A stretch of DNA of 53,865 nucleotides from a virus, in the IMG/VR virus record IMGVR_UViG_3300029267_001426, positions 1 through 53,865 of that record. One strand, given 5' to 3'. Below are positions 1 to 53,865 of the stretch, in pieces; positions within the stretch are counted from its first letter, which is position 1; each line of letters begins with the position of its first letter. The notes beneath the pieces were generated by a model. The model did not search any database, was not told the origin of the DNA, and was given only the letters and a program-made list of their open reading frames with translations. Position numbers and translations under genes: made by a program.

Positions 1-144
1 AACAGGATGCCCTGGACCAGCTGGCAGCTGAAACCCATCCCAGCCTGGCAGACCTCGCCCTGGCATCCCTTGACCTGGTCAAGGATGACCTGGCCCAGGT
101 CCCTGTCATCTTTGCTGGCCAAGCCCTGGCCACCTTTTCCAAGC
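1..144. repeat. Terminal direct repeat, copy 1 (exact copy of 53722..53865)
   Basis: Bases 1..144 recur exactly as the last 144 bases of the window, giving a unit length of 53,721 bp. The repeat lies inside an ORF, so it reads as the overlap of a circular or permuted assembly. Confidence 0.95.
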
Positions 145-752
145 GTTTTGACATCCCCACTGACACCATTGATGCCTATGCCATTTCAGACAATGTGGCC
201 AGGCTGACTGTGGACCAGGTCTGGCAATTTGAGGCACGCCGAGACATGGCCAAGATGGACATCCATCTGGAATTCTACATGGCCAGCCATTGCATGATCT
301 GTGGCCAGGTCATGTGGTCCTATGTGGACAGCCTTGAATCCATCGGCTATCACATGGCCAACAGAATCCCCTGTCCCCACTGTGCCAGACCTGACAGCCC
401 CTTTGAACCTAACATCACCCTGATGGACCTGGACCAGCTGGCTGCCCTCGAGAACCTAGCAGCCACAGCAGTGGCCCAGCTGACACTGAGACTGGCCAGG
501 GAACAGCTGGCCCTTGAACAGGTCAATGCTGACATCCTGCTGGCTGCTGACTGGGATGGCAAGAATACGCCACTTTGCAAGGCCCAGGCTGTGGCCATCC
601 TTGCTGAAAGTGAACAGGCCCAACAGGCCCAGGACCAGGTCTGGCTGACAGAATGCGAACTGGACCAGGCCAAGGCTGAACAGGCCCACTATGCCCAGAA
701 AGCCCGGCTATACAGGGCCTATCTGGACAGCATGCCCAGGCCCAGAAACTGA
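3..752 (+). CDS. Hypothetical protein, 3' part of a gene that crosses the window junction (5' part is 53622..53865)
   Basis: Frame 3 is open from base 3 and continues in frame from ATG 53622. The joined product is about 283 aa. It has HCMICGQ...CPHC cysteine pairs and then an Ala/Gln-rich coiled-coil-like tail. Stop is TGA 750..752. Confidence 0.7.
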   Translation, partial: QDALDQLAAETHPSLADLALASLDLVKDDLAQVPVIFAGQALATFSKRFDIPTDTIDAYAISDNVARLTVDQVWQFEARRDMAKMDIHLEFYMASHCMICGQVMWSYVDSLESIGYHMANRIPCPHCARPDSPFEPNITLMDLDQLAALENLAATAVAQLTLRLAREQLALEQVNADILLAADWDGKNTPLCKAQAVAILAESEQAQQAQDQVWLTECELDQAKAEQAHYAQKARLYRAYLDSMPRPRN

Positions 753-813
753 CATCACCCAGGGGCATCAGTCCCCACCCACATTGGGGCACAGCCCCCA
801 AGGAGCAAAACAG

Positions 814-1371
814 ATGAAAGAACAGTGTCCGGTCCCCAAGGAAACCCTGGCCCAAGCCAGGATTGAAATCCCCCCTGGTTCCCCCTATGACCGCAACCGC
901 GCCCAGCTGGTGAACAAAGACATGATCCAGGCCAGCCTGGGCCACATGATTGATGAACCGACCACCAGCCCTGTCTGGTTCGGACCCACACCAGTCTGGT
1001 CAGCAGGCATTCACCCTGGCAGCCAGCCCCATGGAACCTTTCTGGGTTTCCAGATGGCCATATTCAATCTGAACACATTCGGCCATGTCCAGATGGCCGC
1101 CATTCAGGCCAATGAAATCTTTGACTGGTCCCAATGGCCTGCCCGGCGTGCCACCTTTGCAGCCCAGCTGGTGTCCAGCTGCCAGACTGCCATTGACCTG
1201 AAAAAGGCCATGCTGACAGACCTGACCAGCCAGCCGCCCAAGACTGTGACCAAACGTTACAAGGAAAGGGTCCAGGCAGCTGAACAGTCTGTCCAGCAGG
1301 CTGAACATAACCTGGCCACCATGCTGGATGTGATGGGGATGTCCCCAGACAAGGATGAATCTGATGACTGA
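814..1371 (+). CDS. Hypothetical protein (185 aa)
   Basis: ATG 814 is preceded by AAGGAG with a 7-nt spacer. The upstream part of track ORF 691..1371 has no RBS and overlaps the previous gene. Confidence 0.65.
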   Translation: MKEQCPVPKETLAQARIEIPPGSPYDRNRAQLVNKDMIQASLGHMIDEPTTSPVWFGPTPVWSAGIHPGSQPHGTFLGFQMAIFNLNTFGHVQMAAIQANEIFDWSQWPARRATFAAQLVSSCQTAIDLKKAMLTDLTSQPPKTVTKRYKERVQAAEQSVQQAEHNLATMLDVMGMSPDKDESDD

Positions 1372-2695
1372 GAAAGCCCAAGACCAGGCCCCTGTGGCCT
1401 TAGTTCAAGTCCAGACCATCTGGGCAGCTGGCAAGGAATTCCCTGACATGGATGCTGCCCTGAGACATCAAGACCAGATGCTGGTGGCCCCCTTTCTGTC
1501 CTACTATGTGAAATGGCGAGCCATGCGGGTTTCCAGGGACAAGAAAAGGGCCTTGGCTGCTGCCTACATTGACAGCCGGGCTGTGATGGACAGGCTTGAT
1601 TATGTGTTCGGGAAAAGGGGCTGGTCCCCCCATTACACTGTGACCCCAAAGGGCCTGATGTGTGACCTGACTGTGACCTGGGCAGATGGCACAGTCACCA
1701 CAAAGTCAGCCCTGGGCCATGCCGGTGGGGGCATTGACATTGGGGAAAAGGGTGATGAATCTGATGCCCTGAAAAGGGCTGCTGTGGTCTATGGTGTGGG
1801 GCGCTATCTTTACAGAATGCCCAGCCCCTGGGTGGACTATGATGACCGAGCCAAGCGGCTGACCAGGCTGCCCCCCTTGCCTGACTGGGCTGACCCCAAA
1901 GGGGACCCCACAGCTGATGGCGCGCCCCCTGTGGGTTATGCCCCAGAACCTGAACCTGACACCACAGAGGCCCCCAAGCCAGAACCCCAGACCAGGCAGC
2001 CTGCCAGGCAGACCAGGCAGCCCAGAACCCCTGGGGAAAGCCAGCCGGCTGCTGGCCAGGAAATCCTGACTGCTGGGTCCAAGACAGGGGAACCCCTGGC
2101 CACACCCATCCAGGACCTGGCCATCTGCAAGGTCACTGATGAAAGACCACTGCCTGGCAATTGGAAACTTTTCTACGAAATGGCCCTGGGTGGCAAGTAT
2201 GGTGAATATGCTGCCCAGCCCCATGTGGTCAATGCAGTCAGGCAGTATTTCCCTGGGTTCAACCGGCGTGGCAAGAACAGGCAGAATGTCAGCATTCACC
2301 AGGCATGGTCTGTGATCCTGTTCAGGACCTTGACTGAAACCCAGCAGGCCACTGTCATGGCATCTGCCAGCCAGTCCATCCAGAAAGGTGTCCCCCAGGA
2401 ACCTGAACAGGATGACCTGGATGAAACCAAGGGCAAGCCTGAACAGCAGGCCAAGGCTGGTGGGGATGCCCACTGGGCTGACCAGGAACACCCAGACAAT
2501 CAGCTGGTCAGCTGGTTCCAAGTCTTGGGCCTGATGGACCTGTCCCCAGCTGTGGCTGTCCATGACGGTCTGGGGACAGCCACCCTGCTGGACTATTCTG
2601 GGACCTTTGACCAGGCCATCACTGCCTTGATGGAAAAATGGCCTGAAAAGGCCAAGGCAATGGAAAAGAAACTGGCTGCCCAGTCCCAGAACTAG
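1364..2695 (+). CDS. Rad52/Rad22-family single-strand annealing protein
   Basis: Contains AYIDSRAVMDRLDYVFG...SDALKRAAVVYGVGRYLY, the signature of Rad52-like phage annealases, followed by a Pro/Gln-rich low-complexity tail. The start is ATGACTGA, overlapping the upstream stop. An alternative ATG is at 1355. Confidence 0.8.
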   Translation: MTEKAQDQAPVALVQVQTIWAAGKEFPDMDAALRHQDQMLVAPFLSYYVKWRAMRVSRDKKRALAAAYIDSRAVMDRLDYVFGKRGWSPHYTVTPKGLMCDLTVTWADGTVTTKSALGHAGGGIDIGEKGDESDALKRAAVVYGVGRYLYRMPSPWVDYDDRAKRLTRLPPLPDWADPKGDPTADGAPPVGYAPEPEPDTTEAPKPEPQTRQPARQTRQPRTPGESQPAAGQEILTAGSKTGEPLATPIQDLAICKVTDERPLPGNWKLFYEMALGGKYGEYAAQPHVVNAVRQYFPGFNRRGKNRQNVSIHQAWSVILFRTLTETQQATVMASASQSIQKGVPQEPEQDDLDETKGKPEQQAKAGGDAHWADQEHPDNQLVSWFQVLGLMDLSPAVAVHDGLGTATLLDYSGTFDQAITALMEKWPEKAKAMEKKLAAQSQN

Positions 2696-2719
2696 GGCAG
2701 ACAAGCTGAGAAAGAACAG

Positions 2720-2758
2720 CCGCCATCCCCCTGGGCACAGCCTGGGCAGGGATGGCGG
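2720..2758 (+). terminator. Stem-loop after the annealase gene (10-bp arms ccgccatccc / gggatggcgg)
   Basis: A perfect 10-bp inverted repeat with a 19-nt loop lies 25 nt after the stop. There is no U-tract, so terminator function is uncertain. Confidence 0.4.
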
Positions 2759-2800
2759 TAGAGCGAGCAGCCCCACTGGGGCAGAAAGGTCAGGATCAAG

Positions 2801-3706
2801 ATGTTTGTGGCTTTTGATATTGAAATCACTGCTGGGGTCCATGGGCCAGACTGGTCCATTTTTCGCCCCTATGGCATCAGCTGTGCTGCCACCAAAGTGG
2901 ACGATGAACCAGTCAAGGTCTGGCATGGGGATGGGGACAAGCTGACCCTGCCTGGAATCACCCATCCAGAAAGGATGACCCCAGGCCAAGTGGCTGAACT
3001 GGCCAGCTATCTGCTGAGCATGACCCACTGTGGTCACAGGGTGGTCACTTGGAATGGCTTGGGCTTTGATTTTGACGTCTTGGCCGAGGAAAGCCGGAAC
3101 CCCAAGCTGGCCAGGGAAATCTGTGAACTGGCCCTGAACCACATAGACCTGGGGTTCCTGATGCGCTGTCAGCTGGGGTTCATGGCCAAGCTGGTCAAGG
3201 TGGCCCAGGGCCTAGATGTGGGCAACAAGACCGAGGGCATGCATGGTGGCCTGGCCCCTGTGCTGTGGACTGGAAACTGGCCAGACATCCAGGATGAACA
3301 GGACCTGGCCGAGCTCCGCGCCCAGGTCCAGGCATTGGCCCTGGCCCAGGGGGCTGGGTTCATGCCAGGCAATAGGATGGCCCAGGACCTGGTCTGTGAA
3401 TATGTGGGCCAGGATGTGATCCTAACCATGGATGTGTGCCAGGCCCTGATTCAAAGACGATCGGTTAACTGGATCACTGGCAAGGGGACCCCATCACAAA
3501 GACCCTGGCGCCCGACCATGGCCAAGACAGGCATGGGTCCCAGACCACTGCTGGCCAGGGAATGTCTGGCCAAGGTCCAGGAACCAAACACCAGCTGGAT
3601 GACAAACGCACCCAAGCCCAGGGAATCCTATTATGAATGGATGAAACCCCATCTGGGGACCTATAACCTGGCCATGGCCCTGACTGGCCAGCCCCTGGCA
3701 GACTAG
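2801..3706 (+). CDS. DnaQ-like DEDDy 3'-5' exonuclease
   Basis: Exo I is FDIE, Exo II is WNGLGFDFDVL and Exo III is EYVGQDV (YxxxD), in canonical order. RBS is AGAAAGG upstream of the ATG. Confidence 0.7.
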   Translation: MFVAFDIEITAGVHGPDWSIFRPYGISCAATKVDDEPVKVWHGDGDKLTLPGITHPERMTPGQVAELASYLLSMTHCGHRVVTWNGLGFDFDVLAEESRNPKLAREICELALNHIDLGFLMRCQLGFMAKLVKVAQGLDVGNKTEGMHGGLAPVLWTGNWPDIQDEQDLAELRAQVQALALAQGAGFMPGNRMAQDLVCEYVGQDVILTMDVCQALIQRRSVNWITGKGTPSQRPWRPTMAKTGMGPRPLLARECLAKVQEPNTSWMTNAPKPRESYYEWMKPHLGTYNLAMALTGQPLAD

Positions 3707-3721
3707 CAGAAAGGGAACCCG

Positions 3722-4630
3722 ATGACAAGCATGACCATGGCAATCAAGCCATACTGGAAACCAGAACCCAAGGCCCCAGACAAAGACTGGCTGGCCCCAC
3801 TGCTGAAAAAGTCCCTGTGGGTATCAGGCACAGGCTGGGCCATCTATGGGGTCTTTGCCTTTGCCTTTCAGGACATTGATGTCATCCCTGGCTGGCTACA
3901 GTCAGCCCTGGTGATCTTGGGGTCTGCCCTGATTGTCATCGGCGCTGAAATGAACACTGCCCCCACCAGTGTGGCTGTGTTCAGGAAACTTGGGGCAGGA
4001 AAGGCCCACTGGCTGGATGTGGCTGCCCTGCTGCTGTCCTTTGTGGGGTCCATCTTTTCTGCCCTGCTGACATTCTCAGCCAGACAGACACTGCTGGGGG
4101 AACAGGGCTGGCGCGCGTGGATGCTGGCCAAGGGTCCCATCTTTGCTGGTGTGGCCACAGCTGCTGACTATTATGCTGCCACAGCTGAACTGGGCCTGTT
4201 ATCTGCTGACTATGAAAGGGACATGGAAACCTGGCTGGCAGGGAAAGCAGAATGGGAACAGGCCCAGCTGCCCCAGCTGCCTGCCCATGTCGACGATGAC
4301 CAAGCCTGGCAGCCCAGGACAGCCCCCTTGGCCCTGCTGGCAAGCATCCTGGGGATTGAACTGACTGATGAAATGATGGACGCCTTGTCAGCTGCTGACC
4401 CATCAGTCCAGGACTATGCTGAACTCGAGGTGGACCCCAGCTGGCCCACAGGGGACCTGGATGACCTGAAAGTCATCATTGGCAGGCTGAATGGCCAAGG
4501 GGCCACCATCACCAGGGGGCAGCTTGAACAGGAATTCATCAAGATGGAAAGGCAGCCCCCCAGCCTTTCCACCATGAAACGATATGTGAAAAGGGTCCAC
4601 AAGGCCAGCAGGGATGCTGCCCATGTCTGA
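3722..4630 (+). CDS. Multi-pass membrane protein, unknown function
   Basis: RBS AGAAAGGGA lies 5 nt before the ATG. There are at least four hydrophobic segments in the N-terminal 150 aa and an acidic C-terminal half. Confidence 0.7.
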   Translation: MTSMTMAIKPYWKPEPKAPDKDWLAPLLKKSLWVSGTGWAIYGVFAFAFQDIDVIPGWLQSALVILGSALIVIGAEMNTAPTSVAVFRKLGAGKAHWLDVAALLLSFVGSIFSALLTFSARQTLLGEQGWRAWMLAKGPIFAGVATAADYYAATAELGLLSADYERDMETWLAGKAEWEQAQLPQLPAHVDDDQAWQPRTAPLALLASILGIELTDEMMDALSAADPSVQDYAELEVDPSWPTGDLDDLKVIIGRLNGQGATITRGQLEQEFIKMERQPPSLSTMKRYVKRVHKASRDAAHV

Positions 4631-5000
4631 CCAGCCAGAAAGACTGCTGAGACTGCCCGAGCCCAGGCCCCCAACGCCCACCAGCTATCTGGGTGGGTCT
4701 GGGCCTGACACTGACACTGGCTGTGACCTCTTGGGCCAGGCTGCCCTGATTGTCTTGGCCATCTGTGTCCTGGCTGTGGTAGGAATGACCCTGGCCACTG
4801 AAATCAGGGACAGGGTGGCCTGGTCCACTTGCCAGGCTGCTGGCTTTGACGATGTCTGGGTCAGCAGACAGGCATGGTGTGTCCAGGCTGACCCATTCAT
4901 CCTGGTCCCCATTGACCAGGTCATTGGGCAAGTGGATGGGCTGAACCCAGGCTGGATGCCTGGCAGACAGCCAGAAAGGAATGGTGATCAAGATGCCTGA
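4623..5000 (+). CDS. Small membrane protein (125 aa)
   Basis: The start is ATGTCTGA, overlapping the upstream stop. There is one hydrophobic helix (AALIVLAICVLAVVGMTLA). Confidence 0.6.
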   Translation: MSDQPERLLRLPEPRPPTPTSYLGGSGPDTDTGCDLLGQAALIVLAICVLAVVGMTLATEIRDRVAWSTCQAAGFDDVWVSRQAWCVQADPFILVPIDQVIGQVDGLNPGWMPGRQPERNGDQDA

Positions 5001-5424
5001 AACACCAGACACAGTCATCACTGGTGGGGGCAGAGGTTCAGGGGTCAGGGAATTGATATTCCGTGGCGAAAGGACGAACCCGAAAGCTGTCATGGCCCAG
5101 ACTGGGGCCTTTGCCCTGGCTGGGGCCTTGATGACCTGGCTGATAGTGGCCATCATAATGGTCTGGGTCCCCAGGCCCTGGGCCTGGCTGGGTGACCACT
5201 GGCGATGGCCAGTCACCATCAGCCTGGTCAGTGGGGTCATAGGGGCAGCCATCCTGGGCCATGTCATGTTCATTGAAAGCTATGATCCCATGCATCCAGG
5301 GGCCAGACAGCCACTGAACACATCCAAGCCAGTTTTCCCCTGGACCAAAGAAAAGGCGCGCTGGCCTGAAATGCCAGCAGCAGAAAGGCTGCCAGATGTG
5401 GAATCTTATGATCTGGATTCTTAG
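4993..5424 (+). CDS. Small membrane protein (143 aa)
   Basis: The start is ATGCCTGA, overlapping the upstream stop, with AGAAAGGA 12 nt upstream. There are two hydrophobic helices. Confidence 0.6.
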   Translation: MPETPDTVITGGGRGSGVRELIFRGERTNPKAVMAQTGAFALAGALMTWLIVAIIMVWVPRPWAWLGDHWRWPVTISLVSGVIGAAILGHVMFIESYDPMHPGARQPLNTSKPVFPWTKEKARWPEMPAAERLPDVESYDLDS

Positions 5425-6763
5425 GGTCATCCTTGTGGGCCTTGGCCTGGCAGCCTTGACCTGGCTGGGGTCCATGGCCTGGGATGTGATCTTTCTCAGA
5501 ATGCGCCGCTGGCAGATTCACCAGGTCAAGCTGGGGGCCTTAAGGCACAAGGCTGCCATGGCAGCATTCAAACAGCTGGCCACTGACCCCAATGGGCGTG
5601 GTGGCTGGGTCTTGACGTCCACTGGGGACATCTTGCATGACCTGGACAGCCCAGCTGAAAGAATCCTGCTGGCAGCCAGCAGGGCCAGCAGGGCCACCCA
5701 GGCCCAGGTCCTGAACCAAGACCCTGAACTGGTGGACCCTGACCCTGTGCCCCAGCTGCCAGAATACTTGCCATCAGACAAGGTCATCAGGGGCCAGCAG
5801 CTGACCTATAGGTCCCTGATTCTGGGCCAAGGCCCTGATGGCCTGGTCCAGGCTGGGATGGACAAGCTGGTCCACTTGGCTGTGGGTGGGTCCAGTGGCT
5901 GGGGGAAATCAATGATGCTCCGCTGGGTGGCCTATCAGCTGGCCAAGTCTGTGGACATGGTTCAGCTGGCCCTGGTGGACCTTGAGGGTGTCACCCTGGC
6001 CCCCTTTGAAACCTGTGCAAGGACCCTGTGGCCAGTGGCTGAAAGTGGGGCTGGGGCCTTGAGGCTGGCCCAGGCCCTGACTGATGAACTGGACCACAGG
6101 AAAGACCTTTTTACCCAGTTCAGGGACCAAGGTGTTGACAGCCTGGCTGCCTATAACAGCCTGGCTGACCAGCCCTTGTCCCCAATTGTGCTGATCGCCG
6201 ATGAAATGTCAGCCCTGTTGGAGGATGCCAAGGTTGTGGATGCTTTCAGGCCCTTGATCTTTAGGTCCAGGAAATATGGAATCTGGAATGTCTGGGGCGG
6301 CCAAGACTGGAAAGCTGGCACGATGCCCACAGCAGTCAGGAACCAATTCAGCAGCCGCATGCACTTTCATGCCATGTCCAGCAGCCAGTCCAGGGTCTTG
6401 CTGGGAATGCCTGGGGCTGAACACTTGACCACAGCTGGCAGGGCCTTGGCTGTTCTGCCCGGGCGGCCGCCGATTGAATTTCAGGCCCCCATCTTGGGTG
6501 ACAATGACATCAGGTCCATCATAGGAAATGGCCCAGTCAATGACTGGCCAGACTGGCATCCCCCTGGGGGCTGGGACAATGCTGCTGATGAATGGGATGC
6601 TGAACAGGCCACCCTATATGACCAGGTCAAGGATGCCCTGGCTGCTGGGGCTGACAACCCCACTGCCATCTGTAGACATCTTAAGATGTCAGCTGGTGGT
6701 CAGAACTGGTATAAAATCAAAGACATCCTGGCCACCATCCAGGAAATGGAACCCAGGGCCTAG
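5396..6763 (+). CDS. FtsK/SpoIIIE-family DNA translocase-like ATPase, membrane anchored
   Basis: N-terminal TM helix, Walker A GGSSGWGKS, Walker B IVLIADE, and RKYGIWNVWGGQ. A C-terminal segment (LYDQVKDALAAGADNPTAICRHLKMS...) looks like a winged helix. RBS is AGAAAGG. Confidence 0.8.
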   Translation: MWNLMIWILRVILVGLGLAALTWLGSMAWDVIFLRMRRWQIHQVKLGALRHKAAMAAFKQLATDPNGRGGWVLTSTGDILHDLDSPAERILLAASRASRATQAQVLNQDPELVDPDPVPQLPEYLPSDKVIRGQQLTYRSLILGQGPDGLVQAGMDKLVHLAVGGSSGWGKSMMLRWVAYQLAKSVDMVQLALVDLEGVTLAPFETCARTLWPVAESGAGALRLAQALTDELDHRKDLFTQFRDQGVDSLAAYNSLADQPLSPIVLIADEMSALLEDAKVVDAFRPLIFRSRKYGIWNVWGGQDWKAGTMPTAVRNQFSSRMHFHAMSSSQSRVLLGMPGAEHLTTAGRALAVLPGRPPIEFQAPILGDNDIRSIIGNGPVNDWPDWHPPGGWDNAADEWDAEQATLYDQVKDALAAGADNPTAICRHLKMSAGGQNWYKIKDILATIQEMEPRA

Positions 6764-6767
6764 TCTA

Positions 6768-6828
6768 CTACTCCTTACCCTGGCCCCTTACAGGGCAGGA
6801 ACAGGCCCCTGGGGCCTGTAAGGAGTAG
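6768..6828 (+). terminator. Compound stem-loop after the FtsK-like gene
   Basis: 11-bp arms ctactccttac / gtaaggagtag enclose an inner palindrome caggcccc-t-ggggcctg. There is no U-tract. The CCGACCAAG motif and the next RBS follow immediately. Confidence 0.4.
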
Positions 6829-6857
6829 ACCGACCAAGACAGAAAGGGAAACCAAAG

Positions 6858-7331
6858 ATGAAAAAGACCAAGAACATGACCCTGCTGCTGGCAATTCTGA
6901 TGGCTGTCCTTGTGGGGGGCTGTGTCCCGACTCAGCCCAAGCCAAGTGAATTGGCCATGGCAAGCATAGTGGCCCAGCAAGAAATGGCCAAGGCCCAACA
7001 GGCCCAGGCCGAGACAGACCAGGCAGCCTTTGACCTTTTGACCTTTGTGGCTGCCCAACAGAATGAACTGGCTATGGAAATCGCCCAGACCAATTCCTAT
7101 GTCACCAAAGAAACCACTGATGCCTTGCTGGCCCTGGCACTCGAGGAACACCAGGCCAGGGTGGAATGGCGTGAATACTGGCAGACCATTGGCTATGTTA
7201 TCCTGGCCATCACATTCATCACCCTGTTCATCTTGCTACTGATAACATGTGAGGACCCAGGCTGGCTGCCCCGGCGTCTGGGCAAAAGGACAGTCACTTA
7301 CAGGGTCAGGGGGCAAGATGACCCCAGCTGA
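6858..7331 (+). CDS. Lipoprotein with C-terminal TM helix
   Basis: The signal peptide ends in the lipobox LVGGC. RBS is AGAAAGGGA. The middle is coiled-coil-like and the C terminus has the hydrophobic segment IGYVILAITFITLFILLLI. Confidence 0.75.
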   Translation: MKKTKNMTLLLAILMAVLVGGCVPTQPKPSELAMASIVAQQEMAKAQQAQAETDQAAFDLLTFVAAQQNELAMEIAQTNSYVTKETTDALLALALEEHQARVEWREYWQTIGYVILAITFITLFILLLITCEDPGWLPRRLGKRTVTYRVRGQDDPS

Positions 7332-7620
7332 ACAGGAAATCCAGGCTGCCCAGGCCAGGGCAAAAAAGGCCCTGGTCAGGCCCCTGGGCATTGACCCTGA
7401 TGCCAAGAATCCCAGGCTGCTGGACATCAAGCCTGACCCTGACAAGGTCCTGGCTGAGATTCACACCGACCTGTGGTCAAGTCTGTGGTCAGCCTGTGGC
7501 AGAAATCCTGACCTGGTCAAACAGGTCATGGCTGCCCTGGCTGACCCTGATGTGGTCCACATCACAGTCACTGCTGAAAGGGCTGACATCATGATTGAAC
7601 AGGATGTGGACCATGTCTGA
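7318..7620 (+). CDS. Hypothetical protein (100 aa)
   Basis: This is the first ATG that clears most of the upstream gene, overlapping it by 14 nt. The upstream part of track ORF 7249..7620 lies inside the lipoprotein gene. Confidence 0.55.
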   Translation: MTPAEQEIQAAQARAKKALVRPLGIDPDAKNPRLLDIKPDPDKVLAEIHTDLWSSLWSACGRNPDLVKQVMAALADPDVVHITVTAERADIMIEQDVDHV

Positions 7621-8428
7621 AACAAGCAGACCATTCAGGGTTCTGGCCTGGGGCTGTGGGGTTCAGTCCACCCTATTGGGTGAACTGTCAGCCAGGGGCA
7701 TCATTGAAAAGGTGGACCTGATTCTGTCTGCTGACCCTGGCTGGGAAAGGGCCATCACCTATCAGATGCGCGACTGGTATGCTGCCCGATGGGAAAAGAT
7801 GGGCATGAAAGTGGTCATAATGCCCAAGGATGACATCAAGGGCAAGGGGGCACGGGACCATATTCATATACCTTTCTGGACCAGCACAGGGGGACCACTT
7901 ACCAGGCAATGCACAAGGGCTTTTAAGATTCGCCCCATGCGTCGATGGCTCAGAACCCATCTGGGCTTTCCCCCTGACAGGCCCCCACATCCCCCAGCTG
8001 GGGCCATTGAACAGTGGATGGGCATCACCACAGATGAATGGACCAGGGCCAAGCCATCCAATGTTCAATATGTGATCCACAGATGGCCCCTACTAGAACA
8101 AAGAATGTCCAGGGCTGACTGTGAACAGACATTCATCAGCCTGGGGCTGCCTGTGCCCATCAAGTCTGCCTGTGTCTGCTGCCCCTACCGCAGACCCACA
8201 GAATGGCTGGACATGATTGACACAGCCCCAGATGAATGGGCTGATGCTGTGGCCTTTGACCAGGCCAACAGAAAAAACCCACTGGACAGCAAAGCTGATG
8301 AACTGTTCATCTATAGGGGGGACCAGGTCCCCCTGGACCAGGCAGACCTTGATCATGATGCCAGCCGAGAACGCAGGCTGGGCAGGGTCCACATGTTTGC
8401 CTGTGAATCTGGCTTGTGTGGAGTGTGA
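7613..8428 (+). CDS. PAPS reductase-like (PP-loop superfamily) protein
   Basis: The N-terminal AWGCGVQST sits at the PP-loop position, followed by ADPGWE, then WMGITTDEW and the C-terminal PLLE...GLPVP..SACVCCPY, as is typical of phage PAPS-reductase family proteins. The start is ATGTCTGA, overlapping the upstream stop. Confidence 0.7.
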   Translation: MSETSRPFRVLAWGCGVQSTLLGELSARGIIEKVDLILSADPGWERAITYQMRDWYAARWEKMGMKVVIMPKDDIKGKGARDHIHIPFWTSTGGPLTRQCTRAFKIRPMRRWLRTHLGFPPDRPPHPPAGAIEQWMGITTDEWTRAKPSNVQYVIHRWPLLEQRMSRADCEQTFISLGLPVPIKSACVCCPYRRPTEWLDMIDTAPDEWADAVAFDQANRKNPLDSKADELFIYRGDQVPLDQADLDHDASRERRLGRVHMFACESGLCGV

Positions 8429-8430
8429 AC

Positions 8431-9072
8431 ATGAACTGGCCACCAGGGACCATATTCAAAACAGCCTTGGGCATCACTGTGGGTGACCAGGTCAGCACAG
8501 AATATGACTCTGGCCCCTACCGGGTCAGGTTCATCAATGGGCCAGTCTACTGGCAGGAAATCAATGACATAATCATCAGGACCTGGCCAGTGGTTCATCT
8601 GGCCTGCTGTTCCCTTGAATCTGTGGAGGTGTGCGCCTATCTGGGGGCCATCAGGCAAGCTGAGAATGGCCACTGGTATGCTGATGGTGGGGATGAAATC
8701 TTTGTGACCCCAGACCCTGACCACCATCCCCAGCTGGTGGACATGTTTGATTCCTATCCTGTGGCCGAGCCATACCAGTTCAAGGATGGTGTGGACTATA
8801 CCAGGGTCAGGGGCTGCTGGCATTGCCGCCGCTGTGGGGATTTCAATGCCCCTGAACAGCATCCCAGATGTAATGTGGTCAGCTGCCCGACCTGTGGCCA
8901 GTCATCCCAGCTGGTGATCCTGATGCCCCCCAGGGTCATTGGGACCTGGCAGCATAATGCCTACTACTATGAAACCAATTATGGCAAGGTCTGGCCAGGC
9001 CATGTCACCTATGGCCAGGCCCTGCCTGAAATACACAATTTCCGCAAGGACAAGCCCTGGGGGCCAGTGTGA
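8431..9072 (+). CDS. Hypothetical protein with Zn-ribbon (CWHCRRC...CPTC)
   Basis: GGAG lies 7 nt upstream of ATG 8431, just after the upstream stop. Confidence 0.6.
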   Translation: MNWPPGTIFKTALGITVGDQVSTEYDSGPYRVRFINGPVYWQEINDIIIRTWPVVHLACCSLESVEVCAYLGAIRQAENGHWYADGGDEIFVTPDPDHHPQLVDMFDSYPVAEPYQFKDGVDYTRVRGCWHCRRCGDFNAPEQHPRCNVVSCPTCGQSSQLVILMPPRVIGTWQHNAYYYETNYGKVWPGHVTYGQALPEIHNFRKDKPWGPV

Positions 9073-9365
9073 CCCAGCCACAGCAGCTGGACATGCTGGC
9101 CTGCCTCGAGCTCGCCCCCATCTGGCATGAATCCACACCAGACCAGGGATTCTGGGCCTGCCCTATCTGCTACAATCCCAAGCCCAGATTGAATGTGGAC
9201 CCCTGGTTCCACAGCCTGACCTTTCAGCCCCCTGACTATACAGTGGGCCTGTGCAAGCCCTGTGGCTATGCTGCCAGGTTCCCTGTCAAGTTTGGGGGCA
9301 TCCACAAAGATGACCAGGTCCCCCCTGACCAGGTCTGGCAGATAACAGAACAGGGCAGCCACTAG
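9069..9365 (+). CDS. Small Zn-ribbon protein (CPIC...CKPC)
   Basis: GTG start in a GTGTGA overlap with the upstream stop. An alternative ATG is at 9093. This is the last gene of the rightward block. Confidence 0.5.
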   Translation: MTQPQQLDMLACLELAPIWHESTPDQGFWACPICYNPKPRLNVDPWFHSLTFQPPDYTVGLCKPCGYAARFPVKFGGIHKDDQVPPDQVWQITEQGSH

Positions 9366-9403
9366 GGCTGCCCTGTCACCATCCCAGGCCCAGATGGGGC
9401 CTG
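9351..9403. terminator. Two hairpins between convergent blocks (bidirectional terminator candidate)
   Basis: Hairpin 1 is cagggcagcc-actag-ggctgccctg (10-bp stem, 9351..9375) and overlaps the TAG stop. Hairpin 2 is caggccc-agatg-gggcctg (7-bp stem, 9385..9403). Confidence 0.55.
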
Positions 9404-9406
9404 CTG

Positions 9407-9823
9407 CTATCTCAGCCGCTTGAAAGCCAGTTTGGCCACATCCCTGACCAGCGCGCCCCCAGCATAACCCAGCCCAATGGCAGCCAGGGGCAGGGTGTCC
9501 ACCAGGACCTGGGCAGCCCCAGGCACAGTCACCAGGGTCAAGATGTAGCCCAGCAGGGCCATGGCGAACGTGGTCAAATACTTGGGTTCAAACTTGGGCC
9601 AGCTGGCCCAGCTGCCACTGTCCCCGATGGCAGTCAGCCCAGTGGTCAAGTAGGGCACAAAGGCGCGCAGGGCACAGCCGATGGTCAGCCACAGCATCCC
9701 CAGGCCGATGGCCCCCAGATAGGTCCAGTCAGGCCCTTGACCATCCCCAGCAGCCATGGCACAGCCACCCAGGATCAAGGTCACCAGCAAAGCAGGCACA
9801 AGGAGCAGATACTTTTTCCGCAT
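9407..9823 (-). CDS. Membrane protein, holin candidate (N-terminal lipobox-like ILGGC plus three more hydrophobic segments)
   Basis: AGAAAGGA lies 7 nt before ATG 9823. This is the last gene of the lysis cassette. The function is inferred from position and topology only. Confidence 0.55.
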   Translation of the reverse strand: MRKKYLLLVPALLVTLILGGCAMAAGDGQGPDWTYLGAIGLGMLWLTIGCALRAFVPYLTTGLTAIGDSGSWASWPKFEPKYLTTFAMALLGYILTLVTVPGAAQVLVDTLPLAAIGLGYAGGALVRDVAKLAFKRLR

Positions 9824-9846
9824 GTCAGATTCCTTTCTTTTGTGGG

Positions 9847-10134
9847 TCATCTGTTCATAAGATAGCGAACCAGTTCAATCAGCAATAGGACAATGGTGGG
9901 AATCCCAGCCGCCACAGCAGCCCACTGGGTCAGTTTTGTTTTCATGACAGCCATTTCCACTTTCAGCTGTGTCAGGTCAATCCTGGTCTGTGACATGTCT
10001 TTCTGTAGGGCATCCAGTTTGTCATCCATGCTTGTGAATTGATGCTGACAGCCCTTGGCATGTTGGTCAGCCACGAACCTTGCAGCCTCATTCAGGCTGA
10101 CCTGGGCCAGCTTGTCTGCCACAGCCTGGGTCAT
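9847..10134 (-). CDS. XhlA-like coiled-coil protein with C-terminal TM anchor
   Basis: 95 aa, with a coiled coil followed by AAVAAGIPTIVLLLIELV. The architecture resembles the XhlA lysis-associated family. RBS is AGAAAGGA. Confidence 0.5.
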   Translation of the reverse strand: MTQAVADKLAQVSLNEAARFVADQHAKGCQHQFTSMDDKLDALQKDMSQTRIDLTQLKVEMAVMKTKLTQWAAVAAGIPTIVLLLIELVRYLMNR

Positions 10135-10162
10135 GTCATGGTCCTTTCTTGTGTGATAGTGG

Positions 10163-10906
10163 CTAGTCTGGCCAGGTCAGTTCAGGTCTGGCCCTTTCCA
10201 GTTCCTGTCTGAACATTGCCCTGAATGCAGCCATGTCCAGCTTGCAGCCATCCACAGGGCCTGGTGGATCGATCGGTGGGTCCTGATCGCCGATGGCCAC
10301 ATGGACCAGGCTGGCATGGTCCAGGATGACATCAGCATGCTTGGATTTCCATTTATTCCATCCCCGCAGACAGACCACCAGGCTGTCAGCCATGGCCATG
10401 ATGGGTGGGGTTTCCAGGACCTGGAATTCAGCCCCCACATAGGCCCAAGGGGTCCAGACTGTGCCAGGGGTCCACTGGCCAGCCCCCCGGTCCCCCACCA
10501 GGTCAGCCTGTCCCCAGGGGTTCAGGCCCAGGCTGATATACATTTCACGCTCACTGACCCTGGGGTCATCCCTGTTGGAACACCATGCCTGGACATTCAT
10601 GGACAGCTGATAGAACTGGCCAGGCTGGATGCCCTGCTGGACCACTTGCATGACCCCAGCGTCCATGGTCCTGTGGAACACAAAGAAACACTGGCTGGAC
10701 GTCCCATTCTGGACCCTATAGGGAAACTGTGCCCCCACCAGTTCCTTGTATTCTGGCCTGGCTGTGGGTCCCTGGTGCTGTTCCTGGGGGACACTGGACC
10801 TTTCTTTCCAGACAGGCTGCCAATGCTGGGACAGAATCCCCTCTGGGAAACTGGCCTGGGAATAGGGGCCATCAAGGTTGGGATTCTGGATCAAATTCTG
10901 TGACAT
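10163..10906 (-). CDS. Carbohydrate-binding (CBM4/9-like jelly-roll) protein
   Basis: The N terminus NLIQNPNLDG...W..W is typical of CBM_4_9 modules. AGAAAGGA lies 5 nt before ATG 10906. The C-terminal 22 aa are shared with the next gene upstream. Confidence 0.5.
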   Translation of the reverse strand: MSQNLIQNPNLDGPYSQASFPEGILSQHWQPVWKERSSVPQEQHQGPTARPEYKELVGAQFPYRVQNGTSSQCFFVFHRTMDAGVMQVVQQGIQPGQFYQLSMNVQAWCSNRDDPRVSEREMYISLGLNPWGQADLVGDRGAGQWTPGTVWTPWAYVGAEFQVLETPPIMAMADSLVVCLRGWNKWKSKHADVILDHASLVHVAIGDQDPPIDPPGPVDGCKLDMAAFRAMFRQELERARPELTWPD

Positions 10907-10935
10907 GTGGGTCCTTTCTGGTGGCAATGGCCACC

Positions 10936-12003
10936 CTAGTCTGGCCAGGTCAGCTGGGGCCTGGCCTGGGCCAGTTCATCCCTGATGATAGCTTGCAGCT
11001 GGTCCATTATGGTGGGGTCTGGGGGCTTTTGCGTCGACGATGGGCCAGATGTGTGGCCCAGCTGCCAGGCATCCATCCAGTCTGCTATGACCAGGGGCTT
11101 GTCTTGAAAGGCCCACTGGTCCCCTTTCCATCTGTAGCAGGCCAGGCCCCTGATGGGAAATTCTGGATGGTCTTGATTCCAGGCATTGATTTCAGAACTG
11201 GCAGCAGGGATGAAACCAGCCCTGACATTCAGCCATGGATCATAGGCGTTGAACTCTGTGATGATTGCTGGCTTGCCATAGTTCTCAGCCAGGGTCCAGT
11301 CTGCCCAGTTCCGAAAGACCTGAAAGCCCCAGAAATGGTCCTTGAATGGGACAGACATCTGGACTGGGTCTGTGATGTGATCTGGGGTCTGCCCCCTGGC
11401 ATAGGCATGCCAGTCAAAGCCATCAATGGTGATGCCCAGCATCTGGCAGGCCAGCTGGATGTGGCGATAGTAGACCAGCCAGTCCCCAAGGGCATTGGGT
11501 TCCCCCAGGGGATTGTCAGCACCATAGCTGGTCTGGTTATTCCAGGGGGCCACAGCCCCCATCAGGACTATGTCATCCTGGTGGCCAGGCTGGCTTTTGA
11601 TCTGGTCCTTGCACAGCCCATAACATCTGGCATAGTCCCAGGGCATGATGTCCTGGCCATCCTTGCCATCCACATTGCCTGGCTTTTCCTGGCCATGGTT
11701 CATTTCATTCCCAATGGCCCAGATGTGGCAGCCCTCAGAACTGTTTCTGACCCAATTGCCCACCCTGATGCTGAATGGGCCATACTTGTCAGGGGATGGG
11801 ATGGTCCCCTGTGAACCGTAACCATGATTCAGCCTGGCCACTGCCAGCTGGCCTGCTGTGGCAATCCCCAGATAGTTATGGCCATGCTGGTGGCCTGGGT
11901 CTGCCCCCAGTTCATGGGTGGTCACACAAAGGCCCCCCACAGTCAGGCTGTGTTCACCATGGATGCCCAAGATGGGCCAGTCATGGTCCAGAATGTTTGT
12001 CAC
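10936..12003 (-). CDS. Clan GH-A TIM-barrel glycoside hydrolase, endolysin or depolymerase candidate
   Basis: WAIGNEMN (acid/base NE) and AIITEFN (nucleophile E) have the expected spacing. GTG start in a GTGA overlap with the upstream stop. Confidence 0.6.
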   Translation of the reverse strand: MTNILDHDWPILGIHGEHSLTVGGLCVTTHELGADPGHQHGHNYLGIATAGQLAVARLNHGYGSQGTIPSPDKYGPFSIRVGNWVRNSSEGCHIWAIGNEMNHGQEKPGNVDGKDGQDIMPWDYARCYGLCKDQIKSQPGHQDDIVLMGAVAPWNNQTSYGADNPLGEPNALGDWLVYYRHIQLACQMLGITIDGFDWHAYARGQTPDHITDPVQMSVPFKDHFWGFQVFRNWADWTLAENYGKPAIITEFNAYDPWLNVRAGFIPAASSEINAWNQDHPEFPIRGLACYRWKGDQWAFQDKPLVIADWMDAWQLGHTSGPSSTQKPPDPTIMDQLQAIIRDELAQARPQLTWPD

Positions 12004-12329
12004 TGGTCCCCCTGTTCTGGCTGTTCGTCGCCGGCCGCTGCTGCCTGCTGGGCTGCCATCTGTTTCATCCTGGCTTTCATCCCTGGGGTCATCATAAGAA
12101 ATTCAGTTCTGACAGCCTCACAGGCTGACATGCCCAGTTCTGGTGTCACACCAGCTGAGAAATCAAAAGAAATCCTGGGCTGCTGCTGCCCTGGGGAATA
12201 GGCCAGGCTGATGGTTATGATCTGATTCCCCCTGGTCATGTCAATGACTGGCAGCCCATTCAATGTTTCACCCTCTGGGGGCTGTTCCGAGGATGCCCCC
12301 TGGTCCTGTTCCTTGCCCTGGTCTGTCAA
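12000..12329 (-). CDS. Hypothetical protein (109 aa)
   Basis: TTG start preceded by GAAAGGGGA. This is the first gene after the candidate promoter at 12385..12413. Confidence 0.5.
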   Translation of the reverse strand: MTDQGKEQDQGASSEQPPEGETLNGLPVIDMTRGNQIITISLAYSPGQQQPRISFDFSAGVTPELGMSACEAVRTEFLMMTPGMKARMKQMAAQQAAAAGDEQPEQGDQ

Positions 12330-12384
12330 TGTGGTCCCCTTTCCTGTGGTGTGGCCCTGGTCCCCCCAGGACCTGGCTGATTAT

Positions 12385-12413
12385 ATGATACCAGCAGACA
12401 AGCTGGCAGTCAA
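12385..12413 (-). promoter_or_regulatory. Candidate sigma70 promoter for the lysis cassette
   Basis: On the minus strand: TTGACT (12413..12408), a 17-nt spacer, then TATCAT (12390..12385). It sits in the only TA-rich patch of this intergenic gap. Confidence 0.4.
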
Positions 12414-12417
12414 GGCA

Positions 12418-15400
12418 TCAATTCAAGGTTCCAAAGGCCACATGATAATAGCCATCTGTGATCCTGTTCCCATCGTCTTGAATGTAGACCTTGAAATAAC
12501 CTTTGGTGACCATTCCGCTGACCCCGCTGTCATCCTCAGAAACCAGACATCTGGTCTTATTCCCATCAGCCCCTGTGCCCACAAGACTGATGAAATCCCT
12601 GTCATTGTCATCCTGGTCCAGCCTTAAGACTGGGATATTGCCACCAGTGTCATCCTGGACAAAGTGGCCAATGGCCCCAGGGCTGTTGGTCCCTATGCCC
12701 ATTCTGCCATCCTCCTGGATTCTGAAAACTTCTGTGGCCAAGGTGAAATCATCGTCATCTTTCAGGACTGCAAAAAAGTTATTGGTCCCTGTGCTGTCAT
12801 CACAGTCAATGAATATGCCCACATTCCTGTCAGCTGACAGCCCCAGCTGTTCATGGCCCCAGATGTCAGATTCTGCCCCAGCCACATTTCCACTGGTCCT
12901 GATTTCAAGGATGGTGGACCCTGCCTGGCCAATTTCCAAGGCTGATGCTGTGAAATTGTATGTGAGACTGCCCCCCACATAAAGCCCTAGCTGGTCATCC
13001 ACACCCATGGTGTATAGATAGGTGTCATTGTCAGCATCCAGAAAGATGGCCCGCCCGCCCATTCTCAGCTGTGCCCCCAGGGCCACATAATTGGTGGCAG
13101 CCTCGACACAGTCAACCATGTTGACAGCCCCAGCCGCAAGGGTTAGCCTGTCATCCCTGAATCTGACATAAGTGTCAATGTCCCCCAGATGGGCCACATA
13201 TTCTGCTATCTGTAATGTCCCAGACAAAGCCAGGCCGCCCCCTGAATTGCTGGCCAAGATGGCTGATGTGGTCCCTGGATTATTGCTTGTGGTGATGGCA
13301 TGGCTGTGGTCAGCCCTGGCGAAATAGGCCCCTGACCCCTCTGAATTGCCTGAACTGAATGAAAGGTTAGAACTGGGGGCAGCAGTGGCAATGCTGTGGA
13401 CATGATCGCGTCTGGCTGCCACTGATGCTGACCCTGTGTTCCCTGACTGGTCTGGGGTCAAAACGTCTGGGACATTCCCATCAAAAAGGGCAATGGTGGC
13501 ATCAGTCCTGACATAGGTGCTGGCAGACCCAGCAGCATTGGAGGTGGAAAAGGACAGGGCTGGGGTTCCCCCCAGGCTGGGGAGATCACTGGCCTGAATG
13601 GCCCTGGGCAAGAACCTGGTCCCATTCCCAAAGAATCCCCAGCCAGCTGTGTTCCCATCAGTGTGGATGAACCCCTTGCCAGATGTGGTGAAATCAAGGT
13701 CAGTGTCCATGACCTCGATTCTGTCAGTTCCTGTGTCCTGGAATCTGAACCTGGGGCCATTGTAGGCCAGGCCGATCCAGGCATCGTCAACCATTTCAAT
13801 GCTGTTGTCCTGACTTGATGTGGTCCCAATGCCGAGCCGTCTTATCTGGACCTGGCCATTGGTGTCAGTGGCCAGAATGGACTGGCCTGCCCCAGGGTTA
13901 TTGCTAGATGTGACCTGGTGGGTGTGGCTGGTGGCTGTGGTCCCATTGGTGGACGTCACATTCAAAGTGGATGGGGTCCCCAGCCAGACAGTATATGCCC
14001 CATTGGCCCCACCATCACTGGAATCTAGGCCATTCCCCATGCTGATATATCTTTCAGCTGACAGACCTGAAACCCCACCCACAGTCAAGAATGGGGCATT
14101 GATGGGGGCATAGCTGGCAGACAGGTCCAGGGCATGGGTGTGGTTGGACCTTGCAAAGGTTGTGGCGTTGCCCTCTGTATTCGTGGATGATTCTGTCAGG
14201 GACCCTGTGGGGGCAGCACAGCTGATGGCATGCTGATGGTCATGCCTGGATGCCCTGACAGCTGTCCCTGGGTCACCAGTCTGGTCTGGGGTCAAGATGT
14301 CTGGGTCACTTGTGTTGAAAAGATGAATCTGGGCATCAGTCCTGACATAGGTGGCCGCCGAGCCACCAGCATTGGATGTGCTGAATGTCAGGGCTGGGGT
14401 TCCCCCCAAGCTGGGCACATCACTGGCCTGGATGGCCATGAACCTGGCAGCAGTCGCGCTGGTGGCTCTCAGCACATGGCCTGCTGTGGCCCCACTGATG
14501 GTGTGGTCAGGTCCCAAGGCAGAATTGGTGGCCAAGACATGAACCTGATTATGATGCAAGTTTGCCCCCAGGCCAGCTGGGTGTGAATGAATGTGGTCTG
14601 ACCTGTTCATAGTGTCTGCCACACCAGCCTGATCGGACGTCCCAATTGGGCCAGGGATTCCTATAGCAAAGCCATGCTGGTGGTCTGCCCTGGCAGCAAA
14701 ACGGCTGACCCCTGGTTCAGTGGGGTCATCTGGTGTGATGGGTTCTGTTTCATCAGCCCCAAAGATGGGACCCCTTGCCGGGCTGTTAGAGTTCCCCCCG
14801 CCCAGGTTGTTCCTGTCCACAGTCTGGTGGCCCAGTTCAATTTCATATTCTCTTTCAGACCCAGTGTCATTTCTTGGCCGCATCACTGCGCGTCTGACCC
14901 AGAGAAATTCCCCACCAGGGACCCAATGAGAATGGGTCAGACTCAAATATTTATATTCCCAGGCAGGGTCATCCCAGCAGACCAGCCGCCTTTCTGTGAT
15001 CCCATCCCCATAGGCATCAATCAAGGCAGCCCCTACAGCATCAATGCCATCCTGGGTGGTCACATTGGTGTCATGGACTATGGCCTGGTATTCACCAGTA
15101 GGCGGGTCAGGATACCAGCCCTCTACACCATCCCCGACCACATAGACCTGGTCAATCTTTTGGCTTTCATCCTCCCTTTCATAGTATTGACCATAGGGCA
15201 TGTCAAAGGCATCCTGGATGTCATCTGTAAGATTCCAGGCCCCTGTCATTCCAGGGATGCTGCTGGGGTCATCCACATAGTATAAAGACTTGCCCTGGCT
15301 GACATAGAAATAGGCCCCACCAGCCTGGGCGGCTATTGCTTCCAGGGCTTGCCTGAATGTGCCCTGGATGTGGATTTCCTCCAAACTGGCATTCAAGGTC

Positions 15401-15831
15401 ATGATGTAGCCAACAGCCACGCCTGGCAGATAGGTGGACAGCAGGGTCTGAATCTCTGTGCTGTCAGTGTCCCCAGCATCAATGGTATAGTCATCAATGA
15501 CAGTCCTGTCCAACAGGACATTATAATCCTGACAGCTATACCTGGCCCCTGTGTTAGGCCCCAGCCTGACCCTTTCCCGCTGGGTCACTATGCCAGCAAA
15601 GAACCCCATGCCTGTGGTGGCATCTGTGATCCTGATTTCCTCCCCTGGGGCAGGCAGCCTGCTGCCAGGTTCCACCAGGCCAAAACGTGCTATGGCCAGG
15701 CCATTGCCAGCCACCCTTTCAGTCTGCGCGATCGGCAAGCCCAGCAAAGGATAGCCCAGCCAGGGACACTGGTCTGTCAGGTCTGACCAGGCAGGCCCAC
15801 CATAATTGGTTTCAATCTTTAGAACACCCAT
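12418..15831 (-). CDS. Tail fiber / receptor-binding protein with N-terminal tail-tip (Dit-like) region
   Basis: 1137 aa, immediately after the tape measure gene. It has at least 7 D/N-H-x-H motifs (ADHQH, SDHIHSH, HDHQH, NHTH, SHTH, DHVH, DHSH), as in metal-binding phage fiber shafts, and an internal 100-aa duplication. Confidence 0.75.
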   Translation of the reverse strand: MGVLKIETNYGGPAWSDLTDQCPWLGYPLLGLPIAQTERVAGNGLAIARFGLVEPGSRLPAPGEEIRITDATTGMGFFAGIVTQRERVRLGPNTGARYSCQDYNVLLDRTVIDDYTIDAGDTDSTEIQTLLSTYLPGVAVGYIMTLNASLEEIHIQGTFRQALEAIAAQAGGAYFYVSQGKSLYYVDDPSSIPGMTGAWNLTDDIQDAFDMPYGQYYEREDESQKIDQVYVVGDGVEGWYPDPPTGEYQAIVHDTNVTTQDGIDAVGAALIDAYGDGITERRLVCWDDPAWEYKYLSLTHSHWVPGGEFLWVRRAVMRPRNDTGSEREYEIELGHQTVDRNNLGGGNSNSPARGPIFGADETEPITPDDPTEPGVSRFAARADHQHGFAIGIPGPIGTSDQAGVADTMNRSDHIHSHPAGLGANLHHNQVHVLATNSALGPDHTISGATAGHVLRATSATAARFMAIQASDVPSLGGTPALTFSTSNAGGSAATYVRTDAQIHLFNTSDPDILTPDQTGDPGTAVRASRHDHQHAISCAAPTGSLTESSTNTEGNATTFARSNHTHALDLSASYAPINAPFLTVGGVSGLSAERYISMGNGLDSSDGGANGAYTVWLGTPSTLNVTSTNGTTATSHTHQVTSSNNPGAGQSILATDTNGQVQIRRLGIGTTSSQDNSIEMVDDAWIGLAYNGPRFRFQDTGTDRIEVMDTDLDFTTSGKGFIHTDGNTAGWGFFGNGTRFLPRAIQASDLPSLGGTPALSFSTSNAAGSASTYVRTDATIALFDGNVPDVLTPDQSGNTGSASVAARRDHVHSIATAAPSSNLSFSSGNSEGSGAYFARADHSHAITTSNNPGTTSAILASNSGGGLALSGTLQIAEYVAHLGDIDTYVRFRDDRLTLAAGAVNMVDCVEAATNYVALGAQLRMGGRAIFLDADNDTYLYTMGVDDQLGLYVGGSLTYNFTASALEIGQAGSTILEIRTSGNVAGAESDIWGHEQLGLSADRNVGIFIDCDDSTGTNNFFAVLKDDDDFTLATEVFRIQEDGRMGIGTNSPGAIGHFVQDDTGGNIPVLRLDQDDNDRDFISLVGTGADGNKTRCLVSEDDSGVSGMVTKGYFKVYIQDDGNRITDGYYHVAFGTLN
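13294..13599 (-). repeat. Intragenic repeat B of the fiber gene (aa 745-846)
   Basis: IQASDLPSLGGTPALSFSTSNAAGSASTYVRTDA...FARADHSHAI. Confidence 0.8.
14128..14433 (-). repeat. Intragenic repeat A of the fiber gene (aa 467-568)
   Basis: IQASDVPSLGGTPALTFSTSNAGGSAATYVRTDA...FARSNHTHAL. It is about 65 percent identical to repeat B, and the similarity is visible at the DNA level. Confidence 0.8.
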
Positions 15832-15841
15832 TCAAGCCCCT

Positions 15842-17827
15842 TTATGAAAGAACCCAGTCCTTGACCTGACCCTTAAGGCGCATGTAATTTTCAATTTCCC
15901 TGACAGTGGCCACTGGGTCTGGGTTCTGGATGTGGTTATGATTCACTATGGTGATGGTGGCCCCACCAGCAGCCATCCCCCTGGACTGGCCTGCTGTATA
16001 GACCTTGGCCCCCCTTGGGAGTTCCACCAGTTCAGCCCCGAATTCCCCCACCCAGGCCATGCCCCCTGGGTGATAGGTGGTCCCCCCAGCATACTGGGGC
16101 ACATTGCCGCCCCCACCAGATGGGCTGCCTGTGGTCTTGTAATTGATGGTGATCGTTTTGCTAGTGGGCAGGGCATCCAATGAGGCTTTCAGGCCATCCA
16201 CTTGGCCAGCTGTGTCAGATGCTGCCCCAGACAGGCTGCCCAGTTCTGTGGTCTGGTTCATAGCTTTCTGGGTGGCAGTGTCCAGCAATTCACCATAGGT
16301 TTCAAGCTGTAAACTCTCAGCAGCATGCTGTTCCACCAGGACCCCAAGCTGGGTGGCATAGTTCCCAGCCTCAACAGTCCCATCTGACATGCCTGTGGTC
16401 AGGTTCATCATGTTTGTGGCCAGGTTCATGCTGGCCTCGTCAGCCAGCCCAAAGGCCAGTTGGACATCCCTGACAGCTGTGTTGTACTGTTCAGCTGTTA
16501 TGTCACCATCAGCCAAGGCAGCCCCCAGCTGCTGGATGGCTGCCTGTGCTATCTGGGCCTCATTGGCCCCTTTCAGGCTGGCTGCCAGTTCAAGCTGGCT
16601 GCTGATGGCTTTCTGGGTGGCCGCGTCTGCTTCCACTTGGGCTGCTGCCAGGGCCAGGGTGGATGCTGCCCTTGCAGCCTCGCCCTGTTCAGCTGCTGCC
16701 AGGGCTGCCTGGTATTGATTATGTGAATCGGCTGACATGCCCACTGATGCTGTGATATTCCCCAGGGCGTCAGTATAGTGGGTCATCCCTGTGGCGCTCT
16801 GTGCCCTGATGGTGTTCAGGGTTTCCAGCATGGCCTGTTCTTTTTCATAAGTGGGCAGGCCAGCCAAGTGGGCATAATGCAGCTGTTCAGTCCCTGCCCT
16901 GTGTTCCTCGAGTATGCCGACCCCTTTCAGCATGGTGTTATTGAAAGCATACTGGGCCTTTTCCAGGGCCTGGCTGATGGGAATCTGCCCCTTGCTGGCC
17001 TTTTGAAATACTTGCAAGGCAGCACTGGCAGCCGCGCCGATCGTGACCACTTGCTTGAATGTTTCAGGCAAGGCACGAATCCGCCTTGACAGTTCTTTGA
17101 CCCCACTGACCCCGCCCAGCATTTCCACAAACAGTTCAGCAAAGCCTGTTTTTGCATCTGCCACAGCAGCAGTCAGCATTTCAATCTTAGCCATTTCATC
17201 AATTTCATCCCCCAGGGCAGCCATTTTCTTTTCACCCTCGACCAGCATCAGGTTCAGGAATGCCTGTTTTTTCTCAGCATCAGTCAGGGCATCAGCTGTC
17301 TTGCCCAGCTTGGCAGCAAAAAGGGCATTCGCCCTGGTGGCTGAGACAGTCAGACCGAGGTTATCAGCTATCTGCATGGACTGGCGCGCAGCAGCTGTGG
17401 TGAAATCATCAATTGACTTGGCAGCATCCTGGCCCATGGCCCTGCCCAAGGCTGTGGCCACTTTGGTCATCTTGGCGAATTCATCAGGGGTCTTGGCCAC
17501 ATCCATGACCAAGGCTTTGTTGGCAGCAGACATGGCAGACATCCTGTCAACAGTCAGGTCTGATGCCTCTTGCATGGCTGCTATGATTTCTTCCCCAGAT
17601 GTCCCAACGGATTCAGCCAGGTTGTCCAGGCTGCCTGCCTGGCGCCGAGCCTCAGCCCCCACCTTCGCAAAGTCTACTATAACCTCAGCAGACTTGATGG
17701 CAGCAAAGGCCCCAGCCACAAACTTGGCAGCCTTTGTGATGGATTCCAGCCCTTTTGATGTTTGTTTGTCACCCTGGCCCTGTTTCTCTGTGGACAGGAT
17801 GATCCTAAGTCTTTCAGTGGCGCTCAT
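15842..17827 (-). CDS. Tail tape measure protein
   Basis: 661 aa, Ala/Gln-rich and helical. The N-terminal region (AKFVAGAFAAIKSAEVIVDFAKVGAEARRQAGSL...) is typical of tape measure proteins. It lies just downstream of the G/GT chaperones. Confidence 0.85.
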   Translation of the reverse strand: MSATERLRIILSTEKQGQGDKQTSKGLESITKAAKFVAGAFAAIKSAEVIVDFAKVGAEARRQAGSLDNLAESVGTSGEEIIAAMQEASDLTVDRMSAMSAANKALVMDVAKTPDEFAKMTKVATALGRAMGQDAAKSIDDFTTAAARQSMQIADNLGLTVSATRANALFAAKLGKTADALTDAEKKQAFLNLMLVEGEKKMAALGDEIDEMAKIEMLTAAVADAKTGFAELFVEMLGGVSGVKELSRRIRALPETFKQVVTIGAAASAALQVFQKASKGQIPISQALEKAQYAFNNTMLKGVGILEEHRAGTEQLHYAHLAGLPTYEKEQAMLETLNTIRAQSATGMTHYTDALGNITASVGMSADSHNQYQAALAAAEQGEAARAASTLALAAAQVEADAATQKAISSQLELAASLKGANEAQIAQAAIQQLGAALADGDITAEQYNTAVRDVQLAFGLADEASMNLATNMMNLTTGMSDGTVEAGNYATQLGVLVEQHAAESLQLETYGELLDTATQKAMNQTTELGSLSGAASDTAGQVDGLKASLDALPTSKTITINYKTTGSPSGGGGNVPQYAGGTTYHPGGMAWVGEFGAELVELPRGAKVYTAGQSRGMAAGGATITIVNHNHIQNPDPVATVREIENYMRLKGQVKDWVLS

Positions 17828-17839
17828 TCAGCAGCCCTT

Positions 17840-18570
17840 TCAATCCCCCCCTGATTTCAGCTTGGCAGCCTCTTTCTGTTCTTTCAGCAGGCCCTTTTCT
17901 GCCAGCTGGCATTGAATCTGATTTCCATAGACAATCAAAGCAATCCAATGCTCTGGAATGTCGCCAAGGTTCCATGGTGTGATGTGGGTGGTTCCCATGG
18001 CAGCATTCAAAAACTGGGCCAGCTTGAACCTGGCCCAGTCATCAGGCGGGCTGTCCGTGTGGCCCATCAGATAGCTGGACAGCCGCCTGGTCAGTTTTTT
18101 AGGTATTCGCTCCGATAGTCCCCCATCAGAATCCCTGTCTGTTCAACTAGCCAGTCCCAGGCCATGGGATTCCTGTCAGACAGGGCAGCATGCAGCTGGT
18201 CCACCTCGTCTGGTTCCCAGTCCAGCCAGGTTTCTGACAGCCAGGCTTTCATCCTGGCCACCCATTCCCTGTGGGTCTGGGCTGTCAGGACCTTTTCACA
18301 TTCAGCCCTTTCAGCAGGGTCCTTGATCTTGTCCATTTCGCGCTTGACCCTGGACCTGGAATCAAAAAGGAATTGGGTGATGTTGTCTATTTCCTCTTTG
18401 TGTTCCCTGGTGGGTGTGACCCAGACCTGGAATGTGACCCCCCTATACAGTTCATTCAGGTCACCCAGGTCCAGGACCTTGAATTCCCTGACTGTGCCCA
18501 CTGCCTGGACTGCCTGAATTCTGCCCAGGGCCTTGCTTTTGTCCAAGCCCTTGCCTGGTTCATCTGCCAT
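17840..18570 (-). CDS. Tail assembly chaperone GT (-1 programmed frameshift product)
   Basis: After a -1 slip on A_AAA_AAC, the reading continues LKKLTRRLSSYL-MGHTDSPPDDW... with no stop, into track ORF 17840..18067. Confidence 0.7.
18091..18570 (-). CDS. Tail assembly chaperone G
   Basis: 159 aa between the tail tube and tape measure genes. AGAAAGGGGA is upstream of ATG 18570. The gene ends ...EYLKN-TGA, with the slippery heptamer in its last codons. Confidence 0.75.
   Translation of the reverse strand: MADEPGKGLDKSKALGRIQAVQAVGTVREFKVLDLGDLNELYRGVTFQVWVTPTREHKEEIDNITQFLFDSRSRVKREMDKIKDPAERAECEKVLTAQTHREWVARMKAWLSETWLDWEPDEVDQLHAALSDRNPMAWDWLVEQTGILMGDYRSEYLKN
18094..18100 (-). other. -1 frameshift slippery heptamer AAAAAAC
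   Basis: The plus strand reads gtttttt at 18094..18100. The downstream ORF is exactly in the -1 frame relative to G. Confidence 0.7.
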
Positions 18571-18592
18571 GTGTTGTTTGTCCCCTTTCTGT

Positions 18593-19612
18593 CTAGGAAT
18601 AGATAGATGACAAGTCTGTGACCACCTCAGCAGCCAGGACCTGTGCCCCAGTCTGGTCATAGCCGAAAGTCATGGTGGCTATGTCCAGGTTATTGCCCTC
18701 TTTTTCAGACCCAATGGTCTGCCAGTCTGTCCATAGGCCAGCAAAGTCCAGGGTCAAGGTGTGATAGACAGACCCGCCGATCAAGGGGCCTGTGGTCTTG
18801 AATCTCAGAAACCGTTTTGTCAGGTCATGCCCACTGGCTGGCCGATAATAGGCCATTTCAGCCAGAACAGCTGCTGTCCTTTCAAAGGTCAGCTGGGCAG
18901 TCCCCCTGATGGCCCCCTGGCCATGGTTGTCATATTCCATCTGGTCAGACCCCAGCCACTTTGCATGCAGCCCTGTTTCAAAGTTTATTTCAAAGGCGAC
19001 AAGGGCATTGGCCAATTCAGTGGTCCCCAGCCCAGCCCAGGTCCCATCCACATAGACCTGGGTCAGCTTGGCAACACACATGTCCACATTGCCCATGGAC
19101 AGGCCGCTGGTCTTTGTGGTAGGATGGACCTTTTGGCCGACCATGTCAGCTGACACATCAAAAGTCCCATCGTCACAGTCCCCACTGATGCTGATGGCCT
19201 TGACAAAGCTATAGGGGATTTCAACAGCCCCAGAATCGTCAATCACTTCCAGGGTGGCTGTGTCCACATTCACAGCCGATGTCATAGGGGCAGGAAAGGA
19301 ATAGGTATAATCCCCATCGCCCCCAGCTGATGGTGTTTCCTTGACCAGCCCCATGCTGAACAGATGGGGGAACAGCTGGAAATAGGCCCCATCCCTGGCA
19401 GCCATGGTCAGGCCCACTGCCCCCACTCGCCGGACAACAGCAGCATCCAGCAAAAGGTCAGCCCTGACCCCAATTTCCCCTTGGGGGATGTGAACCTCCC
19501 GATCTTGTCCAGGGGGAGTGATCAAGGTCAGGCCCTTTGTGGTGGCTGCCACAGCTGTGCCTGGCGTGTTTTCATAACCCCACTGGAATTCTTTCAGTTT
19601 TGTTGTGCCCAT
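18593..19612 (-). CDS. Major tail (tube) protein
   Basis: 339 aa, with strong RBS AAAAGGAG, located directly upstream of the G/GT chaperones. Confidence 0.7.
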   Translation of the reverse strand: MGTTKLKEFQWGYENTPGTAVAATTKGLTLITPPGQDREVHIPQGEIGVRADLLLDAAVVRRVGAVGLTMAARDGAYFQLFPHLFSMGLVKETPSAGGDGDYTYSFPAPMTSAVNVDTATLEVIDDSGAVEIPYSFVKAISISGDCDDGTFDVSADMVGQKVHPTTKTSGLSMGNVDMCVAKLTQVYVDGTWAGLGTTELANALVAFEINFETGLHAKWLGSDQMEYDNHGQGAIRGTAQLTFERTAAVLAEMAYYRPASGHDLTKRFLRFKTTGPLIGGSVYHTLTLDFAGLWTDWQTIGSEKEGNNLDIATMTFGYDQTGAQVLAAEVVTDLSSIYS

Positions 19613-19614
19613 GG

Positions 19615-19827
19615 CTATTGCTCCTTTTCTGGGTCTGGGGCTGGGTCATCCATGGGCAGGAATTCCCAGCACTTGCCTTGGACCAGGACAGCCTGGCCCC
19701 CATACTTGACCACCTCGTCTGGGGTCAGGTCCCTGGCAGGGACACCAGGCACAGCAGCATGGGCAGCTGTGCCAATGTACCTGGCCCAGACCTGGCCATC
19801 AGGGAGAGATTGAAAGCCGGTTGACAT
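19615..19827 (-). CDS. Small hypothetical protein (70 aa)
   Basis: This internal ATG of track ORF 19615..19947 limits the overlap with the better-supported upstream gene to 29 nt. Confidence 0.4.
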   Translation of the reverse strand: MSTGFQSLPDGQVWARYIGTAAHAAVPGVPARDLTPDEVVKYGGQAVLVQGKCWEFLPMDDPAPDPEKEQ

Positions 19828-20236
19828 GGAATTTGGTTTTGATGTGGTATCTGACACCGAAATGATCCTTTCCAGCCCAAGTGATAGGTCCTGGGCCATC
19901 AATGTGAAAAAGGTCCTGCTGGGCACAGGTCCCATCTTGGGTGACATGCCCCAGAAAGTATTCTGTCCCTAGTAGAATGTAAGGTCTGGCTGCTGCCTCG
20001 ACCACTGGCAGGCTGTTCCTGTCCAGCAACACATCACCATAGATCAAGCATGTGATGGTGGGTGATCTTGTGGTGTCTGTTTCTACAATGTGACAGACCA
20101 CCATGGGGCAGTCCTCCAAGCTGTCTGGTGGATGTTCTGGGGCTTGATTGATGCCAGTCATAGTGGCCAGCCCAGCTGTCAGGGCTGTGATGTATAGGTC
20201 CAATTCATCTGGTGAATGTGGTGAAAGGTCTGCCAT
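19799..20236 (-). CDS. Tail terminator / tail completion candidate
   Basis: 145 aa. The ATG directly follows the upstream TAG. The call rests on its position between the gp10-like and tube genes. Confidence 0.5.
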   Translation of the reverse strand: MADLSPHSPDELDLYITALTAGLATMTGINQAPEHPPDSLEDCPMVVCHIVETDTTRSPTITCLIYGDVLLDRNSLPVVEAAARPYILLGTEYFLGHVTQDGTCAQQDLFHIDGPGPITWAGKDHFGVRYHIKTKFHVNRLSISP

Positions 20237-20761
20237 CTATCTGCCTTTTCTGGCCCTGCTGGCCACAGCATCAATGATTTCCTCTTGGGCATCTAAAAAG
20301 AACCCTTTGACCAGGGGCCTTGCTTCCATCCATCCCCTGGCAAACATGAATCGCCCTTTGATGCCTTTGCTGTATATCTTGGCCCTGACAGCATAGGCCG
20401 CCCCCTCGTCACCCAGGACCAGCCTGGCCCATCTTTTCAGGGGTTCAATGGGGACCCAGGTCCCAGGCTGCCTGCCGATTTCAACAGGGAAAGCATAGTC
20501 CAGGTTAGATTCAGCAATCCCCCTGATTTCCCCACCTATCTGGCCAATGGTCCCCAGGGTTTCCACCCTGCCTGCTATGGACCCCAGCAAGTCACCCTCA
20601 TTGACTGGGGTCCTGGGCTTGATTTCAGCCACCACAGCATAGATGGATTTTTTCATGGCTGTGACCACGATGGGTTCAGCCAGTTCAGGATACATGGCCA
20701 GGACCTTTGACCAGGCCCTGACTTGGCTGTCATCTATCTTGTATGTGGCAGTTTGGGACAT
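20237..20761 (-). CDS. HK97 gp10-family neck / head-tail joining protein
   Basis: PRTPVNEGDLLGSI resembles the P-V-D-T-G-x-L-x-x-S motif of the gp10 family. Size and position also fit. Confidence 0.6.
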   Translation of the reverse strand: MSQTATYKIDDSQVRAWSKVLAMYPELAEPIVVTAMKKSIYAVVAEIKPRTPVNEGDLLGSIAGRVETLGTIGQIGGEIRGIAESNLDYAFPVEIGRQPGTWVPIEPLKRWARLVLGDEGAAYAVRAKIYSKGIKGRFMFARGWMEARPLVKGFFLDAQEEIIDAVASRARKGR

Positions 20762-20764
20762 CTG

Positions 20765-20860
20765 TCAGAAAGCCCCCTGGGCAAAAGTGTGGCAGATTTC
20801 CTGCCAAGTTTGGATCATTCCCTGCTCAGAATCGCTCCTGACAAGCGTGTTTCTGGCCAT
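20765..20860 (-). CDS. Possible coupled mini-ORF (31 aa)
   Basis: ATG in a TGATG overlap with the upstream stop. Its own stop lies 3 nt before the next ATG, so it fills an otherwise empty 98-nt gap. It is below the track length cutoff. Confidence 0.3.
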   Translation of the reverse strand: MARNTLVRSDSEQGMIQTWQEICHTFAQGAF

Positions 20861-21738
20861 CACAGCCTGGCCATTCTGGGTGGGGCACGCCGGACCAGTT
20901 CCTTGACCATTGGGTCCAGTTTTCTGGGCAATTCCACTGTCCCCAGTTCTGGGGTCCCTGAAATAGTAGACCAGCCAGACTTGACCAGATTATACCACTG
21001 GGCCACTTGGGTCATGGTCGCCCTGACAATCAAGTCAGGGGGACTGGTGGACACTCCCCAGACCCCTGTGACCCTGACCCTGTCCATGCCTTTGGTCCAG
21101 GTCTGCTTTGTGCCTGGGCTTTTGTTGTTCACATCCAGCCGCCTGATGGGGTCATTGGTCAGGGCATTCCTTGGATACCTGACCCAGTCAGTGGATGCCC
21201 AGCTGGTATATGTCCCGTCTGTTTCCTCGACCTCTACCAGGGAAATGCTGACTGCTGGCCAAGGCAGCCACAGGCTTGCCCTGCCATTTCCATCAATGGT
21301 TCTGGCTGATGACCCGCTGGCCATGTAGGCCCCAGGTTCAAGACCCTTGTATTGATCCACCAGCCTGGACACTGCCACAGCACAGGACCACAGGACCTGG
21401 TCCCACTTGGGGCTGATCGCCGATGACCCAGACCCAGTGGACAGTTCCTGGCGCACATCAAAGGCAGTACAATAGGCATCAATTGTGCCACCCTGCTGGG
21501 CATCAGACTTGTCAGACTGCCCTGGGCTGCTGCCCCAGTAGGCCACTTTATACCAGGTATCACTGTCCCCATCTGGGTCCACATAGCTATAACCGGACGT
21601 CTGGGCCACCAGTGTGACAGTCCCATCCAGTGTGGTGAAATCCCCATCCTGGGCAGTGTCTGTGAACACTCGGATCAATGTGTAACCCTGGGCAATCAGA
21701 TTGTCAATGTCAGCCGCTGTGATTTCTAGTCGGATCAT
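20860..21738 (-). CDS. Head-tail connector (gp6-like adaptor) with extra N-terminal beta domain
   Basis: The central region YCTAFDVRQEL...WDQVLWSCAVAVSRLVDQY resembles gp6-type adaptors. ATGA overlap with the upstream gene. Confidence 0.5.
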   Translation of the reverse strand: MIRLEITAADIDNLIAQGYTLIRVFTDTAQDGDFTTLDGTVTLVAQTSGYSYVDPDGDSDTWYKVAYWGSSPGQSDKSDAQQGGTIDAYCTAFDVRQELSTGSGSSAISPKWDQVLWSCAVAVSRLVDQYKGLEPGAYMASGSSARTIDGNGRASLWLPWPAVSISLVEVEETDGTYTSWASTDWVRYPRNALTNDPIRRLDVNNKSPGTKQTWTKGMDRVRVTGVWGVSTSPPDLIVRATMTQVAQWYNLVKSGWSTISGTPELGTVELPRKLDPMVKELVRRAPPRMARL

Positions 21739-24143
21739 GTTTCATCTGTCCCCTTGATGTCAGGGTCCCCAGTCCTTGCCCCCCTGATGGTGGGTGGGGC
21801 CAGGACCCTGCCAGCCCTTAACCTGATTCCTTGAACAGCCGCCCGGATGACTGGCCCTGCCTGTTCCCATCGCAAGGGAACCAGGGTTCCTGCCAAGCCC
21901 AAGGCCCTGGACAGAACCAGCTGAATGAATCTGGCCAGGCCACCAGCCAGCAGCAGGCTGCCAGCCAGGTCCAGCTGGGCTTTCTTGGCCACTGTGCCAG
22001 CCAAGACCAGGGTCCCTGTGACCAGGACAGGGATGCCCAGTTTTCTGCCATCCCCCAGGCCAGCCAGGCCCAAGGACCCTGCCAGGGCCTTGCCTGTGGA
22101 CCTGGCCAGCTGGCCTGCTGGGCCGAGCTCGCCGGCTGCTGCTGTCCTGGTGGACCTGGTCAGCTGGCCTGCTGGGACCAGGTCCCCTGTGAATGCCACC
22201 AGGGCAATGAACCTGAACAGGCCCCCAGCTGGGGACAGGCTGCCAGCCAGGACCAGCCTGGTGATTCTGGTCAGCTGGCCTGCTGAGACAAGGACCCCAC
22301 CCAGGCTGATGCTGACAGCCCTGGCCAGGCTGCCTGCCATGGCCACTGTTCCTGCCAGGGTCAGCCGGGCAGCCCTCGAGACAGACCCAGCCAGACCCAG
22401 GTCCCCAGCAAAGGCCACCAGGACCACCAGCCTGGTCATTATTCCTGATGGGGCCAGGCTGCCTGCTGTGCTGGTGGATGTGTGCCTGGCCAGGCTGCCT
22501 GCTGGGGACAGGACCCCTGTCAGCTGTGCAAAGTATAGCCTGATGCCTGTGGCCACACCAGCCAAGACCAGGGTCCCTGACAGACTGGCCAGCTGGGTCA
22601 GCCTGGTCAGCTGCCCAGCCATGGCCAGGCTGCCATCTGTGGAGGTGGATGTCTGCCTGGTGATGGACCCTGCCAGGCCCAGGCCACCAGTGGCCAGCTG
22701 GATGATTTTTTTGAATGTGGTCAAGCCCCCAGCTGGGGCCAGGCTGCCAGACAATCCTGACAAGCTGACCAGCTTGGCTGCTGCCCCAGTCAGCCCCAGA
22801 ACCCCAGCCAGGGCAAGGGTCCAGGCAGTCACTGTGGCCACTGCTCCGCTGGCAGACAGCTGCCCAGTCAGGACCACCCTGACCACCAGGGCAATGCTGC
22901 CAGCCAGGGCCAGGTCCCCAGCCAGGCCAGTCAGCCTGGTGGTCCTGGTCATTGCCCCAGCCAGGCCCAAGGTTCCTGCTGGGCTGTGCGTCGACGATCG
23001 GCGGGTCACAGCCCCAGCAGCTGAGACTGTGCCAGCTGTGGATTTCCTGGGCAGCCTGGCTGATGTGCCACTTGGGGCCAGCAGGCCAGCCAGGGCTTTC
23101 CCTGCCTGCCTGACCAGGTCACCAGCTGGGGCCAATGCCCCTGACCTGGTCACTGACACTGACCTGGTGGCTGCCCCTGATGGGGACACTGTGCCCTGGG
23201 CCAGCTTGCCTGGCAGCCTGGCCAGAACACCAGCAGGAACCAGGACCCCACCAGCTGTCTTGGCTGTGCCTCTTGCCAGGCTGCCTGCTGGGACCAGGGT
23301 CCCCTGGGTCTGTTTATCAGTCAGCCTGACCAGCTGGCCTGCTGGGGCCAGGATGCCTGCCACTGTGCGTCTGGCTTGCAAAGCATAGGACAGCTGGCCT
23401 GCTGGGGCCAAGGTTCCTGCCTGCCCCCCAAGGCCAATTTCCCTGGCCAGGCCCCCTGATGGGCTGATGCTGCCAGCAGCTGACTGGTCAAATTCCTGGG
23501 AACTCTCGCCAATTTCTGTGCCGTCGTCCCGAAAAATGAACTCGTCAAGATAAAATGTGGAATTCCAGTCATTCCCTGTGTAAGGGACACCCATCCTGAC
23601 ACTGGATGGCTTGCTGAGATTGTATAGATCAATGTTTGACACTTGCTGCTGCTGGACACCATCTATATAATAGGTGATCTGGCCATCATTGGCAGATGCC
23701 CCGCTGGCATATTCCACATGGATTTCAATGTAATGTTCAGCATCACTGATGCTGACACTGCTGCCCAGATAGGTCCAGCCCATGCTGTCATCCATATAGC
23801 GGACCCTGACACTGTGGTCAGGGCCACTGCTGCTGGTATAGGATACTTGCAGCCTGCCGCTGTTATTGTCAAAGATGGTCAGAATCTGGCCTATTCCATA
23901 CTCAGCATAACCGTTAGGGTCAAAGTAGAATCTGAATCTGTATTCATCACTGGTGATCTGGGTCCAGTTTTTGCGGCCATAGATGGTGACAGTGTCATCA
24001 GCCTGAACAGAAACCCCACCAGATGACCCGCCCAGGCCAGCTGAACTGGACCAGGACAGCCGCCCCCCATCTGTTACTGTGCTGTCAAAGCCATCAGACC
24101 CAGTCAGACTGCTTTCACAGTTTATTTCACATACTAGGCCCAA
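21735..24143 (-). CDS. LamG/concanavalin-like domain protein with about 27-30 tandem 18-19-aa repeats
   Basis: TTG start 7 nt after AAGGAA. The N-terminal 215 aa is lectin-like (YIDGVQQ...FYLDEFIF). Repeats of the form G-x-L-x-P/L-A-G-x-L-x-R-x7-8 follow. Confidence 0.7.
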   Translation of the reverse strand: MGLVCEINCESSLTGSDGFDSTVTDGGRLSWSSSAGLGGSSGGVSVQADDTVTIYGRKNWTQITSDEYRFRFYFDPNGYAEYGIGQILTIFDNNSGRLQVSYTSSSGPDHSVRVRYMDDSMGWTYLGSSVSISDAEHYIEIHVEYASGASANDGQITYYIDGVQQQQVSNIDLYNLSKPSSVRMGVPYTGNDWNSTFYLDEFIFRDDGTEIGESSQEFDQSAAGSISPSGGLAREIGLGGQAGTLAPAGQLSYALQARRTVAGILAPAGQLVRLTDKQTQGTLVPAGSLARGTAKTAGGVLVPAGVLARLPGKLAQGTVSPSGAATRSVSVTRSGALAPAGDLVRQAGKALAGLLAPSGTSARLPRKSTAGTVSAAGAVTRRSSTHSPAGTLGLAGAMTRTTRLTGLAGDLALAGSIALVVRVVLTGQLSASGAVATVTAWTLALAGVLGLTGAAAKLVSLSGLSGSLAPAGGLTTFKKIIQLATGGLGLAGSITRQTSTSTDGSLAMAGQLTRLTQLASLSGTLVLAGVATGIRLYFAQLTGVLSPAGSLARHTSTSTAGSLAPSGIMTRLVVLVAFAGDLGLAGSVSRAARLTLAGTVAMAGSLARAVSISLGGVLVSAGQLTRITRLVLAGSLSPAGGLFRFIALVAFTGDLVPAGQLTRSTRTAAAGELGPAGQLARSTGKALAGSLGLAGLGDGRKLGIPVLVTGTLVLAGTVAKKAQLDLAGSLLLAGGLARFIQLVLSRALGLAGTLVPLRWEQAGPVIRAAVQGIRLRAGRVLAPPTIRGARTGDPDIKGTDET
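21861..23477 (-). repeat. Coding tandem repeat array (period about 54-57 nt)
   Basis: Degenerate in-frame repeats (GTLAPAGQL.R...). They also generate the spurious 487-aa antisense ORF 21925..23388. Confidence 0.8.
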
Positions 24144-24146
24144 GGG

Positions 24147-24497
24147 TTATTTCCTTTTCCCAGAACCAGGTCTGATGGCCCCAGGGTCAGGGGGCTTGAT
24201 GTCTGGGATTTCAGGTTCATGTTCCTCGTCCTCTGGCCAGACAAAGTCCCTGGGCACAGGCAATGGCCCCACCCTGATGGCCCATGACTTGTCCCTGTTC
24301 AAGTGGACAGCAAAGTCAGGCAGCTTGATGCCTGCTGCTGCTGCCCTGGCTTGCAAGGCAGCAACAGCATCCCGGTCAGCTGTTAGCTTTTCAGCCTCCC
24401 TGTGGGACAAGGCAATTTCAGCCCTGCTGCCTTTGACTGTCAGCAGCAGGGCCACCCTGTCTTTTATTCGGCTAGTGGCTGACCCAGTCAAAGACAT
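24147..24497 (-). CDS. Hypothetical protein (116 aa)
   Basis: TGATG overlap with the upstream gene. Codon usage matches the neighbouring genes. Confidence 0.6.
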   Translation of the reverse strand: MSLTGSATSRIKDRVALLLTVKGSRAEIALSHREAEKLTADRDAVAALQARAAAAGIKLPDFAVHLNRDKSWAIRVGPLPVPRDFVWPEDEEHEPEIPDIKPPDPGAIRPGSGKRK

Positions 24498-25117
24498 CAG
24501 GACCCTGCTGTCACAGTCAGTTCATAGGTGAATTCAATGCTGTCCCCATTGGACACATTGATTGCTGAAAAGACAGTCCTGTCCAGCAGTGTGCCGCTGG
24601 TGCTGGCATTCAACAGGCCATGTTCTGTGATGGCTGCTGAACCAGTATAGGACAGGGTCCCCACTGAGCGATAGATGTTCGCGCTGGCCCCCTCAGTCTG
24701 GGTCCCAGTGGCCCTGGCCAGGCCATCCCCTGTTTCAATGTCAGTGTCCCCCACAGCCTCTGCTGTGGTCCCTGTACCACTGTCATGATACTTGAAATCG
24801 CCCCATGTGCTGGTTTCCGTTTGCAGCTGGTCAACCATGAAATTGACAAAGGCTGTGGTAACCACACGATAGCCCAGGACCCCAAGGTCCAGCCGCTGGC
24901 CACCAGACTTGACCAGGACAGCCCTGACAGACCCCAGCATCACTGGCAGCCTGGTCAGCTTGGCAGTCCACAGGGCCAGCTGGCGCTGTGCCCAGCCCAG
25001 GATGAAAGCCGGGCGGGCCTGATTTTTCAGCTTGTATTTCCAGGGGACCACCTTGGGGGCATGATGGACCTTGATCCCCAGGTCCCCGGCGATTCCCACA
25101 TTGCCTGTGTAGGCCAT
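24497..25117 (-). CDS. Hypothetical structural protein (206 aa)
   Basis: AGAAAGGA lies 9 nt before the ATG. It lies in the head-accessory region. Confidence 0.65.
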   Translation of the reverse strand: MAYTGNVGIAGDLGIKVHHAPKVVPWKYKLKNQARPAFILGWAQRQLALWTAKLTRLPVMLGSVRAVLVKSGGQRLDLGVLGYRVVTTAFVNFMVDQLQTETSTWGDFKYHDSGTGTTAEAVGDTDIETGDGLARATGTQTEGASANIYRSVGTLSYTGSAAITEHGLLNASTSGTLLDRTVFSAINVSNGDSIEFTYELTVTAGS

Positions 25118-25120
25118 GAT

Positions 25121-25351
25121 TCAGATTCCTTTCTTTGTTGTTTGGCCAGATGCCATGGCTGTGTTTCTAGGGGGGCCATCAAAGGCCCTGGTCTGGACAG
25201 ACCCCTGGGCCACCAGTTCAAAGTGGCCAGGGGCTTTCTGGTCTAGGGCCTGAAAGGTAGCCAGGGACATTTCAAGGACATCCCCCTGGCCACATTGAAA
25301 GACTTGGCCCTGATAGTCAGCCAGGCATCTGACCTGGACAAGGGTGGCCAT
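25121..25351 (-). CDS. Hypothetical protein (76 aa)
   Basis: TGATG overlap with the upstream gene. Confidence 0.55.
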   Translation of the reverse strand: MATLVQVRCLADYQGQVFQCGQGDVLEMSLATFQALDQKAPGHFELVAQGSVQTRAFDGPPRNTAMASGQTTKKGI

Positions 25352-25773
25352 CAGCCTTGATTGATGTCCACATAGACGGTCACCAGGACACTGGGCGTGG
25401 TCCCTGCTGCCCAGCTGGCATCTGTGGTGACCTTGCAGCCGATCCGCTGTGCTGCTGTGACAGGATGCTGTCCCCGGCGCGCTGTGTTGGTGGCATACTG
25501 GGTGTCAGTGGCATTGATGACCGCTGTGGTGCTGATGGCAGTCCCATTGATGGTGGGGGCAAAAGTGGCAGTCCCACCCGTGCGCGCAGCCTCACAGCTG
25601 ACCCCAATGCCGACAATGGACCCAGGCCAGGGGATGGGATGCTGTCCCAAGTCAGTGGCAGTGGCCTCCCCAGGGGGGGACAGGACCACACCAGACTGGC
25701 TGGCTGCCAGGTCTGCCAGGTAAAACCTGAATGATACGATATTGCTTTTGTCTGACCGCATTTCAGCAGGCAT
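25351..25773 (-). CDS. Hypothetical protein (140 aa), possible head decoration
   Basis: AGAAAGGA lies 6 nt before the ATG. The sequence is Thr/Ala-rich and beta-like. Confidence 0.6.
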   Translation of the reverse strand: MPAEMRSDKSNIVSFRFYLADLAASQSGVVLSPPGEATATDLGQHPIPWPGSIVGIGVSCEAARTGGTATFAPTINGTAISTTAVINATDTQYATNTARRGQHPVTAAQRIGCKVTTDASWAAGTTPSVLVTVYVDINQG

Positions 25774-25794
25774 GCTGATTCCTTTCTTTGCCCA

Positions 25795-26142
25795 CTAGGG
25801 GGCTGTGTTGTTGTTTGACAGGGTGAATGACAGGTCCCTTTCACCCACTTGGATGGTTTCACTGTCACCAGGGGCCAGGCCGCCCACAGCCATCAGATGG
25901 GCCTGGGCATTGCCTGTCAGGGTCACTGGCTGGCCACTGGTCAGAATGATCATGGTGATGTCACCCAGGGCAGGGTCTGACCCTATCACCAGGGTGGTCC
26001 ATTCCACCCTGGGGTCATCGGCCTGGGCCTGGATGGCCTGGTCCTGGTCACCAGCCAGGCAGCCCACTGCCAGCACAGCCAGCAGCAGGGCAGCCCACAG
26101 CAGGGCAGCCAGGGCCTTGATTGATGGCCGCCGAACGTTCAT
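25795..26142 (-). CDS. Lipoprotein (115 aa)
   Basis: The signal peptide ends in the lipobox LAVGC. RBS is GAGAAAGGGA. ATGA overlap with the upstream gene. Confidence 0.65.
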   Translation of the reverse strand: MNVRRPSIKALAALLWAALLLAVLAVGCLAGDQDQAIQAQADDPRVEWTTLVIGSDPALGDITMIILTSGQPVTLTGNAQAHLMAVGGLAPGDSETIQVGERDLSFTLSNNNTAP

Positions 26143-26384
26143 GGGGTCCCTTTCTCAGCAGGCCAGCATGGGCCTGGTGGGGGACAAGGTGGCCAAGGCG
26201 GGGTCACTGCTATCAGCTGCCAGCCTGGGTTCTTTTCCAGGACAGGCAGAAAGACATAGTGGCCAGACTTGGCCAGCAGCCTGGGCAAGGCCAGTGTCAA
26301 GACCAGGGCCAAGATCAAAAGGCCCAGGGCCACCCTGGCCGCCCACTTTGCAGCAGGCCCCTTGGGGTCCAGCTGGCTGGGCAT
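26139..26384 (-). CDS. Small membrane protein (81 aa)
   Basis: TGATG overlap upstream and ATGA overlap downstream. One TM helix (VALGLLILALVLTLAL). Confidence 0.5.
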   Translation of the reverse strand: MPSQLDPKGPAAKWAARVALGLLILALVLTLALPRLLAKSGHYVFLPVLEKNPGWQLIAVTPPWPPCPPPGPCWPAEKGTP

Positions 26385-27019
26385 CAGTTATCAGCCCTGC
26401 TGAGCTCAAGCCAGTTGGTCCCATCAGACATCAGGGTCAAGGTGTCATACTGGCCAAGGGCTGCCGCTGCTGTCAGCATCAGGGTCCCACTGTCAGCCAG
26501 ATTGATGGTCTGGGCTGATGTGTTCACCAGGACCACCAGGTCCCCAGCTGTGGCCCCAGCTGTGATGGTGGGCGTGACCTCGCCGGCCGCTGAAATGGGC
26601 TGATAGGACCCAGTCACTGTGAATGCTGCCCCATTGGTCACTGTGATGCTGGTCTGGGCAGCAAAGGTCAGGTCATCGGCTACAGTCAGGTCACCATCAG
26701 CCATGGTCAGGTCGCCGGACGTCATGGTCAGGTCACCCAGGGTCAGGGTCAGATTCCCAGCAGTCAGGGTGGCATCACCGCTGGTCATGCCCAGGTCCCC
26801 ATTGTATAGGGTCAGGCCCCCACCAGCAGCCCCATCCAGTCTGATGGTTTCTGTGGACATTTCGTCAGAATAGAACCTGATGTCCCCACCAGCCCTGACA
26901 TAGGAATCCCCGCGACAGTTGAAACAGATGTTTTCCCTGGGGGAACAGCCAGCCACAGCCACCAGCAGCAGGGCTGCCAGGACCAGGGCCTTGGCCAGGG
27001 TCTGTTTTGGTTGGTTCAT
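26384..27019 (-). CDS. Lipoprotein with GDLT heptad-like beta-repeats
   Basis: Lipobox VAVAGC and RBS AAAGGAGAAAG. Repeats read GDLGMTSGDATLTAGNLTLTLGDLTMTSGDLTMADGDLTV. Confidence 0.65.
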   Translation of the reverse strand: MNQPKQTLAKALVLAALLLVAVAGCSPRENICFNCRGDSYVRAGGDIRFYSDEMSTETIRLDGAAGGGLTLYNGDLGMTSGDATLTAGNLTLTLGDLTMTSGDLTMADGDLTVADDLTFAAQTSITVTNGAAFTVTGSYQPISAAGEVTPTITAGATAGDLVVLVNTSAQTINLADSGTLMLTAAAALGQYDTLTLMSDGTNWLELSRADN

Positions 27020-27036
27020 GCTTGTCTTTCTCCTTT

Positions 27037-27057
27037 GGGCCAGGACTGGCCTGGCCC
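27037..27057 (-). terminator. Hairpin after the capsid gene (GGGCCAGG-5 nt-CCTGGCCC)
   Basis: 8-bp GC stem in the 65-nt gap after the capsid gene stop. It may be an attenuator or an RNA-stability element. There is no U-tract. Confidence 0.4.
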
Positions 27058-27084
27058 TGATGATCGCCGATGGTCAGCCGAGGT

Positions 27085-28521
27085 CTAGATCAAGATGTTC
27101 AGGATGCCTGCTGTGTGGGTGTTTGTGGACCTGGTCCCATGGGCAGCCACAGCCTGTCTGAAACTGGTGACCATCATATACACGCGCCGACTGATGTCCC
27201 TGTCCACTTCCACAGTCACAGACCGGCGGAACCCAAGGAACCACTTGTCCCTGTTGAACAGGGTCAGGCTGCCCAAGGTGTTGCTGGCAGCAGTGGCGCT
27301 GACCTTGCCGTCAGACTCGCCCAGGGGATGGCTGACACTGGGCAGAATCGGGATGCCCCGATAGGCAGCCAGCTGCCCAGTCAGGACCACAGCATTGGAC
27401 CCAAACTTGTCCAGGGTCAAGGTGTGGTCAAGGTTCAGCAGCCCTGACAGATAGGTGGAAATGTCACAGACCATGGCCACCCGGTCTGGCCTGACAGCAT
27501 ACTTGCCCATCTTGACCAGGGCCGCCCGGATCATGGTGTCAGACACTGCCCCGCCACTGGCATCATAGGTCTGGCTGGTGTTCTCAGCAATCCACTGCCG
27601 CCGCAGCCCTGCCTGGCCATTGGTCAAGTAGTAGCTGTCACTGGCCGGGGCAGCATCGTCACTGTTGATGTTCCCAGTGGCAGTGGCTGTGCTGTCAGCA
27701 TTGATGGTGAAAGCATCAATCTGTTCAGCGCCCTCCCTGGCCAGGGTCGCCCGCAAGGTGGGGGCCATAGCAAAGGCCGCATCTTCTTCCAGGGCATAGT
27801 CCCAGTTTTGTTCTGCCACTTGTTCAGTGGATGTCATCACTGACTGGGCTGTGGTGGGGTCCTCAGCCGTGACAGGAACCCCAGCGGAACCCTTTCTGAA
27901 AGTGACAGTGGTCAGACCCAATGGAACGTTGAAAGGGTCAGTGGGCATGGGGATGACTGGGATGGCCCCAGCCACCAGGCTGGGGGGGAAAAAGTCCTCC
28001 CATAGCTGGGCAGCCAGGTCAGTGGGGACCCATTCATCCCCAGCCCCAGTTCCGGTGGCAGTCAGCAGCTTGATGACATTGCCCATGTCCTGGCTGGGCA
28101 GCCGGACCTTGTCATCCCCAGGCATGTGCCCTTTCTGTTCCTTGATGGTGTGCTGGGCTTGCAGCATGACAGCTGCCAGATGAAAGTCCACTGGCTTGAC
28201 CTTTTGGCCGCCATACCAGGCATAGCCATCCTTAGTCATGTTCTGGACCAGATGTCTATACCTGTTGTCAGCCAGCAGCCTGACTGATTCTGGGCTGTCT
28301 ACACTGTAGGCCCCAATGGGCGTGCCGCGCACAGGCTGACTGTTCAGCTGTTCCTTGACCTGGGCATCCACCAGGGCCTTGATCTGGTCCCCAAAGGTGT
28401 CCACGATAGTGGGCCAGTCCAGGGTGGCCCGGTCGCCGGCGCTGTTGTGTTCTTTCACTGTGGTGGTCAATTCCTGAATGCCTTGCAGCAATTCAGCCAT
28501 GGTGATGTCTTGTTCAGACAT
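27085..28521 (-). CDS. Major capsid protein, HK97 fold
   Basis: 478 aa with an N-terminal coiled-coil delta-like region, then the typical HK97-family core (…YALEEDAAFAM…FTINADS…MVCD…LTLFNRDKW…). RBS is AGAAAGGA. It follows the protease gene. Confidence 0.9.
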   Translation of the reverse strand: MSEQDITMAELLQGIQELTTTVKEHNSAGDRATLDWPTIVDTFGDQIKALVDAQVKEQLNSQPVRGTPIGAYSVDSPESVRLLADNRYRHLVQNMTKDGYAWYGGQKVKPVDFHLAAVMLQAQHTIKEQKGHMPGDDKVRLPSQDMGNVIKLLTATGTGAGDEWVPTDLAAQLWEDFFPPSLVAGAIPVIPMPTDPFNVPLGLTTVTFRKGSAGVPVTAEDPTTAQSVMTSTEQVAEQNWDYALEEDAAFAMAPTLRATLAREGAEQIDAFTINADSTATATGNINSDDAAPASDSYYLTNGQAGLRRQWIAENTSQTYDASGGAVSDTMIRAALVKMGKYAVRPDRVAMVCDISTYLSGLLNLDHTLTLDKFGSNAVVLTGQLAAYRGIPILPSVSHPLGESDGKVSATAASNTLGSLTLFNRDKWFLGFRRSVTVEVDRDISRRVYMMVTSFRQAVAAHGTRSTNTHTAGILNILI

Positions 28522-28524
28522 GGT

Positions 28525-30033
28525 TCAGTTTTCCTTTCTAGGTGTGGGGTCCAGGACCCCTTTCAATTCATTCAACGCTTGGCCCAGGGCATTTCTGGCA
28601 TCCTGGTCCAGGGCCTGTGGGCTGCCGTCTAGGTCCAGCCCAGCACCATCCTGGCCAGGGGCATCCAGCCCCAGTCTTTTCTGGACCAGGGCCTTGGCTG
28701 CCCTGATCCCCCTATATGTCAGCTGACAGATGCCCAGTCCCCGGTGGGGGCTGCCGTCTAGGTCCAGCCCCTTGACCAGGCTTTCCCTGGGCAGGGTCAG
28801 CAAAACATCAGACAAGTCACGCACGTCCCAGGCATCTGACTGGACCAGCCTTTCATCAGTGGCATCCCTGCCACCAGTGGACCAGACAGCATCCTCCCCC
28901 CACTTTTCACTGTAGAATGGAATGGGGGGCACATAGAAACAGTCAAGGCCCTTGATGGTCTGGCCAGCATCTGGGTGGGGGATTTCAGTCAGGTCCCCAG
29001 TGTCAGGGTCAAAGTCCAATTTCGTGGCATCCTCTGGGATGTCCATCACCCAAGGGCTGAAACAGGCCAGGGCCAGCTGGACCCCTGTGTTGGTTTCCAC
29101 CTCGAGACGACGAACCCAGGCCAGGTCATCCCCCTGGGGCTGGGCCTTGCATTGGTCACATAGGAAAGGCAGGCCCCTGGCTGTCAGCAGTTTGACCACT
29201 GACTGGGTGGCCTGGAAATCTGACCCGCAATTCCTACAAACACAGTCAACAGGGTCAGCCCCTGGGGCAGCCAGGTCATAGACCTGAATGGCATACTGGC
29301 CACTAGGGGCCACAGCTGTTGAACAGTTATGGTCTGACCAGGTCCCTGTGATGGGGTCCTGGACCAGCCGCTGTTCAGCATCAGCCATCACCCTGCCTAT
29401 GAATGCCTGGGCCTTTTCACCATCAGACAAGGTGGCTGTGGTGTCAGACTGCAAGGTCCCAGCTGATGGCCAGGTCAAGCCCTGGGGGGCAGCCTGGGCC
29501 TTGAATTCAGCAGCATCTGGCCAGACCCAGGCCCTGGTGTCCAGCCCCTGGTCCCTGGCATAGGCCAGACCCTTGGCCATCGCGCGCAGGGCATCAGCAT
29601 TGGCAGGGACTGGCACAAGTGAAACCTCCAACAGTTCAGAATCCAGGAAATCCAGGCCCCCAGAATCGTTGTCTTTCCACTTAAGGGGCTGGAATCCGAT
29701 GCTGAAAGCCCTGACAAAGTCCTGGTCCCATAACAGCTGAATGATGTGCATGGGGTCCTGGGGGCTGGCTGGTGGCCGCCATACTGGCAGCAATTTCAGG
29801 CCATCCTGGGTGGGTTCCACCTCAGTGGCGCGGCCGATGACAGCAAAGGGGTCAGCATAGTTATGGCCCCACAGGACCACAGGGTTTCTTTCATAATTGC
29901 CCAGCCGCAGGCCCAGAACCCTGTCTGACTGCCTGTCCAGCCCAGCTGTGCTGACTGTGACCTTGCCATTGGGGTCCTTTTGGATGGTGAATTCTTTGTG
30001 GACCACACCCAGGGGGAATTTGTTGTCATTCAT
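28525..30033 (-). CDS. Prohead serine protease (HK97/S78 family) with 330-aa C-terminal extension
   Basis: VLWGHNY (His) and AFSIGF (Ser), followed by LEVSLVPVPAN. The extension carries CVCRNCG...CDQC and a duplicated GLDLDGSP motif. ATG in a TAATG overlap with the portal stop. Confidence 0.8.
   Translation of the reverse strand: MNDNKFPLGVVHKEFTIQKDPNGKVTVSTAGLDRQSDRVLGLRLGNYERNPVVLWGHNYADPFAVIGRATEVEPTQDGLKLLPVWRPPASPQDPMHIIQLLWDQDFVRAFSIGFQPLKWKDNDSGGLDFLDSELLEVSLVPVPANADALRAMAKGLAYARDQGLDTRAWVWPDAAEFKAQAAPQGLTWPSAGTLQSDTTATLSDGEKAQAFIGRVMADAEQRLVQDPITGTWSDHNCSTAVAPSGQYAIQVYDLAAPGADPVDCVCRNCGSDFQATQSVVKLLTARGLPFLCDQCKAQPQGDDLAWVRRLEVETNTGVQLALACFSPWVMDIPEDATKLDFDPDTGDLTEIPHPDAGQTIKGLDCFYVPPIPFYSEKWGEDAVWSTGGRDATDERLVQSDAWDVRDLSDVLLTLPRESLVKGLDLDGSPHRGLGICQLTYRGIRAAKALVQKRLGLDAPGQDGAGLDLDGSPQALDQDARNALGQALNELKGVLDPTPRKEN
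28619..28641. repeat. 23-nt direct repeat copy 1 (gggctgccgtctaggtccagccc)
   Basis: Identical to 28748..28770. It has internally palindromic arms GGGCTG/CAGCCC and encodes GLDLDGSP on the minus strand. Confidence 0.85.
28748..28770. repeat. 23-nt direct repeat copy 2
   Basis: Exact copy of 28619..28641. Confidence 0.85.
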
Positions 30034-32399
30034 TACACATAGCTCCACATCTGGTCTGGGCTTGCCCCAGCCACTAGGTAAACAGCATCACACCGACATT
30101 GTATATTCTCAGCTGGCACAGTCCCCATCCTGGGGGCCAGCATCCTGTCAGCCCCTATCTGGAATTGGTCATCCAGACCAATGGGGGCTTTGCTATAGGT
30201 CAGATGGGCATCAAAGTGGGTGTCCCTGGTTCTTTCGTCCATAGCAGCCAGCCATGTTTTCTGTTCAATGACCCCAGACTGTCTGGCTGATTCCTGCCTG
30301 CCAATGGACCTGGCTTTCCCCATTTCTGTTCTGGCAATTCTCTGCCTCTGCCAGTCCTCAGTCCTTAGCCCAAAGACATTGTCAGTTCTGATGCCCAGTT
30401 CTTTCTGGGTCTGCCAGGCTGTCCAGCCATTGTCAGCAGCATCTGTCAACAGCTGCCGCAGGGCCTTTTCAAGCTGTTCCAAGGTGGCCCCATTGATGTC
30501 ATCAGCAAACTTGAACCGCATGTCCTTGATGGCCTGCTGAATGTAGGGGACAGACATGTCAAAGGGGACATCAATGGCCAGTTTTGCCAGCACATCTGCC
30601 CCAGCTGCCCTGGTCATATCAGTATACAGGGGTTCATAGGCCAAGGCAAAAAACAGGACCCATTCATCCAGGTCAAAAAGGTCCTTGGCTGTGCTGGGGA
30701 TGTGGGGTTCCCTGCCCTCTGGGACATCCTCAGCCAAGGCAGCCACAGCCCTGGCCACAGCCTTGGCCTGCCTTTCCAGGTCCCTTTCCAGCTGGTCTGC
30801 CATCCTATTTTCAAAGGGCATGGACACACCCTGGATGGATTTCCACAGGGCCTTGTGGACCTGGCCACCATATTCTGGCCCCTGGGGCTGGACCTTGATC
30901 TGGGACACTGCTGCCCTGACCTGGGCCAGCTGTTCAATGGCATCACTGGCATCAGCTGTGATCTGGATGGCTGGGCCTGGGCCATCGGCTGTCAGGACCT
31001 GGCCAGGAACCCACAGTCCAGACATCCTGTCTGCCAGCTTGTCTGCCAGGCCATCCAGGGCCTGGGTGACAGACTGGTCAATCATCCCCTGAACCTGGGC
31101 TGGTTCCATGCCAGTGGGGGCTGTTCTCTCAGCTGCTGCCAGGATGGGCATCACTCCAATGGGCACAAAGCCCACATCCCCACCAGGGACTGGCCCCAGG
31201 TCTAGGCCCAGCCTGTCATTGATCATGTTCCAAGGGATGCCCATGGACCAGTATTTCTGGGCAGCATCAGCCTTGACTGTGATGTCCTCTTGGACAGCCT
31301 TGACTGTTGAAAGGTCAGTGGCCACCCTTTCCCCAGCTGTCAGCATGGGCCTGGTCCTGGTGAAAAAGGACGACAAGGTCAGGTCCCTGGCCCTGATGAA
31401 TGGCAGCAGGGTCAGCAGCCACAGCCACTGGTGTGCCTGGTCCATGTTTTCATAGGTGTCCTTGCCCCAGCCCATGACCTCGTCTGGGATGCCCAGGATG
31501 CTGCCAACAGCCTGCCGACTGTTCCCCCTTTGTTCAAGCCATTGGACGTCAACAGGGGGAAAGCTGAAAGACTTGATGTCTGTGACCCCATGTTCTAGCA
31601 CGATCGGTTTATGCCAGTTATCTGGTCCCTGGTGTTTCTCAGTCAGGATGGCCAGATATTCATCCCTTTCTGTGGGTCCCAAGCCCTCTGGGGCAATCAA
31701 GGCATAGTCTGGCCTGGCGCCATTTTTCAGAAACCTCTGGGACCACTGCTGGGCATAGATGTCAATGGTGACATCCTCCCTGGCAGCTGAAATGGGGGAC
31801 AAGCCCCGCCAAGCTGACAGGGGATTGACATACTTGTCATGGATGACCTGGTCCCTGCCTAGATTCACATCGTCAGCAGTCTGGTCAGTGTAACCAGCTA
31901 CAATGGGAAAGCCCAGCCTGGCCTGGGTTTCATCTGGAATGACCAGCATCTGGTCAGGTCTGCGCGCCCACAGTTCAGCTGGCTGGCCAGCCCTGTCATC
32001 AATGACCCTGATGAAAGATTCCCCACCCAGCAACTTGTGTAAACAATAGGACTGCCACAGGTCTGCTGGTTTCTCAGATTCATTGACATGGCCCAGCAGC
32101 TGGGTCAGGGGATGGCTGTCCTGGGGTTCCCCATCAGAATTGACCACCCTGACTGGCAGGGCTGCCACAGAATTGGCATAGATGGTCACAGCCTTGGCCA
32201 CCCAGACATAGCTTTGATAGACTGTGGCCCAGCCCACATATTCTGAAATCTGCTGCTGGAATCCCTGGTCAGCAGATGAACTGTATACATGTTGCCGCCC
32301 CTCGAGTTCAGGGTGATGGCTGATTGCCTTGCCAGTCAACAGCTGCCAGGCTGCCCTGGCCCTTTGCAAAAAAGTCATCTGGTCCACTTGTGTTGTCAT
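30033..32399 (-). CDS. Portal protein fused to a Mu F / SPP1 gp7-like head morphogenesis domain
   Basis: The N-terminal 480 aa or so is HK97-type portal. The C terminus has IARTEMGKA...DERTRDTH...IQCRCD, typical of Phage_Mu_F. ATGA overlap with terL. Confidence 0.85.
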   Translation of the reverse strand: MTTQVDQMTFLQRARAAWQLLTGKAISHHPELEGRQHVYSSSADQGFQQQISEYVGWATVYQSYVWVAKAVTIYANSVAALPVRVVNSDGEPQDSHPLTQLLGHVNESEKPADLWQSYCLHKLLGGESFIRVIDDRAGQPAELWARRPDQMLVIPDETQARLGFPIVAGYTDQTADDVNLGRDQVIHDKYVNPLSAWRGLSPISAAREDVTIDIYAQQWSQRFLKNGARPDYALIAPEGLGPTERDEYLAILTEKHQGPDNWHKPIVLEHGVTDIKSFSFPPVDVQWLEQRGNSRQAVGSILGIPDEVMGWGKDTYENMDQAHQWLWLLTLLPFIRARDLTLSSFFTRTRPMLTAGERVATDLSTVKAVQEDITVKADAAQKYWSMGIPWNMINDRLGLDLGPVPGGDVGFVPIGVMPILAAAERTAPTGMEPAQVQGMIDQSVTQALDGLADKLADRMSGLWVPGQVLTADGPGPAIQITADASDAIEQLAQVRAAVSQIKVQPQGPEYGGQVHKALWKSIQGVSMPFENRMADQLERDLERQAKAVARAVAALAEDVPEGREPHIPSTAKDLFDLDEWVLFFALAYEPLYTDMTRAAGADVLAKLAIDVPFDMSVPYIQQAIKDMRFKFADDINGATLEQLEKALRQLLTDAADNGWTAWQTQKELGIRTDNVFGLRTEDWQRQRIARTEMGKARSIGRQESARQSGVIEQKTWLAAMDERTRDTHFDAHLTYSKAPIGLDDQFQIGADRMLAPRMGTVPAENIQCRCDAVYLVAGASPDQMWSYV

Positions 32400-33787
32400 G
32401 CTGCCCTGCCCCTTAACCAGACCCAGTTTTCAAGGGCCTGACATGCGTGATCATTCCCATCAGCTGGGTCATCCTCAAAGGACCCATCCCTGTTTTCTTT
32501 GTTCCTATAGCCTGATGTGATTTCATCCAGCAGGCTGACACATCTGGGATGAATCATCAAGGTCCTGACCCCTTGGCCATCCTTGATCAATGCCCTGGTT
32601 TCCCTGATGGCTGCCTTTCTTGTGCTGCTTTCCCCCTTGACCTTTCTGGCCATCCAATTCCTGGCAGGGATGTCAGCCTGGGTCAATCGTCGACGCAGGG
32701 CCACCGCTTCATGGGCCACTGCTGCCAGTTCTGGGAACCTGACCCCATGTGCCCTCAGCCAGATGGACCTGTCCTGATACCTGGTGAATGTTTCTGGCAT
32801 GGGGGCCTTGTGGCCTGCCAGCCTGTGTTCATGTTCCAAGGCTGCCCAGGGGGACTGTTCATAAAGTCTGGTCTGGATGTCCCTGATGGTCTGTTCCTCC
32901 AATTGCCTTGATCTGTAATTCTCAGCAAAGACCAGGGCCTTGGAACCCTGTTTCTGAACCCAGACCACTGCCCTGGGATCAATGTAGCCATCGTCAATGC
33001 CCAGTTCAAAGGGCAGCTGGGGATCATAGTCCATCTGGTCTGTGACATTGGCATCACTGAAATCAGCATAGACCAGACCGCTGACTGGTATATACCAGTC
33101 GCCATCCACCCAGGCCCTTTGCAGTCTGGGTGGCAAGGTGGCCAGCATGTCCCAGTAGCCCTGGTCAAGGTGGGGATTGTCCCTGGGCAAGGCGCGCACA
33201 AAGGCGAATTCATGTTCATGCCCAGCCATGTGGTCTGGCATCTGCTTTTCAACAAAAAGGGACCTGACCCACTTGAAATATTTGCCATCAGGGTTAGTGG
33301 CCCCAGCCAGAAAGACGTCACTGATGCCTGGCCATCTTAAGGACCCTCTGAGAATGTCAAAGACCTTGGGTGGGTTTTTGGTCAGTTCATCTATGCCCAT
33401 CCCTGCGAATTCTACAGATTGATACTTGCTGGGGTCATCCAGGTTTCTTAACAGAATCCCGCCCCCACCATAGCAGTCATGCAAGAACCAGCCCAGGCCA
33501 TCTGCTTTCGTGGTCCCCAAGTAGCCCAGCCAGTCAGGGAATTCAGCCAGCTTGGAAATCTGCCTGTCCTTAAGGCTTGGGTAGTCCTCGCAAAACAGCC
33601 CCACCCTGACCCTTTCATGGCCCTGCTGTGCCCACAGCAGCAGCCGCCGCACAAGATACCACCTTAGCCAGAATGATTTCCCAGGACCCCTGGCCCCACC
33701 GAATAAAGTGTATTTGTGGGTGTCAGCTGCCCTGGTGGCATCCATCTGCTTTGTGGTGAATGTGCAAAGGTCAGAAAGTTTGACCAT
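32396..33787 (-). CDS. terL: Terminase large subunit
   Basis: Walker A LFGGARGPGKS, with a nuclease-half pattern downstream. TGATG overlap with terS. It lies just upstream of the portal gene. Confidence 0.9.
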   Translation of the reverse strand: MVKLSDLCTFTTKQMDATRAADTHKYTLFGGARGPGKSFWLRWYLVRRLLLWAQQGHERVRVGLFCEDYPSLKDRQISKLAEFPDWLGYLGTTKADGLGWFLHDCYGGGGILLRNLDDPSKYQSVEFAGMGIDELTKNPPKVFDILRGSLRWPGISDVFLAGATNPDGKYFKWVRSLFVEKQMPDHMAGHEHEFAFVRALPRDNPHLDQGYWDMLATLPPRLQRAWVDGDWYIPVSGLVYADFSDANVTDQMDYDPQLPFELGIDDGYIDPRAVVWVQKQGSKALVFAENYRSRQLEEQTIRDIQTRLYEQSPWAALEHEHRLAGHKAPMPETFTRYQDRSIWLRAHGVRFPELAAVAHEAVALRRRLTQADIPARNWMARKVKGESSTRKAAIRETRALIKDGQGVRTLMIHPRCVSLLDEITSGYRNKENRDGSFEDDPADGNDHACQALENWVWLRGRAA

Positions 33788-34203
33788 CAGAAATCCACTG
33801 TGATCAAGGGGCTGCCCTTGATGTCCACTTGGGTTCTTTCAGTGTATAGGCCAAGTAGCTTGGCCTCGTCTTGTAAGATTCTCAGCTTGAATTCTGGGTC
33901 CTGGCTTTTGCGTCTCAGTTCTCGCCGGGCTGCTATGGCCTGGCCTAGTGCCGACACCATGCATTCATCTGTTATTTCAGCCAGCCTGGCCCTTGCCTTG
34001 TATATGTAATTTCTGGCCTGCCTGTGCCCCAGGTCCCATTCTTTGGAAATAAAAGGAACCAGGGCCTGGTCATCCCAGCCATCACATATCAGCTGAAAGA
34101 CAGTATTGATCCGCTTGGCCAATTCCCCATTGGTGGCCCTTTTTTTCTTGGGCTGGTCCTGGTCCTTGCCCTTGCCCTTGTCCTTGTCAGCCATTGCCCC
34201 CAT
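33787..34203 (-). CDS. terS: Terminase small subunit
   Basis: 138 aa with a basic N terminus and a helical DNA-binding-like core (RQARNYIYKARARL). It lies immediately upstream of terL. Confidence 0.65.
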   Translation of the reverse strand: MGAMADKDKGKGKDQDQPKKKRATNGELAKRINTVFQLICDGWDDQALVPFISKEWDLGHRQARNYIYKARARLAEITDECMVSALGQAIAARRELRRKSQDPEFKLRILQDEAKLLGLYTERTQVDIKGSPLITVDF

Positions 34204-34206
34204 CCA

Positions 34207-34941
34207 TCACTTGATGGCCACCCAGCCACAGAAATTCATCCACCTCCAGAAACAGTCAACAGCCCTGAACCCAGCCTGGGTCAGCAGCTGTTCATTCCAG
34301 GCAGCTGTCACAGGGACCAGGACCCCTGACAGGGCCAGCCGCTTTCTTTCAATGTCATCCTGGGAATAGCCATTCTGGGCCTTGAATCCGTGGTATAGGT
34401 CCACCATCAGGCCATTGACCTGGGCAGTGGCCCCCAGGACCTTTTCCACCAGGATGAATGCCCCACCATCTTGCAAGCTGTCATAGACGTCCTGGACCAG
34501 CTGCTGTCTACATTCCAGGGGGACAAACATCATAGTCAGGATGGACTGGATGACACTGGCCATGCAAGGGGGGAAATCCTTGGCCAGGTCCAGGTCCTTG
34601 ATTCTGACACAAGGGCTGGGGCCATCCACAAAGCCCCCAAAACGATCGCGCAAGACGTCAAGCATAGGGGGGCTGGTTTCCACCAGGACAAAGCTGTTGG
34701 TCATTCCCCACAGGTCCACCAGGGGGGCAATGCTGGCCCCTCGACTAGCCCCCAGGTCCACTATGTCAGTGTGGGGCATCCTGAACCTGACAGCCAGGTC
34801 ATAGCATGCGCGCCGCATCACATCCAGCTGGGGGATGGACCTGGCCAGCATGTCATCAAAAACCTGGGTGACCTGGTCATCAAAGGCCCAGCGGTCTGGA
34901 CTGTAGCCTGTGTCAGTTGGGTGATCCTGTGAATGATCCAT
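34207..34941 (-). CDS. cmoA: CmoA-like carboxy-S-adenosylmethionine (Cx-SAM) synthase
   Basis: 244 aa, collinear end to end with E. coli CmoA as I recall it: WAFDDQVTQVFDDMLARSIPQ, motif I VDLGASRG, FILVEK, YHGFKAQNGYSQDDIERKR, and C-terminal WMNFCGWVAIK. The start at ATG 34941 comes after the upstream TAG. The longer track ORF is rejected. Confidence 0.8.
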   Translation of the reverse strand: MDHSQDHPTDTGYSPDRWAFDDQVTQVFDDMLARSIPQLDVMRRACYDLAVRFRMPHTDIVDLGASRGASIAPLVDLWGMTNSFVLVETSPPMLDVLRDRFGGFVDGPSPCVRIKDLDLAKDFPPCMASVIQSILTMMFVPLECRQQLVQDVYDSLQDGGAFILVEKVLGATAQVNGLMVDLYHGFKAQNGYSQDDIERKRLALSGVLVPVTAAWNEQLLTQAGFRAVDCFWRWMNFCGWVAIK

Positions 34942-34954
34942 TGATCCTGTCCCC

Positions 34955-36358
34955 CTATGCCTGGACCCCTGAAAAGGCCCTGATGAATTCTGCCCTATAG
35001 AATCGGGCTGGACTGGGCAGTCTGTTTCTGATGGCAGCCTTGATGCCCATCCCATCCTGGAAAGCCAGCTTGGGCCTTTCACAGATGTGGTCAGGCAGAA
35101 TGCCCCTATAGGCCAGGGACAGGACTGCCTTTTCCTTTTCGTGCTCAGCAGGCCCCCTGACAGCTGCCCTGGAAAGGCCCAGGGCATACTGAACCAAGCC
35201 CTGGGACAAAAAGGGTAGTCTACATTCTACACCATAGGCCATGAATGCTTTGTTAGCCCTGGCGAAATTTTTCCTATGCTGCCCCAAGAAAAGGCCCCGC
35301 CGATAGGCATGCCAGCCAGATGAAATGACCCCATGATAGCTGAAACCATAGCTGGCCCACAGTTCGTCTGAACCCTCCCCAGAATAGGTCACCTTGAACC
35401 CATCCTGGGCCATGGCCTTGGCCAAGTGTAGGCAGGGCCAGCCAATTTCCACTTGGGCCTTGTGGGGCATTTCAATGATCTGGACCACCCTGGCCAGGTC
35501 ATCCCTACCAGGGCAAGGGACTGGGATTTCTTTCAGATGGACACCCAGCTGGCCGCAGATGTGCCGAGCAGCAGCCAGGTCCTTTGAATGGGGATTATAG
35601 ACAGCAGTATAGGCAGTCACATCCCTGAAATGCTGGACCAGATGCCATAGAACAGCCGATGAATCAATGCCCCCAGAAATCAGGCAGCAGACAGGGACAT
35701 CAGACAAGGTTCTGGCCAGGACCCCATCCTTGACCAATGTCTTGACCTGGACTGATGCCTGGACCAGGTCATCTGGCAGCCTGCCTGGCTGAATCTCAGC
35801 AAAGGGCCTGGCAATCATCCCATCCTTGTGGGCAGACACCACATAGCCAGGCTGAACCCAGGAAACAGACCTGGGATGGCAGCCCATGGCCAGCAGGGCC
35901 TTGATTTCAGATGCAAAGCAGAAAGGCTGCTGCTGGCTGATGTGGACTGGGATTTCCCCAAAGATGTCCCTGGCCACAAAGACCTGGCCATCTGCCCAGG
36001 ACCAGGCCATGGCAAACATCCCATCAAACTTGGGCAGGGCATCCAGGCCCCATTCATTCAAAGCCGCGGCTATAATCTCAGTGTCCCCAGTGGTCCTGAA
36101 CTGGTGGCCGAGCTCGAGCAATTCAGCCTTGATCTGGGCACAGTTCCACAGTTCCCCATTATAGACCAGGTCCAGGCCATCCCTGTGGAATGGCTGGTCT
36201 GACCTGGGCAAGGGGTCCAGAATAGCCAGCCTGGTGGCCCCCAGAAAGGCTGACCCAGACTTGACCAGCCCCTGGCCATCAGGCCCCCTGTGGACCAAGG
36301 CAGCCATGCCCTGTAGGGTGGCCTTTTCTGACCTGAACCCGCCGACTATACCACACAT
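34955..36358 (-). CDS. Asparagine synthetase B-type glutamine amidotransferase / amidoligase (as a separate gene from the internal ATG)
   Basis: MCGIVGG (Ntn Cys2), HRGPDGQG, RLAILD, YNGELWN, GMFAMAW, PP-loop CLISGGIDSS and YSGEGSDELW. AAGGTGG lies 7 nt before ATG 36358. Confidence 0.7.
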   Translation of the reverse strand: MCGIVGGFRSEKATLQGMAALVHRGPDGQGLVKSGSAFLGATRLAILDPLPRSDQPFHRDGLDLVYNGELWNCAQIKAELLELGHQFRTTGDTEIIAAALNEWGLDALPKFDGMFAMAWSWADGQVFVARDIFGEIPVHISQQQPFCFASEIKALLAMGCHPRSVSWVQPGYVVSAHKDGMIARPFAEIQPGRLPDDLVQASVQVKTLVKDGVLARTLSDVPVCCLISGGIDSSAVLWHLVQHFRDVTAYTAVYNPHSKDLAAARHICGQLGVHLKEIPVPCPGRDDLARVVQIIEMPHKAQVEIGWPCLHLAKAMAQDGFKVTYSGEGSDELWASYGFSYHGVISSGWHAYRRGLFLGQHRKNFARANKAFMAYGVECRLPFLSQGLVQYALGLSRAAVRGPAEHEKEKAVLSLAYRGILPDHICERPKLAFQDGMGIKAAIRNRLPSPARFYRAEFIRAFSGVQA

Positions 36359-37522
36359 CAGACAGCCACCTTGGCCAGGACCTGGTCCCTGATCGCCGAT
36401 GCAAGATGGCACATCATAAGGGGGGGGGACTGCCCTGCCCAGCCTTTCCCATCGCTTATTATAGGACCCTGTCAGCTGGAAATCTGCTGGGAAAGAACAG
36501 ATGGCCATCACTTCTGGGATGGTAAACTTGCGCCGCCTGGGGGATGTGGGCTGGCCAGCCTGGTCCTGGTCCCTTTCTATGTATAGATGGCCTGGGCCTG
36601 CCTGCCTGACTGTGGGGGCTGGCCTGCTGGTGAAATCCCCCATGCCCCAGCTGCCCCCTGTGTCCTCGATTGCCCGGACAGTCCCAGCCAGGGCATCAGC
36701 CACAGTATAATAGTAGGGCAAGGGGCTGGGCCAGGCATGGTCCACATCCAGGTCATCCCTGATGCCCTGGAAAAATAGCCTTTCCCTGGACTGGGGGACA
36801 CCCAGCCACTGGGCATCAAGTTTGACCACCTTGACCCTATAGCCGCAATCTTTCAGCAGGGCCAGAATCTGCAAGAAATAACCCTTGGCCTTGCCCCTGA
36901 CCAGCCCTGGGACATTCTCAGCCAAGAATACCTTGGGCCTGATGCCCTTGACCAGCCTGGCATATTCCCAGAACAGGTCATCTGTTCTTTGCTGGGTGTC
37001 AGAATATGCTTTCACCTTGCCCCAGTCCTTTTCCCTGTGGCCAATGACTGAAAAGGACGCACATGGGGGGCTGCCATCCATCAGGTCAAGGTCACCCTGC
37101 CCCAGGCCGATGGCATCAAGGATTTCAGCAGCTGTGACCTGTCTGATGTCCCTGGTGTCAAGGATGCTGCCTGGGTGATTCAGCCTGTAGACCTCTTGGG
37201 CAGCTGGGACAAATTCATTGGCCCATAAGACCTTGAACCCAGCCATGCGCAGGCCGAGACAAGAACCACCAGCCCCAGAAAAGGTGGAAATGGCCCTGAA
37301 CCCATTCCAGGGGACCTGTTCAATGTCTGCCATGCTGGGCAGCTGGTATGGTGGCTTGAATGTCCTGTCTTTTCCAGGCACTATTTCACCCTCTAGCCAA
37401 TAGTGTGATAGATTGTCCCCACAGATGCCCCCAGCCAAGATGGCTGGGCTGGGCTGTCTGTCCAGGTCAAAACGCTCCACCATGGGTGTCATCCCATTGG
37501 GGTTATGGTGACAAAGAATCAT
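34955..37522 (-). CDS. Continuous ORF as assembled: C5-cytosine DNA methyltransferase-like domain fused in frame to the AsnB-like domain
   Basis: There is no stop between the two halves in the given sequence. ATG 37522 is in an ATGA overlap with the ParB-like gene. Alternative starts are 37540 and 37333. The fusion depends on the 9-nt homopolymer at 36420..36428. Confidence 0.6.
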   Translation of the reverse strand: MILCHHNPNGMTPMVERFDLDRQPSPAILAGGICGDNLSHYWLEGEIVPGKDRTFKPPYQLPSMADIEQVPWNGFRAISTFSGAGGSCLGLRMAGFKVLWANEFVPAAQEVYRLNHPGSILDTRDIRQVTAAEILDAIGLGQGDLDLMDGSPPCASFSVIGHREKDWGKVKAYSDTQQRTDDLFWEYARLVKGIRPKVFLAENVPGLVRGKAKGYFLQILALLKDCGYRVKVVKLDAQWLGVPQSRERLFFQGIRDDLDVDHAWPSPLPYYYTVADALAGTVRAIEDTGGSWGMGDFTSRPAPTVRQAGPGHLYIERDQDQAGQPTSPRRRKFTIPEVMAICSFPADFQLTGSYNKRWERLGRAVPPPYDVPSCIGDQGPGPGQGGCLMCGIVGGFRSEKATLQGMAALVHRGPDGQGLVKSGSAFLGATRLAILDPLPRSDQPFHRDGLDLVYNGELWNCAQIKAELLELGHQFRTTGDTEIIAAALNEWGLDALPKFDGMFAMAWSWADGQVFVARDIFGEIPVHISQQQPFCFASEIKALLAMGCHPRSVSWVQPGYVVSAHKDGMIARPFAEIQPGRLPDDLVQASVQVKTLVKDGVLARTLSDVPVCCLISGGIDSSAVLWHLVQHFRDVTAYTAVYNPHSKDLAAARHICGQLGVHLKEIPVPCPGRDDLARVVQIIEMPHKAQVEIGWPCLHLAKAMAQDGFKVTYSGEGSDELWASYGFSYHGVISSGWHAYRRGLFLGQHRKNFARANKAFMAYGVECRLPFLSQGLVQYALGLSRAAVRGPAEHEKEKAVLSLAYRGILPDHICERPKLAFQDGMGIKAAIRNRLPSPARFYRAEFIRAFSGVQA
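36358..37522 (-). CDS. C5-cytosine DNA methyltransferase-like enzyme (predicted carboxymethyltransferase). The stand-alone form needs an 8-nt homopolymer.
   Basis: Motifs: I FSGAGGSCLG, IV SPPCASFS, VI LAENVPG, VIII QSRERLF, IX RKFTIPEVMAICSFPADF and X LGRAVPP. With one C fewer the C terminus reads AVPPLMMCHLASAIRDQVLAKVAV and stops at TGA 36358..36360. Confidence 0.6.
36420..36428. repeat. G9 (C9 on the coding strand) homopolymer inside MTase motif X
   Basis: This is the longest G/C run I saw in the window. It encodes the PPP of GRAVPPP. Confidence 0.9.
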
Positions 37523-38124
37523 CTGGGCTGCCCAGACCATTCATAGCCACAGCTGGGGCATCTGTAGTCTGTTTCCAGTTCATCACCATATTCCTGAAAG
37601 GCCTCTGGGGCCTGGTCCTGTTCAGCCAGCCGCCGAAAAAGGGCCAGGTCATCAGTGTCCACTGTCACAGGCAGCTGGTCTGCTGTGTTCAAGGTTTCCA
37701 AGAACTGGGCATAATTGGCATCATAGACCCTGCTGATGTCCAGCTGGGTGACATCCCCACCAGCCATGACCAGGCTGTTGTGATCGATGCTATAGGCCCA
37801 GGCAGCATGTTCACTGGCAGCATCCACACCAAAGATGACCGGGACTGCCCAGTCATCAGATTCCTGTTCAAGCAAGATGCCCCTGGGCACAGGGTCCCCC
37901 TGGCCTTTCATCCAAGTCAGGGCCTGGATTCTGCCATTGCCAGCCACTATGCCACCCTTGCCACCATTCAGGGTGGGTTCCCACTTGGGTGGGTCCTTGA
38001 ACCCATGCCGCTTGATTGAATCAATTATGGAACCAAGGTCATGCAGTTTGACATTCTGGGCAAACAGCAGGCATGTGGCAAGTGGGACATATTCAAGGCG
38101 CAATTTCTCAGCAGGGCTGGACAA
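37519..38124 (-). CDS. ParB N-terminal (ParB/Srx-like nuclease) domain protein with C-terminal Zn-ribbon
   Basis: LRLEYVPLATCLL...NVKLHDLGSIIDSIKRHGF...VAGNGRIQAL matches the ParB-like fold pattern. TTG start 7 nt after AAAGGA. The C terminus has CPSCGYEW. Confidence 0.7.
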   Translation of the reverse strand: MSSPAEKLRLEYVPLATCLLFAQNVKLHDLGSIIDSIKRHGFKDPPKWEPTLNGGKGGIVAGNGRIQALTWMKGQGDPVPRGILLEQESDDWAVPVIFGVDAASEHAAWAYSIDHNSLVMAGGDVTQLDISRVYDANYAQFLETLNTADQLPVTVDTDDLALFRRLAEQDQAPEAFQEYGDELETDYRCPSCGYEWSGQPR

Positions 38125-38540
38125 GTGGTCATCCTTTCGAGTGTGGCAGCCATCCTGGTCAGATTGACCACTGTGACATGGGCTGTGCCCTTGTATGTGG
38201 CCAGGGCTGTTGGGGCATCAAGAATGATGGGCTGGGTGGGGTCTAGGTCTACTCTGTAGGGTGAATCTGGGCCAAGGTTCCCAGAATCAAGGGCTGTGGC
38301 AAAAAAAGGGGCAGCCCCCTGGGGCAGGGCCAGAATCTTTTCCCGACAAGACCACCAGGTCTGGCCTGGGGGCAGGGCCACCCAGGGCTGGGCTGCCAGC
38401 TGCTGTTCTGTATAGTAGTATGAATGGACCCCATCTGAACAGTATAGGGGATTGCCCCTGTGGGGTTCTAGATCATAGGTGGTTCCCATCCCTGTGACAG
38501 AAAAGATGGCCATCAGGGTCAGGATGATTGATTCCATCAT
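38025..38540 (-). CDS. Secreted protein with DPBB/3D-like (RlpA/MltA-type) cell-wall-binding or lytic domain
   Basis: Signal peptide MMESIILTLMAIFSVTG, then ...VALPPGQ...FFATALDSGNLGP...YRVDL. The 3' end overlaps the ParB-like gene by 100 nt in another frame. The start was chosen at M65 of the track ORF. Confidence 0.45.
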   Translation of the reverse strand: MMESIILTLMAIFSVTGMGTTYDLEPHRGNPLYCSDGVHSYYYTEQQLAAQPWVALPPGQTWWSCREKILALPQGAAPFFATALDSGNLGPDSPYRVDLDPTQPIILDAPTALATYKGTAHVTVVNLTRMAATLERMTTCPALLRNCALNMSHLPHACCLPRMSNCMTLVP

Positions 38541-38832
38541 GTTTGGATACACATCCAAAAAACCCCTTTTCAGTGGGGCCTGGTTCAGGCTGCCACAGGT
38601 GGGGGGGAACCCATGACAATTATGGCCTTGCCCACCATCACCAGGCCCACTTTCCATCTTTGCCGACCAAGACAAAGGACGGAACAAAAAGAAAGGATGG
38701 CAGCCAGCCTGGTGAAAGGTCCCCAGCCGCATCCTGGCATATACACTGCCCAGGCTGGCTGTGTCCCTGGCCCGGTGGTCTGTGGGTGGTCAATCCACGC
38801 CCCCCAGGCTTGCCAGCAGGAAACACAATTTG

Positions 38833-38861
38833 AGTATACCATAACAGCTGGACACTGTCAA
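38833..38861 (-). promoter_or_regulatory. Leftward sigma70-type promoter
   Basis: On the minus strand: TTGACA (38861..38856), a 17-nt spacer, then TATACT (38838..38833). It is divergent from the promoter at 38897. Confidence 0.65.
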
Positions 38862-38896
38862 CAGTCCCCCAGTCCTAGATTGATTATATGACTTGC

Positions 38897-38925
38897 TTGA
38901 CAGGACCATATAACTGTGGTACAAT
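38897..38925 (+). promoter_or_regulatory. Rightward sigma70-type promoter
   Basis: TTGACA (38897..38902), a 17-nt spacer, then TACAAT (38920..38925). It is nearly identical to the element at 41224. Confidence 0.7.
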
Positions 38926-38979
38926 GGGCTTGTCCCAATTGAACAGCCGACCAAGACAGAACCAGAAAGGACCCAGACA

Positions 38980-39840
38980 ATGACATCCCCAGCATTGGCC
39001 CCCAAGATGAACACCATCACAGTCACCCGACAGGCCCAAGTCACCATTGAAACCCCAGTCAATTTCCCCATCACCATTTCTGAACCCCAGCTGACTGAAC
39101 TGGCCACAGCTGCTGCCTTTGCAGCCGTCAAGGACTGCCAGGTCCTGAATGGCCACCAGGGCCAGCCCACAGAACTGTGGCTGACCACCAATGCCCTTGG
39201 CCAGACAGTGGTCAAGGCCAGCTGGTCAGTGGATGTGGACACCATCACAGTCCAAGTGGAAAAAAAGACCTGGGATGGGATGACATCCGAGGAAAGCCAG
39301 GCATTCAGCCGCAGGGTCATAGAACTGATGACCCAGGACCATCCCCTTTTCTGGCCTGCTGACCCCACTGACTGGGGCCTAAAAGTCATCCAGCTGGTCT
39401 GCCAGGCAGCCAGGCAGCTGGGCCAAGCCCACCGGCTGTTCCCCAACCATCACTATTATCAGATGGTGGACAGCATTGGCAAGCATCTGGCTGCCGAGGC
39501 AGCAGACAAGCTGGCATGGGCTGCTGGTGAGATTCCAGCCAGAATCAAAAAAGGTGATGACTGGGTCTGGGATGAATTCATTGCCCAGATGGACTGCCCT
39601 GAAACCCAGCTGACCAAGGCCCAGGAAACCAGGTTCAAGACCACCTTGATCGCCCGACTGAAACAGGACCAGGACCCAGCCACAGTCTGGACCACAGCTG
39701 GCATAGTCCTGGCTGACCTGGTGGCCGAGATTGCCGAGGCCCAAGGCTTGCAAGAATTCATGGCCTATGGTGGCCCCCTGATGGACATTGCCCTGGCCAC
39801 TGTGGACTGGCTTGATTCTTTCTATGGCCCCCAGAACTAG
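38980..39840 (+). CDS. Hypothetical protein (286 aa)
   Basis: AGAAAGGA lies 9 nt before the ATG. This is the first gene after the promoter. Confidence 0.7.
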   Translation: MTSPALAPKMNTITVTRQAQVTIETPVNFPITISEPQLTELATAAAFAAVKDCQVLNGHQGQPTELWLTTNALGQTVVKASWSVDVDTITVQVEKKTWDGMTSEESQAFSRRVIELMTQDHPLFWPADPTDWGLKVIQLVCQAARQLGQAHRLFPNHHYYQMVDSIGKHLAAEAADKLAWAAGEIPARIKKGDDWVWDEFIAQMDCPETQLTKAQETRFKTTLIARLKQDQDPATVWTTAGIVLADLVAEIAEAQGLQEFMAYGGPLMDIALATVDWLDSFYGPQN

Positions 39841-39893
39841 ACAATAACCAGCCGCCAGGCGCGATTCTGAGCGGAGAACAGCAGAAATTCCAA

Positions 39894-39916
39894 GGGCCAG
39901 GCAAGGTTCCTGGCCC
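39894..39916 (+). other. Hairpin GGGCCAGG-7 nt-CCTGGCCC
   Basis: It has the same 8-bp stem sequence as the hairpin at 27037 and lies just upstream of the next RBS. Confidence 0.4.
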
Positions 39917-39931
39917 AGAAAGGCCCCAGAA

Positions 39932-40759
39932 ATGACAGCCATTATGGAAACCAGAAAGACCACCAGCTATACCTTGATCGTCACCATCCCCCTGACCAAG
40001 GCTGAACAGGAAACCCTGAATGATGTCCAGCTGGACACCCTGGCTGTGGCCGAGCTCGAGCGCCACATGCCCCAGGAATTCAGGCACATCCCCTGGACAC
40101 TGGCAGGCCGCGCCCAGGTCTATGAACTGACTGCTGATGAAATGTGGGCCAAGGCTGAATGGTCTGTCCTGGACACTGACCAGATTGACTATGGCCAGCC
40201 CTTTGAACCCAAGCCCCAGGACACCATCAAGAAAGTGGGCCTGGACCTGACCAGGGATGTGGCCATTGGGGACACCATCAGTGTCCCCCTGGGGATGCCC
40301 AAGCCCACTGCCCTGAAAGTGACAGCCCTGTCCTGTTCCCTTGCTGACCGGACCTTTGATGTGGAGGGGACCATAGTCCCAGCCCCTGGTCATAGCTGGG
40401 TTCAGATGCACAGGACAGCCAGGGCCACCCTGGACTGGTATCCTGCCCCTGATGCCACACCAGTCCAGGAATCCACTGACAAGCTGGCCCAAAGGGACAA
40501 GGACACCATGGCCCTGATGCCCCTTTGTGACGACGACATGACCCCAGCCCAGAAACTGGCCTGGAAAGGCATGATCCGCCATCTGGCCACCATAGAGGAT
40601 GTGGGCCTGGACCCCAGAACTGGTGAATATGATGCCACTGCCCTGGTGGAATCTGCTGCCTGGGAATTCCACTGGGACCAGCTGCTGGATGACCCTGACC
40701 ACATAATCTGGACCCTGGCCCTGGATGTGGTCTTTGAAATCGAGGCCAGCAAAGAATAG
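39932..40759 (+). CDS. Hypothetical protein (275 aa)
   Basis: AGAAAGG lies 8 nt before the ATG. The antisense 637-aa track ORF is rejected. Confidence 0.7.
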   Translation: MTAIMETRKTTSYTLIVTIPLTKAEQETLNDVQLDTLAVAELERHMPQEFRHIPWTLAGRAQVYELTADEMWAKAEWSVLDTDQIDYGQPFEPKPQDTIKKVGLDLTRDVAIGDTISVPLGMPKPTALKVTALSCSLADRTFDVEGTIVPAPGHSWVQMHRTARATLDWYPAPDATPVQESTDKLAQRDKDTMALMPLCDDDMTPAQKLAWKGMIRHLATIEDVGLDPRTGEYDATALVESAAWEFHWDQLLDDPDHIIWTLALDVVFEIEASKE

Positions 40760-40792
40760 CAGGCCCCCTGGGCCTAGAAAAGGAACCTGACC

Positions 40793-41170
40793 ATGACCTA
40801 TGAAAGCCATGAACTGACCGATGCTATGAACCAGGCCCAGCTGGCCTATGCCCAAGCTATGTGGGCTTGTGTGGACCACATCAGGGGCCAGCTTGGGATG
40901 CTGTGCAAGCCTGATGGGTCCCCTGACCTGGATGGGGCCAATGCCCTGGATGTGGGCAGGCTGAATGATGGCAGCTGTGACCCTGGGGCTGTGGCTGCTG
41001 AGATTGAAACCCTGCGCGCCAAGCTGGATGCCCTGCTGTCCCTGCTGATAGGGATGCCCCACACCCAGGCTGTGGACTGTGGCCAGTGTGAACTGGCAAT
41101 GATGACCAAGATGACTGCCAGTCAGCCTGGCCAGCCCATGGGTCCCTGGTCCAAGCCCATTGGGTCCTAG
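40793..41170 (+). CDS. Hypothetical protein (125 aa)
   Basis: AGAAAAGGAA lies upstream of the ATG. Confidence 0.65.
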   Translation: MTYESHELTDAMNQAQLAYAQAMWACVDHIRGQLGMLCKPDGSPDLDGANALDVGRLNDGSCDPGAVAAEIETLRAKLDALLSLLIGMPHTQAVDCGQCELAMMTKMTASQPGQPMGPWSKPIGS

Positions 41171-41223
41171 TCCCAAGCCCCACACATGTGGCCCTGTCAG
41201 CCAGGCTGATTCCATAGTCTGGC

Positions 41224-41253
41224 TTGACAGGGCCATATAATGTGTGGTACAAT
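41224..41253 (+). promoter_or_regulatory. Rightward sigma70-type promoter (near copy of 38897 element)
   Basis: TTGACA (41224..41229), an 18-nt spacer, then TACAAT (41248..41253). Confidence 0.65.
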
Positions 41254-41302
41254 GGACCCAGCCGACCAAGCTGAACCAAGACCCAGACAAAGGACAGGCC
41301 CC

Positions 41303-41659
41303 ATGACAGAACTGAACATGCCCCCAGCTGAATTCCTCAGATTGATTGCCACTGCCAGCCAGGGCCTGGATTTCACCAGCCTGGCCAGCAATATGGCCCA
41401 AGCCAGGGACCTGGTCAAGGCCAGGGAACAGGCCACATCCCCTGACCATCCCTTGATGGCCCCTGAATTTGTCCCCTTTTTCCTCTTTCTTGAACAGCTT
41501 GTGGTGTCCTATTATGTGGGCACAGGGTTCGCCCAGCTGCTGACCAGCAAAGCCCCTGAAATCATCAAGGCCCTGGATGCTGAATTCTGCCGGGGCTGCC
41601 ACTATTATGGCCCAGATGGGCAATGCTTTCAATTCAGAACCCCAGCAGACTGCTGCTAG
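41303..41659 (+). CDS. Hypothetical protein (118 aa)
   Basis: ATG 41303 is preceded by AAAGGA. The upstream part of track ORF 41240..41659 overlaps the promoter. Confidence 0.6.
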   Translation: MTELNMPPAEFLRLIATASQGLDFTSLASNMAQARDLVKAREQATSPDHPLMAPEFVPFFLFLEQLVVSYYVGTGFAQLLTSKAPEIIKALDAEFCRGCHYYGPDGQCFQFRTPADCC

Positions 41660-41673
41660 AAAGGACCCCAAGA

Positions 41674-42519
41674 ATGACCACCCAAGACCCGACCCCTGAC
41701 AAGATGGCTGAATTCAAGCCCCTGGCCTATGATTACAAGCCCAAGGACATCAGGGCTTTTGACCTAACCCAGGCCCAGACCTATGATGCCCAAGATGAAA
41801 TCAAGGCAGCCCTGTCATCAGAACATGCCTGGAATTTCAGCCCTGACTATGTGGCCCATCTGAAAAGAATGAAAAAACGCCTTGAACGTTATGCCACAAA
41901 GAAAGGCTGGGGGGCCACCAGGAATGCTGAATCCACCAGGCAGTGGCGCCGAGAAAAATACAGGGCCAAGTGGGGATGTTATCCCGAGGATGACCCCTGG
42001 CAGCCTGGCCAGCCGATGGTCCCAGCTGCTGAACTGGACAGCACAGTCCATAGCTTGCCCCCAGCTGAGACAGGCCCCACCATGGGCAAGTCCACAGCCT
42101 TGACCAATGCCCTGCCCAAGGAAATGGAAATTGACCAGCAGTGGGGACCCATGGACCCGGTCAGCCGCACCGAACAGCCCAGGGCCTTGCCCCTGGCCCA
42201 GGCAGACTGGATGCCCCAGGGTTATGGCCCCAGCCCAGCCCTGGCAGCCCACAGGGCCTGGTGGACTGAACAGGCAATCCGTGAATACACTGGGGCCTGG
42301 GATGGCCAGCAGCTGTGGACCCCATCAGACCTGGTCTGGGAAATGCTGGAAATCCTGCTGGCTGACAGCAAGGCCCAGAATGCCATCCTGAAAGACATCA
42401 GGGTCTATTCCCCAGATGACCCAGGCCCCATTCCCATCTGGCCAGACCAGGAACAGATTCCCCTTGACACTGGGGATGACACTGCTGACAGCACAAGGGC
42501 TGCCAGCTATCACATCTGA
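41674..42519 (+). CDS. Hypothetical protein (281 aa)
   Basis: AGAAAGGA lies 9 nt before ATG 41674. Confidence 0.65.
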   Translation: MTTQDPTPDKMAEFKPLAYDYKPKDIRAFDLTQAQTYDAQDEIKAALSSEHAWNFSPDYVAHLKRMKKRLERYATKKGWGATRNAESTRQWRREKYRAKWGCYPEDDPWQPGQPMVPAAELDSTVHSLPPAETGPTMGKSTALTNALPKEMEIDQQWGPMDPVSRTEQPRALPLAQADWMPQGYGPSPALAAHRAWWTEQAIREYTGAWDGQQLWTPSDLVWEMLEILLADSKAQNAILKDIRVYSPDDPGPIPIWPDQEQIPLDTGDDTADSTRAASYHI

Positions 42520-42532
42520 GAAAGGAAACCCC

Positions 42533-42922
42533 ATGCCCACCATTGATGTCCAGATTAAACCCAAGCTGACCAAGCTATACACTGAACAGCTGGTCCACTA
42601 TGATGAAAGCCTGACTGGCCCTGGCAACATGCGCGGCCTGTGCCACCAGGTCTGGGTCCAGGTCAGACAGTGGTCTGGCCAGGCTGCCCCTGACACTGTC
42701 CTGGAATGCATCGTCCATGTGGATGGTGAAAAGGTCTTTGAAAAGGCCAAGCTGATGCCCAGGGACTGGACCAAGGCCCAATGCATCAGGGAGGGGATCA
42801 AGGTCTTTGACCAGCAGGCTGCCCAGCATCCCTTTTTCTATGCCCAGCCCACTGGCCAGAATGGGACCTGGTCTTTTGACAGCATCTGCCTGGCCCCCAT
42901 TGGGGAGGATGACCAGTCATGA
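42533..42922 (+). CDS. Hypothetical protein (129 aa)
   Basis: GAGAAAGGAA lies 6 nt before ATG 42533. Confidence 0.65.
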   Translation: MPTIDVQIKPKLTKLYTEQLVHYDESLTGPGNMRGLCHQVWVQVRQWSGQAAPDTVLECIVHVDGEKVFEKAKLMPRDWTKAQCIREGIKVFDQQAAQHPFFYAQPTGQNGTWSFDSICLAPIGEDDQS

Positions 42923-43263
42923 TGACCATCAAAGTGAACCCCACAGCCCTGGTGGATGACATCCCCTTTGCTGACCCTGCTGCCAGCTGTGCCAGCTGGG
43001 TGACCCAGGTCAACCAAGAACTGGCAGTCTATGGCCTGACAGCAGCCTTTCAGATGGCCTGGGATGGGGCCTTTGTTTGGCAGATTGCCCAGCCAGCCAA
43101 TGAAAAGGACCTGGCTGAAATCACAGACTGGGACCCTGAATTCATGGTGGACAGCCTGCTGGACAAGGTCACTGATGAATACACTGACAGCTGGCTGGTC
43201 ATCCAGGACCCTGAATTCTTTGTGTCAGATGTCCCAGACCACATGCGCCGGGCTGACCTATAA
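42919..43263 (+). CDS. Hypothetical protein (114 aa)
   Basis: ATGA overlap with the upstream gene. Confidence 0.6.
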   Translation: MMTIKVNPTALVDDIPFADPAASCASWVTQVNQELAVYGLTAAFQMAWDGAFVWQIAQPANEKDLAEITDWDPEFMVDSLLDKVTDEYTDSWLVIQDPEFFVSDVPDHMRRADL

Positions 43264-43574
43264 TGCCAGCCCCCAAGTATTCTGCCAGACCAGACACGAA
43301 CCAGCCAGAAATAGTGGCAGCCCTGACAGCCCTGGGCTTTCTGGTTCTGGTGGTAGGGGGCAAGCTGGGTGTCACTCCGGACATTCTGGTCTGGGGTTAC
43401 AATGCCAGAACCCAGCAGCATGAATGGACTGCCTGGGAAATCAAGACAGCCACTGGCAAGCTGTCACCAGCCCAGAAACATTTCATGAACGTCCTATGGC
43501 CAGGGGCAGTCAAGCTGACCAGGTCACTGGACACCATTCTGGCCTACTATGGCCAGGGAACACAAGGAGCATAG
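43263..43574 (+). CDS. VRR-NUC / PD-(D/E)xK nuclease (resolvase-like)
   Basis: 103 aa with GVTPDILVWG...WEIKTATGKLSPAQ, matching the D...E-x-K pattern of VRR-NUC proteins. TAATG overlap with the upstream gene. Confidence 0.6.
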   Translation: MPAPKYSARPDTNQPEIVAALTALGFLVLVVGGKLGVTPDILVWGYNARTQQHEWTAWEIKTATGKLSPAQKHFMNVLWPGAVKLTRSLDTILAYYGQGTQGA

Positions 43575-43577
43575 AAC

Positions 43578-44288
43578 GTGAAACCAGCAAAGGACCAGAT
43601 TCAAGAATACCTGGCCACCCAGCCTGTGGTCCAGATTGTATCTGTGAACCAGGCCACACCAGACCAGTCCCAGGTCCCCCTGTCTGACAATCCAGTCAGC
43701 CGGGAAAGCCTGCTGGCTGCCAGACAGACCTTTCTGAAAGGGGCCACCATTGCCCAGATGACAGGGGAACCCAAGCCCCCAGTCAGCCTGGACCCTTTCT
43801 GGGCCATCAGGGTCATTGATGAAATCCTGGCTTTCAGGGTCAATCTGGCCATAGGGTCCTGGGTGGCTTTCGTCGACGCAGCCCCCACACCAGACCAGGA
43901 TGTCTTGATCCTGGGCCACATTGGGGGCCACAGGGTCAGCCTGGTGGCATCCTGGGACCACGTCACTGGGGCCTGGTATCTGGCAGGCCAGAAAGGCGTG
44001 AAATTCCTGGGCACAGTCACCCACTGGCAGACCATCCCCTGGCCAGGCCAGCTGCCTGCCCCCCAGAATGCCTGGCTGGATGCTGAGACAAACAAGCCAG
44101 CAGATGGCCAGACTGTCCTGGTGTGGACAGGGGAGCAGTCCAGCTGGGGTTCTGGCCCATCCATTGCCAAGTGGCAAGCCCAGGGATGCATCTGGCGCGA
44201 GGCTGACACATCCTTTGAAATGACCCATGTGCTATACTGGCAGCCCATCAGCAGCCCTGAAACAGACCAGAAAGGACCCCTGACATGA
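43578..44288 (+). CDS. DUF551-like repeat protein
   Basis: GTG start 8 nt after GGAG. There are two modules, ending VTHWQTIPWP and VLYWQPISSPE. Confidence 0.55.
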   Translation: MKPAKDQIQEYLATQPVVQIVSVNQATPDQSQVPLSDNPVSRESLLAARQTFLKGATIAQMTGEPKPPVSLDPFWAIRVIDEILAFRVNLAIGSWVAFVDAAPTPDQDVLILGHIGGHRVSLVASWDHVTGAWYLAGQKGVKFLGTVTHWQTIPWPGQLPAPQNAWLDAETNKPADGQTVLVWTGEQSSWGSGPSIAKWQAQGCIWREADTSFEMTHVLYWQPISSPETDQKGPLT

Positions 44289-45175
44289 TCCCCTTGACAG
44301 ACAGAAACATCCCATTGAATGCCTGGCCTGAGACAGGCATGCTTGAACCCCAGCCAGAACCGGCCGAGGCCAGGCAGGCCAGGGCCTGGGGCTTGTATCA
44401 GATGACAGGCTGGCACATCTGCGACCTGGTCATGAATGATGACATGGCCCCCCAGGAATATGCTGACTGGGTCCACCTTTTCAAGGCAGCCCCCACCATG
44501 CTGGTGGCCATCCAGGCTGATGAACTCTACCACCAGCATGTGGTCTTGTGCCCCATCTGCCGGACTGGGGACCTGTGCCCTGCTGGCCAGGCCATGAATT
44601 CCCAGGCCCAGAAAGCCAAGGACCTGGCCATCCTGCTGGCCAAAGGTGTGGACATTGGCATCCTGACCAAAGAATACATCAAGGCAGCCAGGCTGGACCT
44701 GGGACCCACACCAGGCCCCTGGATTGACATCTGTGATGCTGCCCCCCACTATGGCCAGACAGTCTGGGCCTGGTGTGAAAAGGCCCCCCAGTATAGTGGG
44801 CCTGGGCCTGCTGTTGTGCGGCGAGTAGGGGCCAGATTCAAAGCTGTCAGCCACCCTGACCGGCCCTGGGTCCACATCAGCCACTGGATGCCCATACATG
44901 AACCTGACAGCCCACAGCCCCTGTCCTTTTCTCAGCATGTGGGCTGGGTGGCCATTGATGACCAGGAACCCCACCAGGACACTGACATCCTGGTCTGGGT
45001 CTGGGACGATGGCCAGGGCTTTCCCATAGTGGCCCAGTACAGTCCCCCCACTGACCAGGTCAGCATTGACCATGGGAACCCCTGGACATTCCCGAACCTG
45101 GCCACCAGGCCAGTCTATGATGACATCACCCACTGGATGCCCCTGGGGCATCCCACAGAAAGGAACCCATCATGA
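44285..45175 (+). CDS. DUF551-like repeat protein
   Basis: AGAAAGGA RBS and ATGA overlap with the upstream gene. Modules end ISHWMPIHEPD and ITHWMPLGHP. Confidence 0.6.
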   Translation: MIPLTDRNIPLNAWPETGMLEPQPEPAEARQARAWGLYQMTGWHICDLVMNDDMAPQEYADWVHLFKAAPTMLVAIQADELYHQHVVLCPICRTGDLCPAGQAMNSQAQKAKDLAILLAKGVDIGILTKEYIKAARLDLGPTPGPWIDICDAAPHYGQTVWAWCEKAPQYSGPGPAVVRRVGARFKAVSHPDRPWVHISHWMPIHEPDSPQPLSFSQHVGWVAIDDQEPHQDTDILVWVWDDGQGFPIVAQYSPPTDQVSIDHGNPWTFPNLATRPVYDDITHWMPLGHPTERNPS

Positions 45176-46197
45176 CAGTCTGGATCAAGATTGATGAATC
45201 TTTGCCCCCCACAGAAACAGTGGTCCTGGGCTGGATCGAGGAACCCGACAAGCCAGCCATGGCTTTCCCTGCCTTTGCCAAGCTGACTGCTGCTGGGGAC
45301 TGGGAAATTGGGGACCCCAGCCCAGCCATGCAAGTCACCCACTGGGCCTGGATTGCCAGCCCCCAGGAAATGGCAGATGCCCCCACTGATGCCAAGGCCC
45401 TGACTGCCCAGGCCCAAGCCCTGAGAATGGCAGCTGAACATGTAGTCAAGACCAGCCCTGGTGACAAGGATGCCCTGGACCTGGCTGCCCTGATGACCAA
45501 CACAGAGGCCATCATGCGCGCTGGTGATGAACTGATAGCAGCCATGGCCCAGCCCATCCAGGTCCTGGATGACCAGCCATTCCAAGTGGTCAACAGCAGA
45601 CAGGATGGCCAGCCAGATGAATTCCAGACAGCCCCCTGGGCTGGGGATGCCTATCTGGATGAATTGCAGCTGGACCTTGAAACCATATTCCTGGCAGGCC
45701 ATCTGGACCAGCTGCCTTTCCAGATTCTGGATTCTTTGCGGCTCCACTTTGGGGCAGATGGCCAAGATGACACCAGCATGGACCTGACCATTGGCCAGCT
45801 GTCTGTCCTGGATGCCTTTGCAGCCTTTTGCCAATGGAACCATGACAGGGTCAATGTTCACCCAAAGACCCTGGCCTGGGCCTTGAATGCCATCCTGATG
45901 GCCTGCCTGGGCCAGCCCACTGACCTGGTCCACAGGGCAGCCTGGACAATGAGAATGGCAGCCATCCAGCTGGTGGACAAGGACCTGGCTGCCAAGGTGG
46001 ATGACCTGGGCAAGCAGCTGGCAGAGGCCACCCAAGTGGATGACAAGCTGGCCATGGACATGCAGCTGTCAGGGACCCTGGTCTTTCAGAAACACTATGC
46101 ATGCCAAGGCCAGGGCTGTTCAGCCTGTGACCAGGGCTGGGTCTGGGACTGGGCAGTCCATGACCTGGGCCATGGCAAGGGCCAAGGGGCTGACTGA
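45172..46197 (+). CDS. Hypothetical protein with N-terminal DUF551-like module
   Basis: AGAAAGGAA RBS. The N terminus reads WIKIDESLPPTETVVLGW...VTHWAWIASP. Confidence 0.6.
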   Translation: MTVWIKIDESLPPTETVVLGWIEEPDKPAMAFPAFAKLTAAGDWEIGDPSPAMQVTHWAWIASPQEMADAPTDAKALTAQAQALRMAAEHVVKTSPGDKDALDLAALMTNTEAIMRAGDELIAAMAQPIQVLDDQPFQVVNSRQDGQPDEFQTAPWAGDAYLDELQLDLETIFLAGHLDQLPFQILDSLRLHFGADGQDDTSMDLTIGQLSVLDAFAAFCQWNHDRVNVHPKTLAWALNAILMACLGQPTDLVHRAAWTMRMAAIQLVDKDLAAKVDDLGKQLAEATQVDDKLAMDMQLSGTLVFQKHYACQGQGCSACDQGWVWDWAVHDLGHGKGQGAD

Positions 46198-47111
46198 TGA
46201 CTGGCCAGACTGGCTTTGTGGGGGAACAGATTCAAGATGCAGCCCTGCTGTCTATCTCAGATGCTGGGGTCTGCCACTTTCGCTGGGACGATGACCCAGC
46301 CCATGTGCTGAATCTGCCTGCCACCAGCTGTGCCAGGGGTTCCCAGGTTGGGGACACTGGGGTCCTGACCAGATTCAAGGATGGACCCCAGCCCCAAGAC
46401 TGGGCCTGGCGTTTTGAACCTTATCCCAAGGATGGGCCTGTCCAGTCCATAGTCCCCAGCAGCCTGGTCAAGGTCACACCAGTGGGGGCCAAGGTCCTTT
46501 TTGAACTGTCCTATGCTGAATGGTCTGCCCAAGTGTCAAAGATGTGGGACCTATACCGAGCCATGCCATTCATCCTGGGGGACCTGATCGCCTATGGTGA
46601 ACACAGATGGGGCCATACTTATGACCAGGCCCTGGATGCCACTGACTATGAATATGACACCCTGGCCAGTTTTGTCTGGGTCTGTTCCAATGTGCCCTTT
46701 GAAATTCGCAGACCCAGCCTGACCTTTGAACACCACAAGGCTGTGGCCAGGTCATCCATCCCCATCAAGGACAAGGTCCATTATCTTGAACTGGCTGAAC
46801 AAAAGGCCCCAGGCTTTGAATCTGCCAGGGCAATGAAACAGACCATCAGGGACAGGCTGGGCCTGTCCAGTGGCCAGGAAAAGATGGCCTGTCCCATCTG
46901 TGGTGAACTAGAATGGAACGTGAAAGCCTTGCATGGTGTGACCTGTGGCCACTGTGACACCCATGCTGATGAATTGGTCAGACAGCTGCTAGACCTGACA
47001 GCTGACTATGATGACTTGCTGGCCGAGCTCCAACAGGCCAGGCAAGAAATAGCAGCCCTGGAAAGGGCAAGAAAGGAATCCCATGTCCCTAGAATACTCG
47101 GCCCTAGATGA
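46197..47111 (+). CDS. Hypothetical protein (304 aa) with Zn-ribbon and coiled-coil tail
   Basis: TGATG overlap with the upstream gene. It contains the conserved-looking block LGDLIAYGEHRWGHTYDQALDATDYEYDTL...LTFEHHKAVA. Confidence 0.6.
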   Translation: MTGQTGFVGEQIQDAALLSISDAGVCHFRWDDDPAHVLNLPATSCARGSQVGDTGVLTRFKDGPQPQDWAWRFEPYPKDGPVQSIVPSSLVKVTPVGAKVLFELSYAEWSAQVSKMWDLYRAMPFILGDLIAYGEHRWGHTYDQALDATDYEYDTLASFVWVCSNVPFEIRRPSLTFEHHKAVARSSIPIKDKVHYLELAEQKAPGFESARAMKQTIRDRLGLSSGQEKMACPICGELEWNVKALHGVTCGHCDTHADELVRQLLDLTADYDDLLAELQQARQEIAALERARKESHVPRILGPR

Positions 47112-47589
47112 AAACACCATCATTGAACTGGCTGGGGAAAAGACTGCTGCTGAACTGGCTGCCCTGTTCACAAAGAATGGCACGCCAAGGACTGCCCGCA
47201 GTGTATACCAGAAAGCCAGGTCCCTGGGTGTCAGATTCAGGGGGGAACCTGAACCCTGGGATGATTCTGAACTGGACGTCTTGAATGCCTGGGCAGGCAA
47301 GGAAAGCCCCAAGGCCATCGCCGGCCGATTGCCCACCAGGACCAAGGCTGATGTCTTGCACATGGCCAGGTTCCTTGACCTGGACCTGACTGTCCTGGCC
47401 ACCTTTGAAAAGTCTGAAAGGGTCTGGGGCAGGGTCCCTGCTGAGAAAGCCCAGGATGTGGCAGATGCCCTGAATGGCCTGGCCAAGTTTTTTTTGGCTG
47501 AACAGAAAGGGGACTGCCTGGTCCAGACCATCCTTTATGCCTGGGAACAGGCCCAGCTGGTCCAGCTGCCCAGAAAGGGGGACCTGTGA
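47083..47589 (+). CDS. Hypothetical protein, possible HTH regulator (168 aa)
   Basis: AGAAAGGA lies 5 nt before the ATG. It overlaps the upstream gene by 29 nt. Confidence 0.55.
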   Translation: MSLEYSALDENTIIELAGEKTAAELAALFTKNGTPRTARSVYQKARSLGVRFRGEPEPWDDSELDVLNAWAGKESPKAIAGRLPTRTKADVLHMARFLDLDLTVLATFEKSERVWGRVPAEKAQDVADALNGLAKFFLAEQKGDCLVQTILYAWEQAQLVQLPRKGDL

Positions 47590-48278
47590 ACCTGAACACT
47601 GACAATCTTGAACTGGTGATGGATGGCCCACAGTTCCTGGTCACAAAGCGTGAAATCTGCCCAGACTGCAAAGGCAAGGGCAAGATCAAGCATCCTGACT
47701 GGGAAAGGCTTGACCAGGTCATGGCTGACCCTGCTTTCCAGGATGTGTCTGACAAGGGCCACAGGATTGCTGTCCTGATGAAAGAAATGTGGCCTGATGG
47801 GAACCAGCCCCCCACTATCATCCCCTGTGACACATGCCAGACCGAGGGGATCAAGGAAAGCCTGGTCCCCCTGGCCAAGGCCCTGGCCCAGCTGGGCTGG
47901 CAGGCCCCACTAGAAATCAAGGGCAGGCCAGAACTGTGCATGGATTTCCCTATGGACCATGCTGAACATGACCTGGCTGAACTGGACATCAATCCCATGA
48001 TCAAGGGGCTGCTGGTTCAAAGGGGGGGCATCAGCACAGTGGAACAGCTGCTGGACAAGCTGTCACAAAGCCCCCAGGCCATCACTAGCATCAGGGGCAT
48101 TGGGCCTGCCTATCTGAACCAATTGCTTGAACAGCTGTGGGCCTGTGGATTCCCCAAGTGGGGACCCTGGCCCTGGCAAGCTGGGGATGGCATTGACCAG
48201 ACCTGGTGGCAGCCCACACCAGAACAGGCAGCAAAAAGAAAGGAACAGGCACAAAAGGCCAATGACTTGCCATTCTGA
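47586..48278 (+). CDS. Protein with DnaJ-type CxxCxGxG zinc fingers and a helix-hairpin-helix motif
   Basis: CPDCKGKG and CDTCQTEG, then ITSIRGIGPAYLNQLLEQL. GTG start in a GTGA overlap after GAAAGGGGGA. Confidence 0.55.
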   Translation: MNLNTDNLELVMDGPQFLVTKREICPDCKGKGKIKHPDWERLDQVMADPAFQDVSDKGHRIAVLMKEMWPDGNQPPTIIPCDTCQTEGIKESLVPLAKALAQLGWQAPLEIKGRPELCMDFPMDHAEHDLAELDINPMIKGLLVQRGGISTVEQLLDKLSQSPQAITSIRGIGPAYLNQLLEQLWACGFPKWGPWPWQAGDGIDQTWWQPTPEQAAKRKEQAQKANDLPF

Positions 48279-48528
48279 ATTTTATGAACTGGCCCTGATG
48301 GCCCAGCCCAGGGGCCTGAAAGTGGTCATTGAATTCTGGGCATCAGACCAGGGCATCCCCACCATTGATGCTGACACCACAGTCACCATCACTGAACAGG
48401 CTGCCAAGCTGGCTGGCCAGCTGCCGATCGTGGTCACAGCCAGGGGGCCAGCAGCCAAGATGCTGACTGTGGCCACTGAGATTGTCAAAGGGTTCCCCAG
48501 GCTGGATGGGCAGCAGGCCCAAGAATAG
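48262..48528 (+). CDS. Hypothetical protein (88 aa)
   Basis: This is the first ATG near the upstream stop. The RBS is weak and an alternative ATG is at 48298. Confidence 0.4.
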   Translation: MTCHSEFYELALMAQPRGLKVVIEFWASDQGIPTIDADTTVTITEQAAKLAGQLPIVVTARGPAAKMLTVATEIVKGFPRLDGQQAQE

Positions 48529-48538
48529 GAACAGACAG

Positions 48539-48754
48539 ATGAAAGGTCCCCAAGAACAGAAAAGAATCAATGCCATCAAGACCACAAAAAGGTGGGGGCT
48601 GGCCCTGACCCTGGCAGCCTTTTTCAGCCTGCTGATTATGGCTGGGCACATCTGGCCCCAGGATGCCAAGGACTGGCCCTTGTTGGTCACAGGGGCTGGC
48701 TTTTCCCTGGGCTTGTCCTGGCTGATCGCCGATGGAAAAGACTGGCTGTTCTGA
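48539..48754 (+). CDS. Small two-TM membrane protein (71 aa)
   Basis: AGGA lies 8 nt before ATG 48539. The hydrophobic segments are WGLALTLAAFFSLLIMAG and LLVTGAGFSLGLSWLI. Confidence 0.55.
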   Translation: MKGPQEQKRINAIKTTKRWGLALTLAAFFSLLIMAGHIWPQDAKDWPLLVTGAGFSLGLSWLIADGKDWLF

Positions 48755-49317
48755 TGAATAGCTATAGGGCCAGCAAAGGCAAAAGGGGCAAGCCCATTGG
48801 CTGGGCTGACTTGCCTGGTGTGGTCTATCTGCTACACTTTGACAAGCCCCACCATCATGCCCAGCACTATCTGGGCTTTTCTCAGCAGCTGGAAACCAGG
48901 CTGGGCAAGCATTTCAGTGGCAATGGGACTGGCTTGACTCGAGTGATCAAAGAACAGGCAAACAACCATGCAGTCCTGGCCAGGACCTGGCCACACCCAG
49001 CTGGCCTGGGACCTGTGCCAGACAGCCAGCTGGTGGACCAATGTGTTGAAATGGTCCTGAAAGCCAGGGCTGAAAGCCCCAGGCTGTGCCCCATCTGTAA
49101 CCCGGACAAGGCCCTGTCCTTGGCCAGGTATTACACTGTCAAGCCCACAGCTGCTGACCTGGATGGCCAGGACCCTGATGACTGTGAATGGTGGAAACAT
49201 GACCTGGGTCTATTCGTTTTTACTTATGATCCAGACCTGGACCTGATGACAGCTGCCCCACCAGAAAGGACAGACACATGCCAGACATCCCTGGCAACCT
49301 TAGAAATGCTATTCTGA
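48754..49317 (+). CDS. GIY-YIG-like nuclease family protein
   Basis: TGATG overlap with the upstream gene. GVVYLLHFDKPHHHAQHYLGFSQQLETRLGKHFSGNG resembles the GIY-YIG-related phage family. Confidence 0.45.
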   Translation: MNSYRASKGKRGKPIGWADLPGVVYLLHFDKPHHHAQHYLGFSQQLETRLGKHFSGNGTGLTRVIKEQANNHAVLARTWPHPAGLGPVPDSQLVDQCVEMVLKARAESPRLCPICNPDKALSLARYYTVKPTAADLDGQDPDDCEWWKHDLGLFVFTYDPDLDLMTAAPPERTDTCQTSLATLEMLF

Positions 49318-49925
49318 ATGTGGATGCCAGGGACCTGGCTGACCAGCTGCCTGATGCATCCATTGACCTGGTGTTCACTGACCCTGTCTATGACCAGCTG
49401 GATGACTATTTCTGGCTGGCCAAGACAGCTGCCAGGGTCCTGAAACCTGACAGAAATCTGCTGGCCTGGGCCAGTGTGCCCAAGGCTGCCAGGGTCCAGG
49501 GAATGATGGAAATCAGCCCCCTGGACTATGTCTATACCTTGACCTATACCGTGAAAGCCAAGACCTATAGAATGCGCGGCTATCACCTTTTTTGCTGGAC
49601 CACACCCTGTCTGTGGTTCAGAAAAGGGGCTGGGTTCATGCCTGACCCCTGGGTCCCAGACACGTTCATCAGCAGCAAAAGACCTGATGGCGCTCACAAG
49701 TGGAACAAAAACCAGGCTGTCCTTGGGGCCTGGCTGAAAGCATACTGCCCCCCAGGGGGCACAGTCTGGGACCCATTCTGTGGGGGCGGGTCAATCCCTG
49801 TTATGTGCAAGATGCTGGGCCTGACCTATGTGGCATCTGAGATTGATCCAGACACAACAGCCATGGCCATAGACAGGCTGGCCAACACGCTGCCCCTTTT
49901 TGAAATGATCCAGGGGCAATTCTGA
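49278..49925 (+). CDS. Beta-class amino DNA methyltransferase (N6-adenine or N4-cytosine)
   Basis: Motif IV IDLVFTDPVY precedes motif I VWDPFCGGGS, which is the beta-class order. AGAAAGGA lies 7 nt before the ATG. Confidence 0.75.
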   Translation: MPDIPGNLRNAILNVDARDLADQLPDASIDLVFTDPVYDQLDDYFWLAKTAARVLKPDRNLLAWASVPKAARVQGMMEISPLDYVYTLTYTVKAKTYRMRGYHLFCWTTPCLWFRKGAGFMPDPWVPDTFISSKRPDGAHKWNKNQAVLGAWLKAYCPPGGTVWDPFCGGGSIPVMCKMLGLTYVASEIDPDTTAMAIDRLANTLPLFEMIQGQF

Positions 49926-49938
49926 GAAAGGACCCGAC

Positions 49939-51102
49939 ATGGCCGACCAAGCCAACAAAGAAAGCCCACCAGATGAACTGGATGTGATCCAGCACAGAAA
50001 TCCAGTGGATGCCCTGGGCTGGGCAATGATGTCCCATGCAGCCACCTTGGACAAAGACCTGTCTGATGGGGCCTATAGACTGCTGGGCCTGCTGATTATG
50101 CATGCTCAGCAGAAAGGAATCTGCTGGCCCCTACGTGAAACCATGGCAGACAGGCTGGGTGTGTCCCCTGAAACCATCAGCCGCCGACTGAAAGAACTGG
50201 CCCAAAGGGGTTACATCACCAGACAGCGCAGGCTGGACAAGTCCACCCTAACCTGGATGGAAACCTGGAACCAGAACCCCAGATTGATCATGGTGGCCAT
50301 TGATGAACTGGTCAGACAAGCCCAGGCCAGGGCTGACAGGTCCCAGGGCACACATGTCAGAAATGACATGAATGACCTGTCAGGAATGACAGGAATGACC
50401 TGTCAAGAATGGCATGAGGAAGAAGAACAACATGAACCAGAACAACATGAAAAAGAAACTGGCCAGCCAGCTGGCCAGGGTCTTTCTGGGGACCAGGGGC
50501 CTGAAAGTGGGCCTGGGAGTGGGGACCCCACATCTGACCTGGATGCCCTGCTGGGCAGGCCCCCACTTTCCAGCCAGCCCAGGTCTGGGCCAGCCACCCA
50601 GGGCCTGGACCTAACAGGGGCCACAGACTTGCTGGACGTGATTCAAAGGGCAGCAGCCCACAAGGCCAGTGGAAAGGCAGCCAGGGCAGCAGCTGTGGCC
50701 AGCCCCCACCAGGCAGACCTGTCCCCCTGGGCAGCAGGCCCCCTGGATGAATTCTGTGAACTGGTGGCCAGGTCTGTGGATGGCCTATCAGCATCTGAGG
50801 CCAAGAACTGGCCAGCAGAATTGGCCAAGCTGGCCGCCGATCGAAAGAAACCAGCCACACCAGATGAACTGGCAGCAGCCATCAGGATGGTGGCAGACCC
50901 CAAAGGGGATTTCCATTTCATGACCTTTGTGTCCCCTTTTGGGGATGGGTTCAAGTCTGCTGTGAACACTATGCTTGATAGGCATCGGCGGGGCGTCTCA
51001 GCTGATGCCATCACCCAAGGACCCCAGGACCAGGCCAGGGATGGGGACATTGGGGCTGACCAGAAAGCATCCTTGGCCCATGCATTCAGAAAGGGAAACT
51101 GA
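49939..51102 (+). CDS. Replication initiator-like winged-HTH protein
   Basis: LRETMADRLGVSPETISRRLKELAQRGYITRQRR is the wHTH. GAGAAAGGA RBS. It lies upstream of the DnaC-like loader gene. Confidence 0.6.
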   Translation: MADQANKESPPDELDVIQHRNPVDALGWAMMSHAATLDKDLSDGAYRLLGLLIMHAQQKGICWPLRETMADRLGVSPETISRRLKELAQRGYITRQRRLDKSTLTWMETWNQNPRLIMVAIDELVRQAQARADRSQGTHVRNDMNDLSGMTGMTCQEWHEEEEQHEPEQHEKETGQPAGQGLSGDQGPESGPGSGDPTSDLDALLGRPPLSSQPRSGPATQGLDLTGATDLLDVIQRAAAHKASGKAARAAAVASPHQADLSPWAAGPLDEFCELVARSVDGLSASEAKNWPAELAKLAADRKKPATPDELAAAIRMVADPKGDFHFMTFVSPFGDGFKSAVNTMLDRHRRGVSADAITQGPQDQARDGDIGADQKASLAHAFRKGN

Positions 51103-51104
51103 CC

Positions 51105-51698
51105 ATGGCATTTTTCAAGACCAAGAAAGATGGGGGGCTTTATGAACAGACATACTGTGCCCACTGTGTCCACCAGCAGGGCTGTCCTGTGCTCGAGCTC
51201 CACCAGGCTTGGAATGATGAACAGCATGGGGTCACTGTCATCCAAGAAACCAAAAGACTGGCCCTGGAAACCTTGATCCCCCAGGGGTCTGCTGGGCCTG
51301 GCCCTTGCCGCCTTTTCCAGCCCAAGCAGACCAGCTGGGCTGGGGATGAATTTGAATACCAGGTCATGCCCATCACATCCATTGGCCTGCCCCTGACAGA
51401 ATATCCTGGCCGCCATCCCCCTGGGCTGGTGGACCTGGGGAACCATGGCTGGATGCTGGCAGCCATCCACAGCCCAGCTATAGGACCAGTGTGGGCTGTG
51501 TTCTACCGTCGCAAGGCCCAGGGAATGCCCCTGGCCAGCAGGCTGGCTGCTGTCAGGTTCCTGGTGGAAACAGCCCCTGGCAGCCCAGTCCCCCCACCTT
51601 TTGAGGTCCCCGGCTTTGCTGTTGGGTTCCCTGAACCAGACCAGACCAAGAACCCAGTCCAGCCCAACAGCCCCCCAGAGGATGGCCCATGTTCCTAA
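51105..51698 (+). CDS. Hypothetical protein (197 aa)
   Basis: AGAAAGGGAA lies upstream of the ATG. Confidence 0.6.
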   Translation: MAFFKTKKDGGLYEQTYCAHCVHQQGCPVLELHQAWNDEQHGVTVIQETKRLALETLIPQGSAGPGPCRLFQPKQTSWAGDEFEYQVMPITSIGLPLTEYPGRHPPGLVDLGNHGWMLAAIHSPAIGPVWAVFYRRKAQGMPLASRLAAVRFLVETAPGSPVPPPFEVPGFAVGFPEPDQTKNPVQPNSPPEDGPCS

Positions 51699-51877
51699 AA
51701 GCCCTAGTGGGCTTGATTGACTGGCTGGGGGACACCCTGGCCAGTCATCTTTCCAAGCCCCCAGAACCAGGTCAGGTCACTGACAAGGAAAAAAAACAGC
51801 ATCAAGCCTGGGCAGCCCTGGGCAGATGTGCCAAAAAAGATGACCAGCCCCAGGCTGATGAAAGGAATAGGAAATGA
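51689..51877 (+). CDS. Small hypothetical protein (62 aa)
   Basis: GAGGA lies 6 nt before the ATG. ATGA overlap with the downstream gene. Confidence 0.45.
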   Translation: MFLKALVGLIDWLGDTLASHLSKPPEPGQVTDKEKKQHQAWAALGRCAKKDDQPQADERNRK

Positions 51878-52773
51878 AACAGGGTTCAGCCCCACTGCCT
51901 GGCTTGGCCAGGGTGACGAACGTGTTTTCAGAATTCCAGCAGACTTGGACAGCAGCCACCGAGGCTGAAAGGGCTGCCCTGAAAAAGGAAAGGTCCTGGG
52001 TCTGTCCCCACTGTGGGGAGGATGTGCCCCCCAAGCTGATTGAATACCAGGGCCAGCCAGTCATGCTGTCCTTTGCTGATTTTTGTGGATGCATCCAAGA
52101 ACAGCAGGCCGAGCAGGCCAAGGCTGATGCCACCAGGGCTGCTGAACTGAAAGCAGCCATGTCCACTGCTGGCCTAGTGGGCAAGCTGGGGCGGGCCACC
52201 TTTGACAGCTATGGCATAGAGAATGAACACCAGGCTGAACAGAAAGCAGCCTTGATGGCCTATGCCCAGACCCTGACCCACAGGCCAGATGGGTCCCCAG
52301 TCAAGAAATACAGATGGACCCTGGGGGACTGGCCTGGCCTGCTGCTGACTGGCCCCTGGGGCACAGGGAAAAGTCATCTGGCAGCAGCTGTGGTCAGACA
52401 GGCCCTGGAAATGGGCTGGGACAGGGTCTATTATAGGTCCTGGGCTGCCTACATCAAGCGGCTGAGGGCATCCTTTGAAAAGGGGGCCAAGGAAAGGACA
52501 TCAGCCATTGAATTTGAACTGACCCATGGCCAGCTGGTGGTCATTGATGACCTGGACAAGATCAAGCCCACAGAATTTGTCCAGGACACCCTGTTCAATG
52601 TGATCGAGTATAGGCAGAATCGAGAACTGCCCACCATCCTGACCAGCAATTCTGAACCACAAGACCTGGTCCCCTGGGTGGGGATTGCCACCCTGGACAG
52701 AATTGGGGGATTCTGTGTTCAGATTGAATTCAAGGGGGAATCCTACAGGACAAAAGTGGCATGGCAAAAGTGA
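51874..52773 (+). CDS. DnaC/IstB-like AAA+ helicase loader
   Basis: Walker A GPWGTGKSHLAAA, Walker B LVVIDDL and sensor TILTSN. GAAAGGAA RBS. Confidence 0.8.
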   Translation: MKQGSAPLPGLARVTNVFSEFQQTWTAATEAERAALKKERSWVCPHCGEDVPPKLIEYQGQPVMLSFADFCGCIQEQQAEQAKADATRAAELKAAMSTAGLVGKLGRATFDSYGIENEHQAEQKAALMAYAQTLTHRPDGSPVKKYRWTLGDWPGLLLTGPWGTGKSHLAAAVVRQALEMGWDRVYYRSWAAYIKRLRASFEKGAKERTSAIEFELTHGQLVVIDDLDKIKPTEFVQDTLFNVIEYRQNRELPTILTSNSEPQDLVPWVGIATLDRIGGFCVQIEFKGESYRTKVAWQK

Positions 52774-52931
52774 CCAGGTTCAAGTGTCCTGTCTGTGGCA
52801 AGCTGACAGCAGGCAGAAAGCCCAGGCATGGGGACCTGTCTGCCAGGTTCCCAAGACGCCACAAGGGGCCTGATGGAAAGCCATGCCCTGGGAACACCAG
52901 GCAAGCCATCTGGGTGGATGTCTCAGCATGA
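52770..52931 (+). CDS. Possible small basic Zn-binding protein (53 aa)
   Basis: GTG in a GTGA overlap with the DnaC-like gene stop. The sequence begins MTRFKCPVCGKLTAGRKPRH... The gene ends in an ATGA overlap with the next gene. It is below the track cutoff. Confidence 0.4.
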   Translation: MTRFKCPVCGKLTAGRKPRHGDLSARFPRRHKGPDGKPCPGNTRQAIWVDVSA

Positions 52932-53293
52932 AAGTATACAAGCTGACACCCAGCCTTGATGACCTGGCCCCAGCTGTGGAATCCCCAGAAAGCAGGGCAG
53001 CCAGCATCAGGGCTGCCCTGGCAGACAAGACCAGCCCCAGGGTCCAGTGGTCTGTGGCCCCAGAACCAGGAAATGCTGGCTTTCTCTATAATTGCCAGGT
53101 CACTTTCAGACTAGACAGCAGGGACTGGCATGGGTCCAAGGTGATCAATGACCAGGACCTGGCTGTCTATGGAATGGACCAATGCTGTGACAAGGTCATC
53201 ACTGACCTGGTGGCCTATCTGGGCCATTACATCATGACCCACATCATGATCCATGACCCTGGGCCTGAACCTGGCCCCCCTGTCTTTATATGA
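52928..53293 (+). CDS. Hypothetical protein (121 aa)
   Basis: This internal ATG of track ORF 52883..53293 is coupled by ATGA to the mini-ORF upstream. Confidence 0.5.
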   Translation: MKVYKLTPSLDDLAPAVESPESRAASIRAALADKTSPRVQWSVAPEPGNAGFLYNCQVTFRLDSRDWHGSKVINDQDLAVYGMDQCCDKVITDLVAYLGHYIMTHIMIHDPGPEPGPPVFI

Positions 53294-53298
53294 CCCGC

Positions 53299-53327
53299 TT
53301 GACAAGGGGGCTGGACTGTGCTATAAT
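53299..53327 (+). promoter_or_regulatory. Rightward sigma70-type promoter with extended -10
   Basis: TTGACA (53299..53304), a 17-nt spacer, then TGcTATAAT (-10 at 53322..53327). Confidence 0.7.
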
Positions 53328-53330
53328 TTC

Positions 53331-53354
53331 CTATAGGTTTCTATAGTCTGATAG
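53331..53354 (+). promoter_or_regulatory. Operator-like repeats CTATAG-N4-CTATAG-t-CTGATAG
   Basis: Hexamers at 53331 and 53341 are spaced 10 bp apart, with a third half-site at 53348. They lie between the -10 and the RHH gene, forming a TA-rich cluster in a TA-poor genome. Confidence 0.45.
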
Positions 53355-53383
53355 GCAAGGCCACAGCAGCCAGAAAGGACAAC

Positions 53384-53629
53384 ATGACCACAGAACAGGG
53401 TGACACCACAGTTGGGGTCAGCAAAGCTGACCACAGCCAGCTGGCATCCCTGGCCAGGTCTGATGGACGTTCACAGAAAGCATTCATCAGCAGGCTGATG
53501 GCACTATGGCTGGCAGTCCCCCCAGCTGTGCGCGAACTCTTGATCCTGGGGCTGGTCCCCCCAGATTTCCTGACTGGGCTGATGGCCCAGATGGTCCCTA
53601 CTAGAAAGGACACTGAACAGAATGACTGA
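53384..53629 (+). CDS. Ribbon-helix-helix (Arc/CopG-like) regulator
   Basis: TTVGVSKADHSQLASLARSDGRSQKAFISRLMAL fits a beta-strand-helix-helix pattern. AGAAAGGA lies 4 nt before the ATG. This is the first gene after the promoter. Confidence 0.55.
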   Translation: MTTEQGDTTVGVSKADHSQLASLARSDGRSQKAFISRLMALWLAVPPAVRELLILGLVPPDFLTGLMAQMVPTRKDTEQND

Positions 53630-53865
53630 ACCGACCAAGACGGATGAATCCACTGCCCAGGCCCCTGTGGCAGACCTGGACCAGCAGGCCGCTGATGCTG
53701 CTGCTGATTTCCTGGCTGCTGAACAGGATGCCCTGGACCAGCTGGCAGCTGAAACCCATCCCAGCCTGGCAGACCTCGCCCTGGCATCCCTTGACCTGGT
53801 CAAGGATGACCTGGCCCAGGTCCCTGTCATCTTTGCTGGCCAAGCCCTGGCCACCTTTTCCAAGC
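53622..53865 (+). CDS. 5' part of the junction-spanning hypothetical gene (continues at base 145 of the unit, i.e. feature 3..752)
   Basis: ATGACTGA overlap with the RHH gene stop. The frame is open to the window end, and the last 144 nt are the terminal repeat. Confidence 0.7.
   Translation, partial: MTEPTKTDESTAQAPVADLDQQAADAAADFLAAEQDALDQLAAETHPSLADLALASLDLVKDDLAQVPVIFAGQALATFSK
53722..53865. repeat. Terminal direct repeat, copy 2
   Basis: Exact copy of 1..144. Confidence 0.95.

Follow-up and report, generated by a model that had tools for sequence, protein, structure and literature searches.

The main finding of this work is that the strong CpG deficit of a phage genome has about an even chance of being one layer of selection against short words targeted by defence systems, extended to the dinucleotide level; the genome looks like an extreme case of avoidance of host-defence targets rather than a vertebrate-style methylation scar. 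The window, that is, the whole stretch of 53,865 nucleotides analysed, corresponds to the MEGAHIT contig ERZ27256778 k141_2134892, a phage from sediment metagenomes. Its last bases (53722..53865, + strand) duplicate bases 1-144, and since the contig ends thus close on themselves, it represents a complete tailed-phage genome of approximately 53,721 bp (53.7 kb). The same sequence was recovered identically from several samples and pipelines (ENA MEGAHIT, JGI and Logan) as independent assemblies. Together with the intact ORFs, the use of AGR for arginine rather than broken TGN/CAN codons, and proteins that align full-length with those of relatives, this makes it barely credible that the pattern is an assembly or sequencing artefact, in which modified bases would be miscalled and CpG read as TpG, even though the genome probably carries a hypermodified cytosine.

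A vertebrate-like depletion of CpG and TpA with an excess of TpG/CpA had been described by hand in an earlier note, and the computed values bore this out. With a G+C of 0.570, the strand-symmetrised observed/expected ratios (O/E) of the whole window were 0.149 for CG, 0.352 for TA, 1.63 for TG/CA, 1.29 for CC/GG and 0.96 for GC; about 85% of the expected CpG is missing and approximately 650 are left. The hand counts were close, as 41 CpG (O/E 0.16) occur in region 1..3000, where about 35 had been counted, and nine (O/E 0.13) in 20041..21000, while TpA O/E in 1..600 was 0.26, within the 0.25-0.3 estimated; only the expectation of some 80 CpG per kb had to be adjusted, composition giving about 72-83 per kb. 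The deficit is similar in the three strand blocks (CpG O/E 0.15, 0.17 and 0.11) and outside genes (0.14 over 3.2 kb of non-coding sequence), and the per-kb map is flat along the genome and holds no CpG islands, with Poisson-like counts per 200 bp. Because sense strand, antisense strand and non-coding DNA are equally affected, the target is DNA and not mRNA. By codon position, CpG O/E was 0.30 (1-2), 0.08 (2-3) and 0.13 (junction 3-1), in agreement with the claim that it is the dinucleotide, on either strand and also where it straddles two codons, that is avoided, and that codon preference does not account for this. The codon choices reported by eye also held: arginine is written AGG (480) or AGA (167) against 228 CGN, leucine is CTG in 1097 of 1588 cases, and alanine is GCT in 484 of 525 cases before G and GCC in 954 of 985 before other bases. 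Stop codons are TGA (35), TAG (20) and TAA (6), and the rarity of TAA/TAG and TTA/CTA accounts, as proposed, for the abundance of long spurious ORFs. When synonymous codons were permuted within genes (200 shuffles, proteins and codon usage kept), the null model suggested in that note, the 621 CpG observed fell far outside the 2260 +/- 26 obtained, and TpA numbered 849 against 1487 +/- 21.

The two dinucleotides differ in how unusual they are. Other phage contigs reach TpA O/E of 0.26-0.31, which places the window low but within range, and CpG is an outlier: among the contigs above 50% G+C in a comparison of about 145 phage/MAG loci, own contig excluded, none was below 0.66. Most of the TpG/CpA excess follows arithmetically from the CG and TA deficits, as a maximum-entropy expectation with both low already gives 1.50. 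Depletion is about even across the 16 NCGN contexts (O/E 0.05 to 0.23), and palindromic contexts fare no worse than the rest, which indicates that the CG deficit is more than the summed loss of a few 4-6-bp sites. CpG avoidance is lifted immediately 5' of AG (CGAG), and the residual CpGs show short-range clustering with CGCG relatively spared; no simple per-word cost model predicts either feature.

The avoidance also extends well beyond CpG:

1..53865, both strands: purge of CG, most TA contexts, GAG/CTC, GAAG/CTTC, TGCA, GTAC and 25 of the 64 palindromic hexamers.

This purge is uniform along the window and strand-symmetric. GAG/CTC occurs 296 times against 1869 expected (0.16) and GAAG/CTTC 14 times against 481 (0.03), with GTAC at 0.03 of its composition expectation and TGCA at 0.37 of its order-2 Markov expectation. 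Composition shuffles leave no palindromic hexamer missing from 53.7 kb, and counts fall far short even of a dinucleotide-aware expectation for GGGCCC (0/152), CTGCAG (0/104), GGATCC (0/52), GTGCAC (0/51) and AGGCCT (2/65). An order-3 Markov model marked as avoided 8 of the 22 palindromic hexamers that could be tested, but only 27 of the 949 non-palindromes (Fisher p=3e-7), a preference that there is no reason to expect from a mutational bias. All of these purged words lie well beyond the null of the synonymous-codon permutation, which for example gave 139 +/- 10 CTTC and 32 +/- 4.5 GGGCCC, and neither word occurs in the genes. Word avoidance even alters protein sequence: dipeptides in which Glu precedes G, A, V, D or E, pairs that force GAG or GAAG, stand at 0.33-0.47, Met-Gln and Leu-Gln, which create or tend to create TGCA, at 0.20 and 0.24, and Glu losses in this lineage are mainly to Asp and Gln.

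Avoidance of restriction sites (palindromes) is well established in phage genomes. Counter-selection of Type II sites has also been surveyed across prokaryotic genomes (PMC4687349). The window shares with phage site avoidance the strand symmetry, the independence from codon usage, the complete removal of palindromic 4-6-mers, the enrichment of palindromes among avoided words and the lineage-specific avoided sets; unlike the usual case, it reaches CG, GAG/CTC and the asymmetric GAAG/CTTC, has lost over a third of its palindromic hexamers and has changed its dipeptide usage. Our literature searches found no published description of phage depletion at such short word length. Selection against restriction sites, listed in the earlier note as an alternative, is therefore the best fit in a far broader form, with many non-CpG words purged. 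The likeliest driver would be selection by DNA-targeting host defences, mainly restriction-modification systems, possibly with a further putative agent reading 2-4-bp words; we infer both the causal role of nuclease selection and that the word being read is CG, not the sum of longer sites. The phage keeps its proteins and rewrites its DNA, each codon being chosen by the first base of the next, with Arg written as AGR, a ribosome-binding site AGAAAGG instead of GGAGG, and amino acids swapped (e.g., Glu to Asp or Gln) where synonymous choice falls short. Removal of CG would delete all CG-containing recognition sites in one go, and the CG-free sites (for example GGGCCC, CTGCAG, GGATCC, GTGCAC, AGGCCT and ACCTGC) would go individually. 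Against this reading, no nuclease or defence system of prokaryotes is known to us whose target is just two bases, and an enzyme cutting every CpG would still cut at those that are left. The even loss across NCGN contexts, the CGAG exception and the clustering of residual CpGs also speak against it.

Relatives of the phage were located via the portal protein, which lies among these genes:

27085-28521, - strand: HK97-type major capsid protein (TIGR01554 9e-4).
28525-30048, - strand: prohead protease/scaffold (PF04586 5e-4).
30033..32399, - strand: portal protein with a Mu-F-like C-terminal domain (PF04860 2e-51; PF04233 2e-10).
32396..33787, - strand: large terminase, weak match (TIGR01547 E=1e-3), marking the slot adjoining the modification cassette, a position conserved among relatives.

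CpG was normal in the 80 portal-related metagenome loci, and the purge is missing from the nearest relatives (52-58% portal identity, looked up separately), whose CpG O/E is 0.96-1.03; these include L143, which comes from the same sample and has a similar G+C (55.5%). GGGCCC and other palindromes are also avoided in many relatives, which makes site avoidance a family habit, and L029 and L097 avoid almost all tested palindromic hexamers at normal CpG, so palindrome avoidance is possible without CpG loss, a further point against the selection reading of the CpG deficit. A different dinucleotide is purged in the relative IMGVR_UViG_3300001687_000030, where ApG/CpT stands at 0.12-0.16 across about 41 kb of 46.7 kb. 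This phage has its own set of missing palindromes, with palindromes enriched among its avoided hexamers (p=4e-6), and encodes adenine methylases and an HNH match; no C5 enzyme was found within the same 41 kb. This shows dinucleotide purges to be lineage-specific in the group and not tied to cytosine methylation.

These comparisons also make it distinctly unlikely that the window has ameliorated to, or mimics, a CpG- and TpA-poor host such as a thermophile or an AGR-using archaeon. Phage dinucleotide profiles do generally follow those of their hosts, and the TpA of the window would fit, being inside the range of other phages, but the relative from the same sample is CpG-normal and, to our knowledge, no cellular genome lies near CpG 0.15 at 57% G+C or lacks ApG/CpT. 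The GAG/CTC and GAAG/CTTC deficits and the missing palindromes are likewise not traits of cellular genomes, which guard their own sites by methylation. CpG O/E strongly tracks phylogeny and thermophiles have low values, which favours amelioration, but in bacteria it climbs with G+C, which counts against it (PMC11282364).

The window carries a putative cytosine modification cassette, listed here with two other genes:

34207..34941, - strand: CmoA-like carboxy-SAM synthase (TIGR00740 E=3e-40, 138 bits, under the equivalog cut-off of 193), annotated as 244 aa in the source contig.
34955..37483, - strand: CmoX (C5-cytosine carboxymethyltransferase type) fused to a CmoY-type ligase, from Pfam and structure matches.
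37519..38124, - strand: ParB-like protein upstream of CmoX (phrog_620 E=5e-10).
49278..49925, + strand: N6/N4 DNA methyltransferase, CcrM-like C-terminal part (PF01555 1.8e-8; NF050803 2e-11).
7595..8428, + strand: PAPS-reductase-like protein (phrog_424 E=5e-29).

The fusion matches DNA_methylase (6.5e-49), GATase_7 (1.5e-27) and Asn_synthase (9e-36), its CmoY-type part being a ligase of glutamine-amidotransferase/asparagine-synthase type, and its top solved-structure match is SpCmoX (8YF3, E=7e-53). CmoX has the motifs DGSPPC and GRAVPP, with Arg in place of the methyltransferases' Asn, and a target-recognition region some 35-40 residues short relative to homologues. The cassette resembles CmoA-CmoX-CmoY of Synechococcus phage S-B43 (PMC12783734, PDB 8YF3) in its CmoA homologue, SPPC and Cx-SAM-binding Arg, asparagine-synthase-type ligase and ParB-like neighbour; such a neighbour is published for CmoX loci (PMC12783734) and is also present at loci L102 and L104. 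Unlike S-B43, which has no extreme dinucleotide deficit, the window joins CmoX and ligase in one 842-aa protein, with a glutamine amidotransferase domain and the shortened target-recognition region. For clusters with this domain, ammonia donation and a carbamoylmethyl product are predicted (PMC12783734).

The lead hypothesis of the earlier note was that CmoX or a host enzyme modifies the CpG cytosine and that the resulting 5-substituted uracil escapes repair, turning CpG into TpG/CpA. We consider this unlikely, if worth keeping in view. The catalytic motifs are present, the short target-recognition region could mean a very short target, the equal depletion of NCGN contexts fits a pure CpG reader, CpG is best retained at Arg CGN, where transitions alter the residue, TG/CA is slightly over the value forced by the margins, and the clustering of residual CpGs and sparing of CGCG are in line with it. 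In S-B43, GpC is 0.78 vs 0.93-0.94 in two comparator cyanophages (no CmoX match in phage search), and the one characterised CmoX, the only one with a mapped motif, targets GpC (PMC12783734), which fits deamination although the target is lowered just to 0.78. However, C-to-T decay at CpG cannot yield the purges of GAG/CTC, GAAG/CTTC, TGCA, GTAC and palindromes, for which selection, demonstrably strong here, is required anyway. The CmoX carriers compared, like the portal relatives, are CpG-normal: cultured phages TurkishDelight (1.02, same GATase-type ligase), PaBG (1.12) and Mcat8 (0.82), and the surroundings of the nearest CmoX homologues, including the sole other CmoX-CmoY fusion (1.36, 1.15 and 0.96). 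For the ApG/CpT deficit of the relative with adenine methylases, we know of no deamination route. Like the window, the genomes of vertebrates and of some of their DNA viruses combine a CpG of about 0.15-0.25 with a TpG/CpA excess in coding and non-coding DNA, and Mycoplasma penetrans with a CpG methyltransferase is a further case of methylation-driven depletion (PMC11282364); unlike these, the window is short of many words without CpG as well, has no CpG islands and owes its TpG/CpA excess largely to the margins, and any CpG-specific methyltransferase in it is hypothetical.

Under selection by host defences, the ParB, CmoX-CmoY and CmoA cassette would probably add 5-carbamoylmethyl-cytosine at another or overlapping motif as a second protective layer. 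Alternatively, the constraint may be self-imposed, the phage minimising the target words of a very frequent-cutting nuclease that it or a resident element would make to destroy host DNA, as in chloroviruses, or of a costly site-limited hypermodification, while CmoX protects the rest; we regard this as a long shot. The residual CpGs would need some protection if CG were cut, this genome slot holds a different modification cassette from one relative to another, the window has weak nuclease-like matches (GIY-YIG 48592-49317, VRR-NUC 43263-43574), and the ApG-poor relative has its HNH match. But these matches are below curated thresholds, no convincing short-target nuclease was found in the window, and the long list of missing hexamers is left unexplained. 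The idea draws on an analogy with chlorovirus frequent cutters and methylases, which have 2-4-nt targets, with viral enzymes reading GpC, CCD and RAG. Chloroviruses protect themselves by heavy methylation and not by word deletion, which differs from the window, and no homologue was identified here. In favour of a cost, each carboxymethyl-amide modification consumes prephenate, SAM, glutamine and ATP (PMC12783734).

Finally, three words recur far more often than expected:

6192, 10284, 21414, 27061, 36390 and 48723 (span 6192..48734), + strand only: six exact copies of TGATCGCCGATG (0.09 expected).
11030 (+), 22987 (+), 32687 (-) and 43870 (-) (span 11030..43880): four copies of TGCGTCGACGA (0.02 expected).
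3307, 22121, 36106, 40048 and 47021 (span 3307..47030), + strand only: five copies of GGCCGAGCTC (0.04 expected).

The flanks of the six copies of TGATCGCCGATG share no similarity. This word contains CpG, yet is kept despite the purge, and CG, GAG and CTC are all present within GGCCGAGCTC.

The window (G+C 57.0%) has an observed/expected frequency (O/E) of 0.149 for CpG, 0.352 for TpA, 1.63 for TpG/CpA and 0.96 for GpC, values near those that an earlier note had obtained from local counts. The CpG deficit is flat along the genome and equal across its three strand blocks, and both gene orientations are affected alike, as that note had stated. By position, CpG O/E is 0.30 at codon positions 1-2, 0.08 at positions 2-3, 0.13 at the 3-1 junction and 0.14 in non-coding DNA. 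When synonymous codons were permuted within each gene, the codon-shuffled null model proposed in the earlier note, 2260 ± 26 CpG were obtained against 621 observed and 1487 ± 21 TpA against 849, both observed counts lying far below the permutation. The proposal that the bias acts on the dinucleotide across codon junctions also held, since codon choice follows the next base: Ala is encoded by GCT in 484 of 525 cases before G and by GCC in 954 of 985 before any other base, and A is almost absent after NNT codons. A TpA of 0.35 is low, yet other fetched phage contigs are comparable (several at 0.26-0.31). The CpG value is an outlier, as among about 145 fetched loci all contigs above 50% G+C, other than those of this phage itself, have at least 0.66. 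An artefact is very unlikely, since independent assemblies agree, the ORFs are intact and Arg is encoded by AGR codons.

The depletion is not confined to CpG. GAG/CTC stands at 0.16 (296 observed against 1869 expected from dinucleotides) and GAAG/CTTC at 0.03 (14 against 481), TGCA stands at 0.37, and GTAC reaches 0.03 of the composition expectation; GAAAG is common because it is part of the ribosome-binding site, and TA is kept mainly as ATA/TAT because Tyr codons force it. Among the 64 palindromic hexamers, 25 (39%) are absent from 53.7 kb, and composition shuffles lose none. Against a dinucleotide-aware expectation, GGGCCC (0 observed/152 expected), CTGCAG (0/104), GGATCC (0/52), GTGCAC (0/51) and AGGCCT (2/65) are purged, and CAGCTG, TGGCCA and GAATTC exceed that expectation 3-4 fold. 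Under an order-3 Markov model, 8 of the 22 testable palindromes are avoided versus 27 of 949 non-palindromic hexamers (Fisher p=3e-7), and the avoided non-palindromes, such as ACCTGC, CACCTG and GAGACC, are similar to known asymmetric sites. When absent palindromes were counted per 18 kb, this phage could not be told apart from others of skewed composition, and the count was excluded as evidence. All these word deficits lie far beyond the synonymous-permutation null. A cause at the RNA level, such as mRNA cleavage or translation, was rejected, since non-coding DNA shows an equal deficit and the sense strand is depleted of CTC/CTTC at least as strongly as of GAG/GAAG.

The pressure to avoid words alters protein sequence. 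Glu followed by a G-starting codon makes GAG or GAAG inevitable, and the pairs E-G, E-A, E-V, E-D and E-E occur at 0.33-0.47 of expectation; Met-Gln (0.20) and Leu-Gln (0.24), which create or tend to create TGCA, are also rare. Four structural proteins of the window are poorer in Glu and Arg and richer in Gln and Asp than those of relatives, Glu to Asp being the commonest replacement specific to its lineage.

The reading that we favour, with about as much belief as doubt, is that selection acts against short words of double-stranded DNA readable by host defences, the CpG purge being its most visible layer. This account would include, as a postulated step, an agent that reads bare CG. Restriction-site avoidance is a known phenomenon, with which the window shares over-representation of palindromes, strand symmetry and independence of codon usage and amino-acid sequence; the avoidance in described phages is less far-reaching in depth and word length. 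Three observations are difficult for the avoidance reading. The first is that all 16 NCGN contexts are similarly depleted (0.05-0.23), so the CpG deficit is not a sum of a few 4-6-bp sites; that palindromic 4-cutter sites together account for the CpG loss was rejected, since non-palindromic NCGN contexts are depleted as much as palindromic ones. The second is that about 650 CpG are left in the window, 28% of them within 10 nt of one another versus 11% expected. The third is the exemption of CGAG/CTCG (n=92 on both strands), the frequency of C before GAG relative to f(C) being 1.10, so that CpG avoidance is lifted directly before AG. It is also weak before CG (0.69; CGCG, n=78), which is relatively spared, the other trinucleotides lying at 0.06-0.25. 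Un-ameliorated, horizontally acquired patches were rejected as the source of residual CpG, since non-overlapping counts of GAG and CG show no correlation over 50-500 bp and CpG per 200 bp is Poisson-like.

The DNA-modification cassette in the slot upstream of the terminase varies among the relatives of the window, as listed here.

DNA-modification cassettes upstream of the terminase in the window and in three related phage loci
Window, 34207-38124, minus strand: ParB, CmoX-CmoY and CmoA
L009, 4788-8030: three TAGT glycosyltransferases and a radical SAM/SPASM protein
L012, 4844-8095: N6/N4 methylase and a B12-binding radical SAM protein
L143, 3983-7134: plain C5 methylase, epimerase and Vut_1 transporter

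Residues 1-395 of the 842-aa protein of the window (34955-37483) match SpCmoX (PDB 8YF3, E=7e-53), a C5-cytosine carboxymethyltransferase. The features that define CmoX are an SPPC motif and an Arg in place of Asn in motif X, R350 of SpCmoX (PMC12783734). Both are present in the window protein, in which DGSPPCASFS and ERLGRAVPP align to SpCmoX and are invariant in alignment A2. The remainder of the protein consists of a glutamine amidotransferase and an asparagine-synthase-type ligase (GATase_6/7; Asn_synthase, 9e-36) fused to CmoX. A ParB-like gene lies upstream of CmoX, and directly downstream is a homologue of the carboxy-SAM synthase CmoA, which matches the whole TIGR00740 model (E=3e-40) at 138 bits, below the equivalog cut-off of 193. 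The cassette is thus identified, by homology, as a fused form of the CmoA/CmoX/CmoY system published in December 2025 (PMC12783734). For clusters with a GATase-type ligase that paper predicts a carbamoylmethyl product, and the product expected in the window is accordingly predicted to be 5-carbamoylmethyl-cytosine. The same CmoX-ligase architecture is found in P0090/L102, a contig with 72% G+C and a CpG of 1.36, whose fusion (1037-5149, 48% identity) is the sole other one found; next to it come CmoA and a chorismate-mutase/DAHP-synthase protein, which would provide the prephenate needed to make carboxy-SAM.

The earlier note had proposed that the resident C5 enzyme eroded CpG to TpG/CpA. Modification-dependent deamination of cytosine seems decidedly unlikely to us, beginning with the enzyme itself, which is of the CmoX type and not an ordinary methylase. 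The TpG/CpA value is 1.63, and a maximum-entropy model in which base composition, CG and TA are fixed already yields 1.50 (and 1.27 for CC/GG, observed at 1.29), so these margins predict most of the excess, which is no independent evidence for C-to-T decay. Erosion by the resident enzyme also has against it the purge of words other than CpG and the other genomes that carry CmoX, whose CpG is normal in the phages TurkishDelight (1.02), PaBG (1.12) and Mcat8 (0.82) and in the closest CmoX-homologue contigs, including the L102 fusion (1.36, 1.15 and 0.96). The exception is S-B43, a Synechococcus phage with 39% G+C, at 0.51; this is matched by 0.52 in Syn9, for which the phage search gave no CmoX match. 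The sole mapped CmoX target is GpC, in S-B43 (PMC12783734). GpC O/E there (L098) is lowered only to 0.78, versus 0.93-0.94 in the related cyanophages S-PM2 (L146) and Syn9 (L147), comparators without a CmoX match in that search, and CpG is not special; in this single comparison of different genome regions, the difference may mean that the dinucleotide that is modified has been mildly eroded or avoided.

On the side of deamination stand the short-range clustering of residual CpG and the relative sparing of CGCG, as well as the target-recognition region of the window CmoX (36250-37483, minus strand). This region has about 72 residues (about 246-317) versus about 106-115 in SpCmoX and homologues, being about 35-40 residues shorter, and the conserved segment around KPSPT is absent. 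It gave no alignment to the corresponding region of SpCmoX, which reads GpC. A motif at the N-terminus of the protein (RQPSPAILAGG...GDNLSHYWLE), repeated in some homologues, is similar to the RPAPTV segment within the recognition region. In a PDB sequence search with the window CmoX, no chain could be identified as a bacterial CpG methylase, and the match to eukaryotic DNMT1 lay in the catalytic core.

Searching with a portal alignment yielded 80 metagenome loci together with several long contigs, and the contigs with the closest portals were looked up separately. CpG is ordinary in all the portal-related loci and long contigs, and none of the portal relatives tested shares the CpG signature of the window. 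L143, which comes from the same sample (ERZ27256778) and has a similar G+C, has a CpG of 0.97, and the loci L009 to L014 range from 0.97 to 1.07. Genome contigs searched with the portal alignment included five matches, MAG contigs of mixed taxonomy in which CpG is normal throughout. These values, which come from related phages and not from a host, speak against amelioration to the host's own composition, to which we give little probability. Near-identical phages suited to a mutation spectrum were not found, the contigs with the same portal being 100% identical and the next relatives sharing only about 66% DNA identity. GGGCCC and other palindromes are missing from many relatives, which makes site avoidance a trait of the family; some relatives avoid almost all the palindromic hexamers tested and have normal CpG.

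One relative bears on both amelioration and deamination. IMGVR_UViG_3300001687_000030 (46.7 kb; L015/L024/L106/L141, also ERZ27279932 k141_8621086) has 40% portal identity to the window and is purged of ApG/CpT instead, at 0.12-0.16 over about 41 kb, a deficit as deep as that of CpG in the window. Its CpG is 2.1, ApA/TpT 1.6, CAC/GTG 0.20 and GGAC/GTCC 0.13, and it lacks a palindrome set of its own (GCCGGC, GGCGCC, CCCGGG, GGATCC and TGGCCA). Its genes include those for adenine methylases of the MT-A70 and D12 classes and for an HNH protein, and the approximately 41 kb yielded no C5 enzyme. That different dinucleotides are equally depleted in two related phages argues against both cytosine deamination and simple mimicry of a host. 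We know of no cellular genome that lacks ApG/CpT. A constraint that the phage imposes on itself, through a phage-borne frequent cutter or a cost of hypermodification, has in our view a slim probability. In a separate observation, the portal-related contig L073 (Ga0114925_10023561, 3.5 kb) shows CpA/TpG at 0.46, GpA/TpC at 1.72 and CpG at 1.45. This could be a third lineage with an odd dinucleotide profile, on a contig too short to judge.

A wider proposal, rather unlikely as it stands, is that some phage lineages rewrite their whole genome without a chosen dinucleotide (CG here, AG/CT in the relative) to escape defence, that hosts or phages deploy enzymes or sensors reading 2-4 bp, and that the interchangeable hypermodification cassette beside the terminase covers the words that cannot be deleted. 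To our knowledge, no class of prokaryotic immunity that reads words of 2-4 bp has been described, and literature searches returned no relevant description of dinucleotide-level avoidance in phages. The new features are how deep the avoidance goes and how short its words are, its protein footprint, and the occurrence of sister lineages that have purged different dinucleotides. If the cause is selection, the genome shows how far sequence avoidance can reach as an anti-defence strategy, with a dinucleotide, a trinucleotide, a tetranucleotide and 39% of the palindromic hexamers deleted and paid for in altered proteins. Its list of forbidden words would then be a direct read-out of what the host community can cut, and the CG and AG/CT purges would point to defence or attack enzymes with targets shorter than any characterised in prokaryotes. 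In any case, CpG depletion with TpG/CpA excess is no proof of methylation and deamination, the excess being mostly arithmetic here. ORF callers are misled by such genomes because stop codons are rare in every frame, and host predictors based on k-mer composition will misplace them.

Bases 1-144 of the window are repeated at 53722-53865, so that the MEGAHIT contig (ENA ERZ27256778 k141_2134892) closes on itself as a complete genome of about 53,721 bp; the identical sequence was assembled from further samples, and a cultured-phage collection gave no match. The minus strand encodes a portal with a Mu-F domain, a prohead protease, a major capsid protein and a large terminase, as in an HK97-type tailed phage. 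The plus-strand arms encode Rad52-like, FtsK-like and DnaC/IstB-like proteins, a winged-helix replication protein, DUF551 proteins and an N6/N4 methylase. The early/replication arm also holds a gene with a possible further function in nucleic-acid modification:

7595-8428, plus strand: PAPS-reductase-like protein (phrog_424, E=5e-29)

Most of about 40 further ORFs gave no family in Pfam or PHROGs. A lone ARAGORN call of a tRNA-Ala(AGC) of 91 nt (40766-40856, minus strand), which lies in a region of overlapping ORFs, is probably a false positive, given its atypical length and anticodon. The ribosome-binding site upstream of most genes (e.g., 38955-38979, 44260-44284 and 49253-49277) is AGAAAGG(A/G) and not GGAGG, which keeps the anti-Shine-Dalgarno pairing and avoids the purged word GAG.

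Three CpG-containing words have outlasted the purge, each in several exact copies with strand polarity. The 12-mer TGATCGCCGATG, with two CpGs, has six exact copies, all on the plus strand (6192, 10284, 21414, 27061, 36390 and 48723; 0.09 expected), and one-mismatch copies at 46585 (plus) and 341 (minus); its polarity is independent of the local gene strand. GGCCGAGCTC, which contains the purged words CG, GAG and CTC, has five copies, on the plus strand only (3307, 22121, 36106, 40048 and 47021; 0.04 expected). TGCGTCGACGA, which has three CpGs and CGTCGACG as its palindromic core, is present at 11030 and 22987 (plus) and at 32687 and 43870 (minus; 0.02 expected), its copies lying about 10-12 kb apart with an orientation that flips between 23 and 32.7 kb. 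No similarity was found in the sequences flanking the copies of the three words, which are probably functional DNA signals. By analogy, TGATCGCCGATG looks like a polar signal of the Chi or KOPS kind, and the phage that carries it encodes FtsK/SpoIIIE-like and ParB-like proteins.

Follow-up and report, generated by a model that had tools for sequence, protein, structure and literature searches.

Surviving CpGs in a word-purged phage genome mostly follow their close neighbours rather than palindromic hexamers

Short palindromes that serve as restriction sites are reportedly avoided in phage genomes. In E. coli, the combined action of Dcm and Vsr is said to have left a skew attributed to very-short-patch (VSP) repair, and scarcity of CTAG together with abundance of CCAGG/CTGG is typical of Vsr-shaped genomes. 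Cyanobacteria reportedly carry the highly iterated palindromes known as HIP1 (GCGATCGC). In the CmoA-CmoX-ligase system that produces 5-carboxymethylcytosine in phage DNA, SpCmoX targets GpC, not CpG, the target specificity of its homologues was left undetermined, and an Asn-synthetase-like, glutamine-dependent ligase class is mentioned with CmoX systems (Yang et al. 2025, PMC12783734).

The window analysed here, 53,865 nucleotides in all, is the complete genome (53.7 kb) of an uncultured tailed phage. Because it includes a 144-bp terminal repeat (positions 53722-53865 duplicate 1-144), the unique genome is 53,721 long (1..53721); the repeat contains none of the hexamer sites counted below. 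Only 651 CpGs are left (observed/expected 0.15), about 85% of CG dinucleotides having been lost, and the deficit is offset by a surplus of TpG/CpA (CA/TG o/e 1.63). Over the whole genome TpA is also low (o/e 0.35) and GpC is normal (o/e 0.96). CG is in fact one of a set of words banned genome-wide, on both strands and in all reading frames. The others are TA, GAG/CTC (295 sites vs ~1860 expected), GAAG/CTTC (14 vs ~480 expected; 0 CTTC and 14 GAAG on the coding strand) and about 20 restriction-type hexamers, these palindromes being present at 0-1 copies against 5-86 expected. GGGCCC (0 vs 86), CTGCAG (0 vs 16-46), AGGCCT (1 vs 39), GGATCC, CATATG, CCTAGG, AGATCT and AAGCTT, each at 0-1 copies, belong here. 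Type IIS-like words are scarce as well (CTGGAG, 1 vs 14-33 expected; ACCTGC, 0 vs 31). CTAG is rare and CCAGG/CTGG plentiful. GC content stands at 57%, below the 62-63% of the nearest portal relatives, and a portal search over 185,579 genomes matched mixed MAG contigs only. With bans of 2-4 nt, codon choice set nearly entirely by context and dipeptides reshaped, the genome is an extreme case of natural word purging.

A preliminary description of this genome had proposed that the surviving CpGs are concentrated in a few palindromic hexamers, and that these contexts are exempt from CpG removal. Exact counting placed GCGCGC at 14 sites (1920, 4111, 5356, 9451, 9663, 17384, 25477, 25582, 29582, 31962, 33192, 34808, 41014 and 45516; span 1920..45521), CTCGAG at 12 (447, 4424, 7140, 9105, 16907, 22375, 29101, 32301, 36113, 40055, 48938 and 51192; span 447..51197), GACGTC at 12 (3074, 5614, 10698, 13952, 14636, 21596, 26718, 31545, 33314, 34486, 34654 and 47275; span 3074..47280), CGATCG at 9 (3458, 10270, 15729, 17038, 22995, 31601, 34643, 48425 and 50838; span 3458..50843) and GTCGAC at 5 (4289, 11033, 22990, 32689 and 43872; span 4289..43877), all unstranded. 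The earlier counts were right within one, being exact for CTCGAG, CGATCG and GTCGAC but one short for GCGCGC (13) and GACGTC (11); several GCGCGC positions had been off by 1-10, the site at 25477 had been missed, and CTCGAG 48938 had been given as 48948. Together the five words hold 75 of the 651 CpGs (11.5%, 1 in 8.7), in line with the one in eight first estimated.

Enrichment was assessed against 1000 synonymous-codon permutations that kept the proteins and codon counts and, in addition, either all dinucleotide or all trinucleotide counts, P being the fraction of shuffles reaching the observed count. In what follows paired values refer to these two nulls in that order. GCGCGC (14 observed; 2.4 and 8.8 expected; P = 0 and 0.003), CTCGAG (12; 1.6 and 2.1; P = 0 and 0; at most 5 in any of the 1000 shuffles), GACGTC (12; 4.3 and 6.4; P = 0 and 0.004) and CGATCG (9; 0.3 and 1.9; P = 0 and 0) were enriched, whereas the enrichment of GTCGAC (5; 1.9 and 4.1; P = 0.03 and 0.39) was absent once trinucleotide counts were kept. 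Of 604 CpG hexamer classes, CTCGAG and CGATCG occupy the first two ranks when trinucleotides are controlled. As had been argued, the four words cannot be put down to coding need, since their excess persists when protein, codon and trinucleotide content are preserved. The spelling of Leu-Glu as CTC GAG against the codon norm was also borne out: it is used for 9 of 67 such pairs, yet of 1528 Leu codons just 36 are CTC, and 9 of the 11 coding CTCGAG sites are in this frame. GACGTC reads as GAC GTC (Asp-Val) at six sites and as ACG TCC (Thr-Ser) at the other six. GATC represents 2.2% of GNNC words, yet accounts for 9 of the 35 CGNNCG sites, and eight of the nine CGATCG sites are CCGATCG on one strand. 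The number of GCGCGC sites matches the frequency of the GCGCG flank around CGCG (pentamer-based M4 expectation 15.4 vs 14 observed); GCGCGC is thus one instance of the more general CGCG doublet.

Palindromy is not the rule. The 16 NNCGNN palindromes, when pooled, amount to 50 sites vs 52-59 expected, a Mann-Whitney test shows no difference between palindromic NNCGNN classes and the others (P = 0.91), and single-CpG palindromes are at expectation (48 observed vs 48 and 39). CACGTG, AGCGCT, ACCGGT and TTCGAA have no copy at all, and non-palindromic words such as CGCCGA (23), ATCGGC (33) and CCGGCG (17) equal or outrank the palindromes. Hexamers with two CpGs are over-represented both when palindromic (32 vs 7.5 and 15.8) and when not (240 vs 107 and 149). 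On these grounds palindromic hexamers were rejected as the site of CpG concentration. The exemption itself survives codon, amino-acid and trinucleotide controls, but the exempt class is broader than first thought: it consists of any CpG with a second CpG within 4-5 nt or overlapping GAG/CTC. The hexamers mostly reflect this wider rule, by which CG persists when another CG or GAG/CTC lies within a few bases.

The rule is visible at several levels. Another CpG is found within 5 nt for 39% of CpGs, gaps of 2, 3 and 4 nt being 5.0, 8.1 and 4.3 times more frequent than expected, and those of 5 nt 1.2 times. Clusters of 1, 2, 3, 4 and 5 CpGs number 397, 85, 21, 4 and 1, an exactly geometric series (q = 0.22), with 254 clustered CpGs vs ~102-142 in the nulls. 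One super-cluster (22989..23005, unstranded) has five CpGs in 16 nt (GCGTCGACGATCGGCGGG), GTCGAC and CGATCG being joined. CGAG, where a CpG overlaps the banned GAG/CTC, is found 92 times vs 51-57 expected, and the base preceding GAG is C in 31% of cases, vs 4.3% before G generally. At freely synonymous sites, the penalty on a CpG is ~65-fold when it is isolated and ~7-fold when a CpG lies within 4-5 nt or AG follows, a drop of about ten-fold beside another CpG. The fraction of C at synonymous Y|G sites is 0.08 for isolated sites and 0.39-0.63 beside a CpG; it is 0.49 before GAG and 0.036 before GAA. CGAG, CGCG, CGNCG and CGNNCG thus pay one penalty, not two, and the lower penalty beside a CpG or before AG results in geometric clusters and in CGAG/CTCG units. 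Since 66 of the 75 hexamer CpGs lie in clusters or CGAG, half of those of GACGTC belong to these classes. Of the 45 CpGs in non-coding DNA (4.3 kb), 4 lie within 5 nt of another, vs 22% overall; this weaker clustering hints at a coding-level component beyond the neighbour rule.

Codon choice follows the same bans. Arg is written CGN in 84% of cases when the preceding base is G, in 53% when it is T and in 14% when it is A or C, and Arg-Arg pairs are written CGN-CGN 31 times, AGR-CGN 10, CGN-AGR 6 and AGR-AGR 0. Some 130 CpGs belong to Arg codons of the CGN type that follow a codon with a final G or T, a position at which AGR would make GAG or TAG; these had escaped the preliminary description. 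Before G, Glu is encoded by GAG 98 times vs GAA 13, GAG being taken where GAA would make GAAG, and Glu followed by a G-initial codon represents 14.5% of Glu vs 37.5% expected, a reshaping of dipeptide usage.

We favour, tentatively and at somewhat less than an even chance, the reading that the hexamer excess is, for the most part, a conspicuous outcome of a broader rule, by which neighbours decide which CpGs survive a very strong short-word purge. The favoured cause is a non-additive, selection-driven purging of short words. GCGCGC, CGATCG and CTCGAG are symmetric overlaps of cluster and CGAG units, and GTCGAC is part of the triple-CpG palindrome CGTCGACG. The purge would be largely a selection of the defence-avoidance type, not deamination alone. 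A second banned word within the same stretch of ~6 bp would add little marginal cost, the harm presumably coming as one recognition, cleavage or hypermodification per short stretch and not per dinucleotide; the cytosine hypermodification predicted for this phage (CmoA/CmoX-AsnB) may render a CpG costly or protective. Selection, one of the causes listed at the outset, is supported because AGR codons dominate wherever they are permitted, CGN to AGR not being a deamination path, and the low share of CGN after A or C points the same way. Such a 'one hit per stretch' cost appears at odds with ordinary restriction, which gives multiplicative, not sub-additive, costs, and we know of no citable precedent for it.

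Mutation offers another route, through genes that the phage is predicted to carry. On the minus strand, a CmoA-like carboxy-SAM synthase gene (34207..34941; TIGR00740 CmoA, E = 1e-40, full-length, below the curated cut-off; SAM-methyltransferase fold) lies next to one for a C5-cytosine methyltransferase-like protein of CmoX type, fused to an AsnB-type glutamine amidotransferase or ligase (34955..37540; PF00145 + PF13537 + PF00733). The plus strand has a small beta-class N6/N4 DNA methyltransferase, weakly CcrM-like by sequence match (49278..49925). The best solved relative of the CmoX-type enzyme is 8yf3 (SpCmoX, E = 6e-53), and the SPPC motif and motif X Arg are present; its nearest relatives do not share its target-recognition region. 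Judged by sequence, this protein, a possible player in the CpG pattern, belongs to the carboxymethyl-cytosine hypermodification family that was described only recently. The enzyme would hypermodify CpG, the modified C would deaminate or mispair to yield TpG/CpA, and poor substrates would be spared, namely a CpG beside an already bulky modified CpG or within CGAG/CTCG. Besides the two genes, the match between CA/TG excess and CpG deficit is consistent with such a decay, as are the GC gap to the portal relatives, close to the 6.9 points that ~3700 lost CpGs would cost, and the four-fold sites before G, which favour T over A 2-6 times more than elsewhere. We nevertheless hold it unlikely. SpCmoX targets GC (PMC12783734), CpG is normal in the phages whose methyltransferase domains are closest, and marine CmoX-AsnB phages (CpG 0.4-0.6) have no CpG doublet excess. 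Single-base flank effects are weak, and the target-context preference of the C5 enzyme that was suggested earlier does not show as one. Mutual steric exclusion alone gives, by our calculation, only a ~2-fold doublet excess, and AGR dominance and dipeptide reshaping need selection.

It is also doubtful, in our opinion, that the phage hypermodifies its own CpG cytosines via CmoX-AsnB (to 5-carbamoylmethyl-C) and that modified stretches are costly, through hypermutability or modification-dependent nucleases. CpG would in that case have been purged to vertebrate-like levels and kept in clusters, or where it masked banned nuclease targets (CGAG/CTCG, CGATC, CpG palindromes). If true, this would be a first example of a bacterial virus bringing a context-structured CpG depletion upon itself.

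A word-specific excess is left over for CTCGAG, GAGCTC, CGATCG and CGTCGACG, and the initial intuition about palindromes was therefore not empty. The 8-bp palindrome CGTCGACG (starts 11032, 22989, 32688 and 43871) encloses four of the five GTCGAC sites, its 4 copies (0.00-0.07 expected) falling in three different reading frames. GAGCTC, devoid of internal CpG, is present at 8 unstranded sites (span 3311..51200; 0.2-3.4 expected), five of them held in the 10-mer GGCCGAGCTC (starts 3307, 22121, 36106, 40048 and 47021). Wherever two GAG/CTC words pair up, they form either GAGCTC (8) or CTCGAG (12); spacings up to 14 nt are otherwise unused and GAGGAG is absent. As these are solely perfect hexamer palindromes, pure proximity is not the whole explanation. 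Four CTCGAG sites are held by the 4 copies of GAGCTCGAG. The 6 copies of TGATCGCCGATG (6192, 10284, 21414, 27061, 36390 and 48723; span 6192..48734) each have a CGCCG doublet and GATC, and include the interrupted palindrome ATCGNCGAT (6 vs 2.1 expected). All copies of GGCCGAGCTC and TGATCGCCGATG are on the plus strand irrespective of gene orientation, and CTCGAG sites are over-dispersed (smallest gap 1965 bp; analytic probability ~0.002 if 12 points are placed at random on a circle). These residual words, some within same-strand longer motifs, probably serve a separate function. As an account of the hexamer excess, the reading that some of the words belong to longer signals (protein-binding sites or polar, Chi-like ones, for instance) which selection keeps despite the bans is quite unlikely. 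The motif copies and the dispersion of CTCGAG speak for it, but the motifs cover at most ~60 of the 651 CpGs and less than half of the 52 hexamer sites, an extended consensus was looked for around GCGCGC and GACGTC and none was found, and to our knowledge no protein binds these motifs.

Host methylation followed by VSP-type T:G repair at certain palindromes could restore or create CTCGAG, CGATCG, GACGTC and GCGCGC. The word- and palindrome-specific excess of CTCGAG, GAGCTC and CGATCG would fit, as would the scarcity of CTAG with abundant CCAGG/CTGG, and CTCGAG (12 sites) does outnumber its decay product CTTGAG/CTCAAG (3). This pairing of an enriched target with a depleted T:G-derived word is not seen for GACGTC, CGATCG or AACGTT (GATGTC 77 vs 78-80 expected, TGATCG 15 vs 8-11, AATGTT 10 vs 9). 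Repair at host-methylated palindromes, as first envisaged, is thus poorly supported, because decay words are not depleted and the exempt words are mostly non-palindromic. It leaves geometric clusters, Arg-Arg pairs and CGAG unexplained, many other CpG palindromes are absent, and no vsr-like gene was found among the phage proteins scanned. We regard it as very unlikely. Finally, a by-product of codon usage, amino-acid or low-order oligonucleotide composition, to which the preferred Asp and Val codons GAC and GTC, the pentamer prediction for GCGCGC and the non-significance of GTCGAC under the trinucleotide null might point, is largely refuted and hardly credible, four of the five words exceeding all or nearly all 1000 shuffles and single-step 'trapping' by other banned words or protein accounting for only 189 of 603 coding CpGs.

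Should the neighbour rule be borne out, the agent that reads short words in phage DNA would not score each of them separately; this limits what the agent can be, and the rule provides a sequence-only signature searchable in other genomes. This phage is a good test bed for the way hypermodification, defence avoidance and mutation shape a genome. Before the enrichment of a few conspicuous palindromes is taken for site-specific protection, it should be compared with the whole class of words to which they belong.

Compared with restriction-site avoidance, many 6-bp palindromes are missing here too, symmetrically on both strands and independently of frame, through context-dependent synonymous codon choice. 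Unlike it, words of 2-4 nt (CG, GAG/CTC, GAAG/CTTC), too short for classical recognition sites, are banned, the ban extends into protein sequence, and overlapping banned words are tolerated where independent sites would act multiplicatively. The CpG o/e of 0.15, with a matching TpG/CpA excess and clustered survivors, recalls vertebrate CpG depletion by methylation and deamination, with its islands, but the clustering scale is 2-4 nt instead of hundreds of bp, and Arg is mostly AGR where allowed, CGN not being its main codons. The VSP skew of E. coli is echoed by CTCGAG (12 vs 3 CTTGAG) and by scarce CTAG; other decay products are undepleted, the spared contexts are mostly non-palindromic and the proteins scanned include no Vsr. 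As in HIP1, the CGATCG core is far above compositional expectation, but there are only 9 copies, 8 of them CCGATCG, and the octamer GCGATCGC is absent because none of the 9 sites has G...C flanks on both sides. With respect to the CmoA-CmoX-ligase system (PMC12783734), the ligase is here fused to CmoX, the target-recognition region differs, and the genome is depleted in CpG, its GpC being normal, whereas SpCmoX targets GpC; the likeness is that a CmoA-like gene adjoins a C5-methyltransferase-like gene with SPPC and the putative carboxylate-binding Arg.

The window is the whole record of a tailed phage, whose ends carry a 144-bp direct terminal repeat, leaving a unique length of 53,721 bp. Our own gene calls place 59 genes in three strand blocks, with 92% of the genome covered; they encode, among others, a portal fused to a Mu-F-like domain, a large terminase, a head protease/capsid protein, an Erf-type recombinase, and DnaD-like and DnaC-like loaders. 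The genome has a G+C content of 57%, with observed/expected ratios of 0.15 for CpG, 0.35 for TpA and 1.63 for CA/TG. Viral, metagenome and genome collections yielded no close relative, and the highest identity of any portal was 54%. The portal protein (window 30033-32399) contains 7.5% Gln, compared to 2.9-5.2% in eleven homologues, and slightly less Arg; replacement of Arg by Trp, Gln, His or Cys at conserved portal columns showed no excess, and no signal. ARAGORN called a 91-nt tRNA-Ala (anticodon AGC) at 40766-40856 on the minus strand, a possibly spurious call that overlaps with the beginning of a gene on the plus strand.

Exact counts in the window are 14 for GCGCGC, 12 for CTCGAG, 12 for GACGTC, 9 for CGATCG and 5 for GTCGAC, and these five hexamers hold 75 of the 651 CpGs. 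The lower bounds of the preliminary description were within one of these numbers, with a few coordinates off. Expectations were drawn from two nulls (1000 samples each) in which synonymous codons were permuted among positions with identical flanking bases. Both keep all proteins and codon counts; f1 also keeps all dinucleotide counts, and f2 all trinucleotide counts. A tetranucleotide-preserving null (flank 3) hardly mixes at rare words, is uninformative, and was left out. Under f1 and f2 respectively, 2.4 and 8.8 copies were expected for GCGCGC, 1.6 and 2.1 for CTCGAG, 4.3 and 6.4 for GACGTC, and 0.3 and 1.9 for CGATCG. These four words are enriched (P <= 0.004, 1000 shuffles per null), and GTCGAC, with expectations of 1.9 and 4.1, shows no enrichment under f2. 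As codon and protein composition are preserved in the shuffles, they do not explain the excess of the four hexamers, which upholds the earlier statement that coding need is not its source.

It had also been proposed that a few palindromic hexamers are exempt from CpG removal. That reading is supported in part: the excess itself withstood the shuffles, and an exemption that depends on neighbouring words fits better. Being palindromic is not what sets the surviving words apart. Taken together, the 16 NNCGNN palindromes have 50 sites for 52-59 expected (Markov orders 1-4), and the ratios to base-composition expectation are alike for palindromic classes and the 120 non-palindromic ones (P = 0.91). 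TTCGAA, TACGTA, CACGTG, AGCGCT and ACCGGT have zero copies in the window. Single-CpG palindromes, as a class, number 48, against 48 (f1) or 39 (f2) expected. Palindromic two-CpG hexamers are enriched (32, against 7.5 under f1 and 15.8 under f2), and so are the non-palindromic ones (240, against 107 and 149). Several non-palindromes rank level with the named words: CGCCGA (23 copies for 3.5 expected), CCGGCG (17 for 2.4), ATCGGC (33 for 10) and CTCGGC (23 for 6.6).

The distances between successive CpGs are strongly skewed. Gaps of 2, 3 and 4 nt were counted 39, 62 and 33 times, for about 7.7 expected each, and the excess stops abruptly at 5 nt (9 for 7.5 expected). Gaps of 13-30 nt show a deficit (49 observed, 79-104 expected, the nulls giving 90-104); over this range CpG clusters repel each other genome-wide. 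When CpGs at most 5 nt apart are linked, clusters of 1, 2, 3, 4 and 5 members number 397, 85, 21, 4 and 1, an exactly geometric distribution with q = 0.22, close to the value for DNA without any CpG depletion. Clusters contain 254 CpGs (39%, against 16-22% in the nulls); together with CGAG/CTCG they account for 320, including 66 of the 75 within the five hexamers. CpG doublets are not in excess in any other locus compared (48, each at least 12 kb long), among them portal relatives whose CpG is normal and 16 contigs of phages bearing a CmoX-AsnB enzyme, with CpG ratios of 0.41-0.63.

CpG is not the only scarce word. GAG/CTC has 295 sites for about 1860 expected and GAAG/CTTC 14 for about 480; the depletion of both words holds for each strand and every reading frame, and CTTC has no copy on the coding strand. 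C precedes 31% of GAG and 20% of GCG, against 4.3% of G in general. At synonymous NNY|G junctions the third base is C in 8% of isolated cases and in 39-63% when another CpG lies within a few bases; it is C in 49% before GAG against 3.6% before GAA, and NNY codons before A or C end in C in 83-93% of cases. Of the Arg-Arg pairs, 31 use CGN for both residues and 16 for one of them; AGR-AGR, from which a GAG or GAAG would arise, does not occur. Where the preceding codon is a CGC for Arg, 9 of 15 Arg are CGN, compared to 14% after other C-ending codons. CGN makes up 84% of Arg after a G-ending codon and 53% after a T-ending one, as AGR would produce GAG or TAG at these positions. Glu before G is GAG in 98 of 111 cases, since GAA would make GAAG. 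After C, all 136 Phe codons are TTT and none is TTC; after G, Lys has 121 AAA codons to a single AAG. Codon choice is almost wholly set by the next base: GCC makes up 88-91% of Ala codons before A or C, and only 4% before G, where GCT (65%) and GCA (28%) take its place. The GAG/GAAG ban even reaches the proteins, Glu being followed by Ala, Gly, Val, Asp or Glu in 14.5% of cases, against 37.5% expected.

About 20 restriction-type palindromic hexamers are likewise at or near zero despite sizeable expectations, such as GGGCCC (0 for 86), CTGCAG (0 for 16-46), AGGCCT (1 for 39), GGATCC (0 for 11-22) and CATATG (0 for 9-24); CCTAGG, AGATCT and AAGCTT have no copy. Asymmetric words are also scarce (CTGGAG, 1 for 14-33; CACCTG, 1 for 36) or missing (ACCTGC, 0 for 31; CACCCC, 0 for 36; GGTGCC, 0 for 20-60).

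Selection is probably at work here, and not deamination alone: AGR makes up 86% of Arg codons where it is allowed, although deamination does not lead from CGN to AGR, Glu is seldom followed by a G-initial codon, and the restriction-type palindromes are nearly absent. A mutational component is plausible as well, as the CA/TG excess balances the CpG deficit and GC is 6-7 points below that of the nearest portal relatives. Single-step trapping, in which neither decay nor synonymous escape of a CpG is possible without a new banned word or a changed protein, has a clear local example in GGCGCC, trapped because GGTGCC is among the missing words, and accounts for only 189 of the 603 coding CpGs (31%). 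A purely DNA-level steric model is opposed by the 4.3 kb of non-coding DNA, which is as CpG-poor as coding DNA and yet shows little clustering (4 of 45 CpGs). Single bases flanking CpG have effects (0.05-0.25) too weak for a main cause, and no preference among them stands out. GpC-directed protection, as for SpCmoX, the best solved relative of the phage enzyme, predicts a ranking that GCGC, GCGD and HCGD contradict, and GAGC is not enriched. Longer patches of un-ameliorated DNA do not match a pair correlation that has dropped to about 1 by 5 nt and is only about 0.5 between 13 and 34 nt. Finally, independent loss of CpGs cannot yield the clustering, since random thinning leaves the pair correlation unchanged and relatives show only 1.0-1.8 fold at these distances.

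We infer that the exemption is better read as neighbour-dependent, with the addition of codon conflicts with stronger bans and of a few palindromic or polar motifs. A banned word would be far less costly where it shares a stretch of some 6 bp with another.

A residual layer is specific to particular words. CTCGAG and CGATCG are the top two of 604 CpG hexamer classes under f2. Where GAG and CTC lie close together, they always form one of two perfect palindromes, CTCGAG (12) or GAGCTC (8); no GAG/CTC pair was found at other spacings up to 14 nt, and GAGGAG has no copy. CGATCG represents 9 of the 35 CGNNCG doublets, GATC being only 2.2% of GNNC words. The 12 CTCGAG sites (window 447-51197) are unusually even around the circular map, with a smallest gap of 1965 bp and an analytic probability of about 0.002 for 12 random points on a circle. 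Some sites are held in longer recurrent motifs. CGTCGACG, present in 4 copies in three reading frames, contains 4 of the 5 GTCGAC sites, and GAGCTCGAG also has 4 copies. GGCCGAGCTC has 5 copies (3307, 22121, 36106, 40048 and 47021) and TGATCGCCGATG has 6 (6192, 10284, 21414, 27061, 36390 and 48723), all on the plus strand whatever the gene orientation. Such a strand bias is a polar behaviour, Chi-like or KOPS-like.

Some distant portal relatives have extreme word compositions of other kinds: L011 has a CpG ratio of 2.07 and a CA ratio of 0.68, L056 and L057 have CpG near 1.7, CA of 0.54-0.61 and GAAG of 0.02-0.11, and L043 combines GAAG of 0.16 with GAG of 1.88. Among the phage's own genes are one for a CmoA-like protein and one in which a CmoX-type C5 enzyme is fused to an AsnB-type amidoligase; the target-recognition region of this enzyme is not common to its nearest relatives. 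A 2025 paper (PMC12783734) described the CmoX family; GpC is the target of its solved member, and the same paper calls the specificities of homologues unknown. Marine contigs bearing a CmoX-AsnB enzyme (L066-L124, 37-42% GC) are depleted in both CpG (0.3-0.65) and GpC (0.5-0.7), the latter being the published target of SpCmoX.

Follow-up and report, generated by a model that had tools for sequence, protein, structure and literature searches.

A dispersed 12-bp word and its sites

The window (the whole stretch of DNA analysed, 53,865 nucleotides) corresponds to the complete 53.7-kb genome of an uncultivated phage, in which the word TGATCGCCGATG is present in six exact copies. All six lie on the plus strand, at the positions given by the first-pass annotation, and none was found on the minus strand. 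The base preceding the word is C in five of the six, as had also been reported, and beyond this position (-1) the flanks of the copies show no likeness to each other. The copies, two one-mismatch variants and the genes considered in relation to them are placed as follows:

6192..6203, plus strand: copy 1 of TGATCGCCGATG, sense, coding for L-I-A-D of the Walker B motif VLIADE in the FtsK-like gene
10284..10295, plus strand: copy 2, antisense to the minus-strand ORF 10163-10927 (AIGDQD; IGDQ frame)
21414..21425, plus strand: copy 3, antisense to the head-tail adaptor-like gene 20860-21738 (SSAIS)
27061..27072, plus strand: copy 4, intergenic, 13 nt past the stop of the minus-strand ORF 27085-28521 (putative major capsid gene)
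36390..36401, plus strand: copy 5, antisense (CIGDQG; IGDQ frame) to ORF 34955-37540
48723..48734, plus strand: copy 6, end of the small ORF 48482-48754 (LIADG), 16 nt upstream of the ATG at 48751
46585..46596, plus strand: one-mismatch copy TGATCGCCTATG (G9 to T, second CpG lost), sense, DLIAYG of ORF 46197-47111
341..352, minus strand: one-mismatch copy TGATAGCCGATG (C5 to A, first CpG lost)
5396..6763, plus strand: FtsK-like dsDNA translocase, membrane-anchored, 455 aa, candidate reader (Pfam FtsK_SpoIIIE, PF01580, E 3e-10; PHROG 1358, E 2e-32)
6593..6760, plus strand: C-terminal three-helix HTH of the FtsK-like protein, residues ~400-455 (helices 394-416, 422-428 and 435-451; pLDDT 80-94)
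37519..38124, minus strand: ParB-like protein, alternative candidate reader (PHROG 620, E 5e-10), directly upstream of the CmoX-like gene
48751-49317, plus strand: weakly GIY-YIG-like ORF, candidate nickase (Pfam GIY-YIG, E 0.0015, below the curated cut-off)
49278-49925, plus strand: N6/N4 DNA methyltransferase ORF (N6_N4_Mtase, E 2e-8), overlapping the GIY-YIG-like ORF

The degenerate search on both strands recovered the one-mismatch copy already described on the plus strand, although the 14-mer quoted for it begins at 46584 and not at 46583, and added the minus-strand copy at 341-352, which had been overlooked. All ten public runs with the phage exist as Logan contigs, which carry no read ends; in contigs from other samples the copy at 48723 is identical (X3 and X4) and the variant at 46585 is unchanged (X6).

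A closer inspection of the word showed a 4-1-4 palindromic core, ATCG-C-CGAT, that can be extended to an imperfect 5-1-5 arrangement. The asymmetric positions T1, G2, the central C and G12 are invariant in all six copies, so that both the flanks and the centre of the word are asymmetric. Outside the copies there is no occurrence of ATCGCCGAT or of TCGCCGA, and the complement form ATCGGCGAT is likewise absent from the plus strand.

The sites differ widely in their coding context. At copy 1, the residue preceding the Walker B DE pair is I, V, F or G in 16 aligned FtsK-like homologues and Ala in this phage only, which fits selection at the DNA level. The segment containing copy 3 is variable among the adaptor-like homologues (KAAIG, ISNVG). 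Copy 4 is followed by a GC-rich inverted repeat and is under no coding constraint. Copy 5 falls where the C5-MTase-like (CmoX-like) part of its ORF meets the AsnB-like part, 19 nt away from a C9/C8 homopolymer, and copy 6 would read LADRRW if a long GTG ORF at this place is real. Three reading frames are thus used, in the frames previously assigned, in addition to one intergenic spacer, and the earlier claim that coding does not explain the word holds. The three frames, the unconstrained intergenic copy and the sharp borders of the 12 bp exclude both coding and a repeat element.

The abundance of the word lies far above chance, as proposed before, both in shuffled sequences and in Markov models. 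With up to one mismatch allowed on both strands, eight copies were observed, whereas 100 dinucleotide-preserving shuffles gave 0.09 on average and never more than 1. Markov models of order 1-5, calculated with the six copies masked, expect 0.0003-0.026 exact copies (0.02-0.03 for orders 4 and 5), which represents an enrichment of more than 200-fold, and under a Markov-3 model the word is the most exceptional of the genome (z ~115). The two CpGs noted in the first-pass annotation make it costly, because the CpG observed/expected ratio of the genome is 0.15. The copies occur at a density of about one per 9 kb, with gaps more even than random (P 0.013 for the standard deviation and 0.047 for the minimum gap). 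Coding, chance and a mobile element do not account for the copies.

Strand bias and occurrence in other genomes

The strand split is 6:0 for exact copies and 7:1 when one mismatch is allowed. The co-orientation had been taken as a mark of a polar signal of the Chi or KOPS type, but this argument is weakened by the composition of the genome, whose strand asymmetry ignores gene orientation (TCACTG 41:0, ACCAAG 25:0, GCCG 156 vs CGGC 42). Sub-words of TGATCGCCGATG carry the same genome-wide plus-strand bias, giving odds of 4-12:1 for the observed orientation, and the probability of six out of six copies in one orientation given this background is 0.29-0.62. Co-orientation is thus not independent evidence of a polar signal.

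A related pattern is found in phage T7, where all 36 EcoP15I sites have one orientation (PMC3874151). As in T7, several asymmetric hexamers have been purged completely from one orientation in this genome, and the Type III pattern fits these other words, TCACTG among them; such purging probably sets the orientation of TGATCGCCGATG too. As a cause of the six 12-mers it was rejected in view of their enrichment, since Type III sites are 5-6 bp long and their evasion orients or removes sites instead of enriching them.

The word is phage-specific. It was searched in 306 bacterial genomes (301 from the phylum to which an Anaerolineaceae MAG belongs, and five MAGs with related portal genes), a set outside which the host may lie, and occurs there in at most 23 copies per genome, about one per 200 kb or rarer, on both strands. 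DNA uptake sequences (DUS/USS) are present in hundreds to thousands of copies in host genomes, on both strands; no such abundance was met in the 306 genomes, and no multi-copy contig was seen in a scan of IMG/VR. Neither the uptake sequence nor a passively carried host repeat, both considered in the first-pass annotation, finds support in these genomes. Among phages, the nearest relatives lack TGATCGCCGATG in the pieces that were fetched (11.5-22 kb each); with ~50% portal identity they are too distant for a test of positional conservation. The word is also absent from G306, a complete phage of 59 kb that encodes a homologue of the FtsK-HTH protein. No comparable dispersed exact word was found in G306, whose top word is the RBS-like GAAAGGGGA.

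Candidate readers of the word

TGATCGCCGATG probably serves as a site bound by a DNA-handling protein that the phage itself encodes. The reading that we place first, tentatively, is that of a positively selected cis-acting recognition word most likely read by the membrane-anchored FtsK-like pump. This protein combines a membrane helix at its N-terminus with an FtsK motor; its AF2 model has a mean pLDDT of 84, and Foldseek matched it to the FtsK motor on dsDNA (6t8o, E 2e-19) and to 2ius (E ~1e-19). The first-pass annotation had suggested an FtsK-like translocase with a possible C-terminal winged helix; the motor and a C-terminal DNA-binding domain are borne out, whereas the fold is a three-helix HTH in which no wing is predicted. 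This domain is conserved among homologues, has weak HTH_7/HTH_23 and transposase/invertase matches, of the resolvase/transposase type, and gave no FtsK_gamma match.

The known members of the family that carry a DNA-recognition domain at the C-terminus, FtsK, SpoIIIE and TraB, each recognise a short word that is repeated. As for KOPS (GGGNAGGG) with FtsK-gamma, SRS with SpoIIIE and TRS (GACCCGGA) with Streptomyces TraB, the same genome here holds the word and a membrane-anchored FtsK-family motor with such a domain, and, like KOPS, TGATCGCCGATG is dispersed and co-oriented at a KOPS-like density. The pump is favoured as the reader because of the extreme over-representation and even spacing of the word, the Walker B Ala, the combination of a motor with a conserved HTH and the lack of a host-type repeat. 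It is weakened as such because the HTH is not the FtsK gamma winged helix and KOPS, SRS and TRS are 8-mers in place of a 12-mer, because neither G306 nor the fetched pieces of the relatives carry a word of this kind, and because the background asymmetry largely predicts the co-orientation and one of the one-mismatch copies lies on the opposite strand. In contrast to these systems, moreover, in which the skew follows the replication arms or points to a terminus, the orientation is the same round the whole circle, with no polarity switch, the genome is that of a virus and not a chromosome or plasmid, and the reader is a candidate. We know of no phage precedent.

In this scenario the asymmetric word, which marks the phage chromosome about every 9 kb, would be bound by the C-terminal HTH of the pump. 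The HTH would also bring the hexameric motor onto phage DNA in preference to host DNA and fix the direction in which the motor travels; KOPS, SRS and TRS play this part for FtsK, SpoIIIE and Streptomyces TraB. That this HTH reads TGATCGCCGATG and that the orientation of the word matters are what we infer. A bolder version, to which we give a low probability, is a virus with a KOPS-like system of its own, in which an early-expressed, membrane-anchored pump would recognise a phage-specific word of 12 bp by means of an HTH of the resolvase type, seizing the phage DNA and moving it directionally. Such a system might pull the remaining genome into the cell or move DNA across the septa of a filamentous host, and the genome-wide co-orientation of many short words could then have its origin in this directional reading of the chromosome, or in one linked to it.

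Two other readings are close rivals of the pump. The copies may be strand-specific nick sites, localized single-strand interruptions of the T5, phiKMV-like or tf/LUZ24-like kind, which a phage nickase would introduce into a single strand of the mature DNA; we consider this possible, although rather doubtful. In phage tf, whose genes form two convergent blocks, all 14 copies of TACTRTGMC lie on the top strand and the bottom strand has none; the consensus nick sites of phiKMV-like phages and T5 are likewise confined to one strand (PMC3517423). The six copies match this published signature (7-19 nt, 4-14 copies; PMC3517423) in being near-exact, dispersed, over-represented and on one strand across genes of both orientations, and the weakly GIY-YIG-like ORF begins 16 nt past copy 6, besides which there is a weak VRR-NUC-like ORF (E 0.005). 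However, the one-strandedness is already predicted by the background bias, the known consensus sites do not share the pseudo-palindromic core of TGATCGCCGATG, and no confident nickase was found, the GIY-YIG match lying below the cut-off. The second rival, which we regard as unlikely, is that the copies are scattered sites at which a dimeric DNA-binding protein of the phage, the ParB-like one or another with an HTH, would load or bind, in the manner of parS, Noc-NBS or matS. Dispersed intragenic sites are known for parS, NBS and matS, and prophage N15 has scattered centromere sites. With these systems (parS/ParB, NBS/Noc, matS/MatP and N15; exact sites of 12-16 bp) the phage shares a palindromic core, scattering within genes and an encoded ParB-like protein, and even spacing would suit spreading or sliding clamps. 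The ParB-like gene lies beside hypermodification genes; ParBc proteins often accompany CmoX genes, in a role that is unknown (PMC12783734). Orientation, which carries little information after background correction, would be incidental and fixed by the strand-asymmetric word avoidance of the genome. Against a dimer stand the invariant T1, G2, central C and G12, which a symmetric protein does not need and which, with the co-orientation, set TGATCGCCGATG apart from parS, NBS and matS; the word has no likeness to known parS, and the scanned ORFs yielded no partner of the ParA type.

Less probable is a Chi-like attenuator of a host nuclease of the RecBCD/AddAB type, whose co-oriented copies, no more than 12 kb apart, would shield permuted ends or the tails of rolling circles. 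Chi is known to protect rolling circles, and in lambda to depend on its orientation. The copies are suitably co-oriented, over-represented and evenly spaced, the replication module comprises an initiator with a DnaC-like loader, together with an exonuclease and a Rad52-like annealase, and the scanned ORFs include no recognisable inhibitor of RecBCD; known Chi sites, however, measure 5-8 nt and are frequent and skewed on the host chromosome, and the low two-strand counts in the 306 bacterial genomes, a set that may not include the host, argue against this reading without being decisive. Least probable of all, in our judgement, is that the copies have no dedicated function and arose incidentally, as the few CpG contexts still allowed in a genome of extremely sculpted composition recur, together with chance. 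The genome is sculpted indeed (TpA 0.35 besides the CpG depletion, RGATCY absent), its remaining CpGs cluster in GCCGA/GCCGC contexts, and many non-CpG 12-mers repeat 4-7 times; the order-4 and order-5 expectations, the confinement of TCGCCGA to the copies, their sharp borders and the intergenic copy nevertheless argue against it.

Significance for phage biology

Few DNA-level signals of phage genomes are still unexplained; words dispersed on one strand are among them, and to our knowledge the function of the T5 nicks is one such case. A CpG-purged genome that retains two CpGs in each copy makes selection on the DNA word itself hard to doubt, and the same genome offers candidate readers in the FtsK-like pump with its HTH, the ParB-like protein and the GIY-YIG-like ORF. 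If it is the pump that reads TGATCGCCGATG, a DNA translocase system guided by sequence would be described for the first time in a phage.

Occurrence and sequence context of the 12-mer

Inspection of the window for the word TGATCGCCGATG located six exact copies, the same six described in the first-pass annotation, all of them on the plus strand and none on the minus strand. A mismatch search of the window added two one-mismatch copies, one on the plus strand, which had been listed before, and one on the minus strand, which had not.

Copies of the word and its one-mismatch variants (position, strand, context)
6192, plus: copy 1, supplies the LIAD codons in the Walker B motif (VLIADE) of the FtsK-like ATPase
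10284, plus: copy 2, antisense to IGDQ
21414, plus: copy 3, antisense to SSAIS, a variable-loop stretch of a head-tail adaptor-like protein
27061, plus: copy 4, intergenic, 13 nt past the stop of a putative capsid gene
36390, plus: copy 5, antisense to IGDQ
48723, plus: copy 6, at the end of a small ORF (LIADG), 16 nt upstream of a weakly GIY-YIG-like ORF
46585, plus: one-mismatch copy TGATCGCCTATG
341, minus: one-mismatch copy TGATAGCCGATG

The eight matches at ≤1 mismatch compare with 0.09 expected from dinucleotide-preserving shuffles. For the exact 12-mer, Markov models of orders 1–5 with the six copies masked expect 0.0003–0.026 copies, which bears out the earlier statement that the word is far above chance, and it stands out far above every other 12-mer of the genome (z ~115, Markov-3). 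The genome has a CpG O/E of 0.15 (TpA 0.35), so that a 12-mer with two CpGs is especially unexpected, and the sub-word TCGCCGA is confined to the six copies. Likeness among the flanks is limited to a C at position −1 in five of the six, as already noted from the sequence, and the sharp borders at 12 bp rule out a repeat element. The window is an entire IMG/VR virus record of 53,865 bp, which its 144-bp terminal overlap closes into a circle of 53,721 bp. On this circle the word occurs once per 9 kb, with six gaps of 4.1–12.3 kb that are more even than random placement would give (spread, P = 0.013; minimum gap, P = 0.047). The copy at 48723 and the variant at 46585 are unchanged in independent assemblies of other samples. 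Over-representation, exactness and dispersal are the robust properties of the word.

The copies lie in three frames and one is unconstrained, which rules out coding as their cause, in agreement with the first-pass annotation. At copy 1, 16 aligned FtsK-like homologues have I, V, F or G immediately before DE, and this phage alone has Ala; at the SSAIS loop the relatives have KAAIG and ISNVG. A reading of the word as a stop TGA followed by a start ATG was rejected, the ATG not being followed by consistent ORFs, and so was a promoter or operator, because five of the six copies are intragenic and the remaining one lies 3' of a gene.

Two other plus-strand words were seen. CCGACCAAG(AC) has six copies (6830, 38663, 38947, 41262, 49943 and 53631), mostly in leaders immediately upstream of start codons, and looks like a separate expression signal. 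GGCCGAGCTC has five (3307, 22121, 36106, 40048 and 47021), three of which encode AEL in frame in plus-strand genes, which makes it coding-driven at least in part. ARAGORN made a single call, a 91-nt tRNA-Ala(agc) at 40766–40856 (minus) between two plus-strand ORFs, which is doubtful because the Rfam search gave no match, including at that position. Contigs of the public sequencing run X5 carry a strain differing by ~1–3% in patches (31450–32100, 36880–37480 and 44590–45470), showing that natural variants of the phage exist. A C9 run at 36420–36428, between the CmoX-like and AsnB-like parts of one ORF, is C8 in contigs of two other runs (X3 and X4), and fused and split forms of the gene are thus both natural.

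Strand asymmetry of the genome

The genome shows a strong strand asymmetry that is independent of gene orientation: genes lie on the plus strand at 1–9.4 kb, on the minus strand at 9.4–38.8 kb and on the plus strand again at 38.8–53.7 kb, and the sign of the word asymmetry is identical across the three blocks.

Words with strand-asymmetric counts (plus strand, minus strand)
TCACTG: 41, 0
ACCAAG: 25, 0
TGCAGC: 21, 0
AAAGTC: 18, 0
AGTCAC: 16, 0
GTGATC: 25, 2
CCGAC: 27, 1
TGCCG: 30, 1
CCGAG: 32, 2
GCCG against its complement CGGC, on plus: 156, 42
CCG against CGG, on plus: 279, 109

The symmetrised expectation for the hexamers is mostly 11–26 per strand (6–45 across models), and one orientation of them has therefore been purged. 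None of the four RGATCY hexamers (AGATCT, AGATCC, GGATCT, GGATCC) is present, and TGATCN occurs 72 times. In T7, EcoP15I sites are co-oriented, evading Type III restriction (PMC3874151); the one-orientation words of this phage resemble that arrangement as a defence against Type III-like restriction, but here many words are co-oriented at once.

This background bears directly on the polarity of the 12-mer. Models trained on the masked plus strand favour the observed orientation 4–12 fold, and under Markov orders 2–4 six of six copies share a strand with P 0.29–0.62. One-strandedness thus provides no independent evidence for the Chi- or KOPS-like polar signal suggested earlier.

Distribution in relatives and bacterial genomes

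Megablast of 20 kb of the window against GenBank phages gave no match. No relative was found between 58% and 100% identity in the portal search, nor between ~57% and 100% (local alignments; ~45% over full length) with the FtsK-like protein. The nearest phages, with 50–58% portal identity, were assembled from hypersaline sediment or seawater and have normal CpG (0.97–1.07). The word is absent from the fetched pieces of these distant relatives (L008–L016, 11.5–22 kb each); L017 is merely a fragment identical to the window. In relatives with ~50% portal identity, the corresponding slot upstream of the terminase genes is occupied by different DNA-modification modules.

Modification modules of three relatives
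L008, 4788–8030: three TAGT genes and a radical SAM/SPASM gene
L011, 4844–8095: N6_N4 MTase and a B12-binding radical SAM gene
L014, 3983–7134: C5 MTase, epimerase and Vut_1

The GpC O/E is 0.70–0.76 in L014 and L015. In L008, GACGCCCTGGC was considered as an analogous word and rejected as coding-driven, because its four copies all encode DALA in the same frame. The word and the CmoA/CmoX/AsnB-type module occur in the same lineage; in the published system of this type the tested CmoX targets GC, the glutamine-dependent ligase class not being assayed there (PMC12783734).

Five MAGs with related portal genes hold 1–6 copies of the word in 1.5–6.2 Mb. In 301 genomes from the phylum of an Anaerolineaceae MAG, searched because several FtsK-like homologues carry the Chloroflexi label, there are at most 23 copies each, ~1 per 200 kb and on both strands; the count includes five unpublished genomes (G043, G150, G178, G232 and G277), and the result does not hinge on them. 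An IMG/VR scan with the 14-mer form CTGATCGCCGATGG returned 119 single chance matches, with at most two copies of the 12-mer at any locus. Neither a host repeat nor a general phage repeat is supported by these 306 genomes or by the IMG/VR scan. The MAGs with portal relatives point to no single host (Nitratifractor, Planctomycetales, Anaerolineaceae, Calditrichaceae, Brocadia), and the Chloroflexi label of the FtsK-like homologues is only a lead.

Candidate recognition proteins and rival readings

The interpretation that fits the word best is a protein-recognition site under positive selection, which would mark the phage DNA at regular intervals.

Candidate reader and its domains
5396–6763, plus: FtsK-like protein: membrane helix (N-terminal), FtsK motor, HTH (C-terminal)

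The translocase assignment of the first-pass annotation stands (Pfam PF01580; Foldseek match to FtsK on dsDNA, E 2e-19). Its possible C-terminal winged helix is instead a confidently predicted three-helix HTH, conserved across homologues, with no wing in the prediction and no FtsK_gamma match in the profile search, and weakly resembling resolvase/transposase HTHs (HTH_7, E 0.002; PDB profile matches, E 0.1–0.6). That this predicted HTH reads the word is proposed tentatively and ranks first among the readings: the phage carries the gene for a membrane DNA motor that has a sequence-type DNA-binding domain, and all characterised FtsK-family members with such a domain read, to our knowledge, short repeated words. 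Against the proposal, the domain is not of the gamma type, the word is 12 nt long and we know of no precedent in phages. A further point against it is G306, a 59-kb complete phage genome whose FtsK-HTH protein is homologous but in which no dispersed word of a comparable kind was seen. Candidate 11-mers in G306 reach only three exact copies, the top word being RBS-like; because one strand carries nearly all the genes of G306, skew there is uninformative and the comparison weak.

T5/tf-type nick sites at the copies, whose published sequence signature is that of the word, may offer a doubtful but still credible explanation. A binding site for the ParB-like protein or another dimer draws on the palindromic core, but leaves the invariant asymmetric positions unexplained and is unlikely. 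The ParB-like gene (37519–38124, minus) adjoins CmoX, an association recorded with no known role (PMC12783734). A Chi-like word is very improbable, and a by-product of compositional sculpting hardly more than marginal; the remaining probability belongs to functions outside these five. Just past copy 6, at 48751–49925, the weakly GIY-YIG-like ORF and an N6/N4 methyltransferase gene overlap; judging from sequence the two could form a nuclease-methylase pair.

The initial observation is thereby confirmed and its interpretation supported in part only. As a probable protein-recognition site, we class the word with the dispersed recognition words of phages, a known kind of signal.

Follow-up and report, generated by a model that had tools for sequence, protein, structure and literature searches.

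A probable four-gene cassette for hypermodification of DNA cytosine in an uncultured tailed phage

The window analysed here, a whole stretch of 53,865 nucleotides of viral DNA, represents an uncultured tailed phage of ~53.9 kb. We consider it probable (roughly 70%) that this phage carries a translationally coupled, four-gene DNA hypermodification cassette, which consists of a ParB/Srx-like gene, CmoX, a glutamine-dependent amidoligase and CmoA and is transcribed leftward, upstream of the packaging genes (Table 1). Systems of this kind are already published: Yang et al. (Nat Commun, Dec 2025; PMC12783734) demonstrated a pathway from CmoA through CmoX to a ligase in Synechococcus phage S-B43, and CmoA/CmoX carboxymethylation of DNA cytosine is a pathway of the DNA-camouflage type. 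In S-B43, CmoA makes carboxy-SAM (Cx-SAM), SpCmoX yields 5-carboxymethylcytosine (5cxmC) with Cx-SAM only and contacts the Cx-SAM carboxylate through R350, and SpCmoY ligates glycine, acting on 5cxmC in DNA (PMC12783734). The first-pass annotation had read three of the window's genes as a pathway of Cx-SAM synthesis, C5-cytosine carboxymethylation and amidation, and had pointed to a possible overlap with recent reports; that overlap exists, and the interpretation is well supported, each step fitting the evidence at hand. The first two steps match the proven CmoA and CmoX of S-B43 and the CmoX diagnostics found in the window. Profile searches (Pfam, NCBIfam) placed the C5-methyltransferase (MTase), the class II glutaminase joined to a PP-loop domain of the Asn-synthetase type, and the complete CmoA where they had been proposed, and every motif quoted for the three units was found in the order given. 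However, the claim of a three-gene module overlooked a fourth member, the ParB/Srx-like gene.

Table 1. Positions of the cassette genes and neighbouring features in the window.
Feature	Position	Strand	Remarks
Divergent promoter-like partner site	38897..38925	+	paired with the minus-strand 38833..38861 site
Promoter-like site TTGACA-17-TATACT, TG-extended	38833..38861	-	11/12 consensus positions; candidate from a consensus scan alone
Terminator-like hairpin	38320->38306		between promoter-like site and cassette
ParB/Srx-fold protein	37519..38124	-	201 aa; first gene of the cassette; C-terminal CPxC...W zinc-ribbon-like tail
CmoX-type DNA cytosine C5-carboxymethyltransferase	36358..37522	-	387 aa once one C is removed from the homopolymer
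C9 homopolymer (G9 on plus strand)	36428..36420	-	within VPPL codons, motif X
Glutamine-dependent amidoligase	34955..36358	-	467 aa; class II (Ntn) glutaminase and AsnB-type PP-loop adenylating domain
CmoA-type carboxy-SAM synthase	34207..34941	-	244 aa
Small terminase subunit, probable	33787..34203	-	138 aa; directly downstream of cassette; assigned by position alone
Large terminase subunit	32396..33787	-	phrog_2 9e-19
Portal/Mu-F fusion	30033..32399		after large terminase; phrog_2662 1e-76; Pfam Phage_portal and Phage_Mu_F

The region 34955..37540 on the minus strand matches Pfam DNA_methylase (6.5e-49), and the N-termini of homologues back the MTase start that had been placed at 37522. The top PDB match of the MTase is SpCmoX (8YF3, 5e-53; 34% identity), followed by M.HaeIII (1.6e-23). 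Both CmoX diagnostics are present, namely the SPPC motif and an Arg at the position of SpCmoX R350, in motif X, where SAM-using MTases have Asn. All Cx-SAM contact residues reported for SpCmoX are kept, and the equivalents of F25, E47, F48 and D69 are invariant in the CmoX homologues compared. Among C5-MTase genes that adjoin AsnB-like genes in IMG/VR loci, the Arg occurs in 65/65 and the Cys in 66/66. An engineered precedent described in PMC12783734 is M.MpeI N374K (Wang and Kohli): owing to a basic residue in place of the motif-X Asn, this C5-MTase takes Cx-SAM as donor and makes 5cxmC. As portrayed there, it is CpG-specific and has no downstream ligase, whereas the enzyme in the window occurs naturally and carries Arg in place of that Asn. 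The target-recognition domains of the window enzyme and SpCmoX do not align, and the GC specificity of SpCmoX is therefore not transferable.

The three units had been described as separate minus-strand genes, which holds with a C8 tract; in the window, the C9 tract shifts the MTase frame and joins MTase and ligase in a single 861-codon ORF without a stop. With C8, the MTase ends in GRAVPPLMMCHLASAIRDQVLAKVAV, and its stop codon TGA shares bases with the ATG that opens MCGIVGG, so that the 36358/36359 boundary drawn earlier is the exact MTase/ligase junction; the C-terminus thus corrected agrees without a difference with protein P0003, which comes from other assemblies. Three contigs have C8 (JGI 3300017989, JGI 3300029258 and ENA ERZ27256770), and in them MTase and ligase are two separate, TGATG-coupled genes; four have C9 (the window, ENA ERZ27256778, Logan SRR6963311 and SRR14699967). 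The 861-codon ORF is a one-base homopolymer variant (C9 for C8) and not a designed fusion. In the C9 version given, CmoX would lack the conserved helix at its C-terminus and translation would run on into the ligase, and the cassette in the exact window sequence could therefore be partly impaired.

Were C9 real, CmoX and ligase would be made as one fused protein in which the N-terminal nucleophile of the ligase is blocked; the cassette would be impaired or re-wired and the DNA would stay at 5cxmC, or would carry no modification should the changed C-terminus inactivate CmoX, and C8/C9 slippage would produce modification heterogeneity within the phage population. We regard this as unlikely. In its favour, four assemblies have C9 and three have C8, all otherwise identical over up to 13.4 kb, ERZ27256770 and ERZ27256778 (from the same ENA series) differ in tract length alone, and the +1 frame is open for exactly 21 codons, reaching the ligase ATG in frame. 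However, several of these assemblies may come from the same reads, 21 open codons are not improbable by chance, and the tract, which does no more than specify the conserved VPPL in motif X, is the sole G/C run of at least 8 in the window where ~3.4 are expected from composition, so that such runs are not enriched. Furthermore, the best 120 homologues of the ligase are all stand-alone proteins, as is every CmoX homologue examined, and the ligase has its own ATG with an SD-like AAGGTGG 7 nt upstream, from which it would acquire the free N-terminal Cys that the enzyme needs.

The amidoligase is predicted to convert 5-carboxymethylcytosine in DNA to 5-carbamoylmethylcytosine. It matches Pfam GATase_7/GATase_6 (1e-27) and Asn_synthase (9e-36) as well as the structure of E. 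coli AsnB (1CT9, 2e-39), and its AF2 model (pLDDT 92.5) superimposes on AsnB with a TM of 0.83. With AsnB it shares two domains, a Cys1 glutaminase, the PP-loop and the GEGSDE and ARANK motifs; in contrast to AsnB, it is ~90 residues shorter, scores under the AsnB equivalog cut-offs (TIGR01536, NF006949), lies in a DNA modification context and has the aspartate-site segment TTIRAS replaced by KAQVEIG, which is similar to KKTHFEC of SpCmoY. Distant homology links its synthetase half to SpCmoY (hhalign probability 96%, E 1.4e-9, 22% identity). Across 39 homologues (48-61% identity), C2, R43, the Asn-Gly-Glu element with G68-E69, D92, SGGxDS and GEGSDE are invariant, and the conservation of the first four elements points to selection for glutamine hydrolysis. 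The second-largest cluster of AMP-forming ligases (representative A0A7T0Q3R0) likewise bears a glutaminase domain beside CmoX and CmoA and is predicted to use Gln-derived ammonia, although Yang et al. did not obtain a soluble enzyme of this cluster (PMC12783734). We infer that the cassette yields an amide; amidation to 5-carbamoylmethylcytosine, so far a proposed product of that ligase class in the literature, would coincide with Yang et al.'s own prediction for the glutaminase-bearing cluster.

The same CmoA/CmoX chemistry could instead be followed by ligation of glycine, a different amino acid or a polyamine in place of ammonia, with a glutaminase that is regulatory or vestigial. SpCmoY, the sole characterised ligase of the system, uses glycine; the AsnB-fold beta-lactam synthetase, carbapenam synthetase and lasso cyclases retain the N-terminal domain with no glutamine use, and Yang et al. 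report several ligase clusters with differing pockets (PMC12783734). Yet such glutamine-independent relatives lack Cys1, whereas the window ligase keeps Cys2, Arg43, Gly68-Glu69 and Asp92, and SpCmoY is entirely without a glutaminase domain, which makes this reading quite unlikely. It is very improbable that the ligase amidates the cofactor, so that carbamoylmethyl-SAM is formed from Cx-SAM and the MTase transfers the amide group directly. This order of events has no direct support and gives an identical final base, and it would account for the lack of an obvious DNA-binding domain in the ligase; however, the carboxylate-binding CmoX Arg, kept in every such gene beside these ligases, would serve no purpose if the donor were a neutral amide, and the homologous SpCmoY works on 5cxmC in DNA.

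The last gene of the cassette had been described as collinear with CmoA end to end, and this is borne out by a full-length match to NCBIfam TIGR00740 (1.2e-40) and by the match to E. coli CmoA (4GEK, 4e-28; 32% identity), as well as by phrog_4752 (6.8e-68). Its score of 139.6 bits is under the trusted equivalog cut-off of 193.3 but exceeds that of the biochemically validated SpCmoA (115.6). It keeps Arg199, Glu164, Asp62, Gly64 and Phe137, with Leu in place of Tyr39, which in E. coli CmoA contacts the methionine part of SAM. The bacterial CmoA/CmoB pathway to tRNA cmo5U shares the CmoA fold, the carboxylate contact through Arg199 and the Cx-SAM cofactor, whereas the predicted acceptor in the window is DNA cytosine C5 and not tRNA ho5U34. 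The absence of a CmoB-like gene, noted at first pass, was upheld across the window (tblastn best E 0.16; no match to the Methyltransf_9 profile). CmoX-like and CmoA-like genes adjoin the ligase in nearly all of 72 viral loci, in varying order, and one relative has a chorismate mutase gene beside its CmoX. Chorismate mutase makes prephenate. That these are unrelated auxiliary genes (a plain 5mC MTase, a CmoA feeding host tRNA cmo5U and an asparagine synthetase), as the database names 'DNA (cytosine-5)-methyltransferase 1', 'tRNA methyltransferase' and 'asparagine synthase (glutamine-hydrolysing)' would have it, is scarcely credible given the tight co-occurrence of the three, the missing CmoB, a ligase without TTIRAS that scores below the AsnB cut-offs, and a motif X Arg in place of the Asn of SAM users, wild-type SpCmoX itself making no use of SAM.

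The stop of the ParB-like gene overlaps the CmoX ATG at 37522 (ATGA). Its product matches phrog_620 'ParB-like partition protein' (4.9e-10) and the 'ParB-like nuclease domain protein' gp122 of Streptomyces phage TurkishDelight (27% identity, E 2e-12), with no match to the Pfam ParBc profile; in Foldseek, its AF2 model (pLDDT 92) is matched best by PadC, CTP-bound ParB, Noc, KorB and sulfiredoxin. The protein might serve the modifying enzymes as a nucleotide-dependent DNA clamp or loader. As had been proposed, a leftward promoter-like site (38861->38833) lies on one side of the cassette, and the large terminase and portal genes lie directly downstream on the other; the intervening hairpin counts against the four-gene operon reading. 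The small terminase candidate drew no match in profile searches but a 50%-identical orthologue sits at the corresponding place in the sister phage L083. A different modification cassette occupies the same slot in a sister phage. CpG is extremely depleted in the genome (O/E 0.15).

TurkishDelight gp122-gp125 have a four-gene order identical to that of the window, with 60% identity over the core of the C5-MTase, 49% for the glutaminase-bearing ligase, which again stands beside CmoX and CmoA, and 26% for the CmoA-like protein; Arg199 is replaced by other residues in TurkishDelight and S-B43. S-B43 resembles the window in its CmoA homologue, its C5-MTase with SPPC and the Cx-SAM-binding Arg, an adjoining ATP-dependent PP-loop amide ligase for which the carboxylate serves as a handle, and no CmoB. 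However, SpCmoY is a synthetase-only enzyme of 271 aa, whereas the window ligase has a complete class II glutaminase; the order is CmoA-CmoY-CmoX in S-B43 and CmoX-ligase-CmoA in the window, where the operon includes the ParB-like gene; and S-B43 is a T4-like cyanomyovirus, whereas the ~54-kb phage has no close cultured relative.

Under the four-gene reading, CmoA would form Cx-SAM from SAM and prephenate, as its homology to validated enzymes suggests. Homology and diagnostic residues point to a second step in which CmoX would flip the target cytosine out of double-stranded phage DNA, the SPPC Cys would attack C6 and the carboxymethyl group of Cx-SAM, its carboxylate held by the motif-X arginine, would be transferred to C5 to give 5-carboxymethylcytosine. 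The PP-loop domain of the amidoligase would then adenylate this carboxylate using ATP, while the N-terminal Cys would hydrolyse glutamine and the ammonia would be channelled to the acyl-adenylate, producing 5-carbamoylmethylcytosine. The DNA so modified would be packaged and would resist host nucleases.

The cassette belongs to a pathway type that is already known, since a CmoA/CmoX system was published by Yang et al. in December 2025 (Nat Commun 17:281; PMC12783734). In Synechococcus phage S-B43, CmoA makes carboxy-SAM (Cx-SAM), CmoX, a homologue of the C5-methyltransferases, forms 5-carboxymethylcytosine (5cxmC) at GC sites with Cx-SAM only, and CmoY, a synthetase-only homologue of asparagine synthetase, ligates glycine (PMC12783734). 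The crystal structure of S-B43 CmoX (SpCmoX; 8YF3) places Arg350 on the Cx-SAM carboxylate, and the glutaminase-containing ligases form the second largest ligase cluster, from which the sole enzyme tried was insoluble (PMC12783734). The window falls in this Gln-type ligase sub-branch, the product of which has been predicted in the literature; our searches of papers and preprints found neither 5-carbamoylmethylcytosine in DNA nor a follow-up on the Gln-type ligase. The coordinates of the features considered here are collected in the table.

Features of the window and of related contigs
Feature	Coordinates	Strand	Basis or remark
PAPS-reductase-like protein	7595..8428	+	phrog_424 5.3e-29; Pfam PAPS_reduct weak
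CmoA	34207..34941	-	244-codon ORF
Gln-type ligase	34955..36358	-	C8 form
CmoX/ligase ORF	34955..37540	-	861 codons; C9 form
CmoX	36358..37522	-	C8 form
Nine-C run	36428..36420	-	in CmoX motif X
CmoX N-terminal extension	37363..37522	-	residues 1-53
ParB/Srx-like gene	37519..38124	-	phrog_620 4.9e-10
Uncalled ORF	38150..38560	-	MMESIILTLMAIF...; hydrophobic N-terminus
Terminator-like G+C-rich hairpin, then T7	38306..38332	-	inside the uncalled ORF
Strong divergent promoter-like pair	38833-38925	both	consensus scan
tRNA-Ala, anticodon AGC	40766..40856	-	ARAGORN; 91 nt
N6_N4_Mtase	49278..49925	+	Pfam 1.8e-08; phrog_67 1.1e-23
Sister phage L083, cassette region	10001..15659		423-aa CxxxCxxC radical-SAM-like protein, three PF20691 TAGT-family proteins, radical SAM/SPASM protein
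Contig L088, synthetase-only ligase	5216..6004		262 aa; PP-loop
Contig L090, chorismate mutase gene	184..438		PF01817 CM_2

In the ORF list of the window, CmoX and the ligase occupy a single 861-codon minus-strand ORF, followed by the ORF of CmoA. Pfam assigns the first half of this ORF to DNA_methylase (6.5e-49) and the second half to GATase_6/7 (1e-27) and Asn_synthase (9e-36), and the NCBIfam matches are dcm (6e-43) and asn_synth_AEB (5.9e-75, 253 bits). The motifs, motif order and coordinates of the first-pass annotation thus proved right, far beyond chance; its separate methyltransferase and ligase units have the correct boundaries for the form with eight Cs (C8), although the window itself has no stop codon between methyltransferase and amidotransferase. 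The nine-C run (C9) of the window lies within the motif-X VPPL codons of CmoX. When one C is deleted, the methyltransferase ends in ...WERLGRAVPPLMMCHLASAIRDQVLAKVAV and its TGA overlaps the ATG of the ligase (TGATG); this tail matches gp123 of Streptomyces phage TurkishDelight (GRAVPPVMMSHIAAAVRDRVL), SpCmoX (GRMVPPLMMKAIAENIYKEVL) and all other homologues examined. The protein collection holds both forms of the window phage, a 374-aa methyltransferase with a separate 467-aa ligase and fusions of 842/855 aa. C8 is carried by JGI 3300017989, JGI 3300029258 and ENA ERZ27256770, and C9 by the window, ENA ERZ27256778, Logan SRR6963311 and Logan SRR14699967. Because these contigs are otherwise 100% identical, the fusion is a homopolymer-length variant, for which assembly error and real slippage heterogeneity are both possible sources. 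A true bifunctional methyltransferase-ligase was rejected, since beyond the C-run the -1 frame reads into the C5-methyltransferase tail (VPPLMM..IA..) that every homologue conserves, all homologues are stand-alone, the C8 contigs do not otherwise differ and an Ntn glutaminase requires a free N-terminal Cys. In the C9 form, ribosomal read-through from CmoX would leave this Cys at an internal position; the ligase has its own SD-like site (AAGGTGG, 7 nt 5' of its ATG) and can therefore be made with a free N-terminal Cys. The C-tract is the sole G/C run of at least 8 in the window, against ~3.4 expected, so homopolymers are not enriched, and a selected phase-variation role of the tract is not supported.

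The corrected CmoX contains C5-methyltransferase motifs I, IV, VI, VIII, IX and X in canonical order and scores above the TIGR00675 cut-off. Its closest solved structure is SpCmoX 8YF3 (5e-53; M.HaeIII, 1.6e-23). The SPPC motif is present (window GSPPCASFS aligned with GSPPCSAFS of 8YF3, where S95-C98 ends in the catalytic Cys), and ERLGRAVPP aligns with ERVGRMVPP of SpCmoX, which places an Arg at the R350 position of motif X, where the SAM-using C5-methyltransferases have Asn (PMC12783734). The equivalents of the Cx-SAM contacts F25, E47, F48, D69, C98 and R350 are invariant in a 22-sequence alignment, as is SPPC, and among the C5-methyltransferases adjoining ligase relatives at IMG/VR loci the R350 column is Arg in 65/65 and the catalytic Cys is kept in 66/66. 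The operon also contains the CmoA gene, 1.4 kb further downstream, and the association of CmoX with CmoA recurs in related loci. The N-termini of homologues back the CmoX start at 37522 (MTLWFCHHNPNG... vs MILCHHNPNG...). The resulting protein has an N-terminal extension, shared with many homologues and missing from SpCmoX, with a conserved PSPxI(M/L)AGG...N.SHYW(L/I)E; it resembles the TRD segment 'PxPT...GG...H' (RPAPTVRQAGPGHLYIE in the window protein) and looks like a partial duplication of the TRD at the N-terminus.

The assignment of the downstream gene to CmoA is supported: TIGR00740, the equivalog model of CmoA, matches at 1.2e-40 across model positions 14-239 of 239, and no rival methyltransferase family does better than E 0.006. 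Its 139.6 bits fall below the TIGR00740 cut-off of 193.3; this cut-off is uninformative for the phage enzymes because the validated S-B43 enzyme, SpCmoA, scores lower still, at 115.6 (TurkishDelight gp125, 89.5). The window protein shares 32% identity with E. coli CmoA over 228 residues, and a MAFFT alignment with the E. coli and H. influenzae enzymes shows that it keeps the SAM-binding residues Asp62, Gly64 and Phe137, as well as Glu164 and Arg199, the latter being the salt-bridge partner of the carboxylate of Cx-SAM (PMC3663124). Tyr39, a contact of the methionine moiety, is Leu in the window and Tyr in 8/8 other aligned sequences.

In the ligase, which groups with the class II (Ntn) glutamine amidotransferase/AsnB-type amidoligase superfamily, Cys directly follows the initiator Met (MCGIVGG). 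Alignment with E. coli AsnB 1CT9 (2e-39) pairs RLAILD with RLSIVD, NGELWN with NGEIYN, GDTEII with GSDCEVI and SGGIDSS with SGGLDSS (window/AsnB), and SGEGSDE is identical; the equivalents of the AsnB glutamine site (R49, N74-G75-E76 and D98), the PP-loop SGGxDS and the two-domain fold are all present. Across 39 homologues (48-61% identity) C2, R43, L44, G68, E69, D92, the PP-loop, GEGSDE and R367/N369/K370 are invariant. The AF2 model (pLDDT 92.5) gives a Foldseek TM of 0.83 to 1CT9, with AsnB and human ASNS together at 0.83-0.85. An SpCmoY-type glycine ligase, a synthetase-only protein of ~270 aa whose pocket takes the glycine carboxylate, does not describe this enzyme, which has an added glutaminase domain; SpCmoY found no BLAST match in the window, and the two are related at profile level only (hhalign probability 96%, E 1.4e-9, 22% identity over 213 columns). 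On its sequence the ligase is classed as a member of a broader set of CmoX-associated AMP-forming ligases, outside the SpCmoY cluster. An asparagine synthetase proper was rejected on the scores (TIGR01536, 253.2 vs cut-off 267.1; NF006949, 226 vs 499), the replacement of the aspartate-site TTIRAS segment and a length of 467 aa vs 553 aa, ~90 residues shorter.

Taken together, the diagnostic residues of CmoX, the retained Arg199 of CmoA and the invariant glutaminase and PP-loop residues of the ligase support the pathway, with its predicted amide product, that the first-pass annotation had read from these genes. CmoA would make Cx-SAM and CmoX would carboxymethylate C5 of cytosine in dsDNA, two steps that homology, the diagnostic residues and the S-B43 precedent render very probable. 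The ligase would then adenylate the 5cxmC carboxylate and amidate it with glutamine-derived ammonia, the amine that it probably uses, to give 5-carbamoylmethylcytosine (predicted nucleoside [M+H]+ ~285.12). For the full pathway to 5-carbamoylmethylcytosine we estimate a probability of about 0.7.

The first gene of the cassette ends in an overlap with the CmoX start (ATGA). Its product, with a CPxC...W tail, has no match in Pfam, PF02195 included, and is identified as a ParB/Srx-fold protein through PHROGs, homology to TurkishDelight gp122 (27% identity) and a fold search, in which the AF2 model (pLDDT 92) matched PadC, CTP-bound ParB, Noc, KorB and sulfiredoxin with probability 1.00 and a TM of only 0.38-0.53. 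Between this gene and the leftward promoter-like site lies an uncalled ORF with a terminator-like hairpin inside it, and the region may hold a small gene, act as an attenuator or do neither. As the first-pass annotation had stated, the window contains no CmoB; neither a chorismate mutase nor a second C5-methyltransferase was found elsewhere in it. Farther from the cassette, the window also encodes a second, unrelated DNA methyltransferase of the N6_N4_Mtase family and a PAPS-reductase-like protein. The tRNA-Ala call, of odd length and in a region that otherwise codes on the plus strand, may be a false positive.

A DNA-level search of cultured phages returned only a 564-bp match of 64% identity, in TurkishDelight, and the window portal protein found no relative above 28% identity, so the phage is without a close cultured relative; prophage relatives of its TerL, sought in GTDB genomes for host inference, were not found. 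TurkishDelight gp122-125 correspond to the four cassette genes in the same order. Among 72 loci from IMG/VR that contain relatives of the ligase, essentially all with sufficient flank have CmoX-like and CmoA-like genes next to it, in three gene orders, and at two loci (L086 and L089) the cassette again lies just 5' of the terminase genes. On contig L090 (Logan SRR10132639_18512) a chorismate mutase gene stands directly upstream of a CmoX relative of 58% identity. Prephenate, the product of this enzyme, serves CmoA as co-substrate, and the arrangement suggests that some phages also secure their prephenate supply. On contig L088 (ENA ERZ27247772 k141_153291) a ligase of SpCmoY-like architecture replaces the Gln-type enzyme beside a CmoX 61% identical to that of the window, and closely related CmoX backbones therefore swap ligase modules. 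Contig L083 (JGI 3300017963 Ga0180437_10000868; 62% G+C) represents a ~54-kb sister phage, which shares 67% identity with the window in TerL and 55% in the portal protein and has the gene order of the window, namely ParB-like gene, cassette, TerS, TerL and portal. Between its ParB-like gene and TerS, syntenic with window 34207..38124, it carries a different modification-type cassette, and the slot between the ParB-like and terminase genes looks like an exchangeable DNA-modification island.

The window is strongly depleted of CpG (O/E 0.15), uniformly along the genome (0.09-0.26 per 2-kb bin), in all 16 NCGN contexts (0.05-0.23) and at all codon positions (0.31, 0.07, 0.14), which is unusual for a phage of 57% G+C. 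TpG/CpA is in excess at 1.63, CTGG/CCAG stands at an O/E of 4.4 and TpA at 0.35; NCG codons hardly occur, and most Arg codons are AGG. The sister phage L083, with the other cassette in the slot, has a CpG O/E of 0.95; at residues conserved between window and L083, GCG is used at 1/99 vs 37/99 and Arg CGN at 17/76 vs 58/76, and changes from L083 Arg to window Gln exceed the reverse (10 vs 2). The pattern, and the cyanophage data below, fit a decay of target sites, possibly through deamination, and hence a CpG-specific CmoX. A CpG-poor host that imposes its own signature would explain the depletion equally well, and some bacterial clades are CpG-poor themselves (PMC11282364); so would avoidance of a CpG-directed defence. 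That the window CmoX is CpG-specific and that the phage's own 5-substituted cytosines drove a vertebrate-like, genome-wide decay of CpG appears unlikely: the normal CpG of L083 speaks for it, but seven other CmoX-bearing contigs are not CpG-depleted, TpA in the window is very low as well, and depletion does not track similarity in the first half of the TRD (CmoX relatives on L088, L089 and L090: 1.21, 1.24 and 1.39). The cyanophages lend this decay some further support. Among four cyanomyoviruses, GpC O/E is 0.67 in S-B43 and 0.72 in S-CRM01, which have the GpC-specific SpCmoX type, and 0.95 in Syn9 and 0.89 in S-PM2, both without CmoX, and CpG differs little among the four (0.48-0.67); in these n=4 genomes the GpC depletion may reflect loss of the target dinucleotide linked to carboxymethylation. 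If true, the window phage would be the first bacterial virus in which a hypermodified base has depleted the CpG of the virus's own genome.

Overall, the window brings in a well-defined and complete operon of four genes from another phage lineage, along with C8 as a clean reference form and >100 homologues from which a soluble enzyme can be picked. The one-base C8/C9 switch that fuses or separates the enzymes, the cassette swap in the sister phage and the CpG depletion are leads on the evolution of the cassette and its cost to the genome, and 5-carbamoylmethylcytosine, if demonstrated in DNA, would be a new natural DNA base.
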